From a virus (taxonomy: Duplodnaviria > Heunggongvirae > Uroviricota > Caudoviricetes), in the IMG/VR virus record IMGVR_UViG_3300033049_000033, positions 1 to 64,000 of that record: a stretch of 64,000 bases of DNA. One strand, written 5' to 3'. Positions 1 through 64,000 of this stretch are shown piece by piece (position 1 is the stretch's first letter; each line of letters opens with the position of its first letter). The translations under genes and the position numbers were made by a program. Under the pieces are notes generated by a model. That model searched no databases, was not told the origin of the DNA, and saw only the letters and a program-made list of their open reading frames with translations.

Positions 1-79
1 TATCGGAATTTTATTATTATCAGGTGGTTTTTTATATTTCATAAATCGTTGGACTGACGTGGACTAAAAATAATTAATC

Positions 80-598
80 ATGCAAGTTAAAATGACCGAA
101 CCAAAAAATCCGCTATTTGTTAAAGATTCCATTAGGACATCTACTGGTAGATATGTGGATTTTAGTAACTTATCACCTCATGTAATTGATATTGAGGATA
201 TTGCACACTCTCTGAGTATGCAATGTAGATTTGGTGGACACTTACCTAAATTCTATAGTGTTGCGCAGCACAGTGTAGAATGTTCTTGGAGGGTATCGGA
301 TGAGAATGCTTTAGAAGCGTTGTTACATGACGCTTCAGAGGCGTATATGTTAGACATGCCAAAGCCATTGAAGAATTTACTTCCTGATTATGAGAAGATA
401 GAAGATGAACTAATGAGTATCATAGCAGCGAAATATAAATTTAATCATCCATTAGTAAAAGAAATTAAGACGGTGGATGCGGAGATGTTACAGCTAGAAT
501 TTGACAGTATAATGCTTGGAGGGGATAAATTTGCTTGCTGGGGACAAGCATTAGCTAAGAAAACGTTCTTGGATAGATATAACGAAATAATTAGCTAA
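80..598 (+). CDS. HD-domain phosphohydrolase, YfbR-like 5'-deoxynucleotidase
   Basis: 172 aa; HD-domain metal-binding motifs (IAHSLSMQ, VAQHSVE, ALLHDASEAYMLDMPKPLK, DYEKIEDEL) resembling HD_3/YfbR. Confidence 0.7.
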   Translation: MQVKMTEPKNPLFVKDSIRTSTGRYVDFSNLSPHVIDIEDIAHSLSMQCRFGGHLPKFYSVAQHSVECSWRVSDENALEALLHDASEAYMLDMPKPLKNLLPDYEKIEDELMSIIAAKYKFNHPLVKEIKTVDAEMLQLEFDSIMLGGDKFACWGQALAKKTFLDRYNEIIS

Positions 599-637
599 TA
601 AAGATTAATAGGTTATGCTTATATATTTATATATAAC

Positions 638-1018
638 ATGCTCAAAAAGTTTAAAAGTAGGAGAGGAAAATTGGAGTTAGGTCTTAAGGGTGAGTTACCC
701 ATTGAGTACCCAAACATAGAAAATATATTGTCATTGGTGGATAGTTATGAAAAAGATAACTTGGATACCATTGACAAATTAAAAAGAGATAAGAGTCTGG
801 AACTAAAGAGGATAAATGGAGCGCTTAAACAAACAATAGATGCCCACGGTCCTATTACAAAAGTTCTTATTGGTAGTAGTTCTAAGCGCATATATGGAGC
901 ATTATTAGCATCGCAACCCAAACCTTCAAATAATATGCCCAAATATTCGATAAAATCAATATTACTGGGGTTTACGTTGGCCTCGGCTTTATTCCTCAGT
1001 ATTTGTCTTTTTTTATAA
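638..1018 (+). CDS. hypothetical protein
   Basis: 126 aa ORF after a short gap from the HD gene; hydrophobic C-terminus; no motif recognised. Confidence 0.35.
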   Translation: MLKKFKSRRGKLELGLKGELPIEYPNIENILSLVDSYEKDNLDTIDKLKRDKSLELKRINGALKQTIDAHGPITKVLIGSSSKRIYGALLASQPKPSNNMPKYSIKSILLGFTLASALFLSICLFL

Positions 1019-1775
1019 ATCTATTATAATAACTGCATAATGGTTGGAGATTCGTATGATGATTTAATCGGATTATATCTTCCTCATTCAGTGCTGAACT
1101 GCTAGGTACAATATGGTCAATATCCCATGTCTTATTAGGTTCTATGATACCGTCTTTTGGATTACCGTAATTATCCCAATTCATCCAATCCTCCCATTGC
1201 GATTCAATATGTAATTTGAATTCATCAAACGAACACCCAAGTATGTCTTGCGTTTTAGACTTCTTACCATATTGTCTAAAGGTTTGTTTAACCAACGTTC
1301 TTACATTATGTCCTAATTTATATAGTGGGTCGGTCTTCGTTTTTTCCTTATGAAGTAGATTTCGCCTATCCTTATATGACTCTCTATACTTTTGTATTTT
1401 TTCTCTATTCTCAACATAATACTTACGGTGCCTATTTCGTTCTTTTTCTATATTGTTTTTTCGATACCCTGAACCATACTCCCTAATCTTATCCTGATTT
1501 TTTTTTCGATACTCCGAACCATATACCTCCATATACACTGTCTGTCGTTCCTTATTTTTCGGGTTATCTCTATATCGTTTATCAGATGCTATTTTACCAC
1601 CTTTGAACCTCCTACCAGACTCCCCCATTTCAACTCCATGTTTTTTAAGAAGTCGATTTATTACCCCTTTACTGACGTTGAATTGTTCACCTATCGCAGG
1701 GGTACCTAACATATCTACCTCATATAAATGGATAATAGTTCCTATTTCTGCACTACTAAATGTGTATTTACTCAT
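996..1775 (-). CDS. HNH homing endonuclease (paralog 1 of 6)
   Basis: C-terminal WDIDHIVPSSSA...NLQPLCSYYNRFIK HNH motif; central GCSFDEFKLHIESQWEDWMNWDNYG block; N-terminal HTH-like segment and basic tandem repeats (Y-x-x-N-K-E-x-I); minus strand among + genes. Confidence 0.8.
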   Translation of the reverse strand: MSKYTFSSAEIGTIIHLYEVDMLGTPAIGEQFNVSKGVINRLLKKHGVEMGESGRRFKGGKIASDKRYRDNPKNKERQTVYMEVYGSEYRKKNQDKIREYGSGYRKNNIEKERNRHRKYYVENREKIQKYRESYKDRRNLLHKEKTKTDPLYKLGHNVRTLVKQTFRQYGKKSKTQDILGCSFDEFKLHIESQWEDWMNWDNYGNPKDGIIEPNKTWDIDHIVPSSSALNEEDIIRLNHHTNLQPLCSYYNRFIKKDKY

Positions 1776-1879
1776 AGTTTGTTTATTATAAATATTTATA
1801 ATAAACCATAAAATCGTTTATTTGCTGAAAATATTTGTTTTATTGATAAATAATGTGTATCTTTGTATAAGTTAAAGGG

Positions 1880-1999
1880 ATGAAAAGATTAGTAATAGTG
1901 ATGATGATTACCCTAGGATTGGGCATAACATCTTGTAATGAGATTGGTACTCTAACCAATTGTGCCGAAGGAACTGGTTTAGCCCCAAGTATTCATTAG
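1880..1999 (+). CDS. small putative secreted/lipo-peptide (39 aa)
   Basis: MKRLVIVMMITLGLGITSC... signal-peptide-like; preceded by TTTG..TATCTTTG promoter at about 1845-1868. Confidence 0.25.
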   Translation: MKRLVIVMMITLGLGITSCNEIGTLTNCAEGTGLAPSIH

Positions 2000-2282
2000 C
2001 CAATTGGCAGATTGTTGTGAACGATGGTGAACACTTCTTATTTGTTGATACTTGTTCGTTTGGATTTTAAGTCTCAGTTAGTTCAGCATCAAAACGAATC
2101 TATGGTTCGTTAATGACTGTTGGGGGAGTACCAGAGAAACCAAAAGTTATAATTCGCTATATTTTTATGGCGACTATACTTGGTTTCTTGATTGGATTAT
2201 TGTTTTAGAAGTAACCATTTACTTCGTCATATATAGTGTATATTTTATTAATCGTTTCAATTACAAAAAATTAGTTAACTGC

Positions 2283-3182
2283 ATGAAGAACAAACCTTTT
2301 AAAATCGCCAGTGGTCGTATCACTGACAGAAATACCCAGTCATTAACGAAGTATCTAAATGAATTATCCGCAATTGACCCATTCACCCCTGAAGAGGAAT
2401 ATGAATGTGGAGTTAAAGCGGCTGCTGGTGACCAAATAGCTAGAAATGAATTGGTTACGAGAAACCTGCGATTTGTGGTTAGTGTAGCTAAAAGTTACGT
2501 TAGAGAGGGGTCACCATTGGGAGACCTTATCAATGAGGGGAATGAGGGTATGACAATTGCAGCAAACAGATATGACCCAACAACGGGCTATAAATTCATT
2601 TCTTACGCTATTTTTTGGATTCGTAGAAACATCATGAACTACTTAGGTGATAACGGACAAATCATCCGTATTCCTAACAACCGTAGAGACGGCATTTCAA
2701 AACTTAAAAGAGAGTTGAGTGATATAGAACAAGTGTTAGGGCGTACTGCAACCTACATGGATTTGATTGATGATAATACCTCTAATGAGCGCATCCAAGA
2801 GTTGGAGTTGTTGACACAAATGGCAGGTCTTAACGTATCCTCAATGGACAAACCATTGGACGTAGAAGGTGCAACAGGTTCTATGTACGAACTTATTGCC
2901 GATGGAACCTTTGGTGATACTGACAAGTTGGTAATTGATAACAGCATGAGTAGAATATTAGAATCAGTACTTAGCCTATTATTACCGATTGAAAGAGCAG
3001 TTATTGAGGCGCGATATGGCCTTAATGGTGGAGCACGACAAACTCTAAAGGAATGTAGTGAGTCTCCTAAAATAAAATCAGATGGTAAAAACATATCCAG
3101 AGAACGGGTTAGACAAATCGAAGCTAAAGCTTTGACAATTCTAAAGGGTCTTATAACTGAACGTGCAATTGAATTAGTATAG
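2283..3182 (+). CDS. RNA polymerase sigma-70 family sigma factor
   Basis: 299 aa; region 2 (NEGNEGMTIAANRYDPTTGYKFISYAIFWIRRNIMNYL) and region 4.2 (ISRERVRQIEAKAL) motifs. Confidence 0.85.
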   Translation: MKNKPFKIASGRITDRNTQSLTKYLNELSAIDPFTPEEEYECGVKAAAGDQIARNELVTRNLRFVVSVAKSYVREGSPLGDLINEGNEGMTIAANRYDPTTGYKFISYAIFWIRRNIMNYLGDNGQIIRIPNNRRDGISKLKRELSDIEQVLGRTATYMDLIDDNTSNERIQELELLTQMAGLNVSSMDKPLDVEGATGSMYELIADGTFGDTDKLVIDNSMSRILESVLSLLLPIERAVIEARYGLNGGARQTLKECSESPKIKSDGKNISRERVRQIEAKALTILKGLITERAIELV

Positions 3183-3183
3183 A

Positions 3184-3372
3184 ATGGCAGAAAAAATTAA
3201 TATACCCGTAAGATTTCCTAACGAATCGTATGCGATAAACGTTCCAATAGATTTGGACGAATTCAAATCTAAAGTGACTTTTGATGATGTTACCTTCGGA
3301 TGGTGGGGCGACATCTATGTAAACATAGAAAATAAATACCTACCTGATAGTAAACTCGTAAAAGAATCGTGA
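3184..3372 (+). CDS. hypothetical protein
   Basis: 62 aa ORF starting 1 nt after the sigma-factor stop; no motif. Confidence 0.35.
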   Translation: MAEKINIPVRFPNESYAINVPIDLDEFKSKVTFDDVTFGWWGDIYVNIENKYLPDSKLVKES

Positions 3373-3412
3373 TTTTGTCATGTTGTTCGATATTTATATT
3401 AAACGATAACTG

Positions 3413-3787
3413 ATGAGTAAAGATTATATACGACAAGTACTTAGAGAGGGCTTAGTGGGAACTATGGGATTAGGTGAGGCTGGAGGTTCCCAAGCACCAG
3501 CAGGTCAACATAGAGACCATCATGAAGACAAAGCTACCGAAGGGGACTATGAGCGTCTTAGGGGTATCTTAAACAATCCTATTATCAACCATGCAGGGGT
3601 TATCGAACAGTTGTGGGGTACAAAGGATGCCACCAAACGAAGTCTATTCCGTAAGAAATTAGGTAAAGAAACTAATGATGAAGGTGGAGTATATGAATTT
3701 GATAAAGAAGAAATGGCTAAATTATTCTCAATTTTAGATAACTTGAAGAATGCCATGTCATCTTCATTAGATAGAGGACAACGTTAA
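3413..3787 (+). CDS. hypothetical protein
   Basis: 124 aa ORF in + chain; no motif. Confidence 0.45.
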   Translation: MSKDYIRQVLREGLVGTMGLGEAGGSQAPAGQHRDHHEDKATEGDYERLRGILNNPIINHAGVIEQLWGTKDATKRSLFRKKLGKETNDEGGVYEFDKEEMAKLFSILDNLKNAMSSSLDRGQR

Positions 3788-3838
3788 AAACTTAAAGTTT
3801 TATTTGCATATATCAAAAATAATCCGTATATTTGTACT

Positions 3839-4057
3839 ATGGATTTAAGATTTAACAACCAATCACTTAAACATGGCATCGATGAACTCGTTGCCAACGA
3901 ACCAAAAATCGTACCTGAGAAGGGCGTTCTTGGTGGCTTTTCAATTGATTTCGTCTCTAATCCAGAGGCAAATACAACTGAGAACATCTTATATAAGGAT
4001 GCTGAGGCCAGAGACCAAGATTTTGAGTTATTAATCGAACACTTAACCAAAGCTTAA
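3839..4057 (+). CDS. hypothetical protein
   Basis: 72 aa ORF; stop overlaps next start. Confidence 0.4.
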   Translation: MDLRFNNQSLKHGIDELVANEPKIVPEKGVLGGFSIDFVSNPEANTTENILYKDAEARDQDFELLIEHLTKA

Positions 4058-4305
4058 TGTTTTTTACTTATTTATTTTATACCACCATATCAATTGGTGT
4101 AATATTTGGAGTATATAAATTATTCTTGTTATTGAAAACTTTATATGAAAAGAAAACCATATTCATATATAATATAACCGACAATAGTGTTCGTAAATGT
4201 GTAAAATGTGATAATAAGCAACGCAAGTTCGAAGGTTATAAAGGTGTCGAATGGAATACCTTTAAGAAGAATCCAAACTGTGCTTGTCGAAAATATGTAG
4301 TATGA
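4057..4305 (+). CDS. hypothetical membrane protein with C-terminal Cys cluster
   Basis: 82 aa; N-terminal TM helix; CVKCDN...CACRK zinc-ribbon-like. Confidence 0.4.
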   Translation: MFFTYLFYTTISIGVIFGVYKLFLLLKTLYEKKTIFIYNITDNSVRKCVKCDNKQRKFEGYKGVEWNTFKKNPNCACRKYVV

Positions 4306-4565
4306 GAGTAGTACAGACCAACGTTAATCAACACATTATGGTTAAGCTAACTCCTAAAGGGATTGAGCATTGGATGGAGGATGTAAACTCGAATCTACCA
4401 ACACACCTCAAACTTACACCAGATATCGTTAAAAATAAAATGGACGACAAAGGGTTCCACACTTTCCAGATTTGGGAGTTTATGGAGATATTCGGAGCAA
4501 AAAGTGGTATGGGAATGCCGACACTATTTGAAACCGAGGTCTTGATAGAAACATCAGTACAATGA
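4302..4565 (+). CDS. hypothetical protein
   Basis: about 87 aa; start at MRVVQ assumed because the upstream ATG overlaps the previous gene; stop overlaps next start (ATGA). Confidence 0.4.
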   Translation: MRVVQTNVNQHIMVKLTPKGIEHWMEDVNSNLPTHLKLTPDIVKNKMDDKGFHTFQIWEFMEIFGAKSGMGMPTLFETEVLIETSVQ

Positions 4566-5224
4566 AAGAGATTAAAGAAACATGTTATAAGGGTACTAGG
4601 ATTCTAATCGGAAACGAGAAGAGAGTAATAACTAATAAGCTAATTGTCAGTATGTTGGCTGCTGGTTTTACCGAGATTTCTATGCCTGTTATCCAACTAT
4701 CTGATACTTTTGATGGTAAGGTGGGCACTGAGAATAACAACCTTATGTATAAGTTTACAGATAGAGGTAATAGAGACCTGTGTTTGGCTCCAGAATATAC
4801 GGCTGTTATACAAGAGTTGGCTAAGACTAAATTGAAGTTTAATAACAATGAAAGGTTATTCTACGTCCAAGAGTGTTTCAGAGGTGAGAAGCCACAAGCT
4901 GGTAGATACAGACAATTCACTCAAGTAGGAGTAGAGGTATTGAATCCTACTGACGACCCTTTAAATGATTTGACTTGGTTAGAGAAATTGGCTAATTTAG
5001 CTGAAGGCATGGTATGGACTTGTCTTCCAGAAGATATAGATTTCACGGTGAACGTGAACATGAATGTGACAAGAGGTTTGGATTATTATAAAGACGGTAA
5101 GGGATTCGAAATTACCATTGATGAGCTTGGCAGTTCCAAGCAAGTAGTTGGAGGAGGAGAGTATGACGGTGGTGTCGGTTTCGCATTGGGACTGGATAGA
5201 ATTTTATCGTTACGCAGAATGTAG
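4562..5224 (+). CDS. minimal histidyl-tRNA synthetase-like class II aaRS catalytic core (HisZ/HisRS paralog)
   Basis: 220 aa; motif 1-like LAPEYTA, motif 2 ECFRGEKPQAGRYRQFTQVGVEV, motif 3 region RGLDYY...GGGEYDGGVGFALGLDRI; no insertion or anticodon-binding domain; motif 3 Arg replaced by Glu. Confidence 0.75.
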   Translation: MKEIKETCYKGTRILIGNEKRVITNKLIVSMLAAGFTEISMPVIQLSDTFDGKVGTENNNLMYKFTDRGNRDLCLAPEYTAVIQELAKTKLKFNNNERLFYVQECFRGEKPQAGRYRQFTQVGVEVLNPTDDPLNDLTWLEKLANLAEGMVWTCLPEDIDFTVNVNMNVTRGLDYYKDGKGFEITIDELGSSKQVVGGGEYDGGVGFALGLDRILSLRRM

Positions 5225-5251
5225 ACGATTAAAAACGACTTCTTTCTGTTA

Positions 5252-5277
5252 GTTGCTATTTATATATAAATAGCAAC
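5252..5277. promoter_or_regulatory. 26-bp perfect AT-rich palindrome immediately upstream of the GIY-YIG gene start
   Basis: GTTGCTATTTATATATAAATAGCAAC; ATG at 5279. Confidence 0.5.
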
Positions 5278-5278
5278 C

Positions 5279-5986
5279 ATGAAACGAGATTTAACAAATG
5301 TAAAGGGATATATCTATAAGCTTACCAGCCCTAATGGTAAGACATACATAGGACAAACAGTTAATAAGAAACAGCGTAAGTATCACTATAATTCGGGAGA
5401 CTTTAAACAACAGACAAAGTTATGGAATAGTGTTAGTAAGTATAATTGGAATCCAGCCGAAACTTATGAAATAATTGAAGAATGTTTATGTGGAGTAGAT
5501 AAAGAGATATTAAATAAACGTGAAACGTATTGGATTGACCATTATAATAGTTTTAAATCTGGGTTAAATTGTAATGTTGGGGGTGATGGGAATTTAGGTA
5601 ACCAGCATAGTGCCGAATCTAAACGTAAAATGAGTGAGGCTAAAATTGGGGTTAAACACCCAGATTGGCGTAACGAGCAAAAAAGAGAATACACTAAAGG
5701 GCGTAAGCATACAGATGAGGCAAAACTTAGAATGAGTGAAGCTAAGATAGCTAACATGACAGATGATGTTAAATCTAAGATTAGTGAAGGGTTGATGGGT
5801 AACCAAAATGGTATAGGTAATTCTGGTAGCCCTAAAAAGGTAGTATGCTTAACCAACAATAAAATATATAATAGTATTAAGGAAGCGGCAAACGAATTGG
5901 GATTACACTCGTCTAATATTATTGCAACTTGTAAAGGTAAACAAAAATATACTGGTGGATATAAATTTAAGTATAATGAAGGATAA
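5279..5986 (+). CDS. GIY-YIG homing endonuclease (I-TevI/Seg-like) with NUMOD3 repeats
   Basis: GYIYKLTSPNGKTYIGQT...RKYHY GIY-YIG motif; repeated HSAESKRKMSEAKIG / HTDEAKLRMSEAKIAN (NUMOD3-like); C-terminal HTH-like KVVCLTNNKIYNSIKEAANELG. Confidence 0.85.
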   Translation: MKRDLTNVKGYIYKLTSPNGKTYIGQTVNKKQRKYHYNSGDFKQQTKLWNSVSKYNWNPAETYEIIEECLCGVDKEILNKRETYWIDHYNSFKSGLNCNVGGDGNLGNQHSAESKRKMSEAKIGVKHPDWRNEQKREYTKGRKHTDEAKLRMSEAKIANMTDDVKSKISEGLMGNQNGIGNSGSPKKVVCLTNNKIYNSIKEAANELGLHSSNIIATCKGKQKYTGGYKFKYNEG

Positions 5987-6725
5987 GAAGAAAATAGTCG
6001 TATTCAGTGGGGCTGGATTGGATAGAGAGTCAGGCGTGAAGACATTTAGAGATAACGAAGATTCTCTGTGGGAGAATTATAATATAGACGATGTGTGTAC
6101 TCCTAACGGATGGAGAAAAGACCCACAATTAGTAACAGACTTCTATAATGAGCGTAGAATGGAATTGGCTAATGTCGAACCTAACGATGCTCATATCGCA
6201 TTAGCCAACTTAGAACGTATTGCCGATGTAGTACATATTACACAAAATGTGACCGATTTATTAGAACGAGGTGGGTCTACATTTGTTCATCACTTACATG
6301 GTGAATTAGGTAAGGTACGAAGCGTAGCTGACGCTAACGAGATATATGATTACGGCACCAAACCTGTTCATTTAGAGGAGGATAGGGCTAAACATAACGC
6401 TAGGCTAAGGCCACACATTGTTTGGTTTGGAGAAATGCCAGACGTAAAGTCGGTTAAGAAAGCATATAAAGTTATATATGAATGCGATGTATTATTGATT
6501 GTAGGTACAAGCCTACAAATTAGTTACACGTTAGATATGTTGATGCAAGCATCGTTAACATGTGAAGTCTATTTCATTGACCCTAACCCAGTTAAATACC
6601 TCGATAGATATACGGATTTAGGTATGATGCCTAATATTACATACATTAAAAAGAATGCTACTGATGGTGTTACAGAAATTGTTAACCGCTTATTAGAACA
6701 AGATGAGTCAGAAGAAGGCAATTAA
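5976..6725 (+). CDS. Sir2-family (sirtuin-like) NAD-dependent protein, zinc-ribbon-less
   Basis: 249 aa from ATG 5976 (overlaps GIY-YIG stop); FSGAGLDRESGV (GAGxS), TQNVTDLLERGG...HHLHG (catalytic His), LLIVGTSLQI; no Cys in the region where sirtuins carry the Zn module. Confidence 0.8.
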   Translation: MKDKKKIVVFSGAGLDRESGVKTFRDNEDSLWENYNIDDVCTPNGWRKDPQLVTDFYNERRMELANVEPNDAHIALANLERIADVVHITQNVTDLLERGGSTFVHHLHGELGKVRSVADANEIYDYGTKPVHLEEDRAKHNARLRPHIVWFGEMPDVKSVKKAYKVIYECDVLLIVGTSLQISYTLDMLMQASLTCEVYFIDPNPVKYLDRYTDLGMMPNITYIKKNATDGVTEIVNRLLEQDESEEGN

Positions 6726-7005
6726 GTACGAGGTATTAGAAGATGCCAAATACGATGAGTTGGGTAAGATTACTGACGTTAGGTATACCGTTAGGTATCA
6801 ATATAGAAATTGGATAGGTATACTAACTTGGAGCTATGTAAAACATAGGGAATCTAGTTATGGTGGGTCATACATGAGAAGAACTACGTTTAAAACAATC
6901 AAAGAGGCGAATAACTTCGTTGAGGAGGTATTGGTTAAAGGAACCCCAGTAAATACATGGTCAGAGAAAACAATCATAAGATATGATTTAGAACATGAAG
7001 ACTAA
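6703..7005 (+). CDS. hypothetical protein
   Basis: 100 aa ORF overlapping the Sir2 3' end. Confidence 0.4.
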   Translation: MSQKKAIKYEVLEDAKYDELGKITDVRYTVRYQYRNWIGILTWSYVKHRESSYGGSYMRRTTFKTIKEANNFVEEVLVKGTPVNTWSEKTIIRYDLEHED

Positions 7006-7378
7006 GGATAAGTCCAAAATTAGATTTAATCTTAGTAGAGGTGACCACTATATGAAGTGGCAGATACGAGACCCACATGGTAATGTTGAATACTACGAAC
7101 CTTCTGAAGTCACTTTAGTGATGGAGGAGTGTGTCTTACGCAACAATAAACGAGGAGCTAAAGAAATATTCAGTGGTGGTGACAAGACTGTTGTCGCTTG
7201 GGTAGAATGTGCGAAAGTAGAGGTATTTAGACGTGTTGCCATCAAGAGTATGAAGGATACTAAGGTTGAATACAATCCTAAAAAACAACCATATTGGTAT
7301 ATCAATGGAGAGGACTCTGATAAAGTAGAGTTGTCCATGATTCATTCAGTAGGGAGGGAGCTATTCACATCAAATTAA
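6995..7378 (+). CDS. hypothetical protein
   Basis: 127 aa ORF; no motif. Confidence 0.45.
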   Translation: MKTKDKSKIRFNLSRGDHYMKWQIRDPHGNVEYYEPSEVTLVMEECVLRNNKRGAKEIFSGGDKTVVAWVECAKVEVFRRVAIKSMKDTKVEYNPKKQPYWYINGEDSDKVELSMIHSVGRELFTSN

Positions 7379-7457
7379 ATCAAATTTATTTTTATTTATA
7401 GTTGTTTTTCTCGAATATTATTCGTATATTTGTAGTACCAAAACATTAAGATAGAAC

Positions 7458-8888
7458 ATGAAAATTAAACAGATTCTGGACGAGATAGCCAATGAGCCGT
7501 CAACTAATAACAAAATGACAATCCTCAGAAAGTATGAGGAAAATAACACACTTAAGAGAGTCCTGTACATGGCCAAATCAAAGAGGCTAAAGTACTATAT
7601 CAAACAAATACCAGAATATATTATACCAGCACTATATCCAAAGATGACACTGGAAGAAGCACTGGAAGAATTAACTCCATTATTAGAACGTACTGTTACT
7701 GGACATGAGGCCATTAAGCATTTAGCAACCATTTTAGGAAGTCTTGAGTCTGATGATGCATACGTTATTGAACGTATCATTGATAGGAGCCTTAAAATTG
7801 ACATGGGCACCTCCAACATCAACAAAGTATTTCCAGCACTAATCGAGAAGACCCCATATATGGGAGCTAAGTCTTTTGATGAGAAACTTGTGCGTAAATT
7901 ATTTGACGGAGTTCAAGTTGACCCTAAGTTAGCTGGTAAGCGTGTATATAGTCAAATCAAAGAAGATGGACGTTATGCAAATGCTATCATTCGTGATGGT
8001 GAAGCCGAATTTGAATCTCGTTCTGGTGAGACAACTCATGTTGGTGATGCACTGGTACTGAAAGAGTTAGCCCAATTTGGAGATTGCGTACTTAACGGAG
8101 AACTTACCATTAAAGGACTTGACCGATATACTGCAAATGGTATCATCGCATCAATCGTTGATATTGAAGGTAAGCGTGAGTCTCGTACCGAAACGGAAAC
8201 ATCTAAAAAGCTTACTAAATTTGAAGGAAAGCATGGTAATTACCCTGAGATGTTAAATAGAATTGAGTATGTTATCTGGGATTGGATTCCAGTAAGTGCA
8301 TATTTTGACCAGAAATGTAACATTCCATATAGAGTTAGGTTAGATTGTGTGTTAGAGTTAAAAACTCTTTATAAAATAACTTTAGTTAGAGTGGTAGAGA
8401 CGATACAAGTGGACACTTATGCTGAGGCAATGGAGCACTTTGTAAATGCTTTAGATAGAGGATTGGAAGGTACTATCGTTAAAGCTAGTGATAGTACATG
8501 GAAACACGGTAAACCAAACTGGCAGGTGAAAATGAAACTTGAGTTGACTCTTGACTTCAGAATCATTGGGTTCAACTATGGAAATAAAGGTACTAAAAAT
8601 GAGAACGTTATTTCAACATTACAAGTGGAATCTGAGTGTGGGTTATTGAAGACCAATCCGTCTGGAATGGACGATGAGATGATGCAATTCGTCACCGATA
8701 ACCAAGATACTCTTATGGGTACGGTTGTGGAAATGAGATGCTGTGGGCTATCCCAAGATAGTAAGGGTAATTGGTCAACGATGCACCCATCAGTAGTGAA
8801 GCTACGTGACGATAAAGATGTTTGTGATACTCTGGAGACGGCAAAGCAGGTTGAAGAGATGGCCAAGTCGTTAGAAACAGAAGTATAA
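7458..8888 (+). CDS. ATP-dependent DNA ligase (T4 Lig-like)
   Basis: 476 aa; motif I KEDGRY (SQIKEDGRYANAII), motif IV EGTIVK, motif V WQVKMK; preceded by AT-rich promoter region. Confidence 0.85.
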   Translation: MKIKQILDEIANEPSTNNKMTILRKYEENNTLKRVLYMAKSKRLKYYIKQIPEYIIPALYPKMTLEEALEELTPLLERTVTGHEAIKHLATILGSLESDDAYVIERIIDRSLKIDMGTSNINKVFPALIEKTPYMGAKSFDEKLVRKLFDGVQVDPKLAGKRVYSQIKEDGRYANAIIRDGEAEFESRSGETTHVGDALVLKELAQFGDCVLNGELTIKGLDRYTANGIIASIVDIEGKRESRTETETSKKLTKFEGKHGNYPEMLNRIEYVIWDWIPVSAYFDQKCNIPYRVRLDCVLELKTLYKITLVRVVETIQVDTYAEAMEHFVNALDRGLEGTIVKASDSTWKHGKPNWQVKMKLELTLDFRIIGFNYGNKGTKNENVISTLQVESECGLLKTNPSGMDDEMMQFVTDNQDTLMGTVVEMRCCGLSQDSKGNWSTMHPSVVKLRDDKDVCDTLETAKQVEEMAKSLETEV

Positions 8889-8902
8889 TAAATAAACAAG
8901 AA

Positions 8903-9148
8903 ATGGGTGAAAGTGAATACTACTTAAAGGCTAAGGAACTTGGGTTGACTGAAATAGATAGATGGGAACAAGGTATTGAACACCACCTAATGTCCGAGAA
9001 GCTTATGTTGTTTCTATGTGACCATGATTTACTTGATTACGATGATTATTTCGGTTGGAAGCAAGGTGGAGACGGAGATAATGGAGAAACGTTAATGTTC
9101 CAGATGGACGCATTCTTCGAGCTATTAGATAATGAATATGACACATAA
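8903..9148 (+). CDS. hypothetical protein
   Basis: 81 aa acidic ORF. Confidence 0.4.
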   Translation: MGESEYYLKAKELGLTEIDRWEQGIEHHLMSEKLMLFLCDHDLLDYDDYFGWKQGGDGDNGETLMFQMDAFFELLDNEYDT

Positions 9149-9486
9149 TGAATAAAAGAGACACACATAAAGTTATCACTAGAGGAGCTAAGGTCAGTAC
9201 AAGAGCAAATGGACAATCATTTTACACTCCATTTGCTCTAATACGAGAACCTATATTCTGGGGATTAATTAATTTTACGTTCAAATACGTGATAATCGAT
9301 TGGACTAAACTTGGACATCCAAGCTTGGTTTGGTATCAAAGATTGGGTACCATGTTTGAGGCTGAAAACTACGGTTCTGCGCACGATGCTTTCATGGCTC
9401 TAGACAAATGTATTGATGCCCATTTTAATAGTATGGAGTACGAGGAACAGATTAAGGTAGTAGAAGAATATAATATAACAATGTAA
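9148..9486 (+). CDS. hypothetical protein
   Basis: 112 aa ORF, ATGA-coupled. Confidence 0.4.
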   Translation: MNKRDTHKVITRGAKVSTRANGQSFYTPFALIREPIFWGLINFTFKYVIIDWTKLGHPSLVWYQRLGTMFEAENYGSAHDAFMALDKCIDAHFNSMEYEEQIKVVEEYNITM

Positions 9487-9499
9487 ACAAATAACAACA

Positions 9500-9739
9500 A
9501 TGGACAACAAATTATTTATTCCAAAAAAGATAAATGTAGGTTACAACAACAGAAGTGATACCTACACAGGAAAATTAGCATACATCATTTATTGGGATGC
9601 TAAGAACAAATTAAGGAAAGAGACATCATGGAATAGCTGGCGTAACCAGAAGATTCCTAACACAGAAATTGAGAACGTACCGACTGAAGGTTTCGTACTT
9701 AATAAAGGTGTTGGTGGACAACGACAAAGTTATGGGTAG
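9500..9739 (+). CDS. hypothetical protein
   Basis: 79 aa ORF. Confidence 0.4.
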   Translation: MDNKLFIPKKINVGYNNRSDTYTGKLAYIIYWDAKNKLRKETSWNSWRNQKIPNTEIENVPTEGFVLNKGVGGQRQSYG

Positions 9740-9762
9740 TTTGCCCTTAAATAAATGAACTA

Positions 9763-10092
9763 ATGAATAAATTACAGAAGGAACAACATAAAGAGATTAA
9801 ACGCCAAATTACAGAAGGCAAATTACCTATAGATAGTGTTATAGGCTGTGCTTCTTTAGGCGTTTTTGATTTAAACAATAATGAAATAAACGAAGGTTAC
9901 GTCATAAAACATAATGACAACTTATTTCTTATACGCTTTTCCAGAAATCAAAAACAATGGGTAGCAAGAGCAAGCGAAGGAATGAATTGGCGTGATTTTG
10001 ATTGGATTTTAAATGTAAGTAAATACTGTGAAATAGTTGCAAATATACACTTTGATAAGTGGGTGTGGGAGCGTTGGCAGCATTGCCTATAA
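9763..10092 (+). CDS. hypothetical protein
   Basis: 109 aa ORF; followed by the conserved intergenic motif at 10091. Confidence 0.4.
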   Translation: MNKLQKEQHKEIKRQITEGKLPIDSVIGCASLGVFDLNNNEINEGYVIKHNDNLFLIRFSRNQKQWVARASEGMNWRDFDWILNVSKYCEIVANIHFDKWVWERWQHCL

Positions 10093-10143
10093 CGGATTGT
10101 ATAAGATTAGTAGCGGAGAATTAACAAATAAAACTTAATTGAA

Positions 10144-10320
10144 ATGAATCAAATATTAATATGTTTCTTATTGCAGTTTGTCTTGTTTATTCCATTCTAT
10201 TTGATTTGGAAAAATGACTGTAAAAATATAGGTAAAGATAACTTGGCAGTGAGCCTGCAAGAAAGATTTATGTATTGGCTAATTCTTTGCCCTATTTGGT
10301 TGATAGGATTGATTACGTAG
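10144..10320 (+). CDS. small membrane protein (58 aa, 2 TM)
   Basis: MNQILICFLLQFVLFIPFYLIW...WLILCPIWLIGLIT; not in the ORF track because it is below 60 aa. Confidence 0.25.
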   Translation: MNQILICFLLQFVLFIPFYLIWKNDCKNIGKDNLAVSLQERFMYWLILCPIWLIGLIT

Positions 10321-10356
10321 CATTACACCCAACGTTTAGTATAAAATTTCGTTTTA

Positions 10357-10779
10357 ATGAATTTTATACCGTGTTATGTTTTAGCACGGTGTAGCAAATA
10401 TAAAAATATGATAAAAGTAAGTTTTGATTTTGATTCTACATTAAGTAGAAATGATGTGGAGAAATACGCAAAAGAATTGATTGATAGAAATATTGAAGTT
10501 TGGATTTGTACGAGTAGATACTCTCCCGAAAATGCCCCTAACAAAGAGTGGAATGATGATTTGTTTTTGGTTGCTGATAGAGTAGGGATAAAAAGAGAAA
10601 ATATAATATTTACAAACTTTGCTAATAAAAGCGAATACTTAAACAACAAAGGTTTTAAATGGCATATTGATGATGATAATATTGAGTTATCATTTATAAA
10701 AACAGATACAGATTTAACTCCAATATTTTTATTTGGTAATAAGAATTGGAAGAATGATTGTGAAAATGCACTAAAGTAG
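10357..10779 (+). CDS. small HAD-superfamily phosphatase (nucleotidase/Pnkp-phosphatase-like)
   Basis: HAD motif I VSFDFDSTL (DxDxT), motif II WICTSRY, Lys then HIDDD motif IV; likely start at MIKVSF (10408). Confidence 0.5.
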   Translation: MNFIPCYVLARCSKYKNMIKVSFDFDSTLSRNDVEKYAKELIDRNIEVWICTSRYSPENAPNKEWNDDLFLVADRVGIKRENIIFTNFANKSEYLNNKGFKWHIDDDNIELSFIKTDTDLTPIFLFGNKNWKNDCENALK

Positions 10780-10847
10780 TGTTAAACATAACGGTACTTG
10801 TGTATGGGTAGGTTTTTGACTTTGAATAATGAACTAAATTAATAGAT

Positions 10848-11096
10848 ATGGTACAAGAAATAGAAATGACAAAAGAAGAGCAAATGACAATGTATATGAA
10901 ATGCTCTAAAAAAGAACTATGTGAAATGCTGATTGAAGCAAATAAGCACTTAAAAAACTTACCTATACACGTTGTTACCCAACGTAGTGAACTGGTTTGT
11001 GATTGTTTGCCAATGAGTACGCAAGTAAGCACTATAAATGGTAGATACATTTGCTGTACTTGTAATAAACCGCTCTTATCACAAACTTGTGGGTAA
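10848..11096 (+). CDS. hypothetical protein with Cys cluster
   Basis: 82 aa; CDC...CCTCNKP zinc-ribbon-like; followed by the intergenic motif. Confidence 0.4.
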   Translation: MVQEIEMTKEEQMTMYMKCSKKELCEMLIEANKHLKNLPIHVVTQRSELVCDCLPMSTQVSTINGRYICCTCNKPLLSQTCG

Positions 11097-11175
11097 CGTT
11101 TAGTATAAGATTAGTGCGCTAAACGATAAACTTTGAATTAAGCACTAACATAGCCAAGCGCATTAATTTTATACA

Positions 11176-11466
11176 TTGTTATATGTAGTGCGTGTAAATA
11201 AAAAACAGAAAATGACACATACAAAAGGGAATGTAATAGTAGAAGAAATAAAGGTTGGTGACATTCATTATGAATACGACCTTGGACTTGGAATTAAAAC
11301 TGAAGTGTTAACCAAACCAACGCTAAATGAAGATGGTAATTGGACTTGGAAAAGCAAGAATGTAAATAGTAATAAAAAAATTGATTATTTGGTTGACCCT
11401 AAATACCCACATTATTCTGCCAACCTTTATGACTATGAGGCTTACAATGTGAAGCATTACATATAA
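11176..11466 (+). CDS. hypothetical protein
   Basis: 96 aa ORF. Confidence 0.4.
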   Translation: MLYVVRVNKKQKMTHTKGNVIVEEIKVGDIHYEYDLGLGIKTEVLTKPTLNEDGNWTWKSKNVNSNKKIDYLVDPKYPHYSANLYDYEAYNVKHYI

Positions 11467-11588
11467 CGTTCTTTGTGTATGAAAAGTAGCCCATGCACAA
11501 GGTTTCGGATTAGTAAAAAGTTAGTAGGCTATTTTTGATAAACATTGTTGTGTAGTAGTACGGATTATTAACCTATAAACTTTATAAA

Positions 11589-11834
11589 ATGGACACAAAA
11601 CAAAAATACGTTAGACTGAAAGAGTATGATGAGATAATAATATTTCCTCAAATAATACAACACTCTGAATTTTCAAACATGAACCCCGTATCTGCTGGAT
11701 TTTGCCATGTGCATAAAGACAAAGTGGTGTGCTTTGGTGAAAGCATAAGTTTAGGATTGAAAAGCAAGGAAGATGATACGCTGATGGCAACTAAACAGAT
11801 ATACGGCTGGGACGCTTTGAAAGCGATAATGTAG
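11589..11834 (+). CDS. hypothetical protein
   Basis: 81 aa ORF; followed by the intergenic motif. Confidence 0.4.
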   Translation: MDTKQKYVRLKEYDEIIIFPQIIQHSEFSNMNPVSAGFCHVHKDKVVCFGESISLGLKSKEDDTLMATKQIYGWDALKAIM

Positions 11835-11864
11835 TATTACACACAACGGTCTAGTATAAACGCA

Positions 11865-12113
11865 GTGCGGATAAATAAAACAAAAATTATGATACATACA
11901 ATACACACAGTAAAAGAAATGTATGCTAAGGAACTTGGTTATGAAAACTGGGAAACTTGCATAAATGACCAACCTAATTATAAAGTAGAAGAATTAATGG
12001 ATGAAGTAGCATTGCGTTTATGCATTGTTGTGAAATCGTTGCCTAGCGAAATTGAAATAGGTAAGGCAATGAGTGATTTAAGCGATATAGCCAATAAGGA
12101 AGCGGAAAGATAA
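11865..12113 (+). CDS. hypothetical protein
   Basis: 82 aa ORF. Confidence 0.4.
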   Translation: MRINKTKIMIHTIHTVKEMYAKELGYENWETCINDQPNYKVEELMDEVALRLCIVVKSLPSEIEIGKAMSDLSDIANKEAER

Positions 12114-12177
12114 TAGGCTATGTTTTACAACTACCAGATAAACCACACCACACCTAACCAATTGAAAATCAATTACT

Positions 12178-12969
12178 ATGACAACAATAATTACAAAGCA
12201 ATCCGAACTCTTTGTGAGTGGTTTAAGTGTAAAAAACTATTCCAAATCCACTATTGACCAATACAACTCTATTCTTAAAAAGTTTTTAAGGTTCTTTCGT
12301 AAGTCCCCTAATAGAATATCATCTGATGAAATAGTCTTGTGGTTATCAAAATTAAAATCATCATCCGCAAAAAGGCAAGCGGTTGGGGCTATTCGCAATT
12401 ATTATACTCACGTAGTTGGTCAACCGAATAAATTCAAGAGAGTACCTTATCCAAAGAAGGAACGAATCCTACCTCAAATATTTTCTCAACAAGTAGTAAT
12501 TAAAAGGATTGGTAGGGTTAAAAATTTTAAGCACAAGATGATTATTTCGGTTCTATATGGTTCGGGAATAAGGCTTTCGGAGTTACTTGATTTAAAATTA
12601 AGTGATATTGACGGGGTTAGGAATACTTTATTCATCAGACATGGAAAGGGAAGAAAGGACCGCATAGTTCCCGTGTCAGTGAAATTAATTTCAGACCTTA
12701 GAAGGTACTTCAAAGAGTATCGACCTAAAGGTTATTTATTTGAAGGGCAAACTGGTGGTAGATATTCAGGGACTTCAGTTCAGAAAATTTGTAAGAAACA
12801 CATGAAGTGCAATCCACATTTATTACGACACCAAAATTTGACACACTTAATAGAATCGGGAGTTCATTTATCTGAAGTAAGTCGTAGGGCTGGTCACTCG
12901 AAAATTTCGACTACACATGATGTTTACAGCCATATAATCACAACATTCAACCCTATAACACTATTATAA
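12178..12969 (+). CDS. tyrosine site-specific recombinase (XerC/D-integrase family)
   Basis: 263 aa; N-terminal SAM-like domain; catalytic R (GIRLSEL), HLLRHQ (HxxR), GHSKISTTHDVYSHI (Tyr nucleophile). Confidence 0.8.
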   Translation: MTTIITKQSELFVSGLSVKNYSKSTIDQYNSILKKFLRFFRKSPNRISSDEIVLWLSKLKSSSAKRQAVGAIRNYYTHVVGQPNKFKRVPYPKKERILPQIFSQQVVIKRIGRVKNFKHKMIISVLYGSGIRLSELLDLKLSDIDGVRNTLFIRHGKGRKDRIVPVSVKLISDLRRYFKEYRPKGYLFEGQTGGRYSGTSVQKICKKHMKCNPHLLRHQNLTHLIESGVHLSEVSRRAGHSKISTTHDVYSHIITTFNPITLL

Positions 12970-12974
12970 TATAT

Positions 12975-13010
12975 TTGGTTTTGTCAAAATAATTTTGTAT
13001 CTTTGTATTA
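12975..13010 (+). promoter_or_regulatory. Bacteroidetes-type promoter (TTTG-N19-TATCTTTG) for the RNA ligase N-fragment gene
   Basis: TTTG at 12975-12978, TATCTTTG at 12998-13005. Confidence 0.55.
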
Positions 13011-13042
13011 CGGAATTGAAGGTCTTCAAAAGAAATGAGAAA

Positions 13043-13843
13043 ATGGAACTAGCGATAGTTAAGTACATAAAAGAACATGGTTTAGCGAAAGCTATTAAAG
13101 ATTTTAGTCTTAAGTCTAGAATTTACCAAGATAAAATTTTACTAAAATATGACCAGCTTAACTCACCATTCGGTAATAGAGAAGTTGAAGAATGTAGAGG
13201 TCTCATTTTAGAACGAGATACTTGGAGAGTTATGTCTCTTGGTCTAACCAAGTTCTATAATTCTGCTGAGGGTCACGCTGCTAAAATTGGTTGGGATACT
13301 GCTAGAGTCTTGAAGAAAGAAGATGGTTGTTGTCATAGAGACACTATCCTTAAGACTGAGGATGGTGATATGACCATTAAAGAAATCTGTGATACTGAAT
13401 ATGCTGGTAAGGTTCTATCTTACGATATTGAATCTGGGGAAACCGTATATGACGAGATAGTAGCTCATTCGACTAAAAATAATATCGATAATTGGTATGA
13501 AATTGAGTTAGAAGATGGTACTACCATTAAATTAACTGCTAACCATAAAGTATGGTTACCGAATCTTAATTGTTACAGGGCAGTAGAAAACCTTACTGAG
13601 GACGATGAATTCTTAGTGTTAAACATTAGTGATATGGAATATATAAAATGTGTCGATAAGTTCGGTAACGAAGTAAAGGATGGTGATTTAGTGGACATAC
13701 AAAAAGCTGGTGCTTATAAGGTTTATAAAAAGAATAGCCAGCTTTACTTTAAACCTTATGGTGAAGAAGAAAGGGTGTCTGCTTATTTTAGTAATGACAT
13801 GGTAAAGTGTGATGAAGATGGATGTTGGTTAGATGTGACCTAA
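13043..13843 (+). CDS. RNA ligase 1 (T4 RnlA-like) N-terminal fragment fused to the N-part of a split intein
   Basis: N-extein ECRGLILERD...ARVLKKEDG (nucleotidyltransferase motif I) ends at 13327; CCHRDTILKTEDG (intein block A) and LTANHKVW (block B) follow; ORF stops at 13843. The upstream ATG at 12995 lies inside the promoter, so 13043 is used. Confidence 0.75.
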   Translation: MELAIVKYIKEHGLAKAIKDFSLKSRIYQDKILLKYDQLNSPFGNREVEECRGLILERDTWRVMSLGLTKFYNSAEGHAAKIGWDTARVLKKEDGCCHRDTILKTEDGDMTIKEICDTEYAGKVLSYDIESGETVYDEIVAHSTKNNIDNWYEIELEDGTTIKLTANHKVWLPNLNCYRAVENLTEDDEFLVLNISDMEYIKCVDKFGNEVKDGDLVDIQKAGAYKVYKKNSQLYFKPYGEEERVSAYFSNDMVKCDEDGCWLDVT

Positions 13844-13957
13844 TCGCATATAGATAGAATTTCACCAAGCACGTTAGAATATTTAGTTTTAAAATAAGAG
13901 GACGATTATCTAACTTTTCCAGTACTTGAGACTATTTATGGTTAAAGGTATTAGATT

Positions 13958-14899
13958 ATGGAAAAGATGATATGTGAAAAGTGTGGTGGTGAGTTTAGTA
14001 ACAAGATGTTTAAGTTGCACGTTAAGAATTCACATTCAGATGAATTTGACTCAAACGAAGATTTAGATAGATTTGTTCTTAAATATCGATTTAACTTAAC
14101 TGATGAATTTCTATCCGAACTCATCTCTGAATACAAAGAGGTGGGTTTGGTTGACCGATTAGTTAAGAAATATAACATACCACATAAAAGTATGTCAGAA
14201 ATACTTTCACTAAATGGCGTTACTTTAAATACCTTTAAGGAAGCTTGCTCACTACCACATAAACATCAAGCTTATGTGGACACATGTAAAGATAGATACG
14301 GTGTGGAGAATGTATCCCAGTTAGAATCAATTCAGAAGAAAAAAGAGGATACATTCCTTAAAAATTATGGTGTAACTAACATCTTCAAAGACCCTGAAGC
14401 GCAAAAGATGTTCGGTGAGGTAATAGAAGAAAGATATGGTAGTAAAAGATTAAGTGGTTGGCACAAATTAGGTGCTGGTGGTAAGATAGAGTGGCTTAAG
14501 CGATTAAATTCCAGTAGGGGTAAGCAATCGAAGCTAGAACTAAGGGTGGGGAATATCTTAACGGATTTAAGTGTTAATTGGGAACCACAATATGAGATTA
14601 AAGGTAAATACTACGACTTCAGAATAAAGGGGTTAAAGTTGCTTATAGAGGTGAATGGAGATTTTTGGCATGCAAATCCTGAGAAATATAGGGCTAACGA
14701 TATACTACCGTTCCCGACTAAGAATGGTGTAAAAAGTGAGATTACTGCCAAATCATTGTGGAAGAAAGATGAAAAAAAATTAAAGATTGCTAGGAATTGT
14801 GGTTTTTTTTGTGTATCTTTGTGGGAGAATGATATGAAATGTATGTCTGACGAAGAGTTAGGTATTAAATTATTAGACATAATAAACAACATTATCTAA
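13958..14899 (+). CDS. free-standing Vsr-like (PD-(D/E)xK) homing endonuclease between the split-intein halves
   Basis: 313 aa; N-terminal CEKCGG zinc-finger-like; C-terminal LLIEVNGDFWHANPEKY resembling the Vsr FxDGxFWH motif. Confidence 0.7.
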   Translation: MEKMICEKCGGEFSNKMFKLHVKNSHSDEFDSNEDLDRFVLKYRFNLTDEFLSELISEYKEVGLVDRLVKKYNIPHKSMSEILSLNGVTLNTFKEACSLPHKHQAYVDTCKDRYGVENVSQLESIQKKKEDTFLKNYGVTNIFKDPEAQKMFGEVIEERYGSKRLSGWHKLGAGGKIEWLKRLNSSRGKQSKLELRVGNILTDLSVNWEPQYEIKGKYYDFRIKGLKLLIEVNGDFWHANPEKYRANDILPFPTKNGVKSEITAKSLWKKDEKKLKIARNCGFFCVSLWENDMKCMSDEELGIKLLDIINNII

Positions 14900-14908
14900 T
14901 TTAATAAG

Positions 14909-15157
14909 ATGGAAGAAAGGTTAAACAGATTAACAGAGCAACGGGGTTCAATGAACAAACAAACAACAACCATAGAGATATTAGACTATATAGAAAATCT
15001 GTTAGAGATAGAGAAGGAAGATTTTAGACGAAAACAATTAAAAGCTGTGTCTGATGGAAATCAAGATTATCATGGTGCGATAACATGTGCAACAGCAAGG
15101 TCTGTTACTATGGGAATACTAAGTACAATAATGACTGACACTATTGATTGTAGGTAA
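14909..15157 (+). CDS. hypothetical protein
   Basis: 82 aa ORF between the endonuclease gene and the C-intein gene. Confidence 0.3.
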   Translation: MEERLNRLTEQRGSMNKQTTTIEILDYIENLLEIEKEDFRRKQLKAVSDGNQDYHGAITCATARSVTMGILSTIMTDTIDCR

Positions 15158-16127
15158 TAACGCAATTATGAAAATAATTAAAATTAAAAGAATTAGTAAG
15201 TTGGCGTCAGACTCTAAGAGGTATGATATCGAGACAAAGAATACTCATAATTTCTTTGCTGATGGTATTCTAGTGCATAACTCTTGCATCAACCTATACT
15301 ACGACTGGATTAAGGAAGAGTGGTTCGCTGCTACTACTGGTATGGCAGAGGGTGAGGGTGAAATCAATAACCGTGAGAATACCTCATTCAACGACTTGTT
15401 CTGGGAAACCGTTAGGAACAAGTATGATGAGGATAAGTTCAAGGATAACTTGGAGATTGGTTTCACTTACGTTTTTGAATTGACCACTCCGTATAATATA
15501 GTTGTTGCACCTCATACCGAATCTAGGGTAACCTTATTAACCATCAGGAGTCTGCGTAACTTAAAAGAGTTAGCCTCATCAATATGTTTTGCGGAAGCCT
15601 ATGGTCTAGGGGTACCAATTGTCGAGGAATATGACCTTAATAGCGGTAATGTTGAATTTCTTTTAAGGACATTCGAGAATATGGACGCTTTTTCGGAGGG
15701 TTACGTAGTTGTAGATGATAAATTCAATCGTATTAAGATAAAGAATCCAAAATACGTAGCGATTCACCATTTAAAATCGAAGACATCTTCATATGCAATT
15801 ATGGAGATAATAAAATCTAATGAAGTAGATGAGTTTATCGCCACATTCCCTGAAAGAGAAGTAGAAATCAAAGCACTTAGGGTTAGTTATAATAACCTAA
15901 TTGTGGAATTAGAAGCTTTGTGGGGCATACTTGAAGTTCATAAACCAAAGAATATTACACCAGCAGAACGTAAGAAATTCGCAACCAAAGTTTTCGAGGT
16001 GGTTGATGTCAACGATAAAAAGACGTTCACAGGGTTATATTTCGGTCTTATGGACGGAAAAGTAACTTCAATTGTGGATTATATCCGAAACATGGACAAT
16101 AAAAGACTTTTCGCTTTATTAACTTAA
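15144..16127 (+). CDS. C-part of split intein fused to RNA ligase 1 C-terminal fragment
   Basis: MKIIKIKRISKLASDSKRYDIETKNTHNFFADGILVHN (Npu DnaE IntC-like) ends at 15281; C-extein starts SCINLYYD so the joined junction reads KEDG-S (T4 Rnl1 motif I is KEDGSL); EGYVVVDDKFNRIKIKNPKYV matches Rnl1. Likely start is the Met at 15168. Confidence 0.75.
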   Translation: MIVGNNAIMKIIKIKRISKLASDSKRYDIETKNTHNFFADGILVHNSCINLYYDWIKEEWFAATTGMAEGEGEINNRENTSFNDLFWETVRNKYDEDKFKDNLEIGFTYVFELTTPYNIVVAPHTESRVTLLTIRSLRNLKELASSICFAEAYGLGVPIVEEYDLNSGNVEFLLRTFENMDAFSEGYVVVDDKFNRIKIKNPKYVAIHHLKSKTSSYAIMEIIKSNEVDEFIATFPEREVEIKALRVSYNNLIVELEALWGILEVHKPKNITPAERKKFATKVFEVVDVNDKKTFTGLYFGLMDGKVTSIVDYIRNMDNKRLFALLT

Positions 16128-16816
16128 AGCAATAGGTCTTTCTTATCTACCCTATTAATTTTACTACACAATGGTTGGAGATTGGCGTAATGGTTTAGCG
16201 CTATCACATCATCTTCACTGTTAGCACTAGATATCGGTACAATATGGTCAATATCCCAACCATATCCGTATTCTCCATTATATTTACCATAATTATCCCA
16301 ATTCATCCAATCCTCCAATTGTGATTCAATATGTAATTTGAATTCATCGAATGAGCACCCAAGTATCTTATAAGTCTTAGATTTTTTAGTGTAGCCGAAC
16401 CTACGAATAGCATGACATATCAAACCTCTTGCAGCAACCGACATTCTAAACACTGGGTCAGTTTTAACTTTCTTTCTCACATAATTATTAATGTGTTCCC
16501 TGTTATTAGTGTCCCACACCTTTTTGTCTTCCCTAATTTTAGATTTGTTATTTTCCCTATACTCTTTCTTTTTCGCTAAAATGCGTTTACGATTTGTGAT
16601 ATGGTACTTTTTTACCCGTTTTTCTATATGCTCTTTATTTTCAATCTCATAGACTCTACGTTTCTCCAATAAAGAATCACGATTCTCATTATAAAGTCTT
16701 CTACGTTCGGCATTAATATTGTCCTTGTTTTGTTCGTATAGTTCTTTACGTTCACGATTTATTCGCTCTTTATTGGCTTCGTACCATTCTTTTTTCCTAA
16801 CCTGTTCCTTAGTCAT
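16124..16816 (-). CDS. HNH homing endonuclease (paralog 2)
   Basis: 230 aa; seven 15-aa basic repeats (KEWYEANKERINRER, KELYEQNKDNINAER ...); C-terminal GCSFDEFKLHIESQLEDWMNWDNYG...WDIDHIVPISSA...NLQPLC. Confidence 0.8.
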   Translation of the reverse strand: MTKEQVRKKEWYEANKERINRERKELYEQNKDNINAERRRLYNENRDSLLEKRRVYEIENKEHIEKRVKKYHITNRKRILAKKKEYRENNKSKIREDKKVWDTNNREHINNYVRKKVKTDPVFRMSVAARGLICHAIRRFGYTKKSKTYKILGCSFDEFKLHIESQLEDWMNWDNYGKYNGEYGYGWDIDHIVPISSANSEDDVIALNHYANLQPLCSKINRVDKKDLLL

Positions 16817-16967
16817 TAGTAATGAGGTTAAAATGCTGTTCCAACAACCAATTAACCAGTTGCGACTTATTTACGCCACCTTCAACCAGTTGGTTGTAGT
16901 TCTCATTTGAGATGGTAACACTTATCTTACCTTTCTTCTCATTCTCTTTTTTCTTTGGTCGTCCCAT
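16809..16967 (-). CDS. ribbon-helix-helix-like small protein (52 aa)
   Basis: MGRPKKKENEKKGKISVTISNENYNQLVEGGVNKSQLVNWLLEQHFNLITND; stop overlaps the HNH start (ATGACTAA); paralog of the 17029-17157 ORF. Confidence 0.45.
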   Translation of the reverse strand: MGRPKKKENEKKGKISVTISNENYNQLVEGGVNKSQLVNWLLEQHFNLITND

Positions 16968-17028
16968 ATCTATTATTCCTTTAATATAAATATGGTGCTA
17001 CTTGGTAAAAGTATGACAAATACAACTT

Positions 17029-17157
17029 TTATTTCTTCTTTTCAAAGTGTTTGGTTAGTAGTGAGTTGATTAGCTTGGATTTATTATAGTTACCTTCCTC
17101 CAGAAGTTTAAGGATTTCGGGTGATAGTGCCACACCTATTTTAGTTTTATCGCTCAT
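17029..17157 (-). CDS. ribbon-helix-helix (CopG/Arc-like) small protein (42 aa)
   Basis: MSDKTKIGVALSPEILKLLEEGNYNKSKLINSLLTKHFEKKK; beta-strand then two helices; TATATTTA -7-like element just upstream. Confidence 0.45.
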   Translation of the reverse strand: MSDKTKIGVALSPEILKLLEEGNYNKSKLINSLLTKHFEKKK

Positions 17158-17180
17158 ACTGGTAAATATACGCTAAAAAC

Positions 17181-17216
17181 TTGCATAAGTCAAATAAATT
17201 TTGTATCTTTGTAATA
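17181..17216 (+). promoter_or_regulatory. family-A promoter (TTGCATAAGTCAAAT...TATCTTTG), rightward, divergent from the RHH operon
   Basis: TTG 17181-17183, TATCTTTG 17204-17211. Confidence 0.55.
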
Positions 17217-17236
17217 TAATTGATGTGGTGGGTGTG

Positions 17237-17264
17237 AATAAGGCAAACGGAATAAGGCAAACGG
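17237..17264. repeat. tandem direct repeat 2 x 14 bp (AATAAGGCAAACGG) in the divergent regulatory region
   Basis: gaataaggcaaacgg gaataaggcaaacgg read directly. Confidence 0.6.
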
Positions 17265-17459
17265 AACAAATAAACAAAGGCGGTTATGGTTACCAACATC
17301 GGTGAGAATCGGTTCTGAGGGTTAGAATCCCAGTCTTATCCACCATCACCCATTGACAACTATAAAAATATTTTACTTTTATGTGGATAAGGACAATAAG
17401 TGGCTGGAGGTTCATTGAAGTTGAACAAACATCACAAGGAATGTGGGTACCAAAAATAG

Positions 17460-17690
17460 ATGATGGTAAAAACAAAACAAGATATAAGGATAACACCGAA
17501 AGAAAAGGCTAAGGAGTTTTTAGAAAAAGCTCGTCCACATGTTGAATATTGGGATTGTAGAAATGACAGCCCATTAGAATACGACCACCTCACAAAAATT
17601 ACCATGATTTGGGTTAACGAAATATTGGATACGTTGGAATGGATGTCGAATATAAAAGTTGGTGATGACATACTTTTAGATGAAAGTTAA
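17460..17690 (+). CDS. hypothetical protein
   Basis: 76 aa ORF after a 240-nt leader. Confidence 0.4.
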   Translation: MMVKTKQDIRITPKEKAKEFLEKARPHVEYWDCRNDSPLEYDHLTKITMIWVNEILDTLEWMSNIKVGDDILLDES

Positions 17691-17713
17691 GACATACCTT
17701 CGACCTAAAAATA

Positions 17714-17974
17714 ATGTATATGATTACTGAAGAAGAATTGGATACTTTAGATACCTTTGGTCGGGAAAATGATGGTTGTTATAGCGACAGATGGGAGTTT
17801 GCTATCCTACCTAGTAATCGTCTTTCTAGAAAAGAACGGAAATTACCAACAACGAAGTGGATGTTATGCTTCGAATCTGAGGTTGACGGTGCGCTGTGCC
17901 TGATTAAGTATCTTAAAGATTTTGATGACCTCAAAAACGTGTACCATGCTATAACTGATAATAAACTAACATGA
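17714..17974 (+). CDS. hypothetical protein
   Basis: 86 aa ORF. Confidence 0.4.
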   Translation: MYMITEEELDTLDTFGRENDGCYSDRWEFAILPSNRLSRKERKLPTTKWMLCFESEVDGALCLIKYLKDFDDLKNVYHAITDNKLT

Positions 17975-18855
17975 ATAGTAAAGAAGTTAAAAGAATACTT
18001 GATTTTGACGCGCTGCAAGCTGCCGAAAAAGTAACAGGTAAATCATATAAAGAGGATAAGGCAACTGAAGCTTTGGGTTTTTTAGGTCATATTGAAAGTT
18101 CAAAAAGGAAAACTGAATTACTAAAATCACTTGGGGATAGTACATTTTCCAATACTGAAGAAGATTACTTAAATATCGTTTCATCTATTGGCTTTGAATC
18201 AGTTTTAATCGAACCTTTTAAAAATAAAGACGGGATAGAAGAGAGACTTCATATAATGTGGGATAGAGAATCCTCAATATTGTTAGTTTTTGACACGCAT
18301 ACATATGGTGATGACGGCAGTTGGGCTAAAAGTGGACAAGAGGTTCCACCACCTAACGTAAATGGTGGTAGTATATACTATAATTGGTCACCTAATGTTA
18401 GGCATGAAAGTCATTGCACTAGTTCTGGTAGTTATGTCGGAAACGGTGACGGGAAGGGTACATATACAACATTATTTAATAGTGATTTTACACCTCATAT
18501 TTTACCAGATGAGTTGAGGATAATTGAACCTATTTTGGATTGGAATCGTTATGACGAATATCAAGAAGCGTTTAATAATTGGTGTGACAAAGTGGACATA
18601 TATATCGAATCAAACCAATTAACATCGATATGGAGTGGTGACCATGATTGTAGAGAAGCTATAAAATTTAGAATAAGTGAGCTTAAAAAGAACGGCACAT
18701 TTGTTAAAAAATGGATTAAGCCACCGTTTTTATGGTTACTCCACTATATGGATAGTAAGACTGAAGGATATGACCATGAAAAAATAACAATGGAAAGGGT
18801 TAATAAACTCCCTAAAGATATTATTGAAGCAATGAATGTGATAAACTTAAAGTAA
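17971..18855 (+). CDS. hypothetical protein
   Basis: 294 aa; ATGA-coupled; no motif. Confidence 0.5.
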   Translation: MNSKEVKRILDFDALQAAEKVTGKSYKEDKATEALGFLGHIESSKRKTELLKSLGDSTFSNTEEDYLNIVSSIGFESVLIEPFKNKDGIEERLHIMWDRESSILLVFDTHTYGDDGSWAKSGQEVPPPNVNGGSIYYNWSPNVRHESHCTSSGSYVGNGDGKGTYTTLFNSDFTPHILPDELRIIEPILDWNRYDEYQEAFNNWCDKVDIYIESNQLTSIWSGDHDCREAIKFRISELKKNGTFVKKWIKPPFLWLLHYMDSKTEGYDHEKITMERVNKLPKDIIEAMNVINLK

Positions 18856-18856
18856 T

Positions 18857-19135
18857 ATGAACACAGACAACACACCAATTAAAGACCCAAAAACATTTAT
18901 CCAATGTGAATGTTTTTCAGAGGGGTTATTATGTACCAATGCTAAAGATGAAAAACAAATTTATTTGGCCATGTTTAGCTACGGTATCGGATATAAACCA
19001 AAACGTTCTATATGGGAACGATTGAGCTATGCTTGGCATCACATTAGAACTGGAGATGTGTGGGATGATGAACTAATCATGGATTATAGCCAAGCTAAGG
19101 AATTAGCTATATGGTTAGAAACCAATACAATATAA
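18857..19135 (+). CDS. hypothetical protein
   Basis: 92 aa ORF. Confidence 0.4.
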   Translation: MNTDNTPIKDPKTFIQCECFSEGLLCTNAKDEKQIYLAMFSYGIGYKPKRSIWERLSYAWHHIRTGDVWDDELIMDYSQAKELAIWLETNTI

Positions 19136-19136
19136 A

Positions 19137-19352
19137 ATGAAACAATTAGACCCTAAAACCGAATACGATAAATTACCAATTGTTATTACCTCACCATTTA
19201 CTGGAAAGGAGTTGACTAAAAGTGAGTTATTATCATACGCAGATGAACCACCAACAATATCTTATGGTAGTGATTATGGTGGACAACTTATTAGCTATTC
19301 TGACGAGGATGAAACGGAAGCTTTATATGTAGTATTAAAATTGTGGGAATAG
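19137..19352 (+). CDS. hypothetical protein
   Basis: 71 aa ORF. Confidence 0.4.
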   Translation: MKQLDPKTEYDKLPIVITSPFTGKELTKSELLSYADEPPTISYGSDYGGQLISYSDEDETEALYVVLKLWE

Positions 19353-19918
19353 TGATGAAACAATTTAAGGCCATTAACAATATTGGACATAGTGCTATGA
19401 ACGACTTTACATATTTCTTTAAACGTAAGTTTTGGCAAATAAGGAATGTTCTTAAATGGTTGCCAATAATTTGGAACCAATTTGATTTTGATTATACCTA
19501 TTCAATCGAGGTTTTCAAATTTCAATTATTGAAACAGGCCGAATTGATGGAAAATAACGGTATGCTGATGAACAGTGAATACCAAGCCAAGCGGATTAGA
19601 ACCATTATTAAGTTAATGGATAGAGTATATGATGAGTATTATGGTATGGAGTATTTTGATACTGTCACAAAACTATATGGTGAGTTCGAATACGTGTTTG
19701 AACCAATAGGTGAGACCATGTATAATCCCATCACTAAGGAAGAAGAGGAACTAAGTGAAATGAAAAAGGTTTGGGTTAATGAATATACGGAAAACGAATT
19801 GAAGCGTATAGACCTTCATATTGGAGAATTAATATCACACGCTCAGGAAAAGCAAAAGAAGGCTCATAGAGTGCTTTGGTTATTAATAGAACATAACATT
19901 CAAGGTTTTTGGGATTAG
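19343..19918 (+). CDS. hypothetical protein
   Basis: 191 aa ORF. Confidence 0.45.
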   Translation: MGIVMKQFKAINNIGHSAMNDFTYFFKRKFWQIRNVLKWLPIIWNQFDFDYTYSIEVFKFQLLKQAELMENNGMLMNSEYQAKRIRTIIKLMDRVYDEYYGMEYFDTVTKLYGEFEYVFEPIGETMYNPITKEEEELSEMKKVWVNEYTENELKRIDLHIGELISHAQEKQKKAHRVLWLLIEHNIQGFWD

Positions 19919-19937
19919 ATAATTTTAATTAAGTACA

Positions 19938-20315
19938 ATGAGCGAGACAGTACATTATAGAGGGTCAATTGAAGAGGTTTATCCACCAGAGGGAGTAACG
20001 ATGAAACAACACCTAACAGATTTGATAGTCGCTATTGGTATACCATACGACCCTATTAGTATAGGATGTGGTTACACCGATGAAGATGGATTTATAGAGA
20101 TATATGCTTATGAAGAGTATTACTATCATAGAAAAACTAAGACGTTATATCAGTACGTGGAGAAGAAGGAGTTAGATGCTGAAGGTGATATTATTGAAGC
20201 ATTTGAAAATGAAGATAATACTATTGGATTTGAACTTAGATTTTACAACGGTGGGGCTGGATTAGAGGAATGTCTTGACGAAGCCATTGATAAATTAAAT
20301 AAACAAAGACAATGA
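19938..20315 (+). CDS. hypothetical protein
   Basis: 125 aa acidic ORF. Confidence 0.45.
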   Translation: MSETVHYRGSIEEVYPPEGVTMKQHLTDLIVAIGIPYDPISIGCGYTDEDGFIEIYAYEEYYYHRKTKTLYQYVEKKELDAEGDIIEAFENEDNTIGFELRFYNGGAGLEECLDEAIDKLNKQRQ

Positions 20316-20530
20316 AAGCGAGTAAAATAAAAAAGAAGATTTTATTAGATATACGCATATTTGTGATTAATATACCATTACTAATATTTGGATGGTTTTC
20401 TTCTCAATATGTGTCTGAACCATTATTTGACGTGCCAGATGTTATTCACATATTATCTATGCTATTTTCTACACTAATCTCAATATATCTAATACTTAGT
20501 TGGCTATTTTATGATAAATTGTATAACTAA
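20312..20530 (+). CDS. small membrane protein
   Basis: 72 aa; 2 predicted TM helices. Confidence 0.4.
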   Translation: MKASKIKKKILLDIRIFVINIPLLIFGWFSSQYVSEPLFDVPDVIHILSMLFSTLISIYLILSWLFYDKLYN

Positions 20531-20638
20531 GGACTGGTTATTGTCAAATTAAATCGGTATCTTTGCCGTATATGGGTACTTTAACCGCGCAGTATCTCAT
20601 TATATAATAGCGGATTTTTATTAACTAACAAAAAACAA

Positions 20639-22117
20639 ATGCTAACAAGTTTATTATTATTTGGGACGCCAGCCGTATTCCTTTTTGGAATATTTCTATA
20701 TGTTCTAACACTAAGAAGGGTTGTACCCACCAATGCTGTACATATCGTACAAAGAGGTAAACAAACAGTATCCTACGGTGTAGGTCAAGACAGTGGAAAT
20801 GTCTATTACGAATTTCCAGTATGGTTACCCGTAATCGGAGTAGCGAAAAGGTCATTGCCAGTGTCCAACTTTGATATTTCGTTGCAAGCCTATTCTGCTT
20901 ATGATTTAGACAGAGTACCATTCCTAGTGGATGTGATGGCGTTCTTTCACATTGCCAATCCTAATAAGGCGGCAGAAAAAGTCGAAAGTTTCGGAGAATT
21001 GCAAGGACAATTGACAGACGTTGTGAGAGGTGCCGTAAGGTCTATTCTTGCCAAGTCCAATCTTGAGGATATTATGGAGGAAAGAGCAACATTTGGTAAA
21101 CAATTTACTGATGCCGTAAAAGACGACCTTGAAAGTTGGGGTGTTGAAAGTGTAAAGAGTATTGAACTTATGGACGTTCGTGATGAAGACGGTAGTTTAG
21201 TAATCCACAACATCATGGCTAAGAGAAAGTCTGCTATTGAGAAAGAAAGTAGAGAAGAAGTAGCTCAGAACAATCAATTGGCTGAACAAGCTGAACTTGA
21301 ATCCAGACAAAAGGTAGCAGTAACCAAAGCAGATACTGAGAAAATTGCAGGTGAAGCATTGGCACAATCTAACCAAGCAATTGGTATCGCTAAAGCGGAA
21401 TCATATAGACAGTCTGGTATTGCAGACCAAGAAGCTTTGTCTGACATTGCTAAAGCAGCAAGGTCTACAGCCGAACAAGAAATGGAGGTTGTTAAAGTAA
21501 ATGAGATTAAGCAAGCTGAAATCGATAAGGAGCGAGTGATTATCTTCGCAGACCAAGAGAAGCGTAAGAAAGAGATTGCAGCCGATGCAGACAAGTATAA
21601 CGTAGAGGTTGAAGCACAAGCGAAGCTTGAAGCGGCTAAAAGAAGTGCGGAAGGTATTAAGGAAGTTGGTATTGCTGAAGCCGATGTAGTTCTTGCAAAT
21701 GGTACATCTGTTGCGGAAAGTAAGAAATTGCTTGAACTTGCACGAGTTATTGCAGAGATTACTTTGGCCAAGGATATTGGTGAGAACCAAGAGTATCAAG
21801 ATTATTTGATTCGTCAAGCCGAAGTAGAAGTAAGTAAGGTAGTTGGTATCGCCCAACAAGAAGCTCTAGGAAAAGCATTGGAAAGTGCAGACCTACAGAT
21901 GCTTGTGAATAGCGGAGATGTGAACACAGGAATCAGTGGATTCGCTGACCTATTGTCTTCTAAAGGTGGTAGCCAAGTGAATGGCTTCCTTGAGGCTTTG
22001 AAGCAAACTGAGGAAGGTAAGAAAGTTCTTGCACTTCTAGGTGGATTAGGTGGTGGTACTACAGGAGTACCAACGAAAGTTGCAAACGGAGTGCCAAAGG
22101 CATCAAAAGTTGACTAA
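20639..22117 (+). CDS. SPFH/band-7 (flotillin-like, YqiK-type) membrane protein
   Basis: 492 aa; N-terminal TM; SPFH core (VHIVQRGKQTV...FLVDVMAFFHIANPNKAAEKVESFGELQ); long Ala/Glu/Lys-rich coiled-coil tail. Confidence 0.75.
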   Translation: MLTSLLLFGTPAVFLFGIFLYVLTLRRVVPTNAVHIVQRGKQTVSYGVGQDSGNVYYEFPVWLPVIGVAKRSLPVSNFDISLQAYSAYDLDRVPFLVDVMAFFHIANPNKAAEKVESFGELQGQLTDVVRGAVRSILAKSNLEDIMEERATFGKQFTDAVKDDLESWGVESVKSIELMDVRDEDGSLVIHNIMAKRKSAIEKESREEVAQNNQLAEQAELESRQKVAVTKADTEKIAGEALAQSNQAIGIAKAESYRQSGIADQEALSDIAKAARSTAEQEMEVVKVNEIKQAEIDKERVIIFADQEKRKKEIAADADKYNVEVEAQAKLEAAKRSAEGIKEVGIAEADVVLANGTSVAESKKLLELARVIAEITLAKDIGENQEYQDYLIRQAEVEVSKVVGIAQQEALGKALESADLQMLVNSGDVNTGISGFADLLSSKGGSQVNGFLEALKQTEEGKKVLALLGGLGGGTTGVPTKVANGVPKASKVD

Positions 22118-22135
22118 GTAGTCATTAGGTATGAT

Positions 22136-22172
22136 AAAAAGTGGATGATTCGTTTGAGTCATCCACTTTTTT
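22136..22172 (+). terminator. rho-independent terminator after the SPFH gene
   Basis: GTGGATGA-10 nt loop-TCATCCAC then TTTTTT; preceded by AAAAA. Confidence 0.7.
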
Positions 22173-22216
22173 GATTAAAATTTGTTAGTCTGGATTATTT
22201 TACCTATCTTTGTATT

Positions 22217-22507
22217 ATGAAACATATACTAATAACTGAGAATACTAAGTGGACAACATATGAAGGTGTTAGTCGACCATTTAAAGAGTGTGAAGATACA
22301 CACTTAGTTAATATTGTCAACCATGTTAACATGGTTGACAATCCAAGTAAGGTTATGATAAGTAAAGTCTGCATGAAAATTCTTATAGATAGAGGCATTA
22401 GTCTGGATATGTTAGATTATGCTCAGATACCACATAAAGATTCCAACGGAGATTGGGCTGTTTGGAGTTATGAAACTTCCCAACCTAAAGTATTACAGTC
22501 GAATTAA
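22217..22507 (+). CDS. hypothetical protein
   Basis: 96 aa ORF. Confidence 0.4.
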   Translation: MKHILITENTKWTTYEGVSRPFKECEDTHLVNIVNHVNMVDNPSKVMISKVCMKILIDRGISLDMLDYAQIPHKDSNGDWAVWSYETSQPKVLQSN

Positions 22508-22543
22508 ATCTGCATAAGTCGAATTAAATCTGCATAAGTCGAA
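22504..22543. repeat. 2 x 20 bp tandem duplication of a promoter -33 region (TTAAATCTGCATAAGTCGAA)
   Basis: direct repeat read in sequence; followed by TATCTTTG at 22553-22560. Confidence 0.6.
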
Positions 22544-22564
22544 TTAATTTAGTATCTTTGTATT

Positions 22565-22966
22565 ATGAATAACCCAAGAAACTTTTTAATCTATATTAGT
22601 ATCTTCATCTTCGCACTAAGCGGAATGGGTTTTATGAAAATTATTCCAGAGGAAGTGTCTGAGTCTTTCGTTGTATTAAAGAAGTACGGCAAACAAGAGT
22701 CTTATAAGCGTAGGGTACACACTGACTTTATTCTTGTTATGAAAAATGAGTGTGATGATGTTGTGAGTTTAAAAGTAACACCTACAGCATTCTATAAGGC
22801 GGCTAAGGATAAGATAATGTATTTTTCATTAACTAAAGATGACGTACTATGCTATAATTATCCTTGGTATATAAACAATCCTTGGTTAAGTGTGTCACTA
22901 CTAACGTTAGTGGTAATATCTGGATTCGCAATAATGGTAACCATAGTATTTAGATTTACAGAATAA
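22565..22966 (+). CDS. hypothetical membrane protein
   Basis: 133 aa; TM helices at both ends. Confidence 0.45.
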   Translation: MNNPRNFLIYISIFIFALSGMGFMKIIPEEVSESFVVLKKYGKQESYKRRVHTDFILVMKNECDDVVSLKVTPTAFYKAAKDKIMYFSLTKDDVLCYNYPWYINNPWLSVSLLTLVVISGFAIMVTIVFRFTE

Positions 22967-22971
22967 GAATC

Positions 22972-23526
22972 ATGAAATATAATTTTGAAGTGATACCAGA
23001 CCAGCAGACACCCAACACTCCTCAGATAGAGGATGTCAAGATGTTTATTGAGGAACATTCTGAAGTAATCTCTAGATTTAAGCGTAACGCTGAGTTAACA
23101 CCTAACGCTATCGGTCTAGCCGCTAATCAATGTAACCTTAATGGGGAGCGACTCAATCTGCGTATGGCAGCGATTAAGACCGTTAAGGGTCATGAGACAC
23201 GTATCGCAATAGACCCGAAGATTACGAAAGCATATGGTATGCTTAGGACGAAGATTGAGGGGTGTCTCACATGGGTAGGTAGGAGCATTGTAGCAGATAG
23301 ATACTTTTTCGTGGATGTTGAGTTCTATACTCCTGACGGAGAGTTCCACCAAGAGACACATAAAGGGTTCCAAGCGCAAGTATGGCAACACGAAATCAAT
23401 CACCTTAATGGTGTTGAAGAAGATGTCGAAACATTTTTCGTTGACGTACCAGTAGTTAAGGTTCAGAGAAATGACCCGTGTCCATGTGATAGTGGAAAGA
23501 AATTTAAGCGTTGCTGTATAGAATGA
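22972..23526 (+). CDS. def: peptide deformylase with C-terminal SEC-C zinc motif
   Basis: motif 1 AIGLAANQ, motif 2 EGCLTWVG, motif 3 QHEINHLNG; C-terminal CPCDSGKKFKRCC (SecA-C-terminus-like). Confidence 0.85.
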   Translation: MKYNFEVIPDQQTPNTPQIEDVKMFIEEHSEVISRFKRNAELTPNAIGLAANQCNLNGERLNLRMAAIKTVKGHETRIAIDPKITKAYGMLRTKIEGCLTWVGRSIVADRYFFVDVEFYTPDGEFHQETHKGFQAQVWQHEINHLNGVEEDVETFFVDVPVVKVQRNDPCPCDSGKKFKRCCIE

Positions 23527-23546
23527 AAAATAAATAGAATAATATC

Positions 23547-23753
23547 ATGGCACTACTAAAAGAAAATGTAAGGCTAAATAAGGCTACAGCTCTAATTGAA
23601 TCATTAGATGATAATGAAGAAAATAATTTGATTAGGTATTACATCAGTAATCAAAATTCATGCATACAAGAGAAGGATGATAAATTACGAGAGTATGACG
23701 AATTTTTCCGTAAATTAAGTCAATTTTTACCTAATAATCATAACATATTCTAA
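23547..23753 (+). CDS. hypothetical protein
   Basis: 68 aa ORF. Confidence 0.4.
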   Translation: MALLKENVRLNKATALIESLDDNEENNLIRYYISNQNSCIQEKDDKLREYDEFFRKLSQFLPNNHNIF

Positions 23754-23908
23754 TGAGTGAAAATAAAATAGAGCCAAGTAATCGATTGACATTCCCATTT
23801 ATGGTAGTGGTAACAGTAGCTTTAATGTATATCCTTGCGTTTCATAATATGAGAGACAAGTATCGTGAGTGTAAAGAAGGGGTTAAAGTAGAAATAATTA
23901 CAGAATAA
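23753..23908 (+). CDS. small membrane protein (51 aa)
   Basis: TAATG overlap with the previous stop; MSENKIEPSNRLTFPFMVVVTVALMYILAFHN... Confidence 0.3.
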   Translation: MSENKIEPSNRLTFPFMVVVTVALMYILAFHNMRDKYRECKEGVKVEIITE

Positions 23909-23945
23909 TTTGCATATGTCAAATATTTTACCTATCTTTGTTGTT
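23909..23945 (+). promoter_or_regulatory. family-A promoter TTTGCATATGTCAAATATTTTACCTATCTTTG
   Basis: TTTG 23909-23912; TATCTTTG 23933-23940. Confidence 0.6.
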
Positions 23946-23973
23946 CATTAATAATAACCAAAAATCATAAAAA

Positions 23974-24510
23974 ATGAATAAATTCGTAATAGTAGTAATT
24001 GTTGCAATTCTTGGATTAGGCGTAACTGCCGCTATTATTGGCATTCCAGCAAGCAATAAAGAGATTGAGCTTCGCTCTACAATTGGAAAGCAAGAACAAG
24101 TTCGTGAAGGATTTTACGACAAAATGTGGAAAGTAATTGCTCAAAAGGCAGAAATCTCCAACAAGTATAAAGAGGATTTTCAGGAAATATACCCAGAACT
24201 TATCGCTGGTCGATATGGTGATGAGAAAGGTGGCTCTCTTATGAAATGGATTCAAGAATCTAACCCTGAGTTTGACACGTCACTATATCTAAGCTTAATG
24301 AATTCAGTTGAATCAGAACGTACATCATACTTGATGGAAGAGAAGAAGCTATTAGATTTGGCCAACTCGCACAAGATTCTAAGATTGACATTCCCGACAA
24401 ATCTATTTTTATCAGGTAGAGCAGAAATAAACATTAAAGTCGTTAGTTCCGATAAAACCAAGGAAATCCTTGAGACTGGGATTGATAACGATGTGAAGCT
24501 ATTCAACTAA
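23974..24510 (+). CDS. LemA-like membrane-anchored protein
   Basis: 178 aa; N-terminal TM; helical body; C-terminal LRLTFPTNLFLSG resembling the LemA FPNNLVAG motif. Confidence 0.45.
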   Translation: MNKFVIVVIVAILGLGVTAAIIGIPASNKEIELRSTIGKQEQVREGFYDKMWKVIAQKAEISNKYKEDFQEIYPELIAGRYGDEKGGSLMKWIQESNPEFDTSLYLSLMNSVESERTSYLMEEKKLLDLANSHKILRLTFPTNLFLSGRAEINIKVVSSDKTKEILETGIDNDVKLFN

Positions 24511-24521
24511 GATAGCGACAG

Positions 24522-25226
24522 ATGTTAATTTGGGGGGCAATTCTTATACCTATATGTACAGCGTTCATTCTGCTATATTTCTTTAAGCATGATACGACTT
24601 GGTGGGAATTTTTTATACCACTACTCGTTTCGCTTCTATTGATTGGTGGTTCAAAAGCCATTATCGAACATTCGCAAGTGACCACTACTGAATATTGGGG
24701 TAGTCTTGTTGATAAAGTAGAGTATTACGAAGCTTGGAACGAATATATTCATCGTACATGTACCCGTACTGTTAGTTGTGGTAAGGATTGTACAACTACC
24801 CAAACATATGATTGCTCATATGTCCAATATCATTCAGCATATTGGGTAATTAGAACTACTACTAATGAAACGGTACGTATCACTCAGAGCCAGTATAAGG
24901 GCTTTGTAAAGAAATTCGGTAACCAAAAGTTTGTCAACCTACATAGAAATTACCATACTGATGATGGTGACAAGTATTATAGTGCATGGCCTAAAGATAA
25001 GTTGAGGGCAACGCCTGTCACCACTGAGCACACCTACGAGAATAGGGTTAAAGCGTCTGACCTTACCCTATTCGACTTGGGTAAAGTAAGTGAGGAAGAA
25101 GTTGGACAATACGGACTTAAAGGCTATCCTAAGATTACGGATAACTATAAGATGAAGGCTATCTTAGGTGACAATAGTGAAGATGCTAAGATTGCAGATA
25201 AAAAAATTCCAATACCTCAACGGTAA
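24522..25226 (+). CDS. membrane protein, N-terminal part (frame 0) of a gene interrupted at an A7 tract
   Basis: 234 aa; 2 N-terminal TM helices; ends 8 codons after the A7 run at 25200-25206. Confidence 0.5.
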   Translation: MLIWGAILIPICTAFILLYFFKHDTTWWEFFIPLLVSLLLIGGSKAIIEHSQVTTTEYWGSLVDKVEYYEAWNEYIHRTCTRTVSCGKDCTTTQTYDCSYVQYHSAYWVIRTTTNETVRITQSQYKGFVKKFGNQKFVNLHRNYHTDDGDKYYSAWPKDKLRATPVTTEHTYENRVKASDLTLFDLGKVSEEEVGQYGLKGYPKITDNYKMKAILGDNSEDAKIADKKIPIPQR

Positions 25227-25674
25227 GTTGGGACATAAAAAGGAGGTTAAACTATTTGTAATTGTACTTAGGAACCAACCTAGAGAAGCTGGACATTACC
25301 AAGAATGGTTATGGACAGGAGCTAATATGAACGAATTCGTTATCTGTATTGGAGTTGATGATAAACGAAACGTCCAATGGTGCCACCCATTTTCGTGGAC
25401 TAGAAATGAACTACTTAAGGTGGAAACCAGAGAGTTTGTTCAAGCACAGAAGGTTCTGAACTTAAGTGCGTTAGCTGACTTCACCGAGACTAAGATTGAT
25501 GTAGGGTTTGTGAGAAGAGACTTCAAAGAGTTTAGCTATCTAACAGTAGAGCCACCAATGTGGTCAATATTGTTAACCTATTTCCTTACGTTGTTAGTCA
25601 ATATCGGACTTAGCTTCTGGTTAGTGAATAACGAATTCAATGATAACTTAAGAGGGCGAAAACGATGGAATTAA
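25168..25674 (+). CDS. membrane protein, C-terminal part (+1 frame) continuing after the A7 tract
   Basis: 168 aa ORF overlapping the previous one by 59 nt; C-terminal TM helices; probably a single gene with a +1 slippage site or a 1-nt homopolymer error. Confidence 0.45.
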   Translation: MTIVKMLRLQIKKFQYLNGKLGHKKEVKLFVIVLRNQPREAGHYQEWLWTGANMNEFVICIGVDDKRNVQWCHPFSWTRNELLKVETREFVQAQKVLNLSALADFTETKIDVGFVRRDFKEFSYLTVEPPMWSILLTYFLTLLVNIGLSFWLVNNEFNDNLRGRKRWN

Positions 25675-25850
25675 ACGAATACGATAAAGAGTTCTTAATG
25701 GATTATACCCAACCACTTAGTGAGTTAATTGCACTAACTGGAAAAACCAGAGGACAATTGGCCGAGTTTAAAGATTTCGTATATGATAATAATCAAATAT
25801 ATGTATACGAATCAAAATATTACCACTACCACAAATCTAATAAAGGATGA
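25665..25850 (+). CDS. hypothetical protein
   Basis: 61 aa ORF. Confidence 0.35.
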   Translation: MELNEYDKEFLMDYTQPLSELIALTGKTRGQLAEFKDFVYDNNQIYVYESKYYHYHKSNKG

Positions 25851-25883
25851 TAATTGATAGCATAAAGTATACATTTATTACGA

Positions 25884-26162
25884 ATGGAGAATAAAGAAGA
25901 CGAAATGAAATATTGGTTCTGCGTGATAGGACCTGCTAAAAAGAGTGATATTCCAGAGGGTGGCGATTACCCAATACGACAGTCAACCAAAAAAGCATAT
26001 TTCCGCATGTTCCCCGACCAAGAAGAGTATTCTTGCGCTAGTGGATGGGGAATTGACCAAGATATGAAGAACGTTTTCGGTAAGCTTAGAAGTCTTAAAA
26101 GTCTAAACTTAAAGAAGTACGAGAAATTGAAAGAACAAATATTGAACACTTCTTATGAATGA
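25884..26162 (+). CDS. hypothetical protein
   Basis: 92 aa ORF. Confidence 0.4.
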   Translation: MENKEDEMKYWFCVIGPAKKSDIPEGGDYPIRQSTKKAYFRMFPDQEEYSCASGWGIDQDMKNVFGKLRSLKSLNLKKYEKLKEQILNTSYE

Positions 26163-26541
26163 GAAAGCATTAAATAAAGAAGAACGTTTCGTTTGTGAAA
26201 TGGTCTGGGGAGGGGTACCAACAGAGGCTAAGGTTGCTAGAGATAGTAGATTCTTTCAAGATGGTATGACCAGACATCAGAATGGCGAATGGAAAGACCT
26301 CTGGAAACAAGAAACTCACCGAGAATATAACCCAGATAACCTATTGGAATGGTTCAGCACCTATTTCAATCGAGGGTTACCCCAATGTAGTTTTCTATTA
26401 GATTTATGTGATGGTAACTATATGAAACTAAGAGAGTTAGAAGTGCAAATCAAAGATAAATTTGTATTCTATTGTCCAGGCAACAAAGAAGAGGTAGCTA
26501 AAGTAATGGCATTCACTAAAGATTGGAGAAATAATAGATGA
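26155..26541 (+). CDS. hypothetical protein
   Basis: 128 aa ORF. Confidence 0.4.
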   Translation: MNEKALNKEERFVCEMVWGGVPTEAKVARDSRFFQDGMTRHQNGEWKDLWKQETHREYNPDNLLEWFSTYFNRGLPQCSFLLDLCDGNYMKLRELEVQIKDKFVFYCPGNKEEVAKVMAFTKDWRNNR

Positions 26542-26909
26542 AAAATATACTAATAGTATTATTGATGTTACCTATGAGCTTACTAGCACAAGATGTTGCT
26601 GGTAAGTGGGGAGGTGGATGTATGTGGAAGAACATCTACGATGATGGTAAACCCAATAAGTATGCTGATATTTCAATAGTGTTCGAACATAAAGGTGGTA
26701 GTGTTTATACTGGCCATTGTAGAGAAGTGAATATACGTGAAGAGGGTGACACCATAATAATGACTTACGATATCGGTATTTTCATGAATGGTAATGGCGG
26801 TATGATGCCATTGAGTAAGTTAGAAATATTAATTTCTCAAGACACCGACTTAATTCTAAGGTTATTAAATAAAAGTTTTACAAAACTTGTAATTGTCAAC
26901 TATTTTTAG
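26538..26909 (+). CDS. hypothetical secreted protein
   Basis: 123 aa; N-terminal signal peptide MKNILIVLLMLPMSLLAQD. Confidence 0.45.
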   Translation: MKNILIVLLMLPMSLLAQDVAGKWGGGCMWKNIYDDGKPNKYADISIVFEHKGGSVYTGHCREVNIREEGDTIIMTYDIGIFMNGNGGMMPLSKLEILISQDTDLILRLLNKSFTKLVIVNYF

Positions 26910-26949
26910 TATCTTTACATTATAATAGGAATATACGCAGAACAAGCTA

Positions 26950-27255
26950 ATGAGATTATTTTTACTATCTATACTTATATTATTAAGTACTATAATTCAG
27001 GCTCAAAACGTTGGGGTTGCTACAAATGATGGTGATACTCTATTTATAAGAGGTGATATGTATAAGTTAATTGTTCAGTCGTGGGATAATGTCATCAATG
27101 AACCAATACCAACACTTATATGTGTAGAAAATTTAATAGAGAAGCAGAATTATATTATCGAGTGCGAAAAAAAGAGAATTAGAGCAGAAAAGATGGACAG
27201 GTGGTTCGATAGTAAGAGAAGGTATTTTCTATTCTTCACAATACCACTTAATTAA
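26950..27255 (+). CDS. hypothetical secreted protein
   Basis: 101 aa; signal peptide MRLFLLSILILLSTIIQAQN; preceded by a family-A promoter at about 26885-26920. Confidence 0.45.
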   Translation: MRLFLLSILILLSTIIQAQNVGVATNDGDTLFIRGDMYKLIVQSWDNVINEPIPTLICVENLIEKQNYIIECEKKRIRAEKMDRWFDSKRRYFLFFTIPLN

Positions 27256-27267
27256 AAGCAAGTAATT

Positions 27268-27477
27268 ATGACAATAGCAACAGGAATATCAATAGCGTTC
27301 ATGGCGATATTATGTATTGGAGTAGGAATTCCAGTAAAAGCTATATATGATATGGGTAAAGATAATAAGAAAAAATACGGTACTTGGGGTTTACCTAAGT
27401 CAAATGTTAAAAAAAATGGAAAAAAATCAGACAAAGGGTTGTTTTTCTCAAAAATAAGGAGTATCTTTGTATCATAA
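27268..27477 (+). CDS. small membrane protein with Lys-rich tail
   Basis: 69 aa; TM then KKNGKKSDKG. Confidence 0.4.
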   Translation: MTIATGISIAFMAILCIGVGIPVKAIYDMGKDNKKKYGTWGLPKSNVKKNGKKSDKGLFFSKIRSIFVS

Positions 27478-27498
27478 TTAATTAACTGTAAAACAAGA

Positions 27499-28209
27499 AT
27501 GGCGATTTCAGTATTTTTATCACACCAGCTAACATTTAGCTTTGAAGAGGACAAGTTTACGCAATGTTCAAAAACAGAAGCAGTGCGTTACCTGAAAGGT
27601 CTTTACTCTAATAAGACCAGATTTGAGGCAGACTTTTTAAGTGAGTTTGCACCACAAAAGATTTTTGACCCGATTAGAGAATTTATGCTAGAGTCTTGGG
27701 ACGATGCAACTAAATTCACCTATGAGGAAGCGTTTAAGCTTACAGACGAGACTTTCCAACGAATGGTTTTCACATCAGTCGATATTGCTGACATGATGGA
27801 ACACTTAGGAAAGGAAAAGGTAAAAACCGATGGTATACATGTCTCACGTAAAGTATTTGACCGAGATGGAGAATACGTTGAAGACAAAGAGTATGATAAC
27901 GTTTATGAAACCTACCGTATAAATGGTAGTGAGCTAGGACTGAGGACAGCCGTTTATGCAGTGAGATGCTGGTGTACCTCTACCGAGAACGAGCATTGGC
28001 TATGGATTGATGAGCAGTACGCTTCCGACCCACTTGCCGCTATTGCAAGCACGTTCCATATGCATGAAAATGTAATTCCACATATCACGGAATTAAAGAG
28101 ACAGGGTGATATTATGCTAGTTGAACTAGATAGTGATATCACTCCTGAAGGGAATTCAAGACCCTTAACTAAAGATGAGTACTTTGGTCTATTGACCTCT
28201 GAGACATAA
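27499..28209 (+). CDS. hypothetical protein
   Basis: 236 aa; no motif. Confidence 0.5.
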   Translation: MAISVFLSHQLTFSFEEDKFTQCSKTEAVRYLKGLYSNKTRFEADFLSEFAPQKIFDPIREFMLESWDDATKFTYEEAFKLTDETFQRMVFTSVDIADMMEHLGKEKVKTDGIHVSRKVFDRDGEYVEDKEYDNVYETYRINGSELGLRTAVYAVRCWCTSTENEHWLWIDEQYASDPLAAIASTFHMHENVIPHITELKRQGDIMLVELDSDITPEGNSRPLTKDEYFGLLTSET

Positions 28210-28236
28210 TGATTTATTAACCAAAAACAAATAGCT

Positions 28237-28473
28237 ATGAAAAACAAGCAAATTGTAATACTAGAGCCATCTACTAATACTCACTCTTTGGCAGCAGAGA
28301 GCGTAGAAGTAACTGACTTGGGCGGTGGAAACCTAAAACTTAAAGTTGAAGGTTCAGGCATCGTAACCCACGGTGAGCATGGTGTTGTGAGAACAGAAGC
28401 TCCTGACGTAATCAAATACGTTCAGCAAGAGTTGAACCCTATCACAAATGCGTTTCAAAACGCATACGACTAA
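28237..28473 (+). CDS. hypothetical small protein, probably highly expressed
   Basis: 78 aa; immediately followed by a strong intrinsic terminator. Confidence 0.45.
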   Translation: MKNKQIVILEPSTNTHSLAAESVEVTDLGGGNLKLKVEGSGIVTHGEHGVVRTEAPDVIKYVQQELNPITNAFQNAYD

Positions 28474-28497
28474 GGTCGTTAGGAGTATATACGAACA

Positions 28498-28532
28498 AAA
28501 CGCCATAGGATTTCCTATGGCGTTTTTTTTAC
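28498..28532 (+). terminator. rho-independent terminator
   Basis: AAACGCCATAGGA-loop-TCCTATGGCGTTT then TTTTTT. Confidence 0.8.
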
Positions 28533-28539
28533 ATGACAT

Positions 28540-28908
28540 ATGAAATTCCTAATAAAAACAACATATAAAACTTACGGAGCTAAAGACGTAACCCACCACA
28601 ATTTTAAAGGAGGTTGGTTATCTCTTACTAATAAGAGAATAATATCGTTAACTATAGGTTCGGACATTAATCATGTTCGTTGCTGTGGGAATATAATCAA
28701 AGAACTATATGTCCCTCCTCATCTTAAATCCATATGGGTAGATGTTCATCAGAACATAACCAATATTAAGGAGCTGATGGGTACCGATATTAGAATAGTC
28801 TACATTGACTTCACTAAACATGGTAGTGACGTATTTGGTACCACCATGTTAGAGATAGAATTATTAAGTAATCAACTATCACGAATTAGCGCTACACTTG
28901 CATCATAG
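28540..28908 (+). CDS. LRR_5/BspA-like repeat paralog family member 1
   Basis: I-x-E-L-x-V-P-x-x-L repeat and ITNIKEL terminal motif; first of a tandem array. Confidence 0.5.
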   Translation: MKFLIKTTYKTYGAKDVTHHNFKGGWLSLTNKRIISLTIGSDINHVRCCGNIIKELYVPPHLKSIWVDVHQNITNIKELMGTDIRIVYIDFTKHGSDVFGTTMLEIELLSNQLSRISATLAS

Positions 28909-28928
28909 CATTTCGATATTTTGTACCA

Positions 28929-29333
28929 ATGGCCAGAGTAATAAATAAAATCAATTATACGTGTAGGGTAATCGAAGAGACTGATAAGAATCTAGTTGAA
29001 CTTGAGATATCCGAAGGTGCTGAACAAATTTTCTGTGAGAATAATAAGCTAACAGAACTTATTGTTCCTGAAGGTGTTAAAGTAGTATTTTGTGGGGACA
29101 ATGAGTTGACTGAACTTATATTACCTAGCACTGTAACAGCCTTAGATGCTACAAACAATCCAAATCTTAAAAAGGTGACATTACCTGAAAGAATGATATG
29201 GGCTAATTTAGATACGAACACCGAAGTAATTAATCTTAAACAGGTGTCTAAGGACAAAGATATGGTTGTTAGATTCATACCACTTAGTAGTCGAGAAAAT
29301 TGGCGAGAAAGCACTAATATGTTTGTAAGATAA
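28929..29333 (+). CDS. LRR-like paralog family member 2
   Basis: LVELEISEGAEQIF / LTELIVPEGVKVVF / LTELILPSTVTAL repeats; TEVINLKQV motif. Confidence 0.55.
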   Translation: MARVINKINYTCRVIEETDKNLVELEISEGAEQIFCENNKLTELIVPEGVKVVFCGDNELTELILPSTVTALDATNNPNLKKVTLPERMIWANLDTNTEVINLKQVSKDKDMVVRFIPLSSRENWRESTNMFVR

Positions 29334-29887
29334 TGGAAAATAGACACAGAGTAATGGGTCAAATCAGTAAAAGTATATTAGGCTCTGCACTAAGTGTAGA
29401 CGGCATCACACATCCGATATACCCTACAAGTACTTTAGATATTAATGAAAGGCTAAAGGATGTATTCGTATCCAATTGGATTGATTACTCAAGTATGTGG
29501 GCTAATGATTGGGTTGATGTTATCATTTACCGCAACACTAAGGCTAAGATAGCTAAGTTTATTAATTCACCTACTTTAGAGAGAGTTGAATTCCCAGATA
29601 CTATTAAGATGGTTTTGTTGAATGGTGAGAATGTTAATAGAGTAGTGATGGCCGAAGGTGTTGAGTTCTTCTTTGCTAGAAAGTGTAAGAATTTGAAAGA
29701 GATATACTTGCCGAGGTCGATTAAGAAAGCTGTTCTTCCTTCTACCTGCACAGTTATTAATTTTGAGGAAGTAAGTGCCAACGTTAATATGGAGGTTGTT
29801 TATGATGCTAAGTATCTTATTGAAATAGATGAAATAAGAAATATTATGGCACAAATACTGAGAGATAATGTAGATATTAATGTTTGA
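29333..29887 (+). CDS. LRR-like paralog family member 3
   Basis: LERVEFPDTIKMVLL, LKEIYLPRSIKKAVLP repeats; CTVINFEEV motif; start overlaps previous stop. Confidence 0.55.
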   Translation: MENRHRVMGQISKSILGSALSVDGITHPIYPTSTLDINERLKDVFVSNWIDYSSMWANDWVDVIIYRNTKAKIAKFINSPTLERVEFPDTIKMVLLNGENVNRVVMAEGVEFFFARKCKNLKEIYLPRSIKKAVLPSTCTVINFEEVSANVNMEVVYDAKYLIEIDEIRNIMAQILRDNVDINV

Positions 29888-30275
29888 TGGTTATGTCGTC
29901 ACGACAGACGGTCAAATACAGGTATTAAAGTATAATCACCACAACGAGGGATGGGTGAACTTTAATAAGTTAATGATTAATATTAGACCATACCTTAAAC
30001 CAATAGTGGGTAGAGATGAATATGGTAGCGTATCATTAATATCGTTGGAGATAAAGGAAATTGTGTTTCCGTTGGCCGTTAGAAGTATTACGTTAGTCGG
30101 ATGTAAATTCGATAACGTAGAGTTATCCATTCCATTATATAGTGGGAGCACCGCAAGGATATTTAGATGTGATAATCTTAAGATTAGGAACATAATGCAT
30201 TGGGCGGCATCTGATGATGCTAGTCTAACATTTGGGATAGGTAACATTCCAACAGAAGGATTAGGGTTTGAGTGA
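29880..30275 (+). CDS. LRR-like paralog family member 4
   Basis: IKEIVFPLAVRSITLVGCKFDNVELSIP repeats. Confidence 0.5.
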   Translation: MFDGYVVTTDGQIQVLKYNHHNEGWVNFNKLMINIRPYLKPIVGRDEYGSVSLISLEIKEIVFPLAVRSITLVGCKFDNVELSIPLYSGSTARIFRCDNLKIRNIMHWAASDDASLTFGIGNIPTEGLGFE

Positions 30276-30714
30276 TATAGAACGTAAGATAGGGATAGCT
30301 AAGTATCGTGGTACTGATAAATATGACAGTATATTGTCCGAGGTATCAGTTGTATACTTGTATGATAATACAGAAGAGTTAATACTGTACGGTGACTACA
30401 TTAGGGAATTTAGACTTAAGTCGTTACACCCACTTAATTTACTATCCATATGTAACGCAACCAATTTAGAAAAATTTATCATTGGGGGGTTTGTTTTTGG
30501 AGGAACCCCCATGGCGACCACTATAAGTCCCATAACTGAATTATTGTTGCCACCTAACCTTCAAGAATTAGATATTCGTGCATTACACTTGAAGGAGGTG
30601 TATTTGCCAGATTCAATAACACTTGCTATAGTGAATAGTAAAACTTTTGTTGTAAATCAGCACGATTTTATCAGAAATAATAATAAAGTACTAAGATATG
30701 TCAAATTTGAATAA
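30268..30714 (+). CDS. LRR-like paralog family member 5
   Basis: ITELLLPPNLQELDI, LKEVYLPDSITLAIV repeats. Confidence 0.5.
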   Translation: MSDIERKIGIAKYRGTDKYDSILSEVSVVYLYDNTEELILYGDYIREFRLKSLHPLNLLSICNATNLEKFIIGGFVFGGTPMATTISPITELLLPPNLQELDIRALHLKEVYLPDSITLAIVNSKTFVVNQHDFIRNNNKVLRYVKFE

Positions 30715-30892
30715 TATACAGGAGTATGAACCATTAAATAAGGATTCATTTGATAGGTTCACGTCAACCTATTTAGATAACCAAGCCAAAGCAATGGAAA
30801 AGGCTTTATTATACGTTAGAAGGGCAGAAATTATGATAAATCACCACAATGAGACAGTTAATATTATAACCTTCTTATTCAAAAACCTATGA
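30698..30892 (+). CDS. hypothetical protein
   Basis: 64 aa ORF inside the array; no family motif. Confidence 0.35.
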   Translation: MSNLNNIQEYEPLNKDSFDRFTSTYLDNQAKAMEKALLYVRRAEIMINHHNETVNIITFLFKNL

Positions 30893-31167
30893 TAGAAAAT
30901 AAAGATATATTTAATCTCGATATGTATCAGGATAAACCCATTAGGTTTCTCCCACCTGCAACTATGATGTCTGGTCTTGGTGAGCATTTAGAGCATTTCG
31001 AACATGGTGTACCTCTTATGAACATGACAATAATAGACCACAGTATTTTACTACCACCTAAGCCAAATGGTGAGGCTTTTGAATTGGCTATAGATAGGAT
31101 AGGGATAATGTTCCGAACGCTGGCCGATAAGAAGTCTGGACTAACTTTTTTATTCGAAGATTTATGA
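30889..31167 (+). CDS. hypothetical protein
   Basis: 92 aa ORF inside the array. Confidence 0.4.
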   Translation: MIENKDIFNLDMYQDKPIRFLPPATMMSGLGEHLEHFEHGVPLMNMTIIDHSILLPPKPNGEAFELAIDRIGIMFRTLADKKSGLTFLFEDL

Positions 31168-31826
31168 GCATTATAAGACTGAATAGTTGGGGACAACAAA
31201 TAGCTTCGTATTGGCCACAGATACCTAATAACACTCTATTTGGTGAATATCATTACATCGGTATGAACGATAATTACCTAATAACACCTGAGAATAACGT
31301 TGAAATTGACGACCATGATGGCATCCCATTTATCAGAGTATCTGTTGAGCATCATGCAATGGATTACTTTGTACTGTATAATAATCCACTAAATGCTATA
31401 AAGATACTTAATGTGCGTGGCGACTTAATACAGAAGTTACTAATAGAAGACTCAGTACCTTACATAATTGTAAGAGCGCCTATGGTCACAGAACTAACCC
31501 TTCCTGACGGTATTATTGCATTGGTGATGCATAACATAGGATTTAAAGAGATAATGGTTCCTCAGAGCCTTAAATTCCTTGTGGTGCCACACGACATACA
31601 TATAATCAATTTAGAAGAACTGAAATATAGAGACGATGTAACCATTATCATTAATAACAAACAGAATGAGGTTAGAAGGATGCTAGACTCACCAACTCAT
31701 CAATTACACACCCAAATATTTAAAGATGAAAGAATTACTGACCCTCTTATGGAAATGCAGCCCTTTTCCAGCAATGATAGAACTCATATTATTGATGATG
31801 GACTTCCTACTTGGGAGGATGAGTGA
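31164..31826 (+). CDS. LRR-like paralog family member 6
   Basis: VTELTLPDGIIALVMHNIGFKEIMVPQSLKFLVVP; IHIINLEEL motif. Confidence 0.55.
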   Translation: MSIIRLNSWGQQIASYWPQIPNNTLFGEYHYIGMNDNYLITPENNVEIDDHDGIPFIRVSVEHHAMDYFVLYNNPLNAIKILNVRGDLIQKLLIEDSVPYIIVRAPMVTELTLPDGIIALVMHNIGFKEIMVPQSLKFLVVPHDIHIINLEELKYRDDVTIIINNKQNEVRRMLDSPTHQLHTQIFKDERITDPLMEMQPFSSNDRTHIIDDGLPTWEDE

Positions 31827-31942
31827 TGGTAGACCCATCGGCATCGTAAGTAGGGAAGGGTGGAAACGTATGGATGAAATGGATGATGCTGCTGAACGCA
31901 TATTCGAAATTGAGCGAGATAAATTAAATGGACTAAAATGAC

Positions 31943-31978
31943 TTGCATATGTCAAATATTTTACGTATCTTTGTGATA
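31943..31978 (+). promoter_or_regulatory. family-A promoter ACTTGCATATGTCAAATATTTTACGTATCTTTG
   Basis: TTG 31943-31945; TATCTTTG 31966-31973. Confidence 0.6.
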
Positions 31979-32232
31979 TGCACGTTTTAATTCTTCTATT
32001 CTTACTGGCGGCTGTACTAATATTTGGCACTATATGGTTGATATATAGTATGATACGTAGTAAAATTATGTTATTTCTGGGATATAAACAATATGAGTTG
32101 ACCAAAATTTTATCTTTTGGTGGCTTTAAAGTAGACTTTGTGTGGAAAAAGACTGATAATGAGGTACTTGCGATGTCTAGAAGATACGACATTGTAACTG
32201 AAATCAAACCTAACAACAGGAAAGTAAGATGA
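31978..32232 (+). CDS. small membrane protein
   Basis: 84 aa; N-terminal TM MHVLILLFLLAAVLIFGTIWLIY. Confidence 0.4.
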   Translation: MHVLILLFLLAAVLIFGTIWLIYSMIRSKIMLFLGYKQYELTKILSFGGFKVDFVWKKTDNEVLAMSRRYDIVTEIKPNNRKVR

Positions 32233-32296
32233 GTGGAGTATATTGTGGTGGAGGTGGAAAAGAGTTTATTAATAAAACTAAACATATCTGTATATC

Positions 32297-32746
32297 GTGA
32301 AATATGTAGTAGGACATTATATAGATTATGATGGTAACATAGAATACTTAGAGAATAATAAACGTTATATTCTCCCATCTAAGAAGTTACAAGAGATTTA
32401 TATCCCAGATGGCGCGATAAGTGTAGAAATATTAAGTGTTAGTTGTCAAAGTATTATACTACCTTCTTCAGTAATTAAATTAAACTTACATTGTGAGGAT
32501 ATTAATGAAGTAGTGTTACCTGTCAACCCAGAATTAGACTACTTCAGTTTGACTACAAAGACGAAGATTAAGAATCTAAATGATTTGGTAGGATTCAATG
32601 GCATAGTAGATATATGGACATTAAAACATGAGGATTATCCATATCGATTTAGGCCAAGTGTTAGTATTATACTCATTGAAGCAGACACTGAATATGAATT
32701 AGAAGGATATAAAGAAGATGCAAAACAAGAACTTCAAGAACGATAA
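32297..32746 (+). CDS. LRR-like paralog family member 7
   Basis: LQEIYIPDGAISVEIL, IILPSSVIKLNL, INEVVLPVNPEL; TKIKNLNDL motif. Confidence 0.55.
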   Translation: MKYVVGHYIDYDGNIEYLENNKRYILPSKKLQEIYIPDGAISVEILSVSCQSIILPSSVIKLNLHCEDINEVVLPVNPELDYFSLTTKTKIKNLNDLVGFNGIVDIWTLKHEDYPYRFRPSVSIILIEADTEYELEGYKEDAKQELQER

Positions 32747-33125
32747 ACGTAAAGAACCTAACGGTTGGTATGTAACTAAATCTGGTAAGGAAGAACCATT
32801 ACTAGAGAGGTTTCCACAAGAGTTAGAAATTAAAGAATTACACATCGCTGAAGGTGTGTATCGGGTGGTGATGAATAATATTCCAGATATGGAACTATTT
32901 CTACCTAACAGTCTAAGTAGTATTGCACTACATAATTGTGGTATTAAAGAAGTAACCCTACCAAAGGATACTTATTATGTTACAATCCCTACAAATACCA
33001 CTATAACTAATCTAAATGAAGTAGCCAATAATAAGAACATTTCTATTAAGATATATAAAAATGTAGATGAGCCAACTCTCCGACAAGAGAGTAGAGTCGT
33101 AGAAGTATTTCACATAGCAATATAA
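32718..33125 (+). CDS. LRR-like paralog family member 8
   Basis: IKELHIAEGVYRVVM, MELFLPNSLSSIAL, IKEVTLPKDTYYVTIP; TTITNLNEV motif. Confidence 0.55.
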   Translation: MQNKNFKNDKRKEPNGWYVTKSGKEEPLLERFPQELEIKELHIAEGVYRVVMNNIPDMELFLPNSLSSIALHNCGIKEVTLPKDTYYVTIPTNTTITNLNEVANNKNISIKIYKNVDEPTLRQESRVVEVFHIAI

Positions 33126-33535
33126 TGGACGGATATATTACATTAATGGACGGTAGCATAAGACCAATACAAAAATCTGGTCACTATGATATTATTTGTA
33201 ACGAGTTAACTAATGAGGTTGAGGTAAGACATGAAAGACTGTCTTACATGTCATCTCATATGACAAATACAGTTAAGGTCGTTACAAATGGAGTTAACAT
33301 AGCTGAATTGGTATTACCCAAAGCTACTGAAGCTTTAGAAATATACGATTCGGTAGACATAGAGACCACGGGAATATTTGGCCAGAGAACTAAGCGGTAT
33401 GGGAGTAAAATAAATAGCCCAATGACCTTACCAAAGGCCATCAAATACGTGCAAATACCATTAGGTATCAAGATAACTAATCTAGGGGATTTCAAAGGTA
33501 ATAAAAAAGTAGATATACGATTTAGAATAAGATGA
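33125..33535 (+). CDS. LRR-like paralog family member 9
   Basis: IAELVLPKATEALEI; IKITNLGDF motif. Confidence 0.5.
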   Translation: MDGYITLMDGSIRPIQKSGHYDIICNELTNEVEVRHERLSYMSSHMTNTVKVVTNGVNIAELVLPKATEALEIYDSVDIETTGIFGQRTKRYGSKINSPMTLPKAIKYVQIPLGIKITNLGDFKGNKKVDIRFRIR

Positions 33536-34038
33536 ACGATGAAAGCATAGTATCACGAGACCTCCTTAAAACAATGGAGAGTCCAAGGGGTCGACAAATA
33601 CGACACACTATTAACATTCCAGTAGGTGAATTTGATTATGATGAGATAGTAATAACAGATGGTGTAACAGACCTTAATGTATTCTATGCAGATGATGTTA
33701 AATTAACCCTCCCAGAGAGCGCATTCAATATCAATACTGAATATTCTAAGATAACTGAGTTAAACCTCTCTACTCACTTGTATAGAGGTAAGATACGCTC
33801 TGACACTAAGATAGTTAACGAGGATGATATACCTGAAATCACTAAGGAGCAATCTAGTAATGGCTGGCGCCCAACCGCAGACCTAGAATTCGTCACGGAA
33901 TCAAGCTTAGATATGGTACGATTACAAGGATGTTGGATATGTATGGGTGAAGTCACCAAAGAAATAGTCCATATATGTGCTAAAACCCCAGAACATCATA
34001 GTTTTGAGGTGGGAGAACGATTAATAATATTAAAATAA
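33532..34038 (+). CDS. LRR-like paralog family member 10 with C-terminal CxxC...HIC zinc-ribbon-like tail
   Basis: VKLTLPESAFNINTEYSKITELNL; C-terminal CWICMGEVTKEIVHIC. Confidence 0.5.
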   Translation: MNDESIVSRDLLKTMESPRGRQIRHTINIPVGEFDYDEIVITDGVTDLNVFYADDVKLTLPESAFNINTEYSKITELNLSTHLYRGKIRSDTKIVNEDDIPEITKEQSSNGWRPTADLEFVTESSLDMVRLQGCWICMGEVTKEIVHICAKTPEHHSFEVGERLIILK

Positions 34039-34048
34039 AGTTTATACA

Positions 34049-34528
34049 ATGAAAAATACGCTAGTGACATCTGAAACAGCTATGATGGCCAAAGACAAGG
34101 GCTTTGATTGGAATTGTCCTAACTATTCTAACGAGTATGGTGCGTTAAAGAATATTGATAATTACTTAAACGTATTCTGGTCGTGTAATTCTAATGTACA
34201 ATATAATTGTCGATTCTATAACATCAAAAATAAGGACAAACTGATTAAGATGATGATAATACCTAGCCAATCTATTCTACAGCAATGGCTTAGAGAGGAA
34301 TGTAACATCCATATATCAGTACATAAGAACGTCTACAAGAATTCCGACCATGATGATTTTGTAACCGAGTTTACGGCAACCATTAATGACTTTGATAAGA
34401 CACATATTGATTATAATGAGGGGCTGAGGTTCTCTACCAAAATACCTGAGCATGCACATGCTAGCGATAAATCATCATATGAAGATGCACTTGAAGAAGC
34501 ACTAACTATAGGATTGGGAATGATATGA
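34049..34528 (+). CDS. hypothetical protein (paralog of the next ORF)
   Basis: 159 aa; shares MAKDKGF / ILQQWLREECNIHISVHKN with the 34525 ORF. Confidence 0.45.
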   Translation: MKNTLVTSETAMMAKDKGFDWNCPNYSNEYGALKNIDNYLNVFWSCNSNVQYNCRFYNIKNKDKLIKMMIIPSQSILQQWLREECNIHISVHKNVYKNSDHDDFVTEFTATINDFDKTHIDYNEGLRFSTKIPEHAHASDKSSYEDALEEALTIGLGMI

Positions 34529-34932
34529 TATTGAAATACGAAACATGTTTATTAGCCAAAGAGAAAGGTTATCCACAAGGAGAGACCTACGATTTCTGGA
34601 TGGCCGATGCTAAAACCATAACGGATAAGCATTATCGAAGCTTCTTAGGTCTTAATGACGAAGAATTTGAAGCACTGTTAGCTGCTCCGACACAAGACCG
34701 TATTGAGAGGTGGCTTAGGGATGAACAATCTATATACCTTAAAGCCCACCCAATCAACACAGGTCAATTGGTTCTTAATTGGGAATTTGTAATATTCTTT
34801 TTAAAGCAACCATTAGAAGGGACTGATGGATTTCATAATAAAATGTCTCTACACGTAGAACCTTACTTCTGGAATTCATACGAAGAAGCTACAGAAGCTG
34901 GCATACAAGAAGCATTGAGACAAATCAAATGA
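34525..34932 (+). CDS. hypothetical protein (paralog of the previous ORF)
   Basis: 135 aa; LAKEKGY / IERWLRDEQSIYLKAHPIN. Confidence 0.45.
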   Translation: MILKYETCLLAKEKGYPQGETYDFWMADAKTITDKHYRSFLGLNDEEFEALLAAPTQDRIERWLRDEQSIYLKAHPINTGQLVLNWEFVIFFLKQPLEGTDGFHNKMSLHVEPYFWNSYEEATEAGIQEALRQIK

Positions 34933-35429
34933 GTAGTAGACTCGACATTAATAGAAGAATGTCCAAATATTCAGCAGATAATGTCGTATATAACACACTT
35001 GACCTATTACCACAAGAACTTGACCAGTTCAGTGACCTTATTATAGATGAAGGGGTTAACACTATTTTTATATACAATTTCTCCCACCCCCAACTGACAT
35101 TACCTAATAGTGCGACAATTATAGTTCTATCCCATTCTCCTATTCCTAACTTGACCTTACCTGACAGTAGCCATAGATTTATTAGAACATTTCTGATAAA
35201 TAATAAGACTAATGTAAGTAATTTACATGAATACATTAATAAGACTCATAAAAATACCGACATAAATTATTGTAATAGTCAAGAGGATATTAGTTGTATA
35301 GTTTGTGATAGACAACTTAAGAGTGAGACTTATACAAATAAAGACGTACATATTTGTATGAGTAAGCGCTTCACTGACGGAACTGATGCCTATAGGCATC
35401 AATTTAAGAAGTTATTTTTTCTTAAATAG
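34929..35429 (+). CDS. LRR-like paralog family member 11 with C-terminal CxxC...HIC tail
   Basis: LTLPNSATIIVLSHSPIPNLTLPDSSHRFI; TNVSNLHEY; CIVCDRQLKSETYTNKDVHIC. Confidence 0.5.
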   Translation: MSSRLDINRRMSKYSADNVVYNTLDLLPQELDQFSDLIIDEGVNTIFIYNFSHPQLTLPNSATIIVLSHSPIPNLTLPDSSHRFIRTFLINNKTNVSNLHEYINKTHKNTDINYCNSQEDISCIVCDRQLKSETYTNKDVHICMSKRFTDGTDAYRHQFKKLFFLK

Positions 35430-35430
35430 A

Positions 35431-35467
35431 TTTGCATATGTCAAATCTTTTTCGTATCTTTGTACTA
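35431..35467 (+). promoter_or_regulatory. family-A promoter TTTGCATATGTCAAATCTTTTTCGTATCTTTG
   Basis: TTTG 35431-35434; TATCTTTG 35455-35462. Confidence 0.6.
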
Positions 35468-35543
35468 TAAATCAACGGGAGGACACTATTCAAATTTATA
35501 CGACCAAGAACACGAGAGGTACGAACCACTTAAACCAATAATT

Positions 35544-35954
35544 ATGGAAAACAGTAAAACATATGGTAGTTGGAAAGTAACTACTGAAGGAGATGTCGAA
35601 GGTAAAAGTATAAAATATCTTGGAGATTTTATTGGTAATCTAGAAGATATAGCTTTTCATTTAGCTAATAAGTGCTTCTACTCTCTTAGATTCACAAAGC
35701 TTGAGGAAATTAATGAGTATGAGATTACCAATAAAGATGTGAATATTAGCTTCGACAATCTTTATTCTACTGAAGACCTCTTACCTGCTGCTAAAGAATT
35801 GTTCTCAGACAACCCAACAGTGTTGGTCGAGAAAAGTAACTTCTATAATAGTGTTAGGTTAAGAACCACCAAAAAGGTTACACCAGACAAACGTGCAGAG
35901 GCGTTGGCTAAACTATCAACAGAAGACAAGAAAGTCTTAGGTTTACTAAAGTAA
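35544..35954 (+). CDS. hypothetical protein
   Basis: 136 aa from MENSKTYGSW; the upstream in-frame ATG at 35460 lies inside the promoter. Confidence 0.45.
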   Translation: MENSKTYGSWKVTTEGDVEGKSIKYLGDFIGNLEDIAFHLANKCFYSLRFTKLEEINEYEITNKDVNISFDNLYSTEDLLPAAKELFSDNPTVLVEKSNFYNSVRLRTTKKVTPDKRAEALAKLSTEDKKVLGLLK

Positions 35955-35956
35955 TA

Positions 35957-36217
35957 GTGGGACAACCTATGCTTCCGCTTGTAGGTAAACCAGTCGTTGG
36001 TAAGAAGTACCACATGACTTGGGGATTGAGTAAAGGTGTGGTTGGTAAGTGCTACCAAGTTGATGAAGACGATAAAACGGCACTACTAAGAACACCAAGC
36101 ACAGCCAAACCATTTAAGTATCCTGTGCCGTGGAGCCAATTACTCCATACTAGAGCACAACAAGATAGAATTGAACAAGGGCTAGACCCTTACGAAGGAG
36201 ATAAACCACTAACGTAA
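35957..36217 (+). CDS. hypothetical protein
   Basis: 86 aa ORF. Confidence 0.4.
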   Translation: MGQPMLPLVGKPVVGKKYHMTWGLSKGVVGKCYQVDEDDKTALLRTPSTAKPFKYPVPWSQLLHTRAQQDRIEQGLDPYEGDKPLT

Positions 36218-36219
36218 CC

Positions 36220-36417
36220 ATGAGTTATAAAGAAGTACGAATGAAACAAGAGATTAAGGATAGGAGATACATTGCCAAGTTAGAAGCGGCAGTCAAGAAA
36301 ATTCCAAACATATATATGGAAGGTGCAATGGATAAGGATTGGGGATACACTGGTGATGACCTAGACATACGACAAGATAAGTACCAGAAGAAAGTTGACA
36401 AATTAATACGAAACTGA
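36220..36417 (+). CDS. hypothetical protein
   Basis: 65 aa ORF. Confidence 0.35.
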   Translation: MSYKEVRMKQEIKDRRYIAKLEAAVKKIPNIYMEGAMDKDWGYTGDDLDIRQDKYQKKVDKLIRN

Positions 36418-36481
36418 TGGAGAAACGCACCGCACAGGTAATAATGTTACCCACAAACAAGACCACCCTGTATGTGACTAC

Positions 36482-37006
36482 ATGGGCTTGCACTATAATG
36501 CTTTAGATAATGACTATAAAAACTATCAAAAGCAACATCTATACTTTACAGTTGAAGAGGATATTGTTGAGGGAGATTGGTACTACGTGTCAGGAGGTGT
36601 AGGGCAATCAGTTGGTGTATACCAAGCAGAGGCTAATCCAGTTAACAACGACTGGCGACATAAAATTGTTGCAACCACTGATTTACTTTGGGTACATGCA
36701 ACAGGAATGGTTACAATACCCCGACCTAAAGTTAGATTCGTAATGGACTTCTGTAATAAGCCAGTTAAAACGGTGGAAATTGAATATACTTCGGCTGGTT
36801 ATGCTAATGCCATGCACATGGATTCTGGAGTAGCACCTGACGTATCTAAGGTAAAGGTGAATATTAATAATGAAATTACTATCCTAGACCCCACCCTGTA
36901 CTCTAAAGAAGAATTAATCGATGCAATCTATTCATATTGGAATGAACTACATGGAGACGGACAGCATAACCCAAAGCTAATCAACTGGATTAAAAACACA
37001 TTATAA
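36482..37006 (+). CDS. hypothetical protein
   Basis: 174 aa ORF. Confidence 0.45.
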   Translation: MGLHYNALDNDYKNYQKQHLYFTVEEDIVEGDWYYVSGGVGQSVGVYQAEANPVNNDWRHKIVATTDLLWVHATGMVTIPRPKVRFVMDFCNKPVKTVEIEYTSAGYANAMHMDSGVAPDVSKVKVNINNEITILDPTLYSKEELIDAIYSYWNELHGDGQHNPKLINWIKNTL

Positions 37007-37257
37007 TGAAGAGTGAGAAAATGCAAGCAGTTATCGATATGGCACTCATTATGGGGCTGAGGTTCAATGAGCCTGATAATTATCCTGACATGCTTGAGAG
37101 AGAGATTGTACTCTTCAATGGCGCCAACACACAACGTATACTAATAGACACTACGCAAGAATGGGACGAAATCTACAAAGTATTAGGTGAGGAACTCATA
37201 AAGTTTGGTGAGATACAAAAAGCTCAAGAAATTAATATCGCATTAAACCCTTGGTGA
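37006..37257 (+). CDS. hypothetical protein
   Basis: 83 aa; ATGA-coupled. Confidence 0.4.
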   Translation: MKSEKMQAVIDMALIMGLRFNEPDNYPDMLEREIVLFNGANTQRILIDTTQEWDEIYKVLGEELIKFGEIQKAQEINIALNPW

Positions 37258-37904
37258 TGAGAGAAAAAGTCAATATACAATTACTTCCGACAACAAAATA
37301 TCCAGCAATTGCTCAAAGTAGTATTGATGTGGGTACCCTATATGGATGGGTGGATAGCGCAATCAGAACTCCACATAAATTAGTCCACATGTATTTCACA
37401 ACCGATGAACGGGTGACGAAAGATGATGTGTGGGTTATAACAGATACCCAAGAGGTACTTAATCTTCAAGATTTTGTGAGTACCACGGTAAGATTTAGAG
37501 AGAACTGTAAGAAAATCGTAGCAACTACTGATAGGTCGTTGACTGTTGACTTAGGTCATCTATGTGTAGACCATCTACCACAACCTACGGATATGTTTAT
37601 CGAAGAGTATTGTAAGAACCCTACTGATGAGGTAATGGTTACCTTTGAAGCGAAACCTAAGCCTGATGGATGGCGAGAGGGTTTCCTTAAATATGGTATT
37701 GAGCATGATGAAATACAGGTAAAGGTTAATGAACTTAACTACATCGATATTTCTTTTATTAGAGAGAATTTTACCATAGAAGAGGTTCAAGGTCTAGTCG
37801 CCAAATTAGAGGGAATACCTATTGACTCACATGGAGAGCCTCTTTCAGGTATTCCCGAAATATGGAAAAATACCATAGATATGTGGTGCGCACCATTTAA
37901 ATAG
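37251..37904 (+). CDS. hypothetical protein
   Basis: 217 aa ORF. Confidence 0.45.
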   Translation: MVMREKVNIQLLPTTKYPAIAQSSIDVGTLYGWVDSAIRTPHKLVHMYFTTDERVTKDDVWVITDTQEVLNLQDFVSTTVRFRENCKKIVATTDRSLTVDLGHLCVDHLPQPTDMFIEEYCKNPTDEVMVTFEAKPKPDGWREGFLKYGIEHDEIQVKVNELNYIDISFIRENFTIEEVQGLVAKLEGIPIDSHGEPLSGIPEIWKNTIDMWCAPFK

Positions 37905-37907
37905 AAG

Positions 37908-38240
37908 ATGATGAACAAACCAGATAGATGGGTAGTTGTAAAGATTACCAAGAAAGGTACAGAGGACGTGTATAAGGTCTTTGCAACATGGATGGGTGGT
38001 TACCTTGGTGGTGACGCTTGGAGGATGAATAGTGGTATCGTAAGCGTTGTAGACGCTGACATCACACTAACCTTTATTGGACACTCTGGCTCCGAATATG
38101 AATGCCCCAAGGGAAGTTACGGATTCAGCGCCTATACTCAAGGAGCACTTGAAAGTCTAATAAGTCGTGTAGAAGAAGATGGCTATGTAATGACCATTAT
38201 GGATAAAGATTCTGACTTTCTTAACATGGTATTCGTATAA
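37908..38240 (+). CDS. hypothetical protein
   Basis: 110 aa ORF. Confidence 0.4.
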   Translation: MMNKPDRWVVVKITKKGTEDVYKVFATWMGGYLGGDAWRMNSGIVSVVDADITLTFIGHSGSEYECPKGSYGFSAYTQGALESLISRVEEDGYVMTIMDKDSDFLNMVFV

Positions 38241-38275
38241 GTCAATTATATAGATGATATTAACGCAGATATAAT

Positions 38276-38503
38276 ATGAAAATGTCAGAACAAGAATATA
38301 CAAAAGACCCATTCAATATGTTTTATGTTGTTTCGATGATAGAAGATGACTTATATAAGGATGAGACAGCGCTGATAGCTGTAGAGTATAAAGCAGAGAC
38401 AGCTAACGGAACCAACGCTTATTATAATGGTGGCGTAGAGATGTTGAAGGATAACATCGCTAAGAAAAAGGAACTAATTAAACAATACACACCTAAAGGA
38501 TAA
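38276..38503 (+). CDS. hypothetical protein
   Basis: 75 aa ORF. Confidence 0.4.
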   Translation: MKMSEQEYTKDPFNMFYVVSMIEDDLYKDETALIAVEYKAETANGTNAYYNGGVEMLKDNIAKKKELIKQYTPKG

Positions 38504-38757
38504 TGGACAACAAGGATAATCTAGAACTATTAGAGGGGCTTATGTTACGAGCCTTCAACGCTGGTCGTAAGTATGAACAAGGCGAACAAGTATCTTGGGA
38601 CACATATAATAAGCTTACAGGCTTCCAAAAACCCAATACAGAACTAACATTTGAACAATGGTATAATGAGGGTCAAGCATATCCAGAAGCATGTGATAGC
38701 TTCCAATCATCAGCTAAGGATGATGTAAAGGACGAAGATATGACAGGATATGAGTAA
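38503..38757 (+). CDS. hypothetical protein
   Basis: 84 aa ORF. Confidence 0.4.
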   Translation: MDNKDNLELLEGLMLRAFNAGRKYEQGEQVSWDTYNKLTGFQKPNTELTFEQWYNEGQAYPEACDSFQSSAKDDVKDEDMTGYE

Positions 38758-38774
38758 AGTTAAAGTATAATAAT

Positions 38775-39212
38775 ATGAGAGAAGATGAATTAGAGCTAAG
38801 ACTTAAGAAATCAAACGGGTACCTTAAGCAAGTTATCGATAGTGGTAATTTTGGTAAAAAATCCACGGGTATACTGCGAAAAGCAATAGTCGATAATAAG
38901 GTAGCGTTGGACTTGGTAGATGTTATTATACCAGAGCCAGTAGAGGAAAAGGTAGTGGAAATTAAATCACCACCGAATAAGATGGTGGAGTTATTAGATA
39001 GGCATCAATCTGGTGACCTAACGTTAGAGGAATACGTTGAACAAGTAAACTTACTAGAGATACCAAAAGCTCAAGAAGCGATACAACAATGTTTAGAAGA
39101 CCCTAACGGATGGCTTAATGATAATTACCCATACTTCAATATGGTGGATAGAAAACAATGGTTCAAAGCTATGACAGCTTATGGTACATACCTTACTAAC
39201 CTATCACGATAA
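38775..39212 (+). CDS. hypothetical protein
   Basis: 145 aa ORF. Confidence 0.45.
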   Translation: MREDELELRLKKSNGYLKQVIDSGNFGKKSTGILRKAIVDNKVALDLVDVIIPEPVEEKVVEIKSPPNKMVELLDRHQSGDLTLEEYVEQVNLLEIPKAQEAIQQCLEDPNGWLNDNYPYFNMVDRKQWFKAMTAYGTYLTNLSR

Positions 39213-39387
39213 TATGGCTTGTTATACACCATATTGTTGGGGAGATTGTGATGAATGTATAGCTGAGAAGAAAGCATACGAAGAGTCCATTGCCGAATGT
39301 CCATATAGGAAAGAGTGTCATTGGGTAGTAGTACACACCAAACAAGATAGATGTACACACTGTAACGAAACTTTTGATTATCCATGA
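39181..39387 (+). CDS. Cys-rich small protein
   Basis: 68 aa with 9 Cys (CYTPYCWGDCDEC...CPYRKEC...CTHC). Confidence 0.4.
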   Translation: MVHTLLTYHDNMACYTPYCWGDCDECIAEKKAYEESIAECPYRKECHWVVVHTKQDRCTHCNETFDYP

Positions 39388-39797
39388 ACCAAGTACGTGA
39401 CGATGAGTATGGATTTATAGAGACTATGAATGGAGAAGTAGTTTCTCTCAGAGGAGTCACCAAAATACTGCCGAAAGATGACTGCCCATACCCTCATTCC
39501 AAATACCTCAATAGTAGTTGGAGTATATTAGGAGCCACCGATTTAGTATATACTAATGACTTAGGTAATAATACGTTGGTGATTGCCGTAGGAGCCTTTA
39601 GTAAAATACATTTAAAGAGACTGCTGGTTCCAAAAAGAGTAGCCAATCTCCTGATATATAGTGGAGTAACAATTGATGAGCCTGTGTATATAGGTGATAA
39701 GTTAAAAGACATAACAGCCCCAATAGAAATCCAATTCGTCAATCTTGAAGATAAGTTTAATGTAGATGAAGAAGAATTATCTATACTATTTGTATAA
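39384..39797 (+). CDS. hypothetical protein
   Basis: 137 aa ORF. Confidence 0.4.
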   Translation: MNQVRDDEYGFIETMNGEVVSLRGVTKILPKDDCPYPHSKYLNSSWSILGATDLVYTNDLGNNTLVIAVGAFSKIHLKRLLVPKRVANLLIYSGVTIDEPVYIGDKLKDITAPIEIQFVNLEDKFNVDEEELSILFV

Positions 39798-39865
39798 GTC
39801 AAAATAAATCAGTATCTTTGTAACACATCAAAACTAAGATAAATAGAAAGAAACGATAAACTGTA

Positions 39866-40150
39866 ATGGAAGACCCAATCAAATTCAGAGCATGGGATAT
39901 TCGAGCCAAAGCAATGGTTTATGATGCATGTATATTAACAGGAGTAAGAAATCTTGTTACGGTAAACGAAGAACACTTTAATTCGCCATTTTCATTCTTT
40001 GACGGATGCATTTGGATGCAGTACACTGGTTATAATGACATCGTTGATGCTGAGGTATACGAATCTGATGTGGTAAGGGTGAAGGATGCTAGGGATAACG
40101 AGGGGTACACTATGTCCCACCATCGAATAATTCGTGGTATGACGAGCTAA
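39866..40150 (+). CDS. hypothetical protein
   Basis: 94 aa; preceded by a TATCTTTG promoter at about 39805-39830. Confidence 0.4.
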   Translation: MEDPIKFRAWDIRAKAMVYDACILTGVRNLVTVNEEHFNSPFSFFDGCIWMQYTGYNDIVDAEVYESDVVRVKDARDNEGYTMSHHRIIRGMTS

Positions 40151-40300
40151 TGGATGAAAGTATTATGACCGCATGTGGTAGAGACCTTAACAAGTGGAAA
40201 GGAATACTATCACCTGTATGGGAGAATACGTATGGCGATTTCTTAAGCAATTGGATGCTAATGGATAGATGTAAGAGTTGTGAAAAGAAAGCCTTGAAGA

Positions 40301-40582
40301 ATGTTTGAAGATAGAATGCTAATATATAGCAAACAAGAGTACATTGTTAATACACTCACAATTAGGCCAGAAGAGGTACCCTCAATCACAGAAATACAAA
40401 GCATCAACGCTACCGACATAACAATCTTTAATCTAGATAAATCAGATATAGTAATATCTGGCACATTTAAGCTACTTAACTTAGATAATCTACACAATAC
40501 AGTAACAATAAACAATATAGAAAAATACCTCCATAGAGACAATATAGATATAACACTATCAGCCACAATAGATAATGGTTGA
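40301..40582 (+). CDS. LRR-like paralog family member 12 (second cluster)
   Basis: ITIFNLDKSDIVISGTFKLLNLDNLHNTVTINNIEKYL. Confidence 0.45.
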   Translation: MFEDRMLIYSKQEYIVNTLTIRPEEVPSITEIQSINATDITIFNLDKSDIVISGTFKLLNLDNLHNTVTINNIEKYLHRDNIDITLSATIDNG

Positions 40583-41072
40583 TAACATAAGAACAGTAAC
40601 GTACCTATCTGCCTACACAACTATTAATACAAGAACATCTCTAACACTACCAACAGAAGATGCTCTCAAAATTAAACATATAAAGATATTGAATGGTGGA
40701 ACATCTTTACTCCTCCTCAACGAATTGACGGCACATATAGATACGCCAGATACATTGGATATTGTAGAGGCCAAACATCTTAGCAAACTATCAATAAACT
40801 TGCCAATAACAATAATAGAAGCTAATATTAATAACAACGTAACAATACCCAACATAGAAGAATTGATACCACACGTTCATAAACTACGAAGACAACAAGA
40901 AATGCAAGGGCTTTGGTCAACAGTGGGAATAAGATGGTACCCAGATATGGGAAGAGAGAGCTTTTGCTGGCACTGTTCTATAGATACAGTAATACCAGAA
41001 GGCTATTCACATATATGTGTTATAGGGACAACTGATAATGTAACGCCATTATTTACGGTACATGCCGACTAA
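40575..41072 (+). CDS. LRR-like paralog family member 13 with CxxC...HIC tail
   Basis: VTIPNIEELIP; CWHCSIDTVIPEGYSHIC. Confidence 0.5.
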   Translation: MVDNIRTVTYLSAYTTINTRTSLTLPTEDALKIKHIKILNGGTSLLLLNELTAHIDTPDTLDIVEAKHLSKLSINLPITIIEANINNNVTIPNIEELIPHVHKLRRQQEMQGLWSTVGIRWYPDMGRESFCWHCSIDTVIPEGYSHICVIGTTDNVTPLFTVHAD

Positions 41073-41109
41073 CCCAACAGTATAAAAGTATAAAACTGAC
41101 CAAACAATA

Positions 41110-41583
41110 ATGGAGATAAAACCAAAAGCCGAACCGATAATAGCCAAGACCGATAAAGTCTGCTATAAGATACTATATAAGATTAACCCACTTGAGCGTG
41201 ATGCCGAAAGTCTACTGAAATGCCATGAGGACGAACTAATATATAAAACCAATATCATGATGCCTAACATAGAGCTTGTCTCCGTAAGAGAAAAGTTTTC
41301 TAATGGGTTTAAATGGTTTGTAGATATGGGATACCACTCTAGAACTAAAGTTAACTCCGAAGAAAGAGTGGTTAGACTAGACTGCAATAATTGTTGGTAT
41401 AAATGCATAATACCCAAAGGTGCTAAATACTATGAAGGGATGGATGAGAATAATAGAGAGTCTTACTCATCTGATAGTATCATGGTAATAGAGCTAATTG
41501 AAACTGAAAGCTTTTATGAGAAGATTAGGATGAAAAAGGAATATAGTAAGATGCAGAAGAATGATAGAAAGTCTGGAAGATAA
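41110..41583 (+). CDS. possible family member with CNNC..KC cluster
   Basis: MMPNIELVSV; CNNCWYKCIIP. Confidence 0.35.
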   Translation: MEIKPKAEPIIAKTDKVCYKILYKINPLERDAESLLKCHEDELIYKTNIMMPNIELVSVREKFSNGFKWFVDMGYHSRTKVNSEERVVRLDCNNCWYKCIIPKGAKYYEGMDENNRESYSSDSIMVIELIETESFYEKIRMKKEYSKMQKNDRKSGR

Positions 41584-41594
41584 TCCCCACTATA

Positions 41595-42059
41595 ATGTTT
41601 GAAGATATGATAAATCACACAGGTAGGTATGGTTGGGTCAGACATACGTTAGATATAAGTGAACAACAACTAAAGGCCGTTGGAGAATTAGAGATACTCG
41701 ATGGTGATTTAGTGGTACTGAAAAACTTCGACAACACTAAAGTAATACTACCACACATTACCAATATGGGGCTGGACGCAAAGGCATCTAATATATCAGA
41801 GATAGAGTTTACCCCTACGGAAGGATTTATACTTCTTGACATAGGGACAAACATAGTCAATATAGAAGAGCTGAAAAATAAATCATGCGTTTTTATCGAG
41901 TACTCCTCTAAGTCTGACGTAAGAATCTGTTCATGCTGCTCAAAGCTCCTTAATGAGGGGACGGTACATATCTGCATGCAGAAGAAATTCGACTCCGTAG
42001 AGGAAGCATTTGTAAACAAGGACATGTCTTTCTTCACTTGTAAGCCACGTTCTCTTTAA
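41595..42059 (+). CDS. LRR-like paralog family member 14 with CxxC...HIC tail
   Basis: TNIVNIEEL; CSCCSKLLNEGTVHICMQKKF. Confidence 0.5.
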   Translation: MFEDMINHTGRYGWVRHTLDISEQQLKAVGELEILDGDLVVLKNFDNTKVILPHITNMGLDAKASNISEIEFTPTEGFILLDIGTNIVNIEELKNKSCVFIEYSSKSDVRICSCCSKLLNEGTVHICMQKKFDSVEEAFVNKDMSFFTCKPRSL

Positions 42060-42268
42060 AAGGGTGATAGGTATCCGTTAAGAACTTTAATTAGCACCTG
42101 TGCCCTATTTCAGGGTAGTGGTAAAAGGTGTTGTTTTGTGGGTAAAAGTGGTAAACGGTGGTATAAGTAGTTGAGATATAGCTTATTATAGTGTTTATTC
42201 TTTTTAGAAATATCACTCTGTAAATAAAATTAGTCACTTTTTATACTTTGTTATTGTATAACATTGTA

Positions 42269-42286
42269 TGTACACATTTGTGTACA
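42269..42286. repeat. 18-bp palindrome TGTACACA-TT-TGTGTACA (copy 1)
   Basis: perfect inverted repeat; also at 42746-42763, 43765-43782 and 56180-56197, degenerate at 43167-43183. Confidence 0.8.
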
Positions 42287-42300
42287 AGGGTGGTATTAGA

Positions 42301-42336
42301 TTTGCATATGTTGATTTTTATTTGTACCTTTGTGTA
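42301..42336 (+). promoter_or_regulatory. promoter TTTGCATATGTTGATTTTTATTTGTACCTTTG (copy 1 of a duplicated promoter)
   Basis: TTTG 42301-42304; TACCTTTG 42325-42332; near-identical copy at 43875-43910. Confidence 0.6.
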
Positions 42337-42744
42337 ATGAAAAAATCAATAATAATAGTGTTCGTAGTGTTATGTATCGTAGTGTCATCTTCAGTTGATA
42401 GTCACTCAGTTGTCAATGATAGGTGGGAGGCACCAAGTAGTGCCGATACACTTAAAAATCCTTATACTAATAGTGCTGAAACATTTATCGTTGGTAAAAA
42501 ATTATTTAAACAAATGTGCGCCATATGTCATGGTAATAGAGGTAGAGGTAATGGAATCGGTGGAATCGGTCTACCGACCAAGCCGACAAATCTCACATCT
42601 AAGGTTATTCAAGGGCAAACCGATGGTGCCATTTTTTGGAAAATATCTGAGGGGAGGATTCCAATTTCACCAATGGCACCATATAAAAGCATATTAAAAG
42701 AAGACCAAAGGTGGGGGTTGGTTAATTATATTAGGACATTATAG
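42337..42744 (+). CDS. c-type cytochrome (class I, c551/c552-like) with signal peptide
   Basis: MKKSIIIVFVVLCIVVSSSVDS signal peptide; CAICH heme-binding CXXCH; distal Met in ISPMAPYK; start at 42337 because the upstream MYTFVY is translation of the palindrome. Confidence 0.8.
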   Translation: MKKSIIIVFVVLCIVVSSSVDSHSVVNDRWEAPSSADTLKNPYTNSAETFIVGKKLFKQMCAICHGNRGRGNGIGGIGLPTKPTNLTSKVIQGQTDGAIFWKISEGRIPISPMAPYKSILKEDQRWGLVNYIRTL

Positions 42745-42777
42745 ATGTACACATTTGTGTACATAGGGATAATTATA

Positions 42778-43164
42778 ATGTCACCTTCGGTGTTTCCTAT
42801 ACTCTTGTGGTGTGGGCTTATATTCATGGTATTGTTTATAGTACAAGCTATGAATATTCAGGTATATGGCAGAATGAGAGGAAATCAATACCTCATTGAT
42901 AATTTGTCTGAACTTAGTGCGGAAATCCGAATGGAGGGTAATAAGAATTGTTTGAGTTATCACTCTGAGCATATAATGTTCGTTAATGAGACTAAGACTT
43001 TGTTTGGGGATTACGTTATATTTGGACAAGCACCCAGTGAACAATATAGTGGCATTGTCTGGCGTGGTAGTACATTGCATTATTTTTTGAAGCGCAAGTT
43101 TGTGGAGCAACGAATACCCACTAAATCCTATGGATATGACAGTAGCATAGTAGAGCCTATGTAG
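42778..43164 (+). CDS. hypothetical membrane-anchored protein
   Basis: 128 aa from MSPSVFPILLWCGLIFMVLFIV; follows palindrome copy 2. Confidence 0.45.
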   Translation: MSPSVFPILLWCGLIFMVLFIVQAMNIQVYGRMRGNQYLIDNLSELSAEIRMEGNKNCLSYHSEHIMFVNETKTLFGDYVIFGQAPSEQYSGIVWRGSTLHYFLKRKFVEQRIPTKSYGYDSSIVEPM

Positions 43165-43180
43165 TATGTACACATTTGTG

Positions 43181-43783
43181 TCATAGCATGTTATTTTGTT
43201 TAATATATCGGTTAGTATAACTACATAATGGTTGTAGGTTAGTGTAATGATTTAGCTTAATAACATCAGAGACATTTTTAGCTGTGGCCAATGGTATTAT
43301 ATGGTCAACATCCCATGCTACGTTAGGCTTATCGGGGGTACCGTTCCAGTTACCTTTATTATTCCAATTCATCCATTCTTCGAATTGTCTTTCTAAATGT
43401 AAGAGTAGCTCTTCGTAAGTACATCCCAATATTAACTCAGTTTTACTTGGTTTAGGTGTACCTATCTGATTAAATGATGCCCAGATGCAGGTTTTAATAT
43501 TTTTTTTTAGTTTATACAATGGGTCTTGAATTATTTTGTTACGTTGATATTCCCTCATATGTTCTTTATTATTAGCCCTCCATGTTCTTCCGTAGTCTAA
43601 TTGTTGTTGTTTATTTTTATCGTACCATTCTTTTTTCTGTTTTGCTATTTTATCAGCATTTCTTTTTAGGTATGCTTTTCTTACTTCTTTATTGTATGCC
43701 ATATTATTTGCGTTTCTTAATAAATATGAGATAATAAGTAGAAGTACACATTTATCATCTTTTATGTACACAAATGTGTACAA
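43181..43783 (-). CDS. HNH homing endonuclease (paralog 3)
   Basis: WDVDHIIPLATA...NLQPLCSYTNRYIK; GCTYEELLLHLERQFEEWMNWNNKG; true start probably MAYNKE at 43702 because the first 27 codons read through the palindrome. Confidence 0.75.
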   Translation of the reverse strand: MYTFVYIKDDKCVLLLIISYLLRNANNMAYNKEVRKAYLKRNADKIAKQKKEWYDKNKQQQLDYGRTWRANNKEHMREYQRNKIIQDPLYKLKKNIKTCIWASFNQIGTPKPSKTELILGCTYEELLLHLERQFEEWMNWNNKGNWNGTPDKPNVAWDVDHIIPLATAKNVSDVIKLNHYTNLQPLCSYTNRYIKQNNML

Positions 43784-43874
43784 AGGTTAATATTCGTGCT
43801 TGATTGTTAATCATACAACTAAGGTAGGTATTATATATTAGACTACCAAACTTTTCTTCTACTATTATATGAAA

Positions 43875-43910
43875 TGAAGTTTTATTTGTGTATGTCGATT
43901 TTTATTTGTA
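43875..43910 (+). promoter_or_regulatory. promoter copy 2 (TTTGTGTATGTCGATTTTTATTTGTACCTTTG)
   Basis: direct repeat of the 42301-42336 promoter; bounds the cytochrome-c/HNH cassette. Confidence 0.55.
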
Positions 43911-43989
43911 CCTTTGTTGGCATGAATGATAACTCAGTAATGGCAATTATAGCTATATGTTTTTTTGGATTATGGCCATATCAATAAGT

Positions 43990-44400
43990 ACACTTCCAAA
44001 AATGGAGGTTGCGAAGGAAAAGACTAAACAATTAGAGTATCAGTGGAAGATTGATTCGGTTGCATCATTAGGTGCAACCCCGTTAGATATATAGGTTTAC
44101 TGTGTGAAAAAGGTAACGGTATAATAGGACGCGGAAAATCGTTATCTGGTATCCTCATATATTATCATGAGTCTTCGGGCAAAAGTGAGGGTATCTGACC
44201 GCAGTTTAATGGATTTGACTGGCGCTCCTGAAGGGAATGCTGGTCTTTTCTATCTGGTAGTTTTAACAACGTGCAGGCGATTTTAGGTCAACGTCCCTCT
44301 GATTTCTCCACCATGCTATCTCAATTGGCGCCTGTCTTAATGACACTTCAAATATAAGGACAATAAATGAGACCACCAAATAAAAATAAAAGTTTTTTAT
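43990..44400 (+). other. about 400-bp ORF-free, hairpin-rich region (candidate structured RNA or leader)
   Basis: no ORF of 60 aa or more on either strand; GGTTGCATCATTAGGTGCAACC hairpin, CTTCGG tetraloop hairpin, higher local GC than the flanks. Confidence 0.3.
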
Positions 44401-44412
44401 TCAGGGTTTTAT

Positions 44413-44622
44413 TTGTATATTTGTAGCATGAAAAAATTCACAACACATTATTTACCTGAAAATGTTCATCTTACTCATATGCGAGAAGATGAACAAGAAT
44501 TCACTAAGGGTAGAACCAGTACATATATGTGGGGATATACTGATGGTAAACGAGATAGAAACTATGACGGGTATTACAAACATGTTGATATAATGAATAT
44601 ACAATATAGATTATTCACTTGA
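44413..44622 (+). CDS. hypothetical protein
   Basis: 69 aa; family-B promoter upstream. Confidence 0.4.
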   Translation: MYICSMKKFTTHYLPENVHLTHMREDEQEFTKGRTSTYMWGYTDGKRDRNYDGYYKHVDIMNIQYRLFT

Positions 44623-44660
44623 AATTTGGTAGTGTCGGATTAATTGTTTATCATTGTACT

Positions 44661-44867
44661 ATGGGAAAGAATTATGAGTTAGTAAAGTTTGTTATCCACA
44701 TGGATGAATTGGGGGATAGAAGTTCTATTGTCGCAGTATCTAAGGATAGGAGCAGGTTGGAAGATTATTGTAATTATACTTTCAATGTTCTAACTGGTAA
44801 AGGTTCTGGTGCTGAAATATATCGGGATTATTATTTAATCGTTGAAACTGATTTACAGATAGTATGA
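44661..44867 (+). CDS. hypothetical protein
   Basis: about 68 aa from MGKNYELV, directly after a family-B promoter. Confidence 0.4.
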   Translation: MGKNYELVKFVIHMDELGDRSSIVAVSKDRSRLEDYCNYTFNVLTGKGSGAEIYRDYYLIVETDLQIV

Positions 44868-45034
44868 AACAGATTATGACATTTTCTAAGGGTTTCTTGG
44901 CCTTAGCGATAATTGGCTCTTTGTTGGGGTTTGGGGTTATACTATTAGGTGAGTATTTCGTTGCGAGGGCGATATTATTTATATTGATACTGGCGTTATG
45001 TTATAGTGCTGGAAAACTAATTGAAACATTTTAA
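44864..45034 (+). CDS. small membrane protein (56 aa, 2 TM)
   Basis: MKQIMTFSKGFLALAIIGSLLGFGVILLGEYFVARAILFILILALCYSAG; ATGA overlap. Confidence 0.3.
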   Translation: MKQIMTFSKGFLALAIIGSLLGFGVILLGEYFVARAILFILILALCYSAGKLIETF

Positions 45035-45036
45035 GT

Positions 45037-45321
45037 ATGAAAACAATACATGAGATATTAGTACTGGTTAATAACGTATTCCATCAAGGGAGTCAAATGG
45101 GGTTATGTTCTGCTGCAATGAGTGTAAAGTATGCAAACGATATAACTATGGATGAATTCTTTGTATTCAAGAAATATCTTAAACATTCGCTTATAGGTCA
45201 TAAGCAATTCTATGATTGGCAAGAAAGAAAGACGATGGATAGTACCAAATTTGCGTGGAAACCCAACACTACTAAGCCAAGAATTGCTTGGTTGGATAAA
45301 CATTTAGAACTTACAAAATGA
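45037..45321 (+). CDS. hypothetical protein
   Basis: 94 aa ORF. Confidence 0.4.
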   Translation: MKTIHEILVLVNNVFHQGSQMGLCSAAMSVKYANDITMDEFFVFKKYLKHSLIGHKQFYDWQERKTMDSTKFAWKPNTTKPRIAWLDKHLELTK

Positions 45322-45626
45322 AAGACAAGGATTTTATTGGGATGGAGCTTAACGGCTTTATATGTAGTGTACAACATGAGACAGGTTCATTGGAGTGGCA
45401 TAACCCCATTAATGGGGGGCTTTCGATATATGCCACTCCAAATTACAGTGAAGATAATGTTGTACCATTTGACTACTCAATTGATGGGGATTATTACCAT
45501 GTATTTGATTTAGAGTTCCCAGAAGGATTGGATGAGGGAACTAAGAAGGACTGGTATATGAATATGTTGCTTGGGGTAATATTAATTGCAACGGTTCACT
45601 ATCAGAGTTTGGAATTGTCAAATTAA
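45318..45626 (+). CDS. hypothetical protein
   Basis: 102 aa ORF. Confidence 0.4.
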   Translation: MKDKDFIGMELNGFICSVQHETGSLEWHNPINGGLSIYATPNYSEDNVVPFDYSIDGDYYHVFDLEFPEGLDEGTKKDWYMNMLLGVILIATVHYQSLELSN

Positions 45627-45643
45627 TTGTTTATCATTGTAGT

Positions 45644-46120
45644 ATGGAAATTATTAAAGAGATTATTCCGATTAAATTAAGTCCCATGCAAGGACATATG
45701 GTTCTTTTCACTAAAGGGCACTATACTAATCACGAGTGTAACCAACTAGAGGGGTTGAGGATGATATGGGCTATTAGGTGTGGTCTGGATTATGAACACA
45801 CAAAGGATGGTCAATCAGATGAATACATTGCTGATGAATTATTCAGAATTATTCAAAAGTTGATGCCGAATAAGGCAGTCAGAATGTGGGAGATTCTTCA
45901 TAAGGAATTGGCAAACGGGTCTTACCAATATGAAGGATTAAATGCCATTGAAAGAACCATCATGGTTTATCGGTCTGAGTTGTTTGGTATGCGAGTGAGG
46001 GAGAAAGTGGGTAATAAGTGGCATTGGTTAATGACGTTTCCTAAGTCTAAGAAACAAGTACTCAACAGAATACTAAGAGGGAATGGTCGATATAATGATT
46101 ATAAAAAACTTGTAGTATAA
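45644..46120 (+). CDS. hypothetical protein
   Basis: 158 aa ORF. Confidence 0.45.
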   Translation: MEIIKEIIPIKLSPMQGHMVLFTKGHYTNHECNQLEGLRMIWAIRCGLDYEHTKDGQSDEYIADELFRIIQKLMPNKAVRMWEILHKELANGSYQYEGLNAIERTIMVYRSELFGMRVREKVGNKWHWLMTFPKSKKQVLNRILRGNGRYNDYKKLVV

Positions 46121-46397
46121 TGGAAGGGAAAGACGTATCTTATTTGTGGCAAGCATCTTGTGAAGATGGTATTATCTTAGACTACAAAGAGCTAATTGAT
46201 GATAAGAAGATGGCAACCATTGCCAATAAGTGTGCGGCCTATGGTTAATAGGACAGCTCTACGTAATTTAGAGAGCTTAGGGTTAATCAAAATGGGGGAC
46301 ATTGATAGAAGTCCGACTAAAGAAGACATTGAGAAATACAAAGAAATATTTGGTAGTCTCGAATAATAAACGTAGATTTGTTTCAAAGGAAAAGACA

Positions 46398-46607
46398 ATG
46401 GCTAAGAAAACTGAAAAAAGATTTAAGGTTTGGATTCATATTGAAGAGCAAACTAATGTTAAGGATGGTTTAGGTGAGGGATTAGATGATGTTACCTACG
46501 AAGACTTAGAGGAAACGATGAGTGCTGGAACATTTCTTACAGAAGATGAAGCGTGTAAACACATGGACTACCTTAATGCGATGTACATGACAAGTGGGAA
46601 TGCCTAA
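46398..46607 (+). CDS. hypothetical protein
   Basis: 69 aa from MAKKTEKRF after a family-B promoter. Confidence 0.4.
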   Translation: MAKKTEKRFKVWIHIEEQTNVKDGLGEGLDDVTYEDLEETMSAGTFLTEDEACKHMDYLNAMYMTSGNA

Positions 46608-46642
46608 GGATTTTGAGATTATTTTTACAAAAACTACAATAG

Positions 46643-46981
46643 ATGAGTGAGAAGGTAGAAGATTTAGGGTTACATTTCAGTTGTACTGGAATGGTATTGG
46701 GTAATATGTGGGGTGGGGGGAGTGGTGTCTATGAGACACGTCTTTTTGAGGCTGAAAATTACGACACATTAGTTAAGATAGTAGAGGAGGCGTTTTATGA
46801 TAGAACTTTAGACAAGGGGTTCGGTTTTGAGAGTCTGGTAGGAGCATTCATGGTAGTAACGGAAAGTCGTTCAATCAAGTATAAGGGTCTTAACTACGTT
46901 ACCAAATTGTATCGAGATTTTGAAGTGGGACACTTGGAAGAAGAGAGCCTATTGACTATTCAATCATTAGTAGGATATTAA
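46643..46981 (+). CDS. hypothetical protein
   Basis: 112 aa ORF. Confidence 0.4.
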   Translation: MSEKVEDLGLHFSCTGMVLGNMWGGGSGVYETRLFEAENYDTLVKIVEEAFYDRTLDKGFGFESLVGAFMVVTESRSIKYKGLNYVTKLYRDFEVGHLEEESLLTIQSLVGY

Positions 46982-47044
46982 AAATAAATTTGGTGGTTAC
47001 GAATTAATTACTACCTTTGTATTAAACAATTAAAACATAAAACA

Positions 47045-47233
47045 ATGACGTGGAAGGAAATGTTAGCAGACCTCAAATTATTGAGTGAAGAACAACTGAA
47101 TCAGGATGCAACTGTATGCCTAATGGATATGGAGGAAGCCATCAAGATTGAGCGATTTGGTGAAATTACCGATGAACACAAATTGGATGGTGTGTTGGAT
47201 GATGGGCATATTATTCTCGAAATAGATTTTTGA
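47045..47233 (+). CDS. hypothetical protein
   Basis: 62 aa acidic ORF. Confidence 0.35.
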   Translation: MTWKEMLADLKLLSEEQLNQDATVCLMDMEEAIKIERFGEITDEHKLDGVLDDGHIILEIDF

Positions 47234-47234
47234 T

Positions 47235-47597
47235 ATGAAATTCATAAGACTATTCTTAACAGGTACAGAGCGTCAAACTAATGCCGCGTACAACAAGATA
47301 TTCAGACTATTACCATCGACTGAAACAAGTCTATGTGAATTTGATGTTGAAGAAGAGAATATGTATGTAGTTGAACTGAACATTCAACCCGACAATGTGG
47401 TTGGTCAGATGAATAAGATACCCTTGGTATCGGCTGAAGTAATTGAGTTTCCTGAAGAGGTGCAAGCTATCATTGATACCTTTGTCGATGAGACCTATAC
47501 GGAGTGTACGAGGATTGAAAATGAATTGAAACCATTGGGTTGGACATTTAATTGGTATCTGGATGCTATACCGTATTACATAAGAAAAATCAAATAA
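47235..47597 (+). CDS. hypothetical protein
   Basis: 120 aa ORF. Confidence 0.4.
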   Translation: MKFIRLFLTGTERQTNAAYNKIFRLLPSTETSLCEFDVEEENMYVVELNIQPDNVVGQMNKIPLVSAEVIEFPEEVQAIIDTFVDETYTECTRIENELKPLGWTFNWYLDAIPYYIRKIK

Positions 47598-47608
47598 ACT
47601 TTACTGAT

Positions 47609-47893
47609 ATGAAAACAATTACAACTAAGGACATTAAGGCAGGTAATGAACATATAACTTACGCTCAGGAGGGTTCTATTAGTATCAGAGGTAATATCAA
47701 CGAATTAAAGGCTTACGTTGAGGATGTGAATGAAGCTATTAAGGATTCAGGTAATGAATTGCCAAATCGCATTACGGATATGTTCTTTACCATAGAGGTT
47801 GAGTATCAAGCGTTTTATGGTCTCGACTTAGATAATTGGAGTATCGTTAAAGTAGGTGATGAGGTAGAAGAGTTTGTGTCAGAAGGCGAATAA
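47609..47893 (+). CDS. hypothetical protein
   Basis: 94 aa from MKTITTKD. Confidence 0.4.
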   Translation: MKTITTKDIKAGNEHITYAQEGSISIRGNINELKAYVEDVNEAIKDSGNELPNRITDMFFTIEVEYQAFYGLDLDNWSIVKVGDEVEEFVSEGE

Positions 47894-47931
47894 GATTTGG
47901 TAGTCTGGAAATTTATTCTTAATATTACATT

Positions 47932-48516
47932 ATGGAAACAATCGTATCAGTAGAAGTAAACGGAAAGACAATCGAACTGTATCAATCGGAGGGTGATTCT
48001 AGGGATTGGGATAACGCTTGTCAAATGATATTTGCAGGGGGACATAAACATTATGGAGACAAGCATGATGTGGAGTTTGGTGAGTATAATAGTATGCAAC
48101 ACTTCATCGAGCAAGGTGAGGTAGACGTAAGAAAGCAATTGAAGGATGTTGTTGTTTGCGTACCTATCTATTTGTATTCACATTCAGGAGTGACCATATC
48201 AACTTCACCATTTAGTTGTCCGTGGGATAGTGGATGTTGTGGGTTTGCCGTGGTAACTAAAGCCGACATTCGTAAAATGCAAGGTATTAAACGAGTTACC
48301 AAGAAACACATTGACGATGCGGCACGTTACCTTGAAGGTGAAGTTGAGACATTAGCCCAAGAAATAAGTGGTGAAGTATATGGTTTCATCATTGAAGATG
48401 AGGATGGGGAACATGAGGATAGCTGTGGAGGGTTTTACGGTTCAGACTTGGATAAGAATGGTATGAGTGATTACTTAGACCAAGAACAAATTGATGAATT
48501 AACTAACGCATGGTAA
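47932..48516 (+). CDS. hypothetical protein
   Basis: 194 aa ORF. Confidence 0.45.
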   Translation: METIVSVEVNGKTIELYQSEGDSRDWDNACQMIFAGGHKHYGDKHDVEFGEYNSMQHFIEQGEVDVRKQLKDVVVCVPIYLYSHSGVTISTSPFSCPWDSGCCGFAVVTKADIRKMQGIKRVTKKHIDDAARYLEGEVETLAQEISGEVYGFIIEDEDGEHEDSCGGFYGSDLDKNGMSDYLDQEQIDELTNAW

Positions 48517-48577
48517 ATAAATTTGGTAGTATGGAATTTTATCACTATCTTTACAAAGAACTTAAAGACTTAATTAA

Positions 48578-49405
48578 ATGCCTAATCACGTAACGAATAT
48601 TGTAGATTTTTCAGGGATTGATGCAGAAAAAGCTGCACTTGCACTATATGAAGACGGAGAATTTAACTTTGGTTTTGCACCAATGCCTAAAGAACTTGTA
48701 GGGACACGTAGCCCTGCTAAAGTAGTAAGTGAGGCAGAATTAGCTGTAGAGATTGTAGAGTTCGAGGCAAGAGACTATAAGGAAGCGATGGGTCGTAGCT
48801 TCAGCCTCACCCGTGAGCAGAGTGATACGCTTATAATGAAGTATGGGACTAACAATTGGTATGATTGGGCTTGTGATAATTGGGGTACGAAATGGGCAGG
48901 GTACGATGGAGATTTAATCACTCCAACACAGTGTATGTTTCAGACAGCATGGTCAACTCCATTCCCTGCAATGGTTCTATTGAGTTTGAAGTACCCCGAA
49001 GTAACCCTTATAGTTCAATTTTCTGATGAAGATTTCGGTTCTAATGTAGGGACGTATGAAATTTTGAACGGTATTAAGATTGTGGACAATGTACCCGAAT
49101 ATGGGTATGAAAGTCTTGAGATGGCATTCAAAATTCAGGGAGAAAAGGAATATCAATTGGACTGGATTTTTGAACAATTTGAAGATACCAATGAAGGACA
49201 AGAAAAGTTCCATTCTGAATTAGATACTAACGACTACATTGCTTGGGCAGCCGACAAGATAGTAGAACTGAGTTATTTACCTGATGGGCATATATCGGTA
49301 TTTATCCTTAAATACCTTGAAAAACAATCAGTTACGGCACAAAACTTCGAGCTTGCCAAAGATATTAAGGAAAGAATTGATGGAATAGTTGGAGAAACCA
49401 AATAA
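48578..49405 (+). CDS. hypothetical protein
   Basis: 275 aa; NWYDWACDNWGTKW motif of unknown function. Confidence 0.45.
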   Translation: MPNHVTNIVDFSGIDAEKAALALYEDGEFNFGFAPMPKELVGTRSPAKVVSEAELAVEIVEFEARDYKEAMGRSFSLTREQSDTLIMKYGTNNWYDWACDNWGTKWAGYDGDLITPTQCMFQTAWSTPFPAMVLLSLKYPEVTLIVQFSDEDFGSNVGTYEILNGIKIVDNVPEYGYESLEMAFKIQGEKEYQLDWIFEQFEDTNEGQEKFHSELDTNDYIAWAADKIVELSYLPDGHISVFILKYLEKQSVTAQNFELAKDIKERIDGIVGETK

Positions 49406-49590
49406 ATTGCTTACCTTTGTAATACAAGGATGTAACAATAACACGTAGTAACGGATACTACCCCGAACATAGTGGAATACTGTAAGCGCAAGATAGGAGA
49501 TGCCTATACGAGGCCACGATTCAAAAATGATAGCTTACATGCAGAAGGGTTCAGTCGCAATGCCGTTAACATCCAACTAAAAAGAATTAT

Positions 49591-49791
49591 ATGATATTTT
49601 TTACTATACTAATGATGGTCATAAGCATATTCGCTATGATTACCCATATTTTAATCTGCCCATTATTTGGGTTTGGAGCTTGGTTAGCAGGGGTGTTCAA
49701 TGTAACGACTTCAAAATTAATGGAGTACACGTTAGCAGGTATGATATTACCCTATGTAATATTAGCGGTAGTAGGAATCAGTTTAGGTTGA
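49591..49791 (+). CDS. small membrane protein
   Basis: 66 aa; 2-3 TM helices; followed by a terminator. Confidence 0.4.
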   Translation: MIFFTILMMVISIFAMITHILICPLFGFGAWLAGVFNVTTSKLMEYTLAGMILPYVILAVVGISLG

Positions 49792-49823
49792 GACAGGAGT
49801 TTGTCAACTTTAACTTCAGTTTG

Positions 49824-49856
49824 AAAGCCTGCCCTTATGGGTGGGCTTTCTTTTTG
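49824..49856 (+). terminator. rho-independent terminator
   Basis: AAAGCCTGCCC-TTAT-GGGTGGGCTTT then TTTTTG. Confidence 0.65.
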
Positions 49857-49924
49857 AAAAATAAATTTGGTAGTGTGGATTATTATGCGTAGATTTGTTT
49901 CACACTAAAGAAAAACTATAAGAC

Positions 49925-50524
49925 ATGGGGCAATATTATACACCTGCCATATTAGGCAAAGACAAATTCAAAGGCAAGGACTTACAAATCATTTGGCATG
50001 CAAATGCTCATAACTGTAAGAATACTACCACCAGAGGTGATAATAGTACATACGAATCAATTACGGGTTTGAAACTCATGGAACATTCTTGGATGGAAAA
50101 CGGATTCGTTGGATTGGTAGAAGCTCAACTAACCGATGAACCTAAAAGACTGGTCTGGTCTGGTGATTATGCCGAGCCTGAATTTGAAGGTGGTGCTACT
50201 ATAAGTAACCTATGCGAGGAGACTTATAAGTCTATGGAAGCAGCACCAACGCTGAATAATTCAGCTATGGAAGGATTTCCTTTCTTGGTAAACCATTCCA
50301 AAAAGGTGTATGTGGATAAGCGAAATACACCTTTAGATACTGATGGATGGCAAATACATCCATTACCACTATTAACCTGTGAAGGTAACGGTGGAGGTGG
50401 TGGAGACTTCCGAGGTAATGACCCAGACGAGCTAATAGGTAGTTGGGCAAGGGATTTAATCCAAGTAGTTAGCGAAAAGCCAAGCGATGAGTTCAAAGAA
50501 CTGAAATTTAATTTGGTAGAGTAA
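49925..50524 (+). CDS. hypothetical protein
   Basis: 199 aa ORF. Confidence 0.45.
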   Translation: MGQYYTPAILGKDKFKGKDLQIIWHANAHNCKNTTTRGDNSTYESITGLKLMEHSWMENGFVGLVEAQLTDEPKRLVWSGDYAEPEFEGGATISNLCEETYKSMEAAPTLNNSAMEGFPFLVNHSKKVYVDKRNTPLDTDGWQIHPLPLLTCEGNGGGGGDFRGNDPDELIGSWARDLIQVVSEKPSDEFKELKFNLVE

Positions 50525-50573
50525 AATTATTTACCTACCTTTACACCTATAAACGAGATAAACTAAGTAAAAC

Positions 50574-51212
50574 ATGGGATATACCACAAATTTTCAGGGA
50601 GAGTTCGGACTTAATAAGGAACTAACACCAACGCTTAAAACTTTCTTAGAGAAGTTAGCCGATACTAGGCGAATGAGTAGGGTTGTAGATGTTGATTTCG
50701 GTGTGGAGGGTGAGTTCTACGTGGAGAATGATGAATTGGGCGTTACGGATAACAATAATCCTAGTCGCACTCAACCAGGACTATGGTGTCAATGGATTCC
50801 AACCGAAGATGGTATGGGTATTGAGTGGGATTGTAACGAAAAGTTCTACAATTATTCAGAGTGGTTAGTATATATCATAGATACTATTTTAGCCCCTAAC
50901 GGTTATGTGTTAAATGGTACAGTAGAATACCGTGGAGAGGAATTTAGTGATATTGGTGAGTTAGTAGTTGAAGATAACCAAGTGTATTTTAGACCACATA
51001 AGGGGGCTGACATTATGTATGACAAAGACCTTAATCCAAAATCGGTTTGGATGGATAAGGTAGAAACTACCGTAGATGAAGCTGATGTTGACGAAAGTGA
51101 AGATGTGCAATTCCTTAGAACTCTGGTAGTCGAACTGGAAAATGGTATGGGCGATGAGGCGATTCAACTCATTGAGGATAAAATTGAAGAAAAACTTGCA
51201 CAGTCTAAATAA
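50574..51212 (+). CDS. hypothetical protein
   Basis: 212 aa ORF. Confidence 0.45.
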   Translation: MGYTTNFQGEFGLNKELTPTLKTFLEKLADTRRMSRVVDVDFGVEGEFYVENDELGVTDNNNPSRTQPGLWCQWIPTEDGMGIEWDCNEKFYNYSEWLVYIIDTILAPNGYVLNGTVEYRGEEFSDIGELVVEDNQVYFRPHKGADIMYDKDLNPKSVWMDKVETTVDEADVDESEDVQFLRTLVVELENGMGDEAIQLIEDKIEEKLAQSK

Positions 51213-51252
51213 GTTACCTATATTTGTGTCATACTAATCAAAACAACAAACA

Positions 51253-52254
51253 ATGAGCAACGAAACAGTAGAAATGCCTGAGATTAATATTAGTCAAGAG
51301 ACCAAAGATATTCTTGTGGAATTCGGCTTGGATTTCGAAATTCTGAAAAGAGAAAAGGCCATCATTAATGGGGGGTTTAATGTTCTACCTGCAACAGGTG
51401 AAGAGGGCTTAGATTACGCAGCAGACCGTGTACTGGAATTCACTGATGATACCGTATTAACGTTATCGGATTATTACACGTTGATTAATAGTAAGACCAT
51501 GGAGGAGCTGAACTCTGTGAAAGCAGGGTACACAACATCACAAAACAGTGAGATTGTTGAGATGGTACTTCAGGGTATTGCGGTGTTCGGGGACAAACTA
51601 TCTGTATATCAGGCAATGTCAATCAATGGGGGTCGTAAAGTTATGATTCAACTAAAGATTGAGGGTGAAGCTATTGTGGGTAAGGATGTTGTTACACGTT
51701 ATGTAACTATTATTGATAGCAATGATGGTAGTACTGGGCTTAGTGTTGGGGTATCCAATCAAACCTTGAGCTGTATGAATCAGTTTTTCGCATTCTACAA
51801 GGCAGGTAGCCGCTTCCGTCACACGGCAAGTATTAAGCAGAAAATTGCAGCGCTTCCAAGTCTGATTACTTCAGCTATGGATAGTGAGATGCAGATTATC
51901 AGCAGCTTCAGAGATTTTGAGTCAACAGCCGCCACTAATAAATTGGTGAACCAATTAGTTAATAAATTGGTGGGTATTGACCGTACATGCTCTGAGCGTG
52001 AGCTGTCAGAATCTTCAACTAAGAAGATTAACATTATGAATGCCTTGTACGATAATATTGGGCATCAAATGGCTGGGGATGAGAAGGGAAACAATCTTTG
52101 GGGTCTGTTTTCAGGGGTAACACGATGGACAACTTATACCAAGCAAGCTCCTACACGAGAGAATGGTAGAATTGAAAGCTTGGCAGGTGGTACTAACTAT
52201 AAAACCAATATGGATGCTTTCAACTTCTTGAAAGGATATATCGAAAAACTGTAG
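51253..52254 (+). CDS. hypothetical protein
   Basis: 333 aa ORF; no motif. Confidence 0.5.
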   Translation: MSNETVEMPEINISQETKDILVEFGLDFEILKREKAIINGGFNVLPATGEEGLDYAADRVLEFTDDTVLTLSDYYTLINSKTMEELNSVKAGYTTSQNSEIVEMVLQGIAVFGDKLSVYQAMSINGGRKVMIQLKIEGEAIVGKDVVTRYVTIIDSNDGSTGLSVGVSNQTLSCMNQFFAFYKAGSRFRHTASIKQKIAALPSLITSAMDSEMQIISSFRDFESTAATNKLVNQLVNKLVGIDRTCSERELSESSTKKINIMNALYDNIGHQMAGDEKGNNLWGLFSGVTRWTTYTKQAPTRENGRIESLAGGTNYKTNMDAFNFLKGYIEKL

Positions 52255-52295
52255 AATAAATTTGTTTAATTCAAAAAAATTCGTAACTTAGCGAT

Positions 52296-52997
52296 ATGAA
52301 AACCGAAACAAGAAAGCTAATCAATGGTGCAACCCTCACACTCGTGAAGGATAATAGTATGGATTTCCAGAAAGGGGATGTGGTTCTGGTAACAGACCCA
52401 TGCTATTGGTTCGATGAGGAAGACAAGGAAGCAGGGTTTGACCTATGGGCTGAGTTCAATTGTGTAATGTTCCCAGAGAACTGGAGTACGCAACCTGATA
52501 AAGATAAACTTTGGAAATATTGTACCGTTAAGTATGTAACACGAGAGGGTGTGGAAACTAATTTCCTAATGACCTCTACGGCACATGGGGACGGGTGTTA
52601 TGATGTTGGAGGGGACGGTGGAACTGAGAGAGTCTCTGGTGGAGAAACGGCAGTTGACGCAGGGTGTTTTGCCGTTGTGAAACTGGAGGAAGCAAAACGT
52701 TTTAAGAGCTTCAGGTCTAACTTGGAGACGACAAGCGGCACTGTTATAAGATTCCTCAAAGATGGACAAGTGAATGTGGACGGGGAGAGTATGACGGGGA
52801 GTATTGAGTGTGATACCGACCCTGATTGTAATTGTAATATGTGTGGTGAGAGTGCAGAGTGGTGTGAGTGTAACGATGACTTCTGTGAGGTGTGTGGTGA
52901 AAGTGAAGATAAGTTTAATTGTTTGTGTGAAGACTGTGATTCGTGTGGTGAGAAAATCGAATATCAAGAAACGTGCAATTGTAATGATGAGGGTTAA
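52296..52997 (+). CDS. hypothetical protein with acidic Cys-rich C-terminus
   Basis: 233 aa; last 60 aa CDTDPDCNCNMCGESAEWCECNDDFCEVCGESEDKFNCLCEDCDSCGEK. Confidence 0.45.
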   Translation: MKTETRKLINGATLTLVKDNSMDFQKGDVVLVTDPCYWFDEEDKEAGFDLWAEFNCVMFPENWSTQPDKDKLWKYCTVKYVTREGVETNFLMTSTAHGDGCYDVGGDGGTERVSGGETAVDAGCFAVVKLEEAKRFKSFRSNLETTSGTVIRFLKDGQVNVDGESMTGSIECDTDPDCNCNMCGESAEWCECNDDFCEVCGESEDKFNCLCEDCDSCGEKIEYQETCNCNDEG

Positions 52998-52999
52998 GA

Positions 53000-53260
53000 A
53001 TGAGTGTATATGTGGGAGGATTGGTCATCAAGGGGATAGCCTTTGAGATACATGGTGAGAGATATATGCATCCTGAATTGGATTGTCATGGTCAAAGATT
53101 ACATAATGGATACGATTATTATGATGTGTACACTATGGGTACCAAATTGGGGTGTCTGGATTGTATAAATGAAGGTCATCCGTTTTATAAGTTACCAACA
53201 GTAGAAGAACTAAAGAAATATTTGGATGGTAAGGATTTTTTTAGTACCTTTAACCCATAA
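53000..53260 (+). CDS. hypothetical protein
   Basis: 86 aa ORF. Confidence 0.4.
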   Translation: MSVYVGGLVIKGIAFEIHGERYMHPELDCHGQRLHNGYDYYDVYTMGTKLGCLDCINEGHPFYKLPTVEELKKYLDGKDFFSTFNP

Positions 53261-53272
53261 TCAAACAATAAG

Positions 53273-53536
53273 ATGAATACAGAACTACAATCATTATTTG
53301 ATAATCCACTATTCAGTCAATGGACAGGTAGCGGCAAGGTTGTAACCATTTATGATGATGAAGGTACGTTTATCGTACTGGTAAATCAGGGTAAAAAGAA
53401 TGGTGAGCACACTTATGACATCTTTAGATTTTTTAGCTTCGGCAATTTAGAGGTTTGGAATGTGAGCTGTGATTATGAAGGATGTGATACTAAAGAAGCA
53501 ATGGATAATATGACCAAATATTACACAGGACAATAA
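53273..53536 (+). CDS. hypothetical protein
   Basis: 87 aa ORF. Confidence 0.4.
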   Translation: MNTELQSLFDNPLFSQWTGSGKVVTIYDDEGTFIVLVNQGKKNGEHTYDIFRFFSFGNLEVWNVSCDYEGCDTKEAMDNMTKYYTGQ

Positions 53537-53727
53537 TGGAAGAACTTTACATTCGAGCTATCAAGGGAGCGATTCTTAAGCTCAAGAACCCAAAGACATC
53601 TGAAGAAGACCGCACTGAAGCAATGAGGGCAGCAGGTAGGAATTTAGGTAAACTCAGGTTAATAAATGAGGGGTTTTATCTTGACTTATTAGAGGAATAT
53701 AAAACGGTAATACCTTATGACGGGTGA
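53536..53727 (+). CDS. hypothetical protein
   Basis: 63 aa ORF. Confidence 0.35.
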   Translation: MEELYIRAIKGAILKLKNPKTSEEDRTEAMRAAGRNLGKLRLINEGFYLDLLEEYKTVIPYDG

Positions 53728-53730
53728 ATC

Positions 53731-54414
53731 TTAAAATTCGTCCCTCTTTATATATCTATTGTTATAACTACATAGAGGTTGTTGATTTTTGAAATGGCAT
53801 AGTTCTAATAATTCGTTTTCCGTATTCGCTGTTGATAATGGAATTATATGGTCTAAATCCCAACCATGATTAAGTTCTCCATTATATTTACCATAGTTAT
53901 CCCAATCCATCCAATCCTCCCATTGTGACTCAATATGTAGTTTGAATTCTTCGTAAGTACATCCCAGTATTTTATATGTCGTAGAAGTCTTAGAGTATCC
54001 CTTATCTTTGAGTAATATAGAAATCCTACTTCTTAAATTAATTGTCAGTTTATATAGTGGGTCTTTTGCCACCCTATTAGTACGATAATTTCTATTGTAT
54101 TCTCTAATTTTTTCTCTATTGGAGTCATAGTACTTTTTCTTTGCTAATTTTGTTTGTTCTGGTCGTTCTCTGTTATAAGCTACTAACCTATCTTTATTCT
54201 TTTTTGCGTATTGCTTAGTCGTTTCTTTAATTGTATCTTTATTAATAATACGATATTCTTTGATATAAGCCTTTATATGTTCCTTATTAGCTTCACGCCA
54301 TTTTCTTCTTCTTATTAATCGCGCTTCTTTGGTTTGTTTCATTATGTTGTTTTTATATAAATATGGGGGAACTTGTAAAAATGTTAAGGAATGCATGAAG
54401 ACCTCCAGAAACAA
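53731..54414 (-). CDS. HNH homing endonuclease (paralog 4)
   Basis: basic repeats; GCTYEEFKLHIESQWEDWMDWDNYG...WDLDHIIPLSTA...NQQPLC. Confidence 0.8.
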   Translation of the reverse strand: MFLEVFMHSLTFLQVPPYLYKNNIMKQTKEARLIRRRKWREANKEHIKAYIKEYRIINKDTIKETTKQYAKKNKDRLVAYNRERPEQTKLAKKKYYDSNREKIREYNRNYRTNRVAKDPLYKLTINLRSRISILLKDKGYSKTSTTYKILGCTYEEFKLHIESQWEDWMDWDNYGKYNGELNHGWDLDHIIPLSTANTENELLELCHFKNQQPLCSYNNRYIKRDEF

Positions 54415-54436
54415 TATATCGCTTGTTTACCAGTAT

Positions 54437-54472
54437 AATTTGGTAGTGTCGGATTAATTGCTTACCTTTAGA
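54437..54472 (+). promoter_or_regulatory. family-B promoter AATTTGGTAGTGTCGGATTAATTGCTTACCTTTA
   Basis: TTTG 54439-54442; TACCTTTA 54463-54470; ATG at 54475. Confidence 0.6.
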
Positions 54473-54474
54473 CT

Positions 54475-54768
54475 ATGAAAAAATTACTACTATTACTATT
54501 TGTAGGAGCATTGGGCTTCACATCTTGCGAACTGCCTATTAAGCCAGTTGACGACCCTAAACACAGCACTAACGTGACTCTATTGGAAGCCGTGAAAGAT
54601 ACTGTGCCTGTCCTGATTCAGGATAACATTATCTATGTGTTCAATGAAGATGGCCATGTTGAGTATAAGGTAACCCAATACGACCCATCTGATACGTTCG
54701 GTGGAGGTGTTATTATGTGTTTTATTATGTGTGTCATTTTTTTAATATTCATTATGTTTAATAATTAG
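54475..54768 (+). CDS. hypothetical exported protein with C-terminal TM
   Basis: 97 aa; signal/lipobox-like LLLLFVGALGFTSC; C-terminal hydrophobic tail. Confidence 0.45.
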   Translation: MKKLLLLLFVGALGFTSCELPIKPVDDPKHSTNVTLLEAVKDTVPVLIQDNIIYVFNEDGHVEYKVTQYDPSDTFGGGVIMCFIMCVIFLIFIMFNN

Positions 54769-54773
54769 TAATC

Positions 54774-54959
54774 ATGGCTGAACAAGAACAAAATCAAGAA
54801 TTACGTTGCTGCTGTTGTGGTAGTGATGATATTGAATTGAAGGTGTGGAAGAACTTGAAGACAGGTCATATTGATGATTCTGCGGCTGATGGGGACGATG
54901 ACCACTTCTGCAATAACTGTGAAGTGCATGGACAATTTGAATGGGTAGATGTGGATTAA
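54774..54959 (+). CDS. small zinc-ribbon protein
   Basis: 61 aa; CCCCGSDD...CNNCEVHG; paralog of the 59049 ORF. Confidence 0.4.
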   Translation: MAEQEQNQELRCCCCGSDDIELKVWKNLKTGHIDDSAADGDDDHFCNNCEVHGQFEWVDVD

Positions 54960-54987
54960 CTAAATTTTTATATCTTTGTGGTGATGG

Positions 54988-55407
54988 ATGATGAGTATAG
55001 ATACGGGATTAAAAGATATAAACAATCGAATTCCAAAGATAAATGAGGGTGGGTGTGGAGTGTTCGCTATCCTATTATGGAATGAACTCCGACAGTTGGA
55101 TATATGGACACGACCAATAGCCTTTATGGATAAGAAGCCCGTCTGGTCATTGTATCATGTGGCACTTAAATATGACGGTTATTACTTTGATAGTGATGGA
55201 GTACACGAGGAAATGACCAAATATGGATATAATATCGAGGAGTGTATGCCACTAGACGTGTTACAAGTTGAAGCTAGTGATGAGGCTCTATGGTCTTCTG
55301 GATTTGACCGAGCATTTATACCCAATTTAAGGTCAGAGCTTCGAACATTGGGATTTAGAGTGCTCACCCAGAAGAGGGAAATGGATATAATGGCAACTAA
55401 TTTTTAA
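54988..55407 (+). CDS. hypothetical protein
   Basis: 139 aa ORF. Confidence 0.4.
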   Translation: MMSIDTGLKDINNRIPKINEGGCGVFAILLWNELRQLDIWTRPIAFMDKKPVWSLYHVALKYDGYYFDSDGVHEEMTKYGYNIEECMPLDVLQVEASDEALWSSGFDRAFIPNLRSELRTLGFRVLTQKREMDIMATNF

Positions 55408-55420
55408 GATAATGAGAATT

Positions 55421-55458
55421 AATTTGGTAGTGTGGATTTAATTTGTATCTTTGTATTA
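55421..55458 (+). promoter_or_regulatory. family-B promoter AATTTGGTAGTGTGGATTTAATTTGTATCTTTG
   Basis: TTTG 55423-55426; TATCTTTG 55446-55453. Confidence 0.6.
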
Positions 55459-55471
55459 AACAATTAAAACA

Positions 55472-55702
55472 ATGAAACGAAAATTATATTACACGGTAGA
55501 TATAGAGTTCTACGATGGGAACGTTGAAATGGGTCCTACTGGTCATAAGCAAGTTAATGTCTATGAAGCTATCGACAACGAAATAAAACCGTTGGTATTG
55601 GGAATAGATGCTGACTTGAGTGATGTATCTATCGAGGTTATTCAGAACTGGTTAGAAGATAACGGTTTTGGTGATGTTTATTACGAAACAATTGCACTAT
55701 AA
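55472..55702 (+). CDS. hypothetical protein
   Basis: 76 aa ORF. Confidence 0.4.
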   Translation: MKRKLYYTVDIEFYDGNVEMGPTGHKQVNVYEAIDNEIKPLVLGIDADLSDVSIEVIQNWLEDNGFGDVYYETIAL

Positions 55703-55711
55703 TAATACACT

Positions 55712-56176
55712 ATGGGAACAAGAAGCCTAACAAAATTTATTCAGACTTACAAAGATGGGAAGTCTGGAAAAATAAAGAACCAAAAGATTGCCAGTGTTTA
55801 CCGACAGTTCGATGGTTATCCATCGGGACATGGTTTGGAGTTGGCAGAATTCTTAACCAGTGGTACATTAGTTAATGGTATTGGAGGTGGACACAACAAA
55901 GTGTTCAATGGTGTTGGCTGTATGGCTGCCCAGATGGTTGCAGAATTCAAAGATGGAGCTGGTGGTATCTACTTACGTAACCCTTCAACTATTGCGAACT
56001 GGGAAGATTACGAGTATCTAGTATATGGAGACTTCGATACCCAAGAGATTAGACTTAAAGTAAGAAGTATTGGAGGGTATCACGATAACGTCAAAGACAA
56101 GTGGGTTTCCAAAGGTAAGACTATCTTTGATGGTACACCTGCCGAATTCCTTAATAGTAAACTGGTAGAAGAGTAA
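55712..56176 (+). CDS. hypothetical protein
   Basis: 154 aa; Gly-rich. Confidence 0.45.
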   Translation: MGTRSLTKFIQTYKDGKSGKIKNQKIASVYRQFDGYPSGHGLELAEFLTSGTLVNGIGGGHNKVFNGVGCMAAQMVAEFKDGAGGIYLRNPSTIANWEDYEYLVYGDFDTQEIRLKVRSIGGYHDNVKDKWVSKGKTIFDGTPAEFLNSKLVEE

Positions 56177-56204
56177 TTATGTACACAAATGTGTACATAA
56201 GAAC

Positions 56205-56710
56205 TTAAAAGTCAATTTGGTCACATTTTATATACCTATTGACGTATGAGCATAGTGGTTGAAGATTAGTATAATGATTCAGTCTGATTACATCTTCTTC
56301 TGATGTTGCTGACGAAATTGGTATTATATGGTCAATATCCCAACCATAGTTCAGTTCACCATTATATAAGCCCCTATTATCCCAGTTCATCCATGATTCA
56401 AAGTTAGATTCCAAATGTAGCTTAAATTCTTCAATTGTGCAACCTAAAATCTCATATGTAGTAGATTTTTTTGTATAATTATACATTCTAAATATATTAC
56501 CAATCATTCTCTTAACTTTTCTTTTTAGTAAATAAATTGGGTCGTTGAGACTCTTGGTTTTATTCCAAGAAGACCTACTTTTACTAATCTTATTCTATCT
56601 GACATAACAATATCATTAGTTAAACAATATTTTTTATATTGTTTTCTCATTATTTTTTCCATTAAGAATGTGATTCGAACTGGTTCTGCCTTAAATTTCC
56701 GTATATTCAT
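56205..56710 (-). pseudogene. decayed HNH homing endonuclease (paralog 5, frameshifted)
   Basis: 100-aa C-terminal ORF (56205-56507) retains GCTIEEFKLHLESNFESWMNWDNRG...WDIDHIIPISSA...NLQPLC; upstream DPIYLLKRKVKR continues in frame without a start; the repeat-like segment MRKQYKKYC (56525-56710) is in another frame; A/T homopolymer runs. Confidence 0.6.
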
Positions 56711-56796
56711 ATATATGAAACTTTAGTAAAAAGTCAATAATGTTTGGAAATGTAAATATTTTTACTATCTTTGTTTCAATATTAAAACAACAACTA

Positions 56797-57516
56797 ATGA
56801 AAAAGACAAAGACTCCAACTGGTTATGTGATATATAAAGGGCCATCACAGCTTAACGGTAAAGAAATAGTCGCTATTGTTACCATGAAATCGACTAATAT
56901 AAAAACGGGTAACATGGCTCAATTGTGGATATTATTAGAAGGTCTGAACCCTGTTGAGGCAAGCCAAACCAAAGCTGATGATGCTATTTGTGGTTCGTGT
57001 CAATTTAGGCAATCTTTAGGTGGTGCTTGTTATGTGAATATCGGACAAGCACCAGGTATTATCTTTAGAGCCTATAATAAGGGTAACTATCCATTTGCTC
57101 ACGATTATAGTGTTTTTGAAGGTAAAAGTATGCGATTTGGTGCTTATGGCGACCCTGCGGCAATTCCTTTGGATATTCTAACTAAGTTGAAAGCGGTTGT
57201 TACTAATAACACTTCATACACACACCAATGGAAAAATAACGATAATAAAGCATTGAAAGATGTATCAATGGCAAGTGTTGACAACCTATTAGAAGCTGAA
57301 CAAGCCAAAGAAAGAGGTTATAGGTGGTTCAGGGTAACTAATGACATTGAAACGCTTAGAAGCGATGAAATAATTTGCCCTAACTATACAAGTAACGTAC
57401 AATGCAAAGATTGTAAGTTATGTAGTGGCAATGGTGCGAAGGGTGCAAAGTCTATTGTAATACCAAGTCACGGCTCATGGAAAGGTAGGTTTACGGAAGT
57501 AACAAGTCACGCTTAA
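56797..57516 (+). CDS. hypothetical protein
   Basis: about 239 aa from MKKTKTPTGY after a TATCTTTG promoter; several Cys (CGSCQ, CKDCKLCSG). Confidence 0.45.
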   Translation: MKKTKTPTGYVIYKGPSQLNGKEIVAIVTMKSTNIKTGNMAQLWILLEGLNPVEASQTKADDAICGSCQFRQSLGGACYVNIGQAPGIIFRAYNKGNYPFAHDYSVFEGKSMRFGAYGDPAAIPLDILTKLKAVVTNNTSYTHQWKNNDNKALKDVSMASVDNLLEAEQAKERGYRWFRVTNDIETLRSDEIICPNYTSNVQCKDCKLCSGNGAKGAKSIVIPSHGSWKGRFTEVTSHA

Positions 57517-58174
57517 CGTATCTATTAACATAACTACATAACGGTTGGAGATTGTTGAACTTGTTAAGGTTCAATACTTCTTCTTCTGTTATTGCGGAGC
57601 TACTAGGTATTATGTGGTCAATATCCCATGTCTTATCAGGCTCTACGATACCATCTTTAGGGTTACCATAATTATCCCAATTCATCCAATCCTCCCATTG
57701 TGATTCGATATGTGATTTGAATTCATCGAATGAACACCCCAATATTTCGTGGGCTTTAGATTTTTTAGTATAACCGCCTTCAACTATTTTAAGGCGTATT
57801 AGGCTCCTGACGTTTTTACTTAACCTATATAGTGGGTCGTGTTTCCTTTCATGGTATCGCTTTAAGTTGTATTGTAACTTAGCGGTTTTATTCTCTACAT
57901 ATCGATTGCGGTCTTTTCCCCTCATCCAATCTCGATTATCTTCTCTATATTGCTTATGGTATTCAGTCCTAACGTCTATATTATCTTGATAATACTTAGC
58001 ATTCTGTTGACTTATTCTATCCTTCATACATAATTTACAATGGTATTTGTATCCGTCTGGCGTATTTTTATTCTTATAGAATTCGTTAAGTGGTTTTTCT
58101 ATTTCACATTTACTACATATCTTCATGGTTAGTCTTTTATATAAATAGTGATGAATGTATGAAAGTCTTCCCAC
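57491..58174 (-). CDS. HNH homing endonuclease (paralog 6) with N-terminal zinc ribbon
   Basis: CSKCEIEKP...YHCKLCMKDR; GCSFDEFKSHIESQWEDWMNWDNYG...WDIDHIIPSSSA...NLQPLC. Confidence 0.8.
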   Translation of the reverse strand: MGRLSYIHHYLYKRLTMKICSKCEIEKPLNEFYKNKNTPDGYKYHCKLCMKDRISQQNAKYYQDNIDVRTEYHKQYREDNRDWMRGKDRNRYVENKTAKLQYNLKRYHERKHDPLYRLSKNVRSLIRLKIVEGGYTKKSKAHEILGCSFDEFKSHIESQWEDWMNWDNYGNPKDGIVEPDKTWDIDHIIPSSSAITEEEVLNLNKFNNLQPLCSYVNRYVKRDLLLP

Positions 58175-58232
58175 ACATGGAAGTAATTAAAGAAAATTTG
58201 TATAAGTCGATTTAATTACTTATCTTTACGCT

Positions 58233-58502
58233 ATGAGTAAAGAAAGAAGTATATTCCATTTACATCGATACACACCTATTGTATCGATGTATTGGACTTT
58301 TAGTACCCGTAAAATCATTTATGAGTGTCAATGTGGTAAGCGTGAGGTTAGACAAGTCTATCGTAATTTTGGAGATGAATTTCCGATAGATACAGCCATA
58401 ATGTTAAGTAATACCGACTTTAACGCAATATTAAATGGTGAAGAGTATGAGTATCTTAGCGAGCATATGGTAATTTTGAAAAAATATTTGATTAAGGACT
58501 AA
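58233..58502 (+). CDS. hypothetical protein
   Basis: 89 aa ORF after a hybrid promoter. Confidence 0.4.
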   Translation: MSKERSIFHLHRYTPIVSMYWTFSTRKIIYECQCGKREVRQVYRNFGDEFPIDTAIMLSNTDFNAILNGEEYEYLSEHMVILKKYLIKD

Positions 58503-58582
58503 TACCTACGCATGGTTCATGGTCGAAACGATTTGATGAGGAAAAAGTTGCATAAGTCAAATTAATTACTTATCATTGTACT

Positions 58583-58894
58583 ATGGAAACAAAATACGAA
58601 CAAGTTGAGGTAATAGTGGATAGTATGATAGATGACCTAAAGATGGTTACTAAGGTACTATGTACCGATGAGGACTTTGATAAGTGTGAAGATGAGGCAT
58701 ACGAAGTCCCACGATATATTACTGCTGATAAACACGGGTTTCATTTGGAGTACGCTATGCTATCTATTGAACATGGCGGTACGATTAAGTGTAAGGCTCT
58801 TGGTGAGGACTTCGGTGAGGAACTTTCACTTACCGTTAATGAATTAAGTTGGGGTGAGATTATTGAATTACATAATCAAGTATTTGCCGTTTAA
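58583..58894 (+). CDS. hypothetical protein
   Basis: 103 aa acidic ORF after a GTTGCATAAGTCAAATT..TATCATTG promoter. Confidence 0.4.
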   Translation: METKYEQVEVIVDSMIDDLKMVTKVLCTDEDFDKCEDEAYEVPRYITADKHGFHLEYAMLSIEHGGTIKCKALGEDFGEELSLTVNELSWGEIIELHNQVFAV

Positions 58895-59048
58895 TTTGGT
58901 AGTGTGAATATTAATCCGTACGGCAATGGCTGAAGTGGACGTAACTCAGCAAGGATTTGTTGAAGCTATTGATACAGCCGTTACCTCTGCGGCAAATAAT
59001 TATTAATCAAAGTTTGGTGGTTACGAATTAATTACTTACCTTTACGCT

Positions 59049-59237
59049 ATGAGCGACACAATAGAAGTAGGTAGATGCAGCGAATGTGATTCAACCGAGG
59101 TTGATGAGTTGCGATGGATAAATGTCAATACTGACGATACTACGGGTAGTGGGGGTGATGGGCATAACAATGAATGGTGCAATAATTGTGGAGAATACAC
59201 AGAAATCAAATACGCAAACGAACCAATACCAAAATGA
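59049..59237 (+). CDS. small zinc-ribbon protein
   Basis: 62 aa; CSECDS...CNNCGE; paralog of the 54774 ORF. Confidence 0.4.
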   Translation: MSDTIEVGRCSECDSTEVDELRWINVNTDDTTGSGGDGHNNEWCNNCGEYTEIKYANEPIPK

Positions 59238-59485
59238 ATAAAGGAGCAGTATTATTAAGTGCGGTAGGTGAAAGCAACATTGCCGTTATCAATTGTAGGG
59301 GGCTAACCCCCGAAGAAGTGAATACTAAAGTAGTTACCGCTTTAGAGGAACATTACGATGAGGCGGTTTTGAATGTTGATTTTGATTGGGAGGAGTTCGA
59401 CAATAACTATAAGCCTGATACTATGGAGGTTGAGTTTGAAGATGGGCGAAGAAATGTAGAGGTTGAACAAACTTGGATATATTGA
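59234..59485 (+). CDS. hypothetical protein
   Basis: 83 aa from MNKGAVLL (ATGA overlap). Confidence 0.4.
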   Translation: MNKGAVLLSAVGESNIAVINCRGLTPEEVNTKVVTALEEHYDEAVLNVDFDWEEFDNNYKPDTMEVEFEDGRRNVEVEQTWIY

Positions 59486-59486
59486 G

Positions 59487-59801
59487 ATGAGCAGAGTATT
59501 ACGAAATAATTCAGACGGCTCAATTAGTCATATTAACGTAGGACATTACAATGGTAACTCGTTCTATATAACTACGGCTGACTATGCTCGTATAGTCGGG
59601 ATGGATGCCGATAATACTGAAGAATATTATCGGACTCAACATGCAGGTTGTGCCGAGGAGGACATTCAAGATTTAATTGAACGTTCAATCACTACCGAAT
59701 TTTTACTATATCGGATGGCAGTTGAAACGGGTATCACTAAAGACCCTTGTATAAGATATGATGGAGAATATCACGAAGTAATAAGACCAGAAGTGAATTA
59801 A
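59487..59801 (+). CDS. hypothetical protein
   Basis: 104 aa from MSRVLRNN. Confidence 0.4.
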   Translation: MSRVLRNNSDGSISHINVGHYNGNSFYITTADYARIVGMDADNTEEYYRTQHAGCAEEDIQDLIERSITTEFLLYRMAVETGITKDPCIRYDGEYHEVIRPEVN

Positions 59802-59855
59802 ATTTGGAAGTGTGAAATATTATGCGTAGATTTGTTTCTCACTAAAACGATAAAC

Positions 59856-60206
59856 ATGAGCGCAACCATTTACACCACACCCGAAGACATTAAAGTGCCA
59901 ACAGTAGATTTTAGCGATATGGCTAAATATCGCAAAGACGAACAACGATACATTAATGAAGTTGTATCGTGGTGTAAAAAGTATGGTAGTGGTAATCTAC
60001 GTGGAGAAGAAATTTCAATTCCACACGCTGATAGTGCTGCCTACTATGTAATACAATCACTAAGACCGTTAGTATTACTTAACCTGAACATTGGCGATGC
60101 TTGGGATAGTCCACACGCTGACCTCTTAACCGCAAAGCGCGTAAAAGAAATGGTTGAGAATAAAAAGGCTATCGAGAAATTATTCCCACCAAGACCATTA
60201 GTTTAA
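59856..60206 (+). CDS. hypothetical protein
   Basis: 116 aa from MSATIYTTP after a family-B promoter. Confidence 0.4.
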   Translation: MSATIYTTPEDIKVPTVDFSDMAKYRKDEQRYINEVVSWCKKYGSGNLRGEEISIPHADSAAYYVIQSLRPLVLLNLNIGDAWDSPHADLLTAKRVKEMVENKKAIEKLFPPRPLV

Positions 60207-60262
60207 TTTGGATATTAGAAAACTTTTACTATCTTTGTACTGAACAATTAAAATAAGAAGCA

Positions 60263-60445
60263 ATGAGCGTTAAGCTAAAGAAAGGTGAGGACATTACAAT
60301 TAATATGCCGTTCACCTATACAATTGGGGATGAAGGACCTGTATCGGGTAAGATACTGGAAACCATTGAAGATTGTGAGAATGAAGTTATACTTGAACTT
60401 CATCGTGGGGACTTTGGGGATGTTTTTTTAACCGCAGAAAAATGA
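60263..60445 (+). CDS. hypothetical protein
   Basis: 60 aa ORF. Confidence 0.35.
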   Translation: MSVKLKKGEDITINMPFTYTIGDEGPVSGKILETIEDCENEVILELHRGDFGDVFLTAEK

Positions 60446-60759
60446 AACGAACAGTATATTACATAGCAAGACGCATTAGTTCAGACGAAAGTACCATAGC
60501 TATCATAACTTGTACTATGGTATCAGATGGTGATGCTGAGACTGCTATTAAGAAAGCGGTTAAGGTGTGGGCTACAACCAAGGCATCTACCACAACTTTG
60601 AACTATACTGGTGGAGATTTCAACTACGGTGATTTGGCTATTGAGAGTAGTTCAGAATTGGTTACTTGTTTGAAAAATGTTGGCATTACTAATTTAGTGG
60701 TTCAAGTCATTTCATTGGATGGTGATACGCATAATTTCGACACAAACCTAAACGGTTAA
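60442..60759 (+). CDS. hypothetical protein
   Basis: 105 aa ORF. Confidence 0.4.
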   Translation: MKRTVYYIARRISSDESTIAIITCTMVSDGDAETAIKKAVKVWATTKASTTTLNYTGGDFNYGDLAIESSSELVTCLKNVGITNLVVQVISLDGDTHNFDTNLNG

Positions 60760-60772
60760 AAGTGTCTCATTA

Positions 60773-60810
60773 GATTTGGATATGTCATTTTAATTACTTA
60801 CCTTTACAAT
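60773..60810 (+). promoter_or_regulatory. family-B promoter TAGATTTGGATATGTCATTTTAATTACTTACCTTTAC (near-identical copy at 61404-61440)
   Basis: TTTG 60775-60778; TACCTTTA 60799-60806. Confidence 0.6.
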
Positions 60811-60816
60811 ATAAAC

Positions 60817-61137
60817 ATGAAAACATTCGGACAATTAGTATTAGCATTGGTGTTGGGAGGGCTTAACGTCTTCTTAGGAGCGCAAGTCTTCCTAACATTA
60901 TGGAGTTGGTTTATTGTAACCACGTTTAGTGAATACGGAGTTCAACCGTTACTATGGGTTGAGGCATTTGGAATCGGCTTACTGATTGCGCTGATTAAAT
61001 TCAGTGCGACTGATATAACTGATGAACAAACGAACAGAACCTATTCGCAAAATATAACGAGAGCCTTAACCGTTACATTTGTATATTTGTTGGTATTGGC
61101 TATAGGTTGGATTACCTTTCAATATATGCCAGTATGA
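60817..61137 (+). CDS. hypothetical membrane protein
   Basis: 106 aa; 3 TM helices. Confidence 0.45.
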   Translation: MKTFGQLVLALVLGGLNVFLGAQVFLTLWSWFIVTTFSEYGVQPLLWVEAFGIGLLIALIKFSATDITDEQTNRTYSQNITRALTVTFVYLLVLAIGWITFQYMPV

Positions 61138-61424
61138 TGGAGCGTTACAAATATGAGTACCACGGATGGCAGATAATTGTCTACATGAACGGGGACATCA
61201 AAATATCTCGCAACGGTGAAGATAGAACCTATGGTATAGGCGTTATTGCCAAGATTGAACAGAACAAGGAGTATGTATATCTATACTATCCTGAAGGTAA
61301 TTTTGTTCAAGTAAAATTCGAACAGGCAGACTTCTTAGTGATTGATGAGTTCAATTCAGATGGCGAGTTCGTGGATAGTATCGGCTCACACGTATTTGAA
61401 TTAGATTTGGATATGTCATTTTAA
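61134..61424 (+). CDS. hypothetical protein
   Basis: 96 aa from MMERYKYEY (ATGATG overlap). Confidence 0.4.
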   Translation: MMERYKYEYHGWQIIVYMNGDIKISRNGEDRTYGIGVIAKIEQNKEYVYLYYPEGNFVQVKFEQADFLVIDEFNSDGEFVDSIGSHVFELDLDMSF

Positions 61425-61441
61425 TTACTTACCTTTACACT

Positions 61442-61696
61442 ATGTCAAAAACAATAAGATTAACAGTTAACCTCACGTTCAGCGAAAAGGTTGTAACCGA
61501 TGAAGATATGCAAGAAATTGTAAACAACGTAGGCGAGGCTATCGACTATCAGATACAAAAGATAGGTGTTGCCCCCGAAGAAAGCGATGTACTAACCGAT
61601 GTGGTTGAAGTAATGAACCATTTTCAGGGGCTAAATACCATAAATCATTCAATCTATGATAGTGGAGTATGTAAGTGTATGGGACGGTGGTTATGA
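61442..61696 (+). CDS. hypothetical protein
   Basis: 84 aa ORF. Confidence 0.4.
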   Translation: MSKTIRLTVNLTFSEKVVTDEDMQEIVNNVGEAIDYQIQKIGVAPEESDVLTDVVEVMNHFQGLNTINHSIYDSGVCKCMGRWL

Positions 61697-61980
61697 AGTT
61701 AGAAGCTATTGCGACTATGACCCCGAAACAACAATAGTTAGCAATATCGAACAAGTTGATGTTGAAGAGAAATTGACAAATTATTTGGAGATATGAAAAA
61801 TAATACCTATATTTGTTTTATCAAGTTGGCAATATTGCTATGAACATCTAAAGATTAGAAATTATCGGACAAAGACATCAACTTTTCATTAAAATTGCCA
61901 ATCCAGTTAAGAATGACATCTTTAGGAATGAAGATTTAACAAGAGCCAATAAGATATTTGGTAAAGGTAAATTCACAGTT

Positions 61981-62607
61981 TTGGCGTTTCACCACCAATG
62001 GTTATATGGTCAATCTGCTGTTGTTAATGTGATTGAGACACTTAAAAAGTGTAATCCTGAAACCGCCACAAGTTATTCACCATTTGCAGTAGATGGTTGG
62101 AATGGAGATTTAGATACGTGGTTGAAGCAAGTTACGGCTATCATTTCCGTACAAACCAATCCGCTACACCCAAGAGGTATCGGGTACGAGGGGTTTTGGA
62201 TGCTGAATGAATCAGACCCAACCATGAGAACTCATTGTGATTATGGCGATAACAACGATGGAATTACGGTGATTGATGCTATTGAGCAAAAGTATTGCAT
62301 GATGAACATCTACGATGAAGACCATGAGTATATCCATATTTCCAATTTACCTAAGTTATACCCGTCAGATACAAGGTCGTACTTAAAATTGTATTACCCC
62401 GAAATGATGGTTAATTGTAAAGACTATTATAGTCATCGTAAGTTTTCAGATGAAAAGATAAAAGAACTGGTAAAGACTAATGTTCAAGACAATGGCAAAT
62501 TAAATGTCATTACGAATAAATACGATGTTTTGACATTACCTGAATTGAAAAAGATTTTTCCTGCAATGAGAAAACAGTTCGCAGAATCAAAACTGTTAGT
62601 GTCCTAA
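61981..62607 (+). CDS. hypothetical protein
   Basis: 208 aa ORF. Confidence 0.45.
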   Translation: MAFHHQWLYGQSAVVNVIETLKKCNPETATSYSPFAVDGWNGDLDTWLKQVTAIISVQTNPLHPRGIGYEGFWMLNESDPTMRTHCDYGDNNDGITVIDAIEQKYCMMNIYDEDHEYIHISNLPKLYPSDTRSYLKLYYPEMMVNCKDYYSHRKFSDEKIKELVKTNVQDNGKLNVITNKYDVLTLPELKKIFPAMRKQFAESKLLVS

Positions 62608-62623
62608 GCAACCACTATTTATT

Positions 62624-62833
62624 ATGGAAATTGGCGATAAAATTATTTGGTCAGACCATTATGGTTATGATGTGGGTTGGCTTAGTAGTCAGAATAACAC
62701 TGAGGCTTCATTTAAGCTCATTACAGGCACTCGAAAGGGTGCAACGGTGTCCAAACCTATTGAACAAGTAGAAGGGTTCACAGAGGAGAACTATGAGCGC
62801 CATTCAAAAAGATTTGGGGAAAAGATTTGGTAG
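62624..62833 (+). CDS. hypothetical protein
   Basis: 69 aa ORF. Confidence 0.4.
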   Translation: MEIGDKIIWSDHYGYDVGWLSSQNNTEASFKLITGTRKGATVSKPIEQVEGFTEENYERHSKRFGEKIW

Positions 62834-62861
62834 TGTGGATTTAATTGCTTAGATTTGTTTC

Positions 62862-63005
62862 ATGATACTACGATTCAGAATACATTACGATGATTCTTCA
62901 TATTGCTGCCCCGATTGCGGTAAGCCTTGCGAAGAGTGTACACCTATTGATTGGGGCTACGATTGTCCCGATTGTGACATTCATTTTGAAACACCTGACG
63001 TATGA
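62862..63005 (+). CDS. small zinc-ribbon protein (47 aa)
   Basis: MILRFRIHYDDSSYCCPDCGKPCEECTPIDWGYDCPDCDIHFETPDV; below the 60-aa track cutoff. Confidence 0.35.
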   Translation: MILRFRIHYDDSSYCCPDCGKPCEECTPIDWGYDCPDCDIHFETPDV

Positions 63006-63184
63006 CACAGAACGAGAAAGCGGTAATCAGACTTAATAGTATTGACATTCCAGCCTTTGAGGATAACGATACCGTATATATAACGGTTGAGGAGACTAAT
63101 TTAGAGATTGCGATATACGAAATTGAACACCAAGCAACGAGATTTAACGAGTGTATTAAAGAAGACCCAACTTATTTTGGATAA
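63002..63184 (+). CDS. hypothetical protein
   Basis: 60 aa ORF. Confidence 0.35.
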   Translation: MTQNEKAVIRLNSIDIPAFEDNDTVYITVEETNLEIAIYEIEHQATRFNECIKEDPTYFG

Positions 63185-63222
63185 TATTTGGTAGTTACGA
63201 ATTAATTACTTAGCTTTACACT

Positions 63223-63699
63223 ATGACAAACTACAAGATTAAATGGGAGATAGACATCGAGGCAACGAGCCACGAAGAAGCAGCTAAAAAAGCATTAGAA
63301 CTCCAAAAGGACGATTCATCGTTAGCGACTATCTTTTCGGTAACAGACATGAATGGTTACTGTAAAGAAATCGATGTTCAGATTCAAGATGAAATGATTG
63401 ACCATATTGGCAACATCAAGCGTATCATTGGTAGGTATGGTTATTTTACTACCTTTGATGTTGAGGCTGATAGTTCACCATCGATTAATAGTATAGGTAA
63501 TGTGATGCAATTGGCTGAATGTTTCTATCTTGACTACGCTACTTGTACTACATATATCGGTAGTAGGGAAGAGAGCGAAGAAGATTTAACCTATGAGCAG
63601 TTAGGTTCGGTTGACCCATTTATCGTAGAACATATCTCTTCATTAGCTGACGATTGGGAAGCGGAAAGTCTTAGAACGGAGAAAAGAATTGCTAATTAA
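63223..63699 (+). CDS. hypothetical protein
   Basis: 158 aa acidic ORF. Confidence 0.45.
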   Translation: MTNYKIKWEIDIEATSHEEAAKKALELQKDDSSLATIFSVTDMNGYCKEIDVQIQDEMIDHIGNIKRIIGRYGYFTTFDVEADSSPSINSIGNVMQLAECFYLDYATCTTYIGSREESEEDLTYEQLGSVDPFIVEHISSLADDWEAESLRTEKRIAN

Positions 63700-63757
63700 T
63701 TTGGTAGTTACAAATAAGTTACCTATATTTGTTTCACACTAACGAAAACTATAAGAC

Positions 63758-64000
63758 ATGGCATTAGAATTGAGGAAGGTTAAAATACATAATGATATGA
63801 GCGAAGAAACTACGTGTTTCTCTGCTGAAATGTGGGAGAATGGCGTTCATATCGGCTATGTTAAAAATGATGGTCGTGGTGGGTGCGATAACATTACTCC
63901 TACTAAGGATAATGCTAAATTGGCGTATAGCTACGAAGAGGACTATCGTAAGGACTATAACTATGAGAACTTTCCCATTGCGCATTTGCTCGATGAATGG
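63758..64000 (+). CDS. hypothetical protein (5' part, runs off the window end)
   Basis: ATG at 63758 directly after a family-B promoter and the conserved leader CTATAAGACATGG; open to the window end; preferred over the antisense 63764-63985 ORF. Confidence 0.45.
   Translation, partial: MALELRKVKIHNDMSEETTCFSAEMWENGVHIGYVKNDGRGGCDNITPTKDNAKLAYSYEEDYRKDYNYENFPIAHLLDEW

Follow-up and report, generated by a model that had tools for sequence, protein, structure and literature searches.

Among the described systems, the closest to the gene considered here is the bacterial histidyl-tRNA synthetase (HisRS; E. coli 1KMM/1HTT/2EL9, T. thermophilus 4RDX), a protein of ~420 aa in which a catalytic fold with the class II motifs 1-3 is accompanied by an insertion domain and an anticodon-binding domain, and in which the G-1 pocket is built across the dimer. 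As reportedly found by Augustine and Francklyn in 1997, an N-terminal catalytic-domain fragment of the E. coli enzyme still charges tRNAHis weakly. Smaller, appendage-free fragments of E. coli HisRS (urzymes) of 119-145 residues have been described to activate histidine (PMC3060492). In the T. thermophilus HisRS-tRNAHis complex, the acceptor end is contacted by E114, R115, Q117, R120 and R122, and insertion-domain contacts have been found to be largely dispensable (PMC4357726). A second relative is HisZ, a HisRS paralogue of ~300-390 aa that has no anticodon-binding domain, keeps the insertion region, works with HisG as its partner and shows no adenylation activity; for synthetase paralogues without anticodon-binding domains in general, non-tRNA acceptors are the usual case (PMC9437257). 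Among natural class II synthetases of small size, the N-terminal-domain-less PylRS of M. alvus and ISO4-G1 (~273 aa) leave the anticodon unread.

The locus that we compare with these systems lies at 4562-6725 of the window, i.e., of positions 1 to 64,000 of the Caudoviricetes virus record IMGVR_UViG_3300033049_000033. With the region as query, megablast against phages has returned no match, and GenBank thus contains no closely related phage sequence. All features are on the plus strand: a gene for a 220-aa HisRS-like protein, here called mini-HisRS (4562-5224), a perfect 26-bp palindrome (5252-5277), a free-standing homing endonuclease gene (5279-5986) and a sirtuin gene, Sir2 (5976-6725). The three genes and the palindrome are real, and the region holds three independent elements rather than a module. 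Further downstream follows a syntenic block (6703-8888, plus strand) with a 100-aa ORF, a 127-aa L5-gp82-like ORF and an ATP-dependent DNA ligase (7458-8888), which has been recognized by Pfam/PHROG matches and synteny; it is common to the window and two related loci (L063 and L065, see below) and is context outside any module. Promoter and terminator scans of the region have given background level only.

The mini-HisRS protein matches Pfam tRNA-synt_His (3.5e-21) and tRNA-synt_2b and carries class II motifs 1-3, the HisA-like peptide LAPEYT, RGLDYY and GGGEYD, in agreement with the HisRS motifs noticed in a preliminary description of the sequence; a PHROGs search has found no matching family. 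The absence of the insertion and anticodon-binding domains, also claimed there, is borne out by the alignment to E. coli HisRS, in which residues ~134-241 are skipped and the match stops at the motif-3 strand, and the loop preceding motif 3 is 11 residues shorter than in bacterial HisRS. A search with positive controls has found no stand-alone anticodon-binding domain in any frame of the 64-kb window. The AF2 model (pLDDT 88) has its best Foldseek matches in E. coli HisRS (TMq 0.72-0.78), followed among full-length fold and sequence matches by the PylRS of M. alvus and ISO4-G1, which differs in its amino-acid pocket and tRNA, is ~55 aa longer and shares 14-17% identity.

Residue equivalences have been taken from the HMMER alignment to 1HTT by residue counting, and conservation from family alignments of 37-120 members. 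Judged on this basis, the whole HisRS active site is retained, with every mappable catalytic and acceptor-end residue invariant. This holds for P42 of motif 1 and for R107, E109, R115, R117 and F119 of motif 2 (FRGEKPQAGRYRQF); the histidine pocket (E78, T80, Q121, E125, Y175, Y176, G198-G199 and G206-F207) is likewise invariant, and R171 in RGLDYY is the counterpart of E. coli R259. The acceptor-end contacts of the T. thermophilus enzyme correspond to E109, K110, Q112, R115 and R117, and no variation is seen either in the motif-2 loop residues by which C72-A76 of tRNAHis is held. Two peptides differ from bacterial HisRS, namely LAPEYT instead of LRPEGT, which retains E78 and T80, and GGGEYD instead of GGRYD, which retains the Gly-Gly backbone contacts. 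The latter difference had led to the statement that the ATP-binding Arg of motif 3 is replaced by Glu. This Arg is in fact present as R213 (GFALGLDR), equivalent to E. coli R311 in G-L-E-R and invariant in the family, and the Glu in question, E200, takes the place of the Arg in GGRYD, a peptide specific to HisRS. Since the nearest full-length HisRSs read GGGEYN or GGGTYN here, E200 is not disqualifying.

The conclusion that the protein is HisZ-like and unlikely to be a synthetase had followed from this misassigned Arg, and with the full catalytic set kept an inactive paralogue of the HisZ type is not to be expected. More generally, mini-HisRS might be a non-catalytic mimic, acting as a histidine sensor, as a HisZ-like regulator or as a heterodimer subunit that poisons or retargets host HisRS or HisG. 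Such a role would fit the retained class II dimer interface of motif 1 (P42, E38, I39), the loss of both tRNA-binding appendages and the naming of one family member as ATP phosphoribosyltransferase regulatory subunit (HisZ) by the NCBI pipeline. The hisZ model TIGR00443 does match with 1e-26, but its 93.9 bits are far below the cut-off of 271.65 and are exceeded by the 141.4 bits of the hisS model TIGR00442, itself below its cut-off of 286.75. Unlike in HisZ, the catalytic residues are invariant; the side chains predicted to bind ATP, histidine and the acceptor end are kept under strong purifying selection, which is more than binding alone would require. As the loci described below in addition show linkage to tRNA arrays and, in 67 of them, no conserved protein neighbour of the hisG kind, we regard a non-catalytic role as unlikely.

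At E<=1e-5, 2469 homologues of mini-HisRS have been found. The best 120 of these are all 204-293 aa long (117 of them <=239 aa) with 58-76% identity, the short architecture is shared by ~55 clusters at 50% identity, and a 37-sequence alignment (204-243 aa) contains 72 invariant columns. The members of this strongly conserved family, typically 204-225 aa long (~205-220 aa), come from huge-phage contigs of up to 678 kb, and among 185,579 prokaryotic species genomes only 2 mini forms have been detected, both on ~25-kb MAG contigs. The family is thus large and, unlike bacterial HisRS, virus-restricted; it is also seemingly undescribed, as a full-text literature search on truncated or minimal phage HisRS has found no description of it. 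A cluster look-up has yielded hardly any names. That the 220-aa ORF is merely what is left of the N-terminal part of a full-length hisS after decay, as its shortness and missing C-terminal domains might suggest, has virtually no probability left: thousands of sequences have this length and these termini, dN/dS amounts to 0.08-0.12, indicating strong purifying selection, and in L063 the Sir2 gene begins 33 nt past the mini-HisRS stop codon. Intermediate stages of a reduction series are seen in three homologues of 313-349 aa (P0317, P0295, P0299), which have no insertion domain and keep the anticodon-binding domain. Some distant members are degenerate (P0372 has no RGLDYY), and in one member the histidine-binding loop is interrupted by an intein, precisely at CLAPEY|TA. 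For huge-phage annotation the family matters because pipelines label its genes 'histidyl-tRNA synthetase' or 'HisZ' without comment, which bears on the reading of translation gene sets.

Of 49 dereplicated mini-HisRS loci, 25 have a tRNA gene at a distance of up to 10 kb, as against 8 of the 80 Sir2 loci used as controls (Fisher p = 5e-7); in 10 of the 49 it lies no more than 350 nt away, and at some loci mini-HisRS is embedded in same-strand tRNA arrays. G-1 and C73 are encoded by all tRNA-His genes in these loci. A preference for tRNA-His as the immediate neighbour has been considered as well; it is suggestive in three lineages in which tRNA-His directly adjoins mini-HisRS (L003, L019, L060), and after dereplication tRNA-His is the nearest tRNA in 2 of 10 cases, with no significant enrichment (p = 0.16). 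About half of the mini-HisRS loci have no tRNA within 10 kb, and the 64-kb window contains no tRNA gene. Some mini-HisRS phages carry unusual GUG tRNAs of 86-90 nt. All-against-all clustering of the neighbours in 67 mini-HisRS loci has revealed no conserved protein partner such as a carrier protein or HisG; apart from GIY-YIG endonucleases (18 loci), all that has emerged are lineage-specific ORFs.

These data also bear on the idea that mini-HisRS activates histidine for a non-tRNA acceptor, i.e., a carrier protein, a small molecule or a protein, comparable to the SerRS-like amino-acid:carrier-protein ligases or AsnA. The precedent of truncated synthetase paralogues without an anticodon-binding domain (PMC9437257) and the half of the loci without a nearby tRNA would agree with it, but the invariant motif-2 loop residues for C72-A76 of tRNAHis, the position within same-strand tRNA arrays and the lack of any conserved partner gene in the 67 loci speak against it, and we consider it as improbable as a non-catalytic role.

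From the residues kept we infer that mini-HisRS is an active minimal histidine-activating enzyme, which would bind histidine and ATP and form histidyl-adenylate like HisRS. It would then most probably transfer the histidine to tRNAHis of the host or the phage, recognizing this tRNA only at its acceptor end (G-1:C73 and CCA) via the conserved motif-2 loop, and may thereby sustain His-tRNA charging during infection. As both tRNA-binding appendages are lost, tRNA binding should be weaker, and we see the chances that mini-HisRS really charges tRNAHis as evenly balanced. Three independent elements, one of which has an active mini-HisRS core, constitute in our judgment the best explanation overall, with a somewhat better than even chance of being correct. 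More tentatively, and with rather less than an even chance, mini-HisRS may be smaller than any other natural aminoacyl-tRNA synthetase and yet fully functional, charging tRNAHis or any G-1:C73 tRNA (the long GUG tRNAs included) with the anticodon unread.

To our knowledge, no natural class II synthetase as small as mini-HisRS is known, and a mini-HisRS that charges tRNA would shift the lower size limit of natural synthetases. It would further imply that recognition of the acceptor end is enough to maintain tRNAHis identity in vivo, and would provide a natural test case for ideas on minimal ancestral class II enzymes as well as a compact scaffold for orthogonal tRNA/synthetase pairs. Mini-HisRS would then also be the natural counterpart of the engineered HisRS urzymes. 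From these and from the N-terminal catalytic-domain fragment of E. coli HisRS it differs in being not a laboratory construct but natural, widespread and under selection, and it additionally has no insertion domain.

The sirtuin gene encodes a stand-alone protein of 249 aa that matches Pfam SIR2 (6.8e-34) and the phage Sir2 family phrog_2162 (2.3e-46), and scores below the NCBIfam CobB cut-offs. In the PDB it matches E. coli CobB (1S5P) at 2e-38; CobB, Sir2Af1 and Sirt5 lead both the sequence and the fold comparisons, and the AF2 model (pLDDT 92.7) aligns to CobB with a Foldseek TMt of 0.89. The catalytic His reported in the preliminary description is present (HLHGE; H108 is invariant among the 120 closest homologues), and the class III Y-x-x-R pair (FYNERR) is well conserved, with Y57 and R60 each found in 118 of the 120. 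The Rossmann motif, previously given as GAGxS, reads GAGLD, with Asp at the last position in 81/120. The missing Cys-based zinc module has been confirmed, as no Cys occurs between HG and FGE, the stretch that provides the zinc cysteines in E. coli CobB; this is a property of the group, since the Cys4 site is present in 0 of 68 scorable sequences among the 120 closest homologues and relatives hold 0-3 Cys there. The proposed likeness to defence NADases rather than to CobB has not been supported by these matches: PADLOC has returned no match, and defence SIR2 proteins (ThsA, DSR, SIR2-HerA, SIR2-APAZ type) are absent from the top 50 PDB fold matches. Judged by these features, the protein is a zinc-less, class III CobB/Sirt5-like member of the phage sirtuin clade described by Iyer et al. 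2022 (PMC9503650), which differs from CobB/Sirt5 by the signatures GAGLD and QNV(S/T)D versus GAGIS and QNIDN. It may act as a protein-lysine deacylase or as an RNA 2'-phosphate ADP-ribosyltransferase, as proposed for the clade. T5-like, rV5-like, KVP40-like and jumbo phages also carry homologues. The surroundings resemble an RNA-repair neighbourhood only loosely, with an Rnl1-type RNA ligase gene ~7 kb downstream, the DNA ligase nearby and, further up the contig, a Nudix gene; a limited set of queries has found no RNA ligase near 80 related Sir2 loci. The start is most likely ATG 5976 (MKDKKKIVVFSGAG), which is also called on the source contig, rather than TTG 5922 of the mechanical ORF, and overlaps the endonuclease stop by 11 nt.

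Mini-HisRS and Sir2 had been suggested to form an undescribed two-gene unit, split by the endonuclease, for NAD/ADP-ribose-based modification or counter-defence. The splitting itself is correct. In the closest syntenic relative (L063, mini-HisRS 71% identical) a 33-nt spacer free of any endonuclease gene separates the two genes, and in a Tara relative (L065) a 63-aa ORF takes its place, so the endonuclease gene is a true insertion into the mini-HisRS–Sir2 spacer. An ancestral conserved unit, in contrast, is not seen. The two genes are neighbours in the window, L063 and L065, which share the whole gene order and thus count as one observation, i.e., as local synteny in a small clade of marine phages. 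Outside this clade adjacency is essentially never observed: Sir2 lies within 10 kb of mini-HisRS in 1 of 57 loci, there on the opposite strand, none of 80 Sir2 loci has a mini-HisRS gene within 10 kb, and in megaphage genomes with both genes they are 30-90 kb apart. Should the phage sirtuin have a role in RNA repair (PMC9503650), both proteins could serve the maintenance of tRNAs, for which the Rnl1-type ligase might be quoted, but the spacer tolerates unrelated insertions and Sir2 is not of the defence NADase type. A functional pair is therefore very improbable and already largely refuted by its distribution, and we are rather confident that there is no such module and that the family assignments are right. 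Sir2 and the endonuclease are ordinary phage genes that form no conserved module with mini-HisRS.

The inserted gene encodes GIY-YIG, NUMOD3 and I-HmuI-NUMOD domains according to Pfam and PHROG matches, as expected for the free-standing homing endonuclease recognized earlier. With this architecture (GIY-YIG, NUMOD3 and C-terminal NUMOD/HTH), the intergenic position beside a highly conserved gene, the presence/absence polymorphism and the hairpin at the start codon, it resembles the T4-like free-standing GIY-YIG enzymes (Seg proteins, I-TevI relatives). GIY-YIG genes flank mini-HisRS elsewhere, at +55 nt in L052 and at -186 nt in L011/L013, and in L045 such a gene on the opposite strand overlaps the 3' end of mini-HisRS. 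The perfect palindrome (GTTGCTATTTATA|TATAAATAGCAAC), found as previously noted, ends 1 nt before the endonuclease ATG. A T4-type late promoter within it has been considered and dropped, as the window contains 12 copies of the TATAAATA octamer against 12.9 expected and shows no enrichment. Folded as RNA, the palindrome reaches -14.7 kcal/mol (z = -4.4), and we suppose that the hairpin probably regulates how the endonuclease cassette is translated or transcribed. The distant locus L052 has an analogous hairpin with an 11-bp stem, which ends directly at the ATG of the endonuclease gene located there, likewise at +55 nt.

Near the start of the window, a HisRS-like ORF of 220 aa (4562-5224, +), a GIY-YIG/NUMOD3/I-HmuI-NUMOD ORF (5279-5986, +) and a Sir2 ORF (5976-6725, +) follow one another between a sigma-70-type factor (2283-3182) on one side and, on the other, an ATP-dependent DNA ligase (7458-8888, +); both are phage-like features, as are a tyrosine recombinase and an RNA ligase described below. 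At a GC of ~0.35 the window is AT-rich, with short genes encoded nearly all on the plus strand. Nucleotide comparison has revealed no close relative among GenBank phages, and the same DNA recurs in JGI metagenomes, on contigs 37.6 and 125.6 kb long. The preliminary description of this region has held for the ORFs, a palindrome and the inserted endonuclease; its assignment of motif 3 has not, and TTG 5922 is an unlikely start of Sir2, for which ATG 5976 is favored.

The HisRS-like protein and its family of short HisRS cores (mini-HisRS) are virus-restricted and strongly conserved, pack a complete HisRS active site into 205-220 residues, and are enriched beside tRNA arrays. Residue correspondences have been obtained by counting on a HMMER alignment with 1HTT, the HisRS of E. 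coli. P42 corresponds to the motif 1 Pro at the dimer interface, E78 and T80 to E83 and T85 of the HisA peptide, R107 and E109 to R113 and E115 of motif 2, and K110, Q112, R115 and R117 to R116, Q118, R121 and R123 of the motif-2 loop. F119 takes the place of F125 (adenine stacking), Q121 and E125 those of Q127 and E131 (histidine pocket), and R171, Y175 and Y176 those of R259, Y263 and Y264 in R-G-L-D-Y-Y, while G198 and G199 form the Gly-Gly of GGRYD (histidine-2 peptide), G206 and F207 the floor of the imidazole pocket within the histidine pocket, and R213 matches R311 of G-L-E-R, the canonical motif-3 Arg. These roles derive in part from the E. coli structures of Arnez and Francklyn; their other source is the paper on T. 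thermophilus HisRS-tRNAHis (PMC4357726). Alignments of 37 and of 120 members show little or no variation at any mapped residue, and the active site is complete. That mini-HisRS is a non-catalytic mimic, one of the two main rival explanations, seems improbable to us; pipeline labels for the protein vary inconsistently between HisRS and HisZ.

The protein had been judged unlikely to be a tRNA synthetase on the grounds that the ATP-binding Arg of motif 3 is Glu. This was a mis-assignment, as the motif-3 Arg is R213 and the Glu, E200, aligns with the Arg following the Gly-Gly of GGRYD, a peptide that touches histidine via the Gly-Gly main chain in the tRNA complex (PMC4357726). Among 120 close members, 110 have E at this position; T, S, R or K is found in members farther away, and the full-length HisRSs that lie closest (423-436 aa) have E or T (GGGEYN, GGGTYN). 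With E200 outside motif 3 and its position variable, the premise for that judgment falls.

Compared with E. coli HisRS, mini-HisRS has lost the insertion domain (~residues 134-241) and the anticodon-binding domain, and its loop before motif 3 is eleven residues shorter. A profile search that detects positive controls has found no separate anticodon-binding domain in any frame of the window. Three relatives of 313-349 aa (P0317, P0295, P0299) keep the anticodon-binding domain and lack the insertion domain, which shows that there are stages intermediate between the mini form and a normal HisRS. In T. thermophilus HisRS, mutants of insertion-domain contacts have been nearly unaffected (R197A with more than half activity, K209A equal to wild type), and E114, the counterpart of E109 in mini-HisRS, is essential (PMC4357726). 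Histidine activation persists in pieces of E. coli HisRS engineered down to 119-145 residues (PMC3060492). The AF2 model of mini-HisRS is confident (pLDDT 88, pTM 0.86) and best matches E. coli HisRS chains in the PDB (TMq 0.72-0.78); the catalytic domains of PylRS, which are small and anticodon-blind, come next.

A search of 5.8 billion proteins has returned 2469 relatives at E<=1e-5; the best 120 of these, from contigs as long as 678 kb, are 58-76% identical to the window protein and measure 204-293 aa, with 117 at <=239 aa. Exhaustive profile searching of representatives clustered at 50% identity has yielded ~55 separate clusters that share the same short, single-stretch architecture and score ahead of, and interspersed with, full-length HisRSs. 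The closest in the phage collection belong to the "uncultured phage" genomes LR745206 and LR756502 (634-642 kb, 50-54% identity); Sinorhizobium phage Phosso (469 kb) encodes a 196-aa relative of 40% identity annotated histidyl-tRNA synthetase, and IMG/VR has contributed 55 further loci, a good many of them within contigs 300-675 kb long. Across 185,579 prokaryotic species, surveyed with a single representative genome apiece, the short form occurred at only 2 loci among the matches listed (Omnitrophota and Flavobacterium, on ~25-kb MAG contigs), which are probably binned phage DNA, and the other 78 matches listed were ordinary hisS with the insertion domain. On this distribution, the family is essentially viral, old and diverse. 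The dN/dS of 0.08-0.12 against the two closest orthologues indicates purifying selection on the gene. In the literature that could be searched, no account of the family has come to light.

RGLDYY and some of motif 2 (GGLRES) are missing from certain distant relatives, P0372 among them, so the wider family probably includes inactive members. In a 564-aa metagenomic member (P0241), a LAGLIDADG intein interrupts the histidine-binding loop CLAPEY|TA precisely at the Y79/T80 junction, with Cys as its first residue, HN as its last residues and Thr at +1; inteins typically lie in conserved active-site motifs. A 678-kb JGI contig that bears one of the closest mini-HisRS genes also encodes, not far from it, a topoisomerase IB of eukaryotic type and a protein with ankyrin repeats (12361-13368 and 20572-end).

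The recurrent neighbors of mini-HisRS are tRNA genes. They lie within 10 kb in 25 of 49 loci dereplicated at 95% identity, as against 8/80 in a control set of phage Sir2 loci from similar contigs (odds ratio 9.4, p = 5e-7), and within 350 nt on the same strand in 10 of the 49; the 64-kb window itself has yielded no tRNA genes. tRNA-His(GUG) directly adjoins mini-HisRS in Phosso, L019 and L060, and over-representation of His as the nearest tRNA is not significant (p = 0.16). G at -1 and C73 are encoded in every tRNA-His gene of the mini-HisRS loci, acceptor-end identity elements that a HisRS without anticodon-binding domain could use. The mechanism we prefer, with about even confidence, is that of a putative active minimal HisRS that would recognize tRNA via the acceptor end only. 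The second main rival, in which histidine is passed to a non-tRNA acceptor, is in our estimate doubtful. In LR745206 and LR756502, the mini-HisRS query, which reports one place per record, has revealed no second HisRS-like gene. Huge phages with mini-HisRS also encode 86-90-nt tRNA genes with a His anticodon (GTG) and a long extra arm or insertion (L019 9820-9909, L029 8026-8115, L030 5893-5982, L032 8687-8775, L039 7690-7775). A long arm is unusual for tRNA-His; these genes adjoin normal 73-76-nt tRNA-His genes, and all encode G-1 and C73.

All-against-all clustering of neighbors at 67 loci has identified no conserved protein partner, the sole recurrent family being GIY-YIG endonucleases. In the closest relative (L063; mini-HisRS 71%, Sir2 68% identical), which keeps the gene order from sigma factor to DNA ligase, 33 nt separate the mini-HisRS stop from the Sir2 start, and a Tara relative (L065) has a 63-aa ORF there. 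From this varied content, the spacer is a hot spot and the endonuclease an insertion, as had been proposed: the cassette is present in the window and in neither relative. Because the whole gene order is common to them, the three genomes count as one observation. No Sir2 lies near mini-HisRS in the relative that follows (L067, 63% identity); elsewhere Sir2 lies within 10 kb of mini-HisRS in 1 of 57 other loci, 5.3 kb off on the opposite strand, and mini-HisRS within 10 kb of Sir2 in 0 of 80 Sir2 loci. Genomes with both genes hold them 30-90 kb apart (e.g., LR745206, LR756502, and IMG/VR contigs 3300025012_000055 and 3300028558_000016). There is thus no conserved mini-HisRS/Sir2 module, and the idea of a defense-type unit made of a degenerate aaRS-like protein and Sir2 is not supported.

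GIY-YIG genes flank mini-HisRS in several unrelated lineages, which suggests that its conserved 3' end is a homing target. In L052 (mini-HisRS 52%, endonuclease 32% identical to the window), the gene begins exactly +55 nt from the mini-HisRS stop, the same offset as in the window, and a hairpin with an 11-bp stem (region 4893-4950) ends at the endonuclease ATG; in L045 (9727-10452, opposite strand) it overlaps the mini-HisRS 3' end, and in L011 (9150-9815) and L013 it lies 186 nt upstream. Such flanking is the usual behavior of free-standing homing endonucleases targeting a highly conserved gene, with the nearly invariant 3' end (GGGEYDGGxGFAxGxDR) as a plausible recognition site. In the window, a perfect 26-bp palindrome (5252-5277) ends 1 base ahead of the endonuclease ATG, and its RNA hairpin (-14.7 kcal/mol) is better than 200/200 shuffles. 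T4 endonuclease genes are under translational control, which the start-proximal hairpin here recalls. The palindrome also contains, on both strands, TATAAATA (5257-5272), the T4 late-promoter octamer; as this octamer shows no enrichment across the window (12 copies vs 12.9 expected), a late promoter has been dropped and no promoter is claimed.

Sir2 and the endonuclease are ordinary members of known phage families. Sir2 had been likened to defense NADases rather than CobB; PADLOC models give no match, and the protein is closest to E. coli CobB both in sequence (1S5P/6RXJ, E ~1e-38, then Sir2Af1 and Sirt5) and in predicted fold (TMt 0.89, rmsd 2.6 A, model pLDDT 92.7). Sir2 retains its catalytic His together with the Y-x-x-R pair of class III sirtuins (FYNERR). 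The reported lack of zinc ligands is borne out, with no Cys at the zinc positions, and as none of 68 scorable homologues among the 120 closest has all four Cys, the loss is a clade trait; across the window and 120 homologues it accompanies the signatures GAGLD(R/K)ESG vs GAGISAESG and QNV(S/D/T)D vs QNIDN. Sir2 matches phage family phrog_2162 at 2e-46, with relatives in ~1000 phage records, among them those of the same megaphages and of T5-like, rV5-like, KVP40-like and jumbo phages. Most viral sirtuins have been placed in "a distinct clade", and KptA-like RNA 2'-phosphate removal has been proposed from neighborhoods with tRNA ligase, 2H, Nudix and cREC (Iyer et al., 2022; PMC9503650). An Rnl1-type ligase lies ~7 kb downstream of Sir2 and a Nudix gene upstream on the contig; limited RNA-ligase queries have found almost nothing near 80 related Sir2 loci.

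The intein-interrupted T4 Rnl1-type RNA ligase (12995-16127, +) seems broken up: the ligase N-terminus shares ORF 12995-13843 (+) with the N-part of an intein/Hint domain, a DUF7487 gene of its own occupies 13958-14899 (+), and ORF 15144-16127 (+) starts with a C-terminal intein splicing block. The region, directly preceded by a tyrosine recombinase (12178-12969), may represent a split or invaded intein. The neighborhood of the window is rich in translation and RNA genes; just 5' of its start, the source contig (L004, 2939-3983) encodes a Nudix hydrolase, an IF3 homologue and a second sigma-factor-like gene, and IF3-like genes occur in L065 too.

Follow-up and report, generated by a model that had tools for sequence, protein, structure and literature searches.

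How can an RNA ligase gene that is interrupted inside its own active-site motif still give rise to an enzyme? This question is posed by a phage genome, IMG/VR record IMGVR_UViG_3300033049_000033, of which 64,000 nucleotides (the window) were analyzed. Two adjacent same-strand ORFs of the window jointly cover one intact RNA ligase 1 (Rnl1), and a first-pass annotation had read the locus as a "fractured gene". Fractured genes were described in metagenomic phage genes by Dassa, London, Stoddard and Pietrokovski in 2009 as a split intein combined with a free-standing GIY-YIG or Vsr-like endonuclease (PMC2677866). Our analysis indicates that the locus is very probably of this kind: a phage Rnl1 split by a class-1 split intein, together with a free-standing EDxHD endonuclease.

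The ligase halves and the split intein

All four ORFs are present where the first-pass annotation had placed them. The N-terminal ORF reads ARVLKKEDG/CCHRDTILKTEDG...LTANHKVW from the ATG at 13043 to the stop codon at 13841-13843; a TTG at 12995 was set aside as its start, as ATG 13043 is used in all homologs. Its first 95 residues (13043..13327, plus strand) are the Rnl1 N-extein, which ends in motif I (K-K-E-D-G) and whose catalytic lysine is the counterpart of T4 K99 in an alignment to T4 Rnl1. The C-terminal ORF (15168-16127, starting with ATG 15168) reads MKIIKIK...GILVHN/SCINLYYD, and its last 281 residues (15282..16127, plus strand) are the C-extein, beginning with the +1 Ser nucleophile and holding motifs III (FELTTP), IV (EGYVVV) and V (IKIKNP) and the C-terminal domain. 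The break thus falls within motif I, after the Gly of KxDG and before the Ser that follows (KEDG/S), exactly at the ligase active site as first proposed. Neither half contains a frameshift or internal stop, and the ligase motifs and intein catalytic residues are all intact.

Profile searches supported the assignment of both halves to one protein. Positions 38-108 of PHROG 562 (Rnl1) fall in the N-terminal ORF and positions 107-366 in the C-terminal ORF. The N-fragment alone scored 25.0 bits on PF09511 (profile positions 1-56), under the cut-off of 28.3, and the joined extein scored 54.8 bits in a single stretch (positions 1-227); indeed, Pfam cut-offs were passed only by the joined exteins and the joined intein. 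The joined extein also matched the structures of T4 RNA ligase 1 (RnlA; 2c5u, 5tt6) with E=4e-14 over T4 residues ~50-324, with KEDGS paired to T4 KEDGS, as the first-pass annotation had expected. Residues kept in common with T4 Rnl1 are R54, K75, motif I K99-E-D-G-S, motif III E159, motif IV E227-G228 and motif V K240/K242; no counterpart of T4 K119 was evident in this alignment. Intein-less homologs aligned to the joined extein without a gap, and motifs I, III, IV and V showed no variation in the homolog alignment of 9 sequences. On NCBIfam TIGR02308, the T4 RnlA equivalog, the joined extein reached 70.4 bits against a cut-off of 242.25. The predicted reconstituted ligase is hence a divergent Rnl1-family member outside the RnlA equivalog cut-off and, unlike T4 Rnl1, it is encoded in two pieces.

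The N-intein (IntN; 13328..13621, plus strand; 98 homologous residues) matches PF14890, Hint and TIGR01445 (29.0 bits vs cut-off 24.5), with Cys1 in block A (CCHRDT) and the T-x-x-H of block B (LTANH). The C-intein (IntC; 15168..15281, plus strand; 38 aa) matches PF14890 profile positions 121-155 and TIGR01443 (33.1 bits vs 15.6), with block F RYDIE and block G ILVHN; when joined, the two halves score 58.3 bits on PF14890 against a cut-off of 35.8. These results bear out the earlier reading of blocks A and B (LTANHKVW) in the N-terminal ORF and of the 38-aa segment before SCINLYYD as a C-intein. The proposal that 13328-13843 as a whole is N-intein holds for 13328..13621 and fails for the last ~71 residues, which are discussed below.

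Conservation across the family is consistent with a working class-1 intein, the complete residue set of which is present (C1, T70, H73, D119, H136, N137 and S+1). C1, T70 and H73 of IntN are invariant or almost so in 24 pairs, and Y118, D119, V135, H136 and N137 of IntC are invariant in the intein family. Relatives of the N-fragment were found by an alignment-based scan of viral contigs, and 50 unique intein pairs were recovered; Cys1 is present in 50/50, the terminal HN in 48/50 and a +1 Ser or Cys in 49/50. The halves show the charge complementarity of split inteins, with an acidic IntN (net charge −14) and a basic IntC (+4), the family means being −8.4 and +3.1. Judged by comparisons of the window with relatives, purifying selection on IntN, IntC and the exteins is strong (dN/dS of 0.03-0.06 for IntN and 0.13 for IntC). 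A single-sequence AlphaFold model of fused IntN and IntC reached a pLDDT of 37.6, too low to inform on the fold.

Searched against solved structures, the intein family profile matched the NrdJ-1 split intein over its full length (8ubs, 9omb; E=4e-24), itself a classic intein of fractured genes and thus the closest solved relative, followed by gp41-1 (9e-11). The two share the block A, B, F and G residues, the break point (IntN of ~100-105 aa, IntC of ~38-40 aa) and the ending ...NFFAN(D/G)ILVHN followed by Ser, with an identity of roughly 30-35% as estimated from the alignment rather than computed. They differ in extein and site: NrdJ-1 interrupts a ribonucleotide reductase, whereas the window intein lies in ligase motif I with G(−1)/S(+1) flanks. 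Cyanobacterial DnaE (Ssp/Npu) is likewise a natural split class-1 intein with charge-complementary halves, and its trans-splicing rebuilds an essential enzyme. However, it matched the profile much more weakly (about 2e-8), and the genes for its halves are distant from each other and do not enclose an endonuclease, whereas those of the window flank an endonuclease gene.

The cassette between the halves and its neighbours

The intein part of the N-terminal ORF comprises 171 aa, compared with 98-112 aa in the 50 relatives, because of a lineage-specific in-frame insertion of 270 nt (90 codons; 13618..13887, plus strand; junction coordinates 13607 and 13877). DNA alignment with two related loci, L003 (the closest relative) and L001, placed this insert at the 3' end of the IntN gene, where it took the ancestral stop out of the reading path; it is missing from all other related loci surveyed. 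A relic of the ancestral IntN end (E-Y-L-V-L-K-stop; 13877..13897, plus strand) was recognized by frame translation and by alignment with the ...EFLVLEK-stop of L003, and it is still contiguous with the conserved 5' UTR of the endonuclease gene. A long duplicate of the IntN end, UTR and endonuclease start flanking the insert was rejected (score 30 vs a mean of 22.6 and a maximum of 38 in shuffles).

The insert carries a small promiscuous phage module (MEYIKCVDKF...WLDVT; 13634..13843, plus strand), which has its own ATG at 13634 and is in frame with IntN. Relatives of this module form 123 representative clusters and are either stand-alone proteins of 62-98 aa, which also start with M-x-Y-I-K-C, or parts of mosaic phage proteins, one of which carries an HNH nuclease as well. 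No Pfam or PHROG family matched the module. Judged by these sequence relationships, the last ~71 residues of the N-terminal ORF are an unrelated, widespread small phage module and not intein. Such a 71-aa C-terminal extension of IntN is unusual and was counted against the fractured-gene reading.

Between the halves lies a gene for a free-standing homing endonuclease (13958..14899, plus strand) of 313 aa, which has a C2H2-like finger at the N terminus, DUF7487 repeats and, at the C terminus, a Vsr-like (EDxHD) nuclease domain. No PDB sequence matched this protein significantly, and fold comparison was needed to reveal the Vsr / I-Bth0305I (EDxHD) fold, confirming the Vsr-like signature noted initially. 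According to the residue definition of the EDxHD/Vsr-like family (PMC2677866), and with Vsr numbering mapped by eye from the motif IEVNGDFWH, the domain has residues matching Vsr D51, F67-W68-H69 and D97 and the family-specific Glu at Vsr F62. Among D220, E231, D235, F236-W237-H238 and D271 of the domain, D220, E231 and W237-H238 do not vary in 32 homologs and F236 and D271 hardly do, and the full-length window protein keeps every invariant catalytic residue. The dN/dS of the gene against its 79%-identical relative is 0.045. Cut-offs for repair Vsr proper were not reached (PF03852, 18.7 vs 27; TIGR00632, 19.3 vs 97.85), so the protein is no repair enzyme of that type, in keeping with its reading as a homing endonuclease. 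The prototype of EDxHD homing endonucleases, I-Bth0305I (Taylor et al. 2011, PMC3239194; structure 3r3p), sits in a group I intron of recA, whereas the window enzyme is free-standing between intein halves and has an N-terminal part made up of the finger and DUF7487 repeats. A predicted RNA hairpin in the 5' UTR (13907..13972, plus strand; MFE −17.1 kcal/mol) covers the AUG with its 3' arm; it is of moderate strength (z=−2.2 in the window, z=−3.0 in L003), and of 15 related loci, most have a similar hairpin that extends to the AUG.

Other genes nearby appear not to belong to the arrangement. The first-pass annotation had drawn attention to an upstream tyrosine recombinase gene and an 82-aa ORF between the halves. 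Both are present, at 12178..12969 and 14909..15157, respectively (plus strand), but they occur in none of ~160 related loci and are therefore neighbours rather than parts of the conserved arrangement; the recombinase was accordingly rejected as an element component. It is XerA-like (PF00589, 3.6e-25; NF040815, 168.6 bits, under the cut-off of 220), and the 82-aa ORF, an orphan between the endonuclease gene and IntC, has no match in Pfam, PHROGs, NCBIfam or the related loci surveyed. An HNH-like gene (16124..16816, minus strand; weak HNH match, E=0.021) has a 4-nt overlap with the stop of the C-fragment. It belongs to a set of six paralogs within the window, shows 78% nucleotide identity to huge phage LR756502, and is a neighbour, probably a further selfish element. 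Rfam searches of the window returned no group I intron or other RNA element, no tRNAs were found there, and promoter and terminator scans gave nothing above chance. A Pnkp-like healing-enzyme partner, queried with an LR756508 neighbour, was absent from the window, which is only part of the genome.

The locus thus shares with the fractured genes of 2009 the order and orientation of its parts (N-extein-IntN, endonuclease gene, IntC-C-extein), the endonuclease family, the 5' UTR hairpin, phage origin and a conserved active-site motif as the site. Every element of the architecture claimed in the first-pass annotation was found: the motif I break, the intein halves (TIGR01445, TIGR01443, NrdJ-1 match), the separate EDxHD gene between them and the phage context. 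It differs from those genes in the module fused to IntN, in the orphan ORF within the cassette and in its host gene. The hosts listed in 2009 are gp41 helicase, IMPDH, DnaE, NrdA, NrdJ, a DNA ligase, terminase and one unknown (PMC2677866); none is an RNA ligase, in line with the earlier remark that the host departs from known cases. In the literature that could be searched, which covers few subscription journals and in which absence is not proof, we found neither a report of a fractured Rnl1 nor one of an Rnl1 intein, and deposited phage genomes yielded no fractured Rnl1 either. The arrangement is therefore of a known kind, and Rnl1 appears to be a new host for it.

Related loci and alternative readings

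More than 60 clusters of N-fragment proteins, and a similar set of C-fragment proteins, occur in metagenomes; a single C-fragment protein used as query against viral contigs found no relatives. The related loci form a graded series with a full endonuclease, a remnant or none. In L003, a nearby C-fragment is missing, and some lineages may accordingly be in decay. In the L001 sister lineage, the cassette holds a methyltransferase-like gene in place of the endonuclease of the window. An intein-free allele of that lineage (P0053/L167) is 100% identical to the predicted spliced protein; the DNA differs at 7 positions, all synonymous and all within −6 to +30 nt of the insertion site, and these differences are a homing footprint. 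The match between this contiguous allele and the predicted product lends indirect support to trans-splicing. This empty/occupied pair shows mobility of the family, not of the window copy; the window's own lineage yielded no empty allele of near identity. Besides Rnl1, three ligase families are interrupted by inteins of this family at motif I or close to it, namely PHA02142-type RNA ligases (PF21189 + PF09414), PF09414-only RNA ligases and an NAD-dependent DNA ligase.

Could the split itself be an error? A continuous intein with an internal endonuclease domain, broken up by sequencing or assembly, had been raised solely as an a priori possibility by the first-pass annotation. A second, independent assembly from JGI agrees at 20,941/20,942 bases over 20.9 kb (99.995%) and has the same stops and frames, so the stop and frame change at 13843/13844 are genuine. 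Dozens of independent contigs, at 40-90% identity, again show the IntN stop, the IntC start Met and a separate ORF for the endonuclease, whose gene is equipped with a UTR, hairpin and start codon of its own. An artefact is therefore scarcely conceivable. Another alternative has the intein halves holding the ligase together non-covalently, with no peptide bond being made: split-intein halves bind tightly, and some fractured genes have no inteins at all (the SbcD-like case, PMC2677866). We regard this as highly improbable, given that residues needed only for splicing (Cys1, the block B T/H, the terminal HN and the +1 Ser/Cys) are invariant or almost so family-wide, and that a HINT domain of ~140 aa in motif I, beside the catalytic lysine, would probably obstruct the active site.

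Whether the window copy still functions is a separate matter. It could be a decaying relic in which the ligase is no longer reconstituted, for instance because the 71-aa module blocks association or splicing, with the ORFs on their way to becoming pseudogenes. The 270-nt insert and the loss of the ancestral IntN stop are confined to this lineage, unrelated genes (the 82-aa ORF and the module) have gathered inside the cassette, and the closest relative lacks an adjacent C-fragment. Yet the catalytic residues, motifs and frames are intact in both halves, and selection on IntN, IntC and the exteins is strong. C-terminal fusions to IntN are usually tolerated in split-intein engineering, and the module, having its own ATG, may simply be a passenger gene; decay is thus quite improbable. 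Somewhat less remote, though still unlikely, is a real split whose endonuclease no longer homes, being inactive or in another role, so that the cassette is inherited only vertically. Related loci with endonuclease remnants, endonuclease loss or other cargo would agree with this, as would the usual homing cycle of invasion and then decay and the missing near-identical empty allele; against it stand the full-length endonuclease with all invariant catalytic residues, its low dN/dS and its conserved hairpin. The fractured-gene reading, with a splicing intein and a homing endonuclease, is the one that we develop below.

Proposed mechanism and significance

From homology, we infer trans-splicing, ligase activity, and endonuclease cleavage and its target, and propose a plausible mechanism for the locus. 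Two polypeptides would be made, one consisting of the N-extein (95 aa), IntN (~99 aa) and the 71-aa segment, and the other of IntC (38 aa) and the C-extein (281 aa). The acidic IntN would bind the basic IntC, and the pair would fold into a HINT domain. Trans-splicing would then proceed through Cys1, the block B Thr/His, the block F Asp, the terminal His-Asn and Ser+1, yielding a 376-aa ligase with the KEDGS active site intact. With the lysine nucleophile in the N-half and motifs III-V in the C-half, neither half is expected to be active alone. The endonuclease, the start codon of which lies in the hairpin, would, in co-infected cells, cleave rnlA alleles that lack the intein, close to the codons of motif I, and repair would copy the whole cassette into the cut allele (homing).

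On a wider and tentative reading, which we consider possible though rather less than an even bet, a single lineage of split intein and EDxHD endonuclease has used the DNA of motif I (K-x-D-G) as a shared landing site and jumped repeatedly among Rnl1, PHA02142-type, PF09414-only and NAD-dependent DNA ligases, with the gap between the halves acting as a neutral cargo bay. The family-wide distribution and varied cargo are seen directly in the related loci, where the gap holds an endonuclease, a methyltransferase-like gene, a promiscuous 65-aa module or orphan ORFs. The endonuclease was presumably the driver of these jumps between families, which seem not to have been described before.

RNA ligase 1 serves phages in RNA repair and, in T4, acts against the anticodon nuclease with which the host defends itself. 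If the proposed mechanism is correct, the ligase would join the short list of proteins made by natural trans-splicing and, as the break lies three residues past the catalytic lysine, its activity would depend strictly on splicing. The locus also points to natural split inteins related to NrdJ-1, a sizeable family whose junctions are Gly(−1)/Ser(+1) or Cys(+1) and whose members are candidate tools for protein engineering. The empty and occupied alleles offer an unusually clean natural trace of how a cassette is gained or lost and point to the likely endonuclease target. As four ligase families host one and the same intein family, the switching of exteins at a motif that they share can be put to the test.

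Two halves of an RNA ligase and their intein

The first-pass annotation described four ORFs at this locus, and all of them are present, on one strand, in the ORF listing of the window. The N-fragment ORF (12995/13043–13843) starts at ATG 13043 (MELAIVKYIKE…) and the C-fragment ORF (15144/15168–16127) at ATG 15168 (MKIIKIK…), both starts being fixed by homologs; between them lie the endonuclease ORF (13958–14899) and ORF82 (14909–15157). The N-fragment reads …ARVLKKEDG up to the extein/intein boundary and continues as CCHRDTILKTEDG…LTANHKVW… to a stop codon at 13841–13843. The C-fragment consists of MKIIKIKRISKLASDSKRYDIETKNTHNFFADGILVHN followed, across the intein/extein boundary, by SCINLYYD….

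Profile searches and alignments bore out the proposal that the fragments are halves of one RNA ligase, broken at motif I (KEDG-S). The two ORFs cover the PHROG 562 (Rnl1) profile contiguously, at positions 38–108 in the N-ORF and 107–366 in the C-ORF. The N-fragment alone scored 25.0 bits on Pfam RNA_lig_T4_1, below the cut-off of 28.3; once joined in silico, the extein (376 aa) reached 54.8 bits, as one uninterrupted match to profile positions 1–227. Compared with T4 Rnl1 crystal structures (E = 4e-14), the joined extein aligns KKEDG-S with T4 K99-E-D-G-S and keeps T4 residues R54, K75, E159 of motif III, E227-G228 of motif IV, and K240 and K242 of motif V; no counterpart of T4 K119 was evident in this alignment. 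Eight contiguous ~376-aa homologs align with it at 51–70% identity, without a gap at the junction. Because the joined extein fails the NCBI equivalog cut-off for T4 RnlA (70 vs 242 bits), we class it as a divergent member of the Rnl1 family and not as an RnlA equivalog. With the catalytic Lys in the N-half and motifs III–V in the C-half, neither half would be able to act alone.

Alignment of blocks A/B and F/G likewise confirmed N- and C-intein halves (IntN and IntC) at the break. The IntN region matches Intein_splicing, Hint and TIGR01445, the latter two over their cut-offs, and the IntC region matches Intein_splicing (121–155) and TIGR01443, the latter over its cut-off. On Intein_splicing the separate halves scored 33.4 and 25.9 bits, both under the 35.8 cut-off; the joined intein scored 58.3 bits on PF14890, against the same value. 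Among inteins of solved structure, the best match is NrdJ-1, which belongs to the split inteins first described from fractured genes. Single sequences matched it at E = 1.8e-7 in both halves; an intein profile of 24 IntN+IntC pairs matched NrdJ-1 over its full length (E = 4.3e-24) and gp41-1 at 9e-11. The 24-pair alignment shows no variation at block B Thr70, the Tyr-Asp of block F or the terminal Val-His-Asn, and almost none at His73. Fifty unique pairs from related loci have an IntN of 98–112 aa and an IntC of 34–40 aa, with Cys1 in 50/50, a terminal His-Asn in 48/50, and Ser (36) or Cys (13) as the first C-extein residue (+1). As in known natural split inteins, IntN in the window is acidic (net charge −14) and IntC basic (+4).

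As far as sequence data allow, a sequencing or assembly artefact as the cause of the split was ruled out. A second assembly (L165; JGI, sample 3300029226) shows 1 difference from the window in 20,942 bases and the same stops and frames, so the stop and frame change on which the initial reading depended are real. Moreover, the fragments recur in metagenomes, as >60 clusters of 193–205-aa N-extein+IntN proteins and many 315–329-aa IntC+C-extein proteins. Among the 120 matches listed for each of the N- and C-fragment searches, none had the length of a cis-intein form, about 510 aa or more. The parts are under purifying selection: Nei-Gojobori dN/dS values against relatives were 0.03–0.06 for IntN, 0.13 for IntC, 0.045 for the endonuclease and 0.05–0.15 for the N-extein, ratios that are rough since synonymous sites are near saturation.

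At 171 aa, the IntN part of the window ORF is an outlier relative to those 50 pairs. DNA alignment with the related loci L003 (closest relative of the window N-fragment) and L001 revealed that exactly 270 nt (90 codons) have been cleanly inserted five codons 5′ of the ancestral IntN stop; the ancestral end, E-Y-L-V-L-K-stop, is still readable at 13877–13897, where it directly adjoins the conserved endonuclease UTR. Within the insert lies an entire small gene (MEYIKCVDKF…WLDVT*), which has an ATG of its own at 13634 and is in frame with IntN. Its product (13634–13843; IKCxDKF…GDxVDVQK…YKK…QLYFKPYG…YFSNDMxKCD) is a promiscuous, undescribed phage module of ~65 aa, for which no Pfam or PHROG entry was found. 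The family is widespread (123 representative clusters), occurring alone or inside mosaic phage proteins that also carry zinc-ribbon-like and other small modules, including one HNH nuclease fusion. A long duplicate flanking the insert was suspected and dropped as not significant.

The endonuclease gene and its surroundings

The 313-aa middle ORF matches DUF7487 (2.6e-8), PHROG 3339 "homing endonuclease" (2.6e-12) and, weakly, Vsr (1.5e-3); many of its 95 homologs are JGI-named "very short patch repair endonuclease". Across 32 aligned homologs, D220, E231, G234, D235, W237, H238, N240, P241 and Y244 are invariant, and F236, D271, W289 and E290 nearly invariant. Dassa et al. (PMC2677866) defined the Vsr-like family by a residue constellation that includes an extra Glu at the Vsr F62 position, and this constellation, extra Glu included, is present in the window endonuclease. 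A true repair Vsr was considered and rejected, the protein scoring under the repair-Vsr cut-offs. The Vsr-like endonuclease gene that had been reported between the halves thus stands, by its DUF7487 and PHROG 3339 matches and its conserved residues: it is an EDxHD/Vsr-like homing endonuclease, with DNA cleavage as its predicted activity. For the window (z = −2.2) and L003 (z = −3.0), RNA folding predicts a hairpin whose 3′ arm covers the endonuclease start codon; comparable hairpins occur in most of 15 related loci and recall the regulatory hairpin described for fractured genes.

Two further elements of the first-pass annotation held only in part. The 82-aa ORF is present between the halves, and no homolog of it was found in Pfam, PHROGs, NCBIfam or the related loci surveyed. 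The tyrosine recombinase immediately upstream of rnlA is also present (12178–12969; XerA-like, compact at 263 aa, with the R…HxxR…Y set intact as judged by eye), and it is absent from every related locus surveyed. Its position is occupied by a GIY-YIG endonuclease in L003, and a TnpB-like gene lies a few genes upstream in L001; this flank thus varies between loci, and the recombinase counts as a neighbor, not as a component of the arrangement.

Six HNH-like paralogs with 41–60% amino acid identity (16124–16816, 53740–54336, 56220–56561, 1005–1556, 57497–58024 and 43184–43678) lie on the minus strand, while nearly all other genes of the window are on the plus strand, and they have the appearance of one family of selfish, free-standing endonuclease genes. 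There is a 4-nt overlap between the copy at 16124–16816 and the rnlA C-fragment stop, and this copy shows 78% nucleotide identity to LR756502, an uncultured phage of 642 kb. Elsewhere, a 220-aa HisRS-like ORF (tRNA-synt_His; 4562–5224), about half the usual length, is directly followed by a GIY-YIG/NUMOD homing endonuclease gene (5279–5986; phrog_314, E = 3.5e-36), and is possibly a second gene that has been truncated or disrupted by an endonuclease. The window is phage-like (nearly all genes on one strand, about 35% G+C), from a large genome of lytic appearance, and encodes a sigma-70-like factor, Sir2, an ATP-dependent DNA ligase, a peptide deformylase, an SPFH protein and many endonucleases; among deposited phages, its only nucleotide matches are unannotated 635–642-kb "uncultured phage" genomes.

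Occupied and empty alleles

Our survey of 166 loci showed that fractured Rnl1 genes form a graded series according to what stands between the halves: a full endonuclease (e.g. L012, L013, L086, L087, L096), endonuclease remnants (L017–L021, L025), an endonuclease on the opposite strand (L030, L042, L061, with more divergent Rnl1-like ligases), other cargo (L001), or a nearly empty gap (114 nt in L014, 151 nt in L085). This is the pattern that a homing cycle of invasion followed by decay predicts. In L001 the cargo between the intein halves (8646–9308) is a DNA-methyltransferase-like gene (phrog_757, 1.5e-25); in the same contig, a DUF559/Vsr-like nuclease with a C2H2 finger is encoded on the minus strand at 11003–11875, about 500 nt downstream of the C-fragment and opposite to it. 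L003/L005 (5566–8866) is the nearest relative of the window N-fragment (90%) and endonuclease (79%). It lacks a C-fragment in the 2.3 kb downstream, a stretch that is not syntenic with the window; upstream, at 3209–3319, is a 37-aa duplicate of the rnlA N-terminus beside a GIY-YIG/NUMOD endonuclease gene.

About 60 loci are intein-less alleles in which the N- and C-exteins abut precisely. At +1, occupied alleles have Ser (15/15) and empty alleles Thr (27/42) or Ser (15/42). When the L001 halves are spliced in silico, the product is 100.0% identical to one contiguous 376-aa protein, P0053 (L167; SRR5251696, Logan assembly), making L167 (whole, 1575 nt) and L001 7573–10492 intein-free and intein-containing alleles of the same Rnl1, from a sister lineage of the window (85% N-fragment identity). 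The empty junction, …GAGGACGGG|TCCTGCATAAATCTT…, corresponds to the L001-type joined junction, …GAGGATGGT|TCTTGCATTAACCTA…. The predicted splice junction gains support from this natural allele, in which the exteins are contiguous at precisely the same point. In DNA sequence, identity between the two alleles is 100% upstream (709 nt) and 99.4% downstream (862 nt). All 7 differences are synonymous and lie −6 to +30 nt from the insertion point (empty, GAC GGG|TCC TGC ATA AAT CTT … CAC; occupied, GAT GGT|TCT TGC ATT AAC CTA … CAT); such a cluster is what co-conversion, or immunity of the target site, would be expected to leave around a homing site. The 484-kb uncultured phage LR756508.1 (L166) likewise has a contiguous Rnl1 (3989–5140), with Thr at +1. 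Two genes downstream of it, an HD-domain and P-loop kinase-like ORF (6721–7713; motifs judged by eye) is a possible RNA end-healing partner, of which no relative was found in the window.

Other ligases and known fractured genes

Homologous IntN/IntC pairs also fracture other ligases, usually with the same endonuclease family in between (L034–L084, L111, L116; e.g. L036 3393–4822, L048 535–1931, L058 509–964, L047 7100–8543). The insertion point is motif I itself (KxDG|S/C) or lies two residues further on: the junctions are KLDG|S and KLHG|S in PHA02142-type RNA ligases (PF21189 + PF09414), KMDGEN|C and KIHG|S in PF09414-only RNA ligases, and EKLDG|C in an NAD-dependent DNA ligase. In the PHA02142 family, the intein also uses another site, KTDExR|CQN, which precedes motif I by about 20 aa. 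The one locus that Dassa et al. (PMC2677866) give as a "DNA ligase" may belong to this multi-ligase group. In Salmonella phage S16 and relatives (e.g. NC_020416.1 105277–105594), an IntN-like segment with 39% identity to the window IntN lies within DNA helicase/"uvsW_1" genes, which suggests a related, possibly split intein in UvsW of cultured T4-like phages.

The fractured-gene arrangement has been known since 2009, and RNA ligase 1 is not among its reported hosts (Dassa et al., PMC2677866). Among the papers searchable in full text, none was found that reports an intein in Rnl1, and in a 2025 survey of actinobacteriophage inteins the ligase hosts were of the RtcB type only. No fractured Rnl1 was found in 50,697 deposited phage records, the one candidate, LR756508, having a contiguous gene; public protein sets annotate the fragments as "hypothetical protein". 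We therefore rate RNA ligase 1 as a new host protein and insertion site for a known kind of fractured gene, and consider the distribution across four ligases and the empty/occupied allele pair to be by-products worth following up.

Follow-up and report, generated by a model that had tools for sequence, protein, structure and literature searches.

Promoters of the Bacteroidota primary sigma factor (sigma ABfr) combine a -33 TTTG element with a -7 TAnnTTTG element (Bayley 2000 and Chen 2007, as relayed in PMC6847099; see also Baez 2019, PMC6847099, and Ryan 2020, PMC7366714). The -7 element runs from T-12 to G-5 and is followed by 4-5 nt up to the start site, with hardly any variation at G-5 and G scarcely present at -10/-9, and in F. 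johnsoniae the -33 element stands out far less (Baez 2019, PMC6847099). Leaders are longer than 10 nt in 87% of F. johnsoniae transcripts, and 5' UTRs below 10 nt make up only about 3.7% in B. thetaiotaomicron (PMC6847099, PMC7366714). The window analysed here, a 64,000-nucleotide stretch of a Bacteroidota jumbo phage genome, contains about 40 predicted promoters of the Bacteroidota type, in two sequence flavours, one giving way to the other at 44 kb. Among other phages, T4 replaces the -35 element of its early promoters by a MotA box, read by an activator, in its middle promoters, while in coliphages T5 and T7 conservation in the strong early promoters extends past the hexamers. In T4-type phages, Arbiol and co-workers reportedly described mobile promoter cassettes (PeSL, promoter-early stem-loop) in 2010.

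The phage sites share with sigma ABfr promoters the two elements, the spacing of about 20 nt, the position relative to genes and a -7 element that is mostly TA(H)(H)TTTG. They differ in a nearly invariant -33 element, extended by about 12 nt and present in two coupled flavours, where the cited literature gives TTTG only; in a predicted leaderless geometry at about 36% of sites, against the 3.7% of short 5' UTRs in B. thetaiotaomicron; and in -7 variants, rare in hosts, at one third of the G-type sites. As in the T4 early and middle promoters, two classes with a common downstream element diverge near -30 in a genome that also reprogrammes transcription, but here both classes retain TTTG at the same place, and both forms exist in hosts that are not infected and in a phage that lacks a sigma gene. 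The resemblance to PeSL lies in short promoter cassettes repeated 5' of many small early-type ORFs, which fits shuffling by recombination; unlike PeSL, these cassettes have no conserved stem-loop, and terminator-like hairpins are not enriched in the window (11 against 8.6 expected, and 8 against 9.3). Like the early promoters of T5 and T7, those of the phage match and exceed the host consensus, although host phylum and consensus are different.

The exact pattern TTTG-N19-21-TAnnTTTG occurs 21 times in the window against 1.47 expected, with 20 of the 21 matches on the plus strand, bearing out the architecture proposed in the initial annotation, whose promoters are indeed -33/-7 (Bacteroidota sigma A type) promoter-like sites just 5' of ORFs; the positions it cited were all confirmed on inspection. 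Allowing up to 3 mismatches, TTTGCATATGTCAAAT has 15 matches (2.0 expected; 15 was reached in 0 of 100 shuffles) and the family B 23-mer has 4 (0 expected). TTTGGTRG is found 23 times where 4.8 are expected, and 16 of these matches fall at 43.8-63.7 kb; E. coli-type -35/-10 sites are not enriched in the window (77 against 78 expected, and 81 against 88). The promoters are placed in 50-60-nt gaps 5' of ORFs, and one lies directly 3' of a strong terminator. At about 36% of sites an ATG follows the -7 element by 4-5 nt, a geometry (called leaderless below) that suggests leaderless mRNAs from about one third of the promoters.

We classed a curated set of 42 promoters by the base after TTTG, which is G in 1 of 16 left of 43.8 kb and in 23 of 26 to the right (Fisher p=1.2e-7). 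The family A word is TTGCATATGTCAAAT and the family B core is TTTGG-TAG. Compared with column shuffles, the 12-nt words form discrete families with no smear: their mean nearest-neighbour distance is 1.69 against 2.67+-0.12 and their summed mutual information 9.58 against 5.24+-0.36, values reached in 0 of 1000 shuffles each. The two families of the initial annotation and their switch at 44 kb therefore stand, but the partition is leaky, and its family B consensus is a composite rather than a single motif, the 23-mer being matched by only 4 sites and "CTTACCTTTAC" belonging to one sub-cassette (58197, 59013, 60775, 61406, 63187).

The left block consists of long operons with a promoter per ~2.4 kb, all on the plus strand. 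Its A-type promoters are at 3803..3834 (TTTGCATATATCAAAA..TATATTTG, leaderless, ATG 4 nt past the -7 element; the orthologous site in the relative L189 is also A-type), 17180..17211 (CTTGCATAAGTCAAAT..TATCTTTG), 22509..22560 (TCTGCATAAGTCGAAT, leaderless, with the -33 word duplicated in tandem, 20 nt), 23909..23940 and 35431..35462 (both with the exact word), 31942..31973 (leaderless), 39789..39820 (TTTGTATAAGTCAAAA), 42301..42332 (TTTGCATATGTTGATT, leaderless) and 43885..43916 (TTTGTGTATGTCGATT), the last of the block. An A-like promoter lies at 26886..26917 (CTTGTAATTGTCAACT..TATCTTTA), and the one at 20534..20565 combines half of an A word (TTATTGTCAAAT) with a weak -33 element (CTGG). A T-rich word marks the promoter 5' of the operon holding the sigma gene (1834..1865, TTTG TTTTATTGATAA..TATCTTTG). 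A third small word, nTTGTTTTTCTC(G/A)AA, is present at 7401..7432 (GTTGTTTTTCTCGAAT), 5' of the DNA ligase gene and kept in the L189 ortholog, and at 27438..27469 (GTTGTTTTTCTCAAAA). The sole G-type promoter left of 43.8 kb is the G-type/hybrid site at 12974..13005 (TTTGGTTTTGTCAAAA), and the partition leaks through a B-like, leaderless site at 22181..22212 (TTTGTTAGTCTGGATT).

The right block is built of cassettes spaced at about 0.8 kb, each serving a single small gene. The minus strand carries two B-type promoters, at 43819..43850 (TTTGGTAGTCTAATAT..TACCTTAG) and 44349..44380, the latter with a predicted transcript that contains no ORF and is a candidate small RNA. All others are on the plus strand, the B-type ones at 44625..44656 (TTTGGTAGTGTCGGAT..TATCATTG, leaderless), 46349..46380 (-7 element TAGATTTG), 46989..47019 (TTTGGTGGTTACGAAT, its leader in common with the promoter at 55423, repeat family D18), 47896..47927 (a weak candidate with a degenerate -7 element, TAATATTA, leaderless), 48522..48553 (5' of a DUF1281_C gene whose ortholog in the relative L194 also has a B-type promoter), 49866..49897 (TTTCACACTAA leader, directly 3' of the strong terminator at 49823-49850), 50512..50543 (-7 element TACCTTTA), 54439..54470 (leaderless), 55423..55453 (exact word), 59013..59044 (leaderless), 59803..59834 (90% identity over 51 nt with the cassette at 49859, family D7), 62826..62857 and 63187..63218 (both leaderless) and 63700..63731 (TTTCACACTAA leader). 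Further G-type promoters lie at 49388..49419 (GTTGGAGAAACCAAAT), 53221..53252 (TTTGGATGGTAAGGAT), 56743..56773 (TTTGGAAATGTAAATA), 60207..60237 (TTTGGATATTAGAAAA) and 61784..61815 (TTTGGAGATATGAAAA). Hybrid words are found at 45608..45639 (TTTGGAATTGTCAAAT, leaderless), 60775..60806 (TTTGGATATGTCATTT) and 61406..61437 (a leaderless copy of the preceding one). The leak on this side consists of three sites, at 51195..51226 (A-like, CTTGCACAGTCTAAAT, 5' of a DUF932 gene whose L194 ortholog has the same word and whose ortholog in a further relative, L195, is G-type), 58197..58228 (A-type, TTTGTATAAGTCGATT, leaderless) and 58547..58578 (A-type, GTTGCATAAGTCAAAT, leaderless; the L194 ortholog is G-type).

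Several promoters belong, together with their leaders, to repeat families (D3, D7, D8, D9, D18) whose cassettes are 65-90% identical over 46-72 nt. The similarity ends at the cassette edges and does not include the genes, and a decayed copy without a -7 element is found at 58895. The local duplication suggested earlier is real for the tandem at 22509/22529 and the pair 60775/61406; a CTATAAGACATGG leader ascribed to three sites is common to 49866 and 63700, while 59803 has another leader end. The long words held in common mostly stem from duplicated promoter-leader cassettes. Among orthologous promoters in relatives, class is kept in 9 of 11 pairs, with up to 6 of 12 word differences, and switched in 2 of 11. 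Promoter-plus-leader cassettes of 50-70 nt would be copied and recombined inside each genome block, which would explain why the words are near-identical over 20-40 nt within the genome yet very different between the orthologous promoters of relatives.

Both flavours occur far beyond this phage. Scanning with the A-word pattern TTGSWDRTGTCRAWT-N8-TAHHTTTG gave at least 120 loci, nearly all in Bacteroidota chromosomes, often several per genome, 5' of diverse genes including tRNAs. The 151 other promoters among the A-pattern loci listed have the consensus tTTG CATAT.T(C/G)AAA, with CATA after TTTG in 39 and GTAG in 5. Among the promoters of Bacteroidota chromosomes, the A word is the ordinary extended -33 consensus. 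An A-type query also matched 51 Bacteroidota-phage records at 80% coverage or more (crAss-like, Lak, Cellulophaga, Chryseobacterium) and 4 Bacteroidota plasmids; no Bacteroidota plasmid was found with a B-type query. Matches to the exact B word in IMG/VR were in promoter context in 18 of 70 cases, on unrelated contigs carrying dense arrays, and G follows TTTG in 75% of the non-seed promoters of the B-word loci. Across many unrelated phages, arrays of small genes carry mostly the B core. The cultured Elizabethkingia phage TCUEAP1 (49.8 kb) contains no fewer than 12 "aataaaTTTGGTAG..." promoters 5' of annotated genes, including that of its DNA polymerase, and no CATA-type site, the B core being the sole promoter form found in it; no sigma gene is annotated there, and the only tblastn match covers 16 residues (E=0.64). 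In bacteria, G follows TTG in 6 of 6 matches from non-Bacteroidales Bacteroidota against 28 of 110 Bacteroidales matches among those listed (p=4.5e-4), a comparison based on 6 matches from 5 genomes and on matches dominated by rumen Bacteroidales. In host genomes, too, a first-position T is coupled to a fifth-position G (61/73 against 99/173, p=7e-5).

We consider it probable that the sites are ordinary Bacteroidota promoters, both families being recognised by the host's RNA polymerase together with its sigma A. Each predicted promoter comprises the -33 TTTG, a spacer of about 20 nt and the -7 TAnnTTTG, and we infer from these elements that the sites fire, with starts expected 4-5 nt past the -7 element. 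The extended -33 words would have two layers, a functional consensus and, on top of it, the shared descent of the cassettes. With TTG set against the TTG of the E. coli -35 hexamer, family A would read TTG-CAT and family B TTG-GTA, the next three bases filling the hexamer; after them a T.T(C/G)AAAT stretch is preferred. The consensus would be phylum-wide in two coupled flavours, nTTGCA... and TTTGG..., the first dominating Bacteroidales chromosomal promoters and the second occurring in genomes of the Flavobacteriia, Sphingobacteriia and Cytophagia types and in many phages' arrays of small genes. Counting against host sigma A as the reader are -7 variants that are almost absent from host promoters but frequent in this lineage's G-type promoters (TAnnTTTA 11, TAnnTTAG 6, G at "nn" in 7 of 43), the at least three sigma-like proteins that the phage encodes, of which that in the window has an altered region 4.2 turn and an altered region 2.4, the sigma A-like genes on some contigs with G-type/B-type arrays, and the B-type query that matched no Bacteroidota plasmid.

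The initial annotation proposed two regulons, or recognition of one class by the phage sigma factor at 2283. The gene at 2283..3182 (plus strand) is real: Pfam and PHROG matches identify a sigma-70-family protein that contains regions 1.2, 2 and 4, is a paralog of the Bacteroidota primary sigma A and shares about 40% identity with RpoD/SigA of Cytophagales and Polaribacter. Two true regulons, A read by host sigma A and G-type/B preferred by this paralog, would form a host-to-phage sigma cascade, which we regard as unlikely, if worth weighing. On this reading TTTGG would be favoured, and TAnnTTTA, TAnnTTAG and TAGnTTTG tolerated, through the paralog's 7-residue insertion in the region 4.2 HTH turn, beside the -35-recognition helix, and through its changed region 2.4, and in this lineage the relaxed -7 variants do occur almost only with a G-type -33 element. 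Both phage sigma genes are behind host-consensus-like promoters, the sigma A-like gene behind that at 1834 and the operon of an ECF-like sigma behind an A-type promoter (L025:9642); Chryseobacterium phage MA9V-1 has a CATATGTCAAAT word directly 5' of its sigma gene, and sigma A-like genes are present on four or more contigs with G-type/B-type arrays. However, genome size confounds this co-occurrence, the recognition helix SRERVRQI itself is unchanged, TCUEAP1 uses the TTTGG core with a good -7 element as its only promoter type without a sigma gene, and the same core is present in bacterial chromosomes, so that recognition of one class by the phage sigma is not upheld. Nor is it supported that the words mark two regulons, since the A word is a host consensus and orthologous genes of relatives can switch class. 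A third motif, (A/C)TATTTATA, which lacks the -33/-7 architecture, is a better and more natural candidate target for the phage-encoded sigmas.

It is more doubtful still that the words at -32 to -21 are two sets of operators for a host or phage DNA-binding regulator, such as a dimer bound to the A word's partial dyad TTTG-N7-CAAA. That word combines outer dyad symmetry with a CATATG palindrome inside it, read as its reverse complement it yields an opposite-strand TTTG at 17194 and 3817, and MA9V-1 retains CATATGTCAAAT despite a -33 element of TTTC; but the symmetry is limited to the outer 4 bp, B words have no dyad, and a position centred near -29 is unusual for activators. The A word also stands 5' of hundreds of unrelated host genes of many families, which a polymerase or DNA-shape signal would explain better than a single regulator. 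Very improbable is a mere residue of recent gene-plus-promoter duplication, devoid of functional meaning: cassette identity, the decayed copy and the strong word divergence between orthologs agree with it, but the same A word and B core recur in bacterial chromosomes and in contigs with no other DNA similarity, and the duplicated stretches do not extend into genes.

With host polymerase as the probable reader of both families, these are widespread, host-readable forms and not evidence of a phage-specific regulon. The switch at 44 kb would reflect two gene blocks that are built differently, and these blocks may also differ in timing or strength.

Promoters of the Bacteroidota sigma A type are abundant in the window. 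The exact architecture TTTG-N19-21-TAnnTTTG occurs 21 times, against 1.47 expected in the dinucleotide-preserving shuffles that served as the null model for window motif counts, and 20 of the 21 are on the + strand, the same as the genes. With up to three mismatches, a 16-mer of family A, in which TTTG is followed by a CATA-like word, is found at 15 places (2.0 expected) and a 23-mer of family B, the G-type, in which TTTG is followed by G, at four (0 expected); TTTGGTRG is found 23 times (4.8 expected), with 16 copies in the 43.8-63.7 kb interval. Our curated set has 42 sites: each pairs an xTTG core with a -7 element that lies 19-20 nt further on and has no more than one mismatch, and each is followed by an ORF start. 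The -7 element reads exactly TAnnTTTG at 27 of these and has one mismatch at the other 15, while the spacing from TTTG is 20 nt at 38 sites and 19 nt at four, with an ATG 4-45 nt downstream. These sites have the -7 element, the -33 element at the right distance and the upstream position on the coding strand that mark Bacteroidota sigma A promoters; examples are the A-type promoter at 23909 and the B-type promoters at 55423 (canonical -7), 59013 (with TACCTTTA) and 49866 (with TAGATTTG). Promoters of the E. coli -35/-10 type were rejected because a scan for them showed no enrichment.

The initial annotation had described two promoter families divided at about 44 kb. Motif enrichment and a partition test confirm that they are split by position: G follows TTTG at 1 of 16 curated sites left of 43.8 kb and at 23 of 26 to the right (Fisher p=1.2e-7). 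The partition is leaky: A-type sites occur within the right block (51195, 58197 and 58547), a B-like site within the left (22181), and hybrid promoters at 45608, 60775 and 61406. The B consensus in its original wording is a composite of several sub-cassettes. A third word, nTTGTTTTTCTC, is present at 7401 and 27438, B-type promoters of opposite orientation lie on the minus strand at 43850 and 44380, and the B word TTTGGTAGTGTGAATATTAATCCG at 58895-58920 has no -7 element behind it and is apparently a decayed promoter cassette. Promoter density is about one per 2.4 kb in the left block and one per 0.8 kb in the right. The 12-nt words form discrete families, not independent position preferences: their mean nearest-neighbour distance is 1.69 versus 2.67+-0.12 in column shuffles, and their summed mutual information 9.58 versus 5.24+-0.36, values matched by 0 of 1000 shuffles. 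On these motif counts and word statistics, the observation is real.

Both words are widespread beyond this phage. In exact scans of IMG/VR, at least 118 stretches contained the A word and 70 the B word; a -7 element stood at the correct distance for 36 of the 119 A matches and for 18 of the 70 B matches. The contigs that bear them have no DNA similarity to the window, yet many contain dense one-strand promoter arrays with the same kinds of words, and A and B words occur together in single contigs. Leaving out the seed matches, 75% of the promoters at these loci have G after TTTG; the continuations include GTAG (30 of 107), GATA (15), GTGG (10) and CATA (10). Among 185,579 bacterial species genomes, a pattern scan for both words with a -7 element returned at least 120 loci; among the matches listed, nearly all are Bacteroidota chromosomes, frequently with several per genome, and the downstream genes are unrelated, tRNAs included. 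The 151 other promoters in the listed host loci have the consensus tTTG-CATAT.T(C/G)AAA, with CATA the commonest continuation (39 of 151) and GTAG (5) and GTGG (4) minor ones; family A is therefore what Bacteroidota promoters, or at least those of Bacteroidales, ordinarily have as their extended -33 region. As a BLAST query, a full A-type promoter matched 51 records at a coverage of 80% or more, the named ones all being Bacteroidota phages (crAss-like, Prevotella Lak, Cellulophaga, Chryseobacterium), with 3-9 matching places in each Prevotella Lak phage, and four Bacteroidota plasmids as well; with a B-type query, phage records were few and Bacteroidota plasmids absent. In the jumbo Chryseobacterium phage MA9V-1 (L411:20001-20038), the annotated sigma factor gene is immediately preceded by a CATATGTCAAAT word whose core reads TTTC.

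Positions within the words are coupled in these wider sets too. A T in first position is found at 61 of 73 host-locus promoters with G at position 5 versus 99 of 173 with C (p=7e-5), and around phage sigma genes at 115 of 131 versus 28 of 68 (p=1e-11). Among the bacterial matches listed, G-type words account for all six from non-Bacteroidales Bacteroidota (Cytophagales, Flavobacteriaceae, Sphingobacterium and an unclassified Bacteroidetes bin) versus 28 of 110 from Bacteroidales (p=4.5e-4, on a small sample). Two host segments, one of them from a Polaribacter chromosome, were too small for host statistics and showed only -7 elements, with no clear -33 elements. Our literature search returned no paper with the longer words, and no description of families A and B was found in the literature on Bacteroidota phage promoters.

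We lean towards reading the two families, on sequence comparison, as two widespread flavours of one promoter readable by the host with its own sigma, sharpened here by cassette duplication. In E. coli geometry, TTG and the next three bases make a -35-like hexamer (TTGCAT or TTGGTA), with a spacer of 17 nt up to the TA of the -7 element. A and B differ at what would be the end of a -35 hexamer, and would therefore begin to diverge within the footprint expected for sigma region 4.2. A box of the T4 middle type, replacing a -35-type element near -30, was not found, TTTG being kept in place in both families.

The window has a G+C content of 35.9% and nearly every ORF on the + strand; megablast with 44 kb of it found no close match among GenBank phages, and neither IMG/VR searches seeded with its DUF932 and SPFH proteins nor a metagenome collection searched with the DUF932 protein yielded relatives. 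Those compared here (L189, with a sigma 79% identical, and L194 and L195, with DUF932 proteins 74% and 52% identical) came from a protein database and contig look-ups; look-ups past the ends of the window brought nothing further. The 152,464 bp record IMGVR_UViG_3300033049_000020 ends 58 bp ahead of the window start, and where it overlaps the flanking assembly the two are 99.98% identical; the genome is therefore at least ~216 kb, that of a jumbo phage. This record adds an ECF-like sigma (L193:471-1097), a second sigma A-like protein (L384:9965-10813), an IF3 homolog just upstream of the window (L193:3435-3983) and NAD-salvage enzymes (NMNAT-NUDIX, NAMPT and PRPP synthetase; L025 2612-5757 and 9694-10662) whose genes have A-type promoters ahead of them. 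The window encodes a sigma-70-family protein (2283-3182), an ATP-dependent DNA ligase, an integrase-like recombinase, an SPFH protein, a peptide deformylase, DUF932 and DUF1281_C proteins, and an RNA ligase split by an intein with Hint/intein splicing domains (12995-16127), inside which lies a homing endonuclease ORF (13958-14899). The remaining ORFs are mostly small and without family match, almost all of 20 proteins drawn from both blocks had no match in Pfam scans, and Rfam and tRNA scans found nothing in the window.

The strongest competing explanation is that the phage sigma prefers the G-type class, which we consider unlikely. The product of ORF 2283-3182 has ~40% identity to the primary sigma A of Cytophagales and Polaribacter and belongs to a clade from phage-like contigs; it retains the recognition helix SRERVRQI, with seven extra residues in the turn just ahead of it (two in more distant members of the clade) and a different region 2.4. 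A paralog with an insertion beside the -35-recognition helix may prefer TTTGG promoters with a relaxed -7 element (TAnnTTTA, TAnnTTAG or TAGnTTTG), and the G-type promoters of this lineage do show TAnnTTTA (11), TAnnTTAG (6) and G at the variable positions (7 of 43), variants that are rare at host promoters (Baez 2019, PMC6847099); canonical versions exist alongside them. At least four contigs with G-type/B-type arrays also carry sigma A-like genes. Against this, the cultured Elizabethkingia phage TCUEAP1 (49.8 kb) has at least 12 'aataaaTTTGGTAG...' promoters about 50 nt ahead of annotated genes, that for DNA polymerase included, and no CATA-type promoter, and is without an annotated sigma gene (best tblastn match 16 residues, E=0.64). 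The TTTGG core also occurs in bacterial chromosomes, and orthologous promoters can switch class: 9 of 11 pairs with the three relatives retain it, but the promoter ahead of the ORF 58583 homolog is A-type in the window and G-type in L194, and that ahead of DUF932 is A-like in the window and L194 and G-type in L195. Across 80 sigma loci, insertion length was compared with promoter flavour; most sigmas had no anchor motifs and nearby promoters were mixed. The A word is common in bacterial chromosomes, and the B core is present both there and in a phage without an annotated sigma gene. The earlier reading survives as to Bacteroidota-type promoters in two families; its suggestion of two regulons, or of recognition by the phage sigma, is not supported.

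A more natural candidate target for a phage sigma than either family would be a third motif, (A/C)TATTTATA, which lies 6-25 nt ahead of ATG codons without -33/-7 architecture and resembles the T4 late promoter TATAAATA. It occurs on the + strand at 623, 3390 and 5256, preceding ORFs 638 and 3413 and a GIY-YIG gene at 5279, and on the minus strand at 1795, 16993, 43727, 54364 and 58148. Elsewhere in the genome it is found six times versus 1.2 expected, all on one strand (L384 6094, 7513, 9913, 12255, 13974 and 18001), ahead of long genes and the second sigma A-like gene. A three-step cascade, alongside heavy reliance on leaderless mRNAs and an IF3 encoded by the phage, strikes us as distinctly unlikely; in it host sigma A would act on TTGCATATGTCAAAT promoters, the phage sigma A paralog on TTTGGTAG promoters and another phage sigma on TATTTATA promoters, and the window would contain two of the three steps.

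It is very unlikely that the -33 words are operator sites for a regulator. The B word (TAGTGTG) and a CACACTA leader form an inverted repeat, which was dropped as a hairpin or operator because other members, such as that at 63700, lack it. The initial annotation's statement that promoters are duplicated together with their leaders is upheld: near-identical units stand before many small ORFs (repeat families D3, D7, D8, D9, D11, D13 and D18), and whole cassettes share 65-90% identity over 46-72 nt. Orthologous words of one class can be unlike at as many as 6 of 12 positions, and this divergence, taken with the cassette identity, shows that shared descent of promoter-leader cassettes accounts for much of what the words have in common. 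Families that are purely a residue of duplication are scarcely credible. Repeated promoter units before small ORFs recall PeSL-like mobile promoter cassettes, which differ in having a conserved stem-loop; hairpins are not enriched here, and only one, at 49823-49850, precedes a cassette.

Six paralogous minus-strand ORFs (996-1775, 16124-16816, 43181-43783, 53731-54414, 56205-56507 and 57491-58174), with 60-83% nucleotide identity, are dispersed among the + strand gene arrays and probably encode mobile endonucleases of one family; two have weak HNH matches. The (A/C)TATTTATA motif stands upstream of five and was not found ahead of 56205-56507. A perfect palindrome, TGTACACA-tt-TGTGTACA, lies at gene ends (42266-42297, 42743-42774, 43164-43195, 43762-43793 and 56177-56200), recurs in L194 and L195, and could be a terminator or operator. 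The minus-strand B-type promoter at 44380 points into a region without ORFs (44050-44350), a candidate small RNA of ~100-130 nt to judge from the sequence, for which Rfam has no match. In two relatives (L194 ~14590; L195 ~11425 and ~3875) the 5' end of this region, GAAGTGTCA.TAAGACAGGC, is retained after B-type promoters of the minus strand, and GTTCTAAGGGAACCTGC and then a terminator hairpin follow it there.

In 15 of the 42 promoters the -7 element is followed by the ATG at a distance of exactly 4 nt (5 nt in one case), for example at 3803, 22181, 22529, 31942, 42301, 44625, 54439, 58197, 58547, 59013, 61406, 62826 and 63187. Transcription starts at that same distance in Flavobacterium johnsoniae (Baez 2019, PMC6847099), and leaderless mRNAs are therefore predicted. 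The arrangement is found at 16 of 26 promoters of relatives, 11-17% of those in unrelated phage loci and 7 of 274 in host loci; in B. thetaiotaomicron, 5' UTRs shorter than 10 nt make up ~3.7% (Ryan 2020, PMC7366714).

For this phage, the result is a transcription map with ~42 promoter sites, operon structure and predicted leaderless genes, from which a tempting but unsupported tie between motif family and phage sigma has been removed. More broadly, our comparisons suggest that the Bacteroidota '-33 TTTG' is the front of a longer signal with two coupled flavours, nTTGCA-TATGTCAAAT and TTTGG-TAG..., and that chromosomes and phage gene arrays, like Bacteroidales and other classes, use these flavours to different extents. 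We found no description of such a signal in the Bacteroidota promoter literature, and it is possibly a new general point. If it holds, it would aid promoter prediction and design in Bacteroidota and host assignment of uncultivated phages, and the many apparently leaderless genes, together with the phage's own IF3, offer a lead on translation in a phylum without Shine-Dalgarno use.
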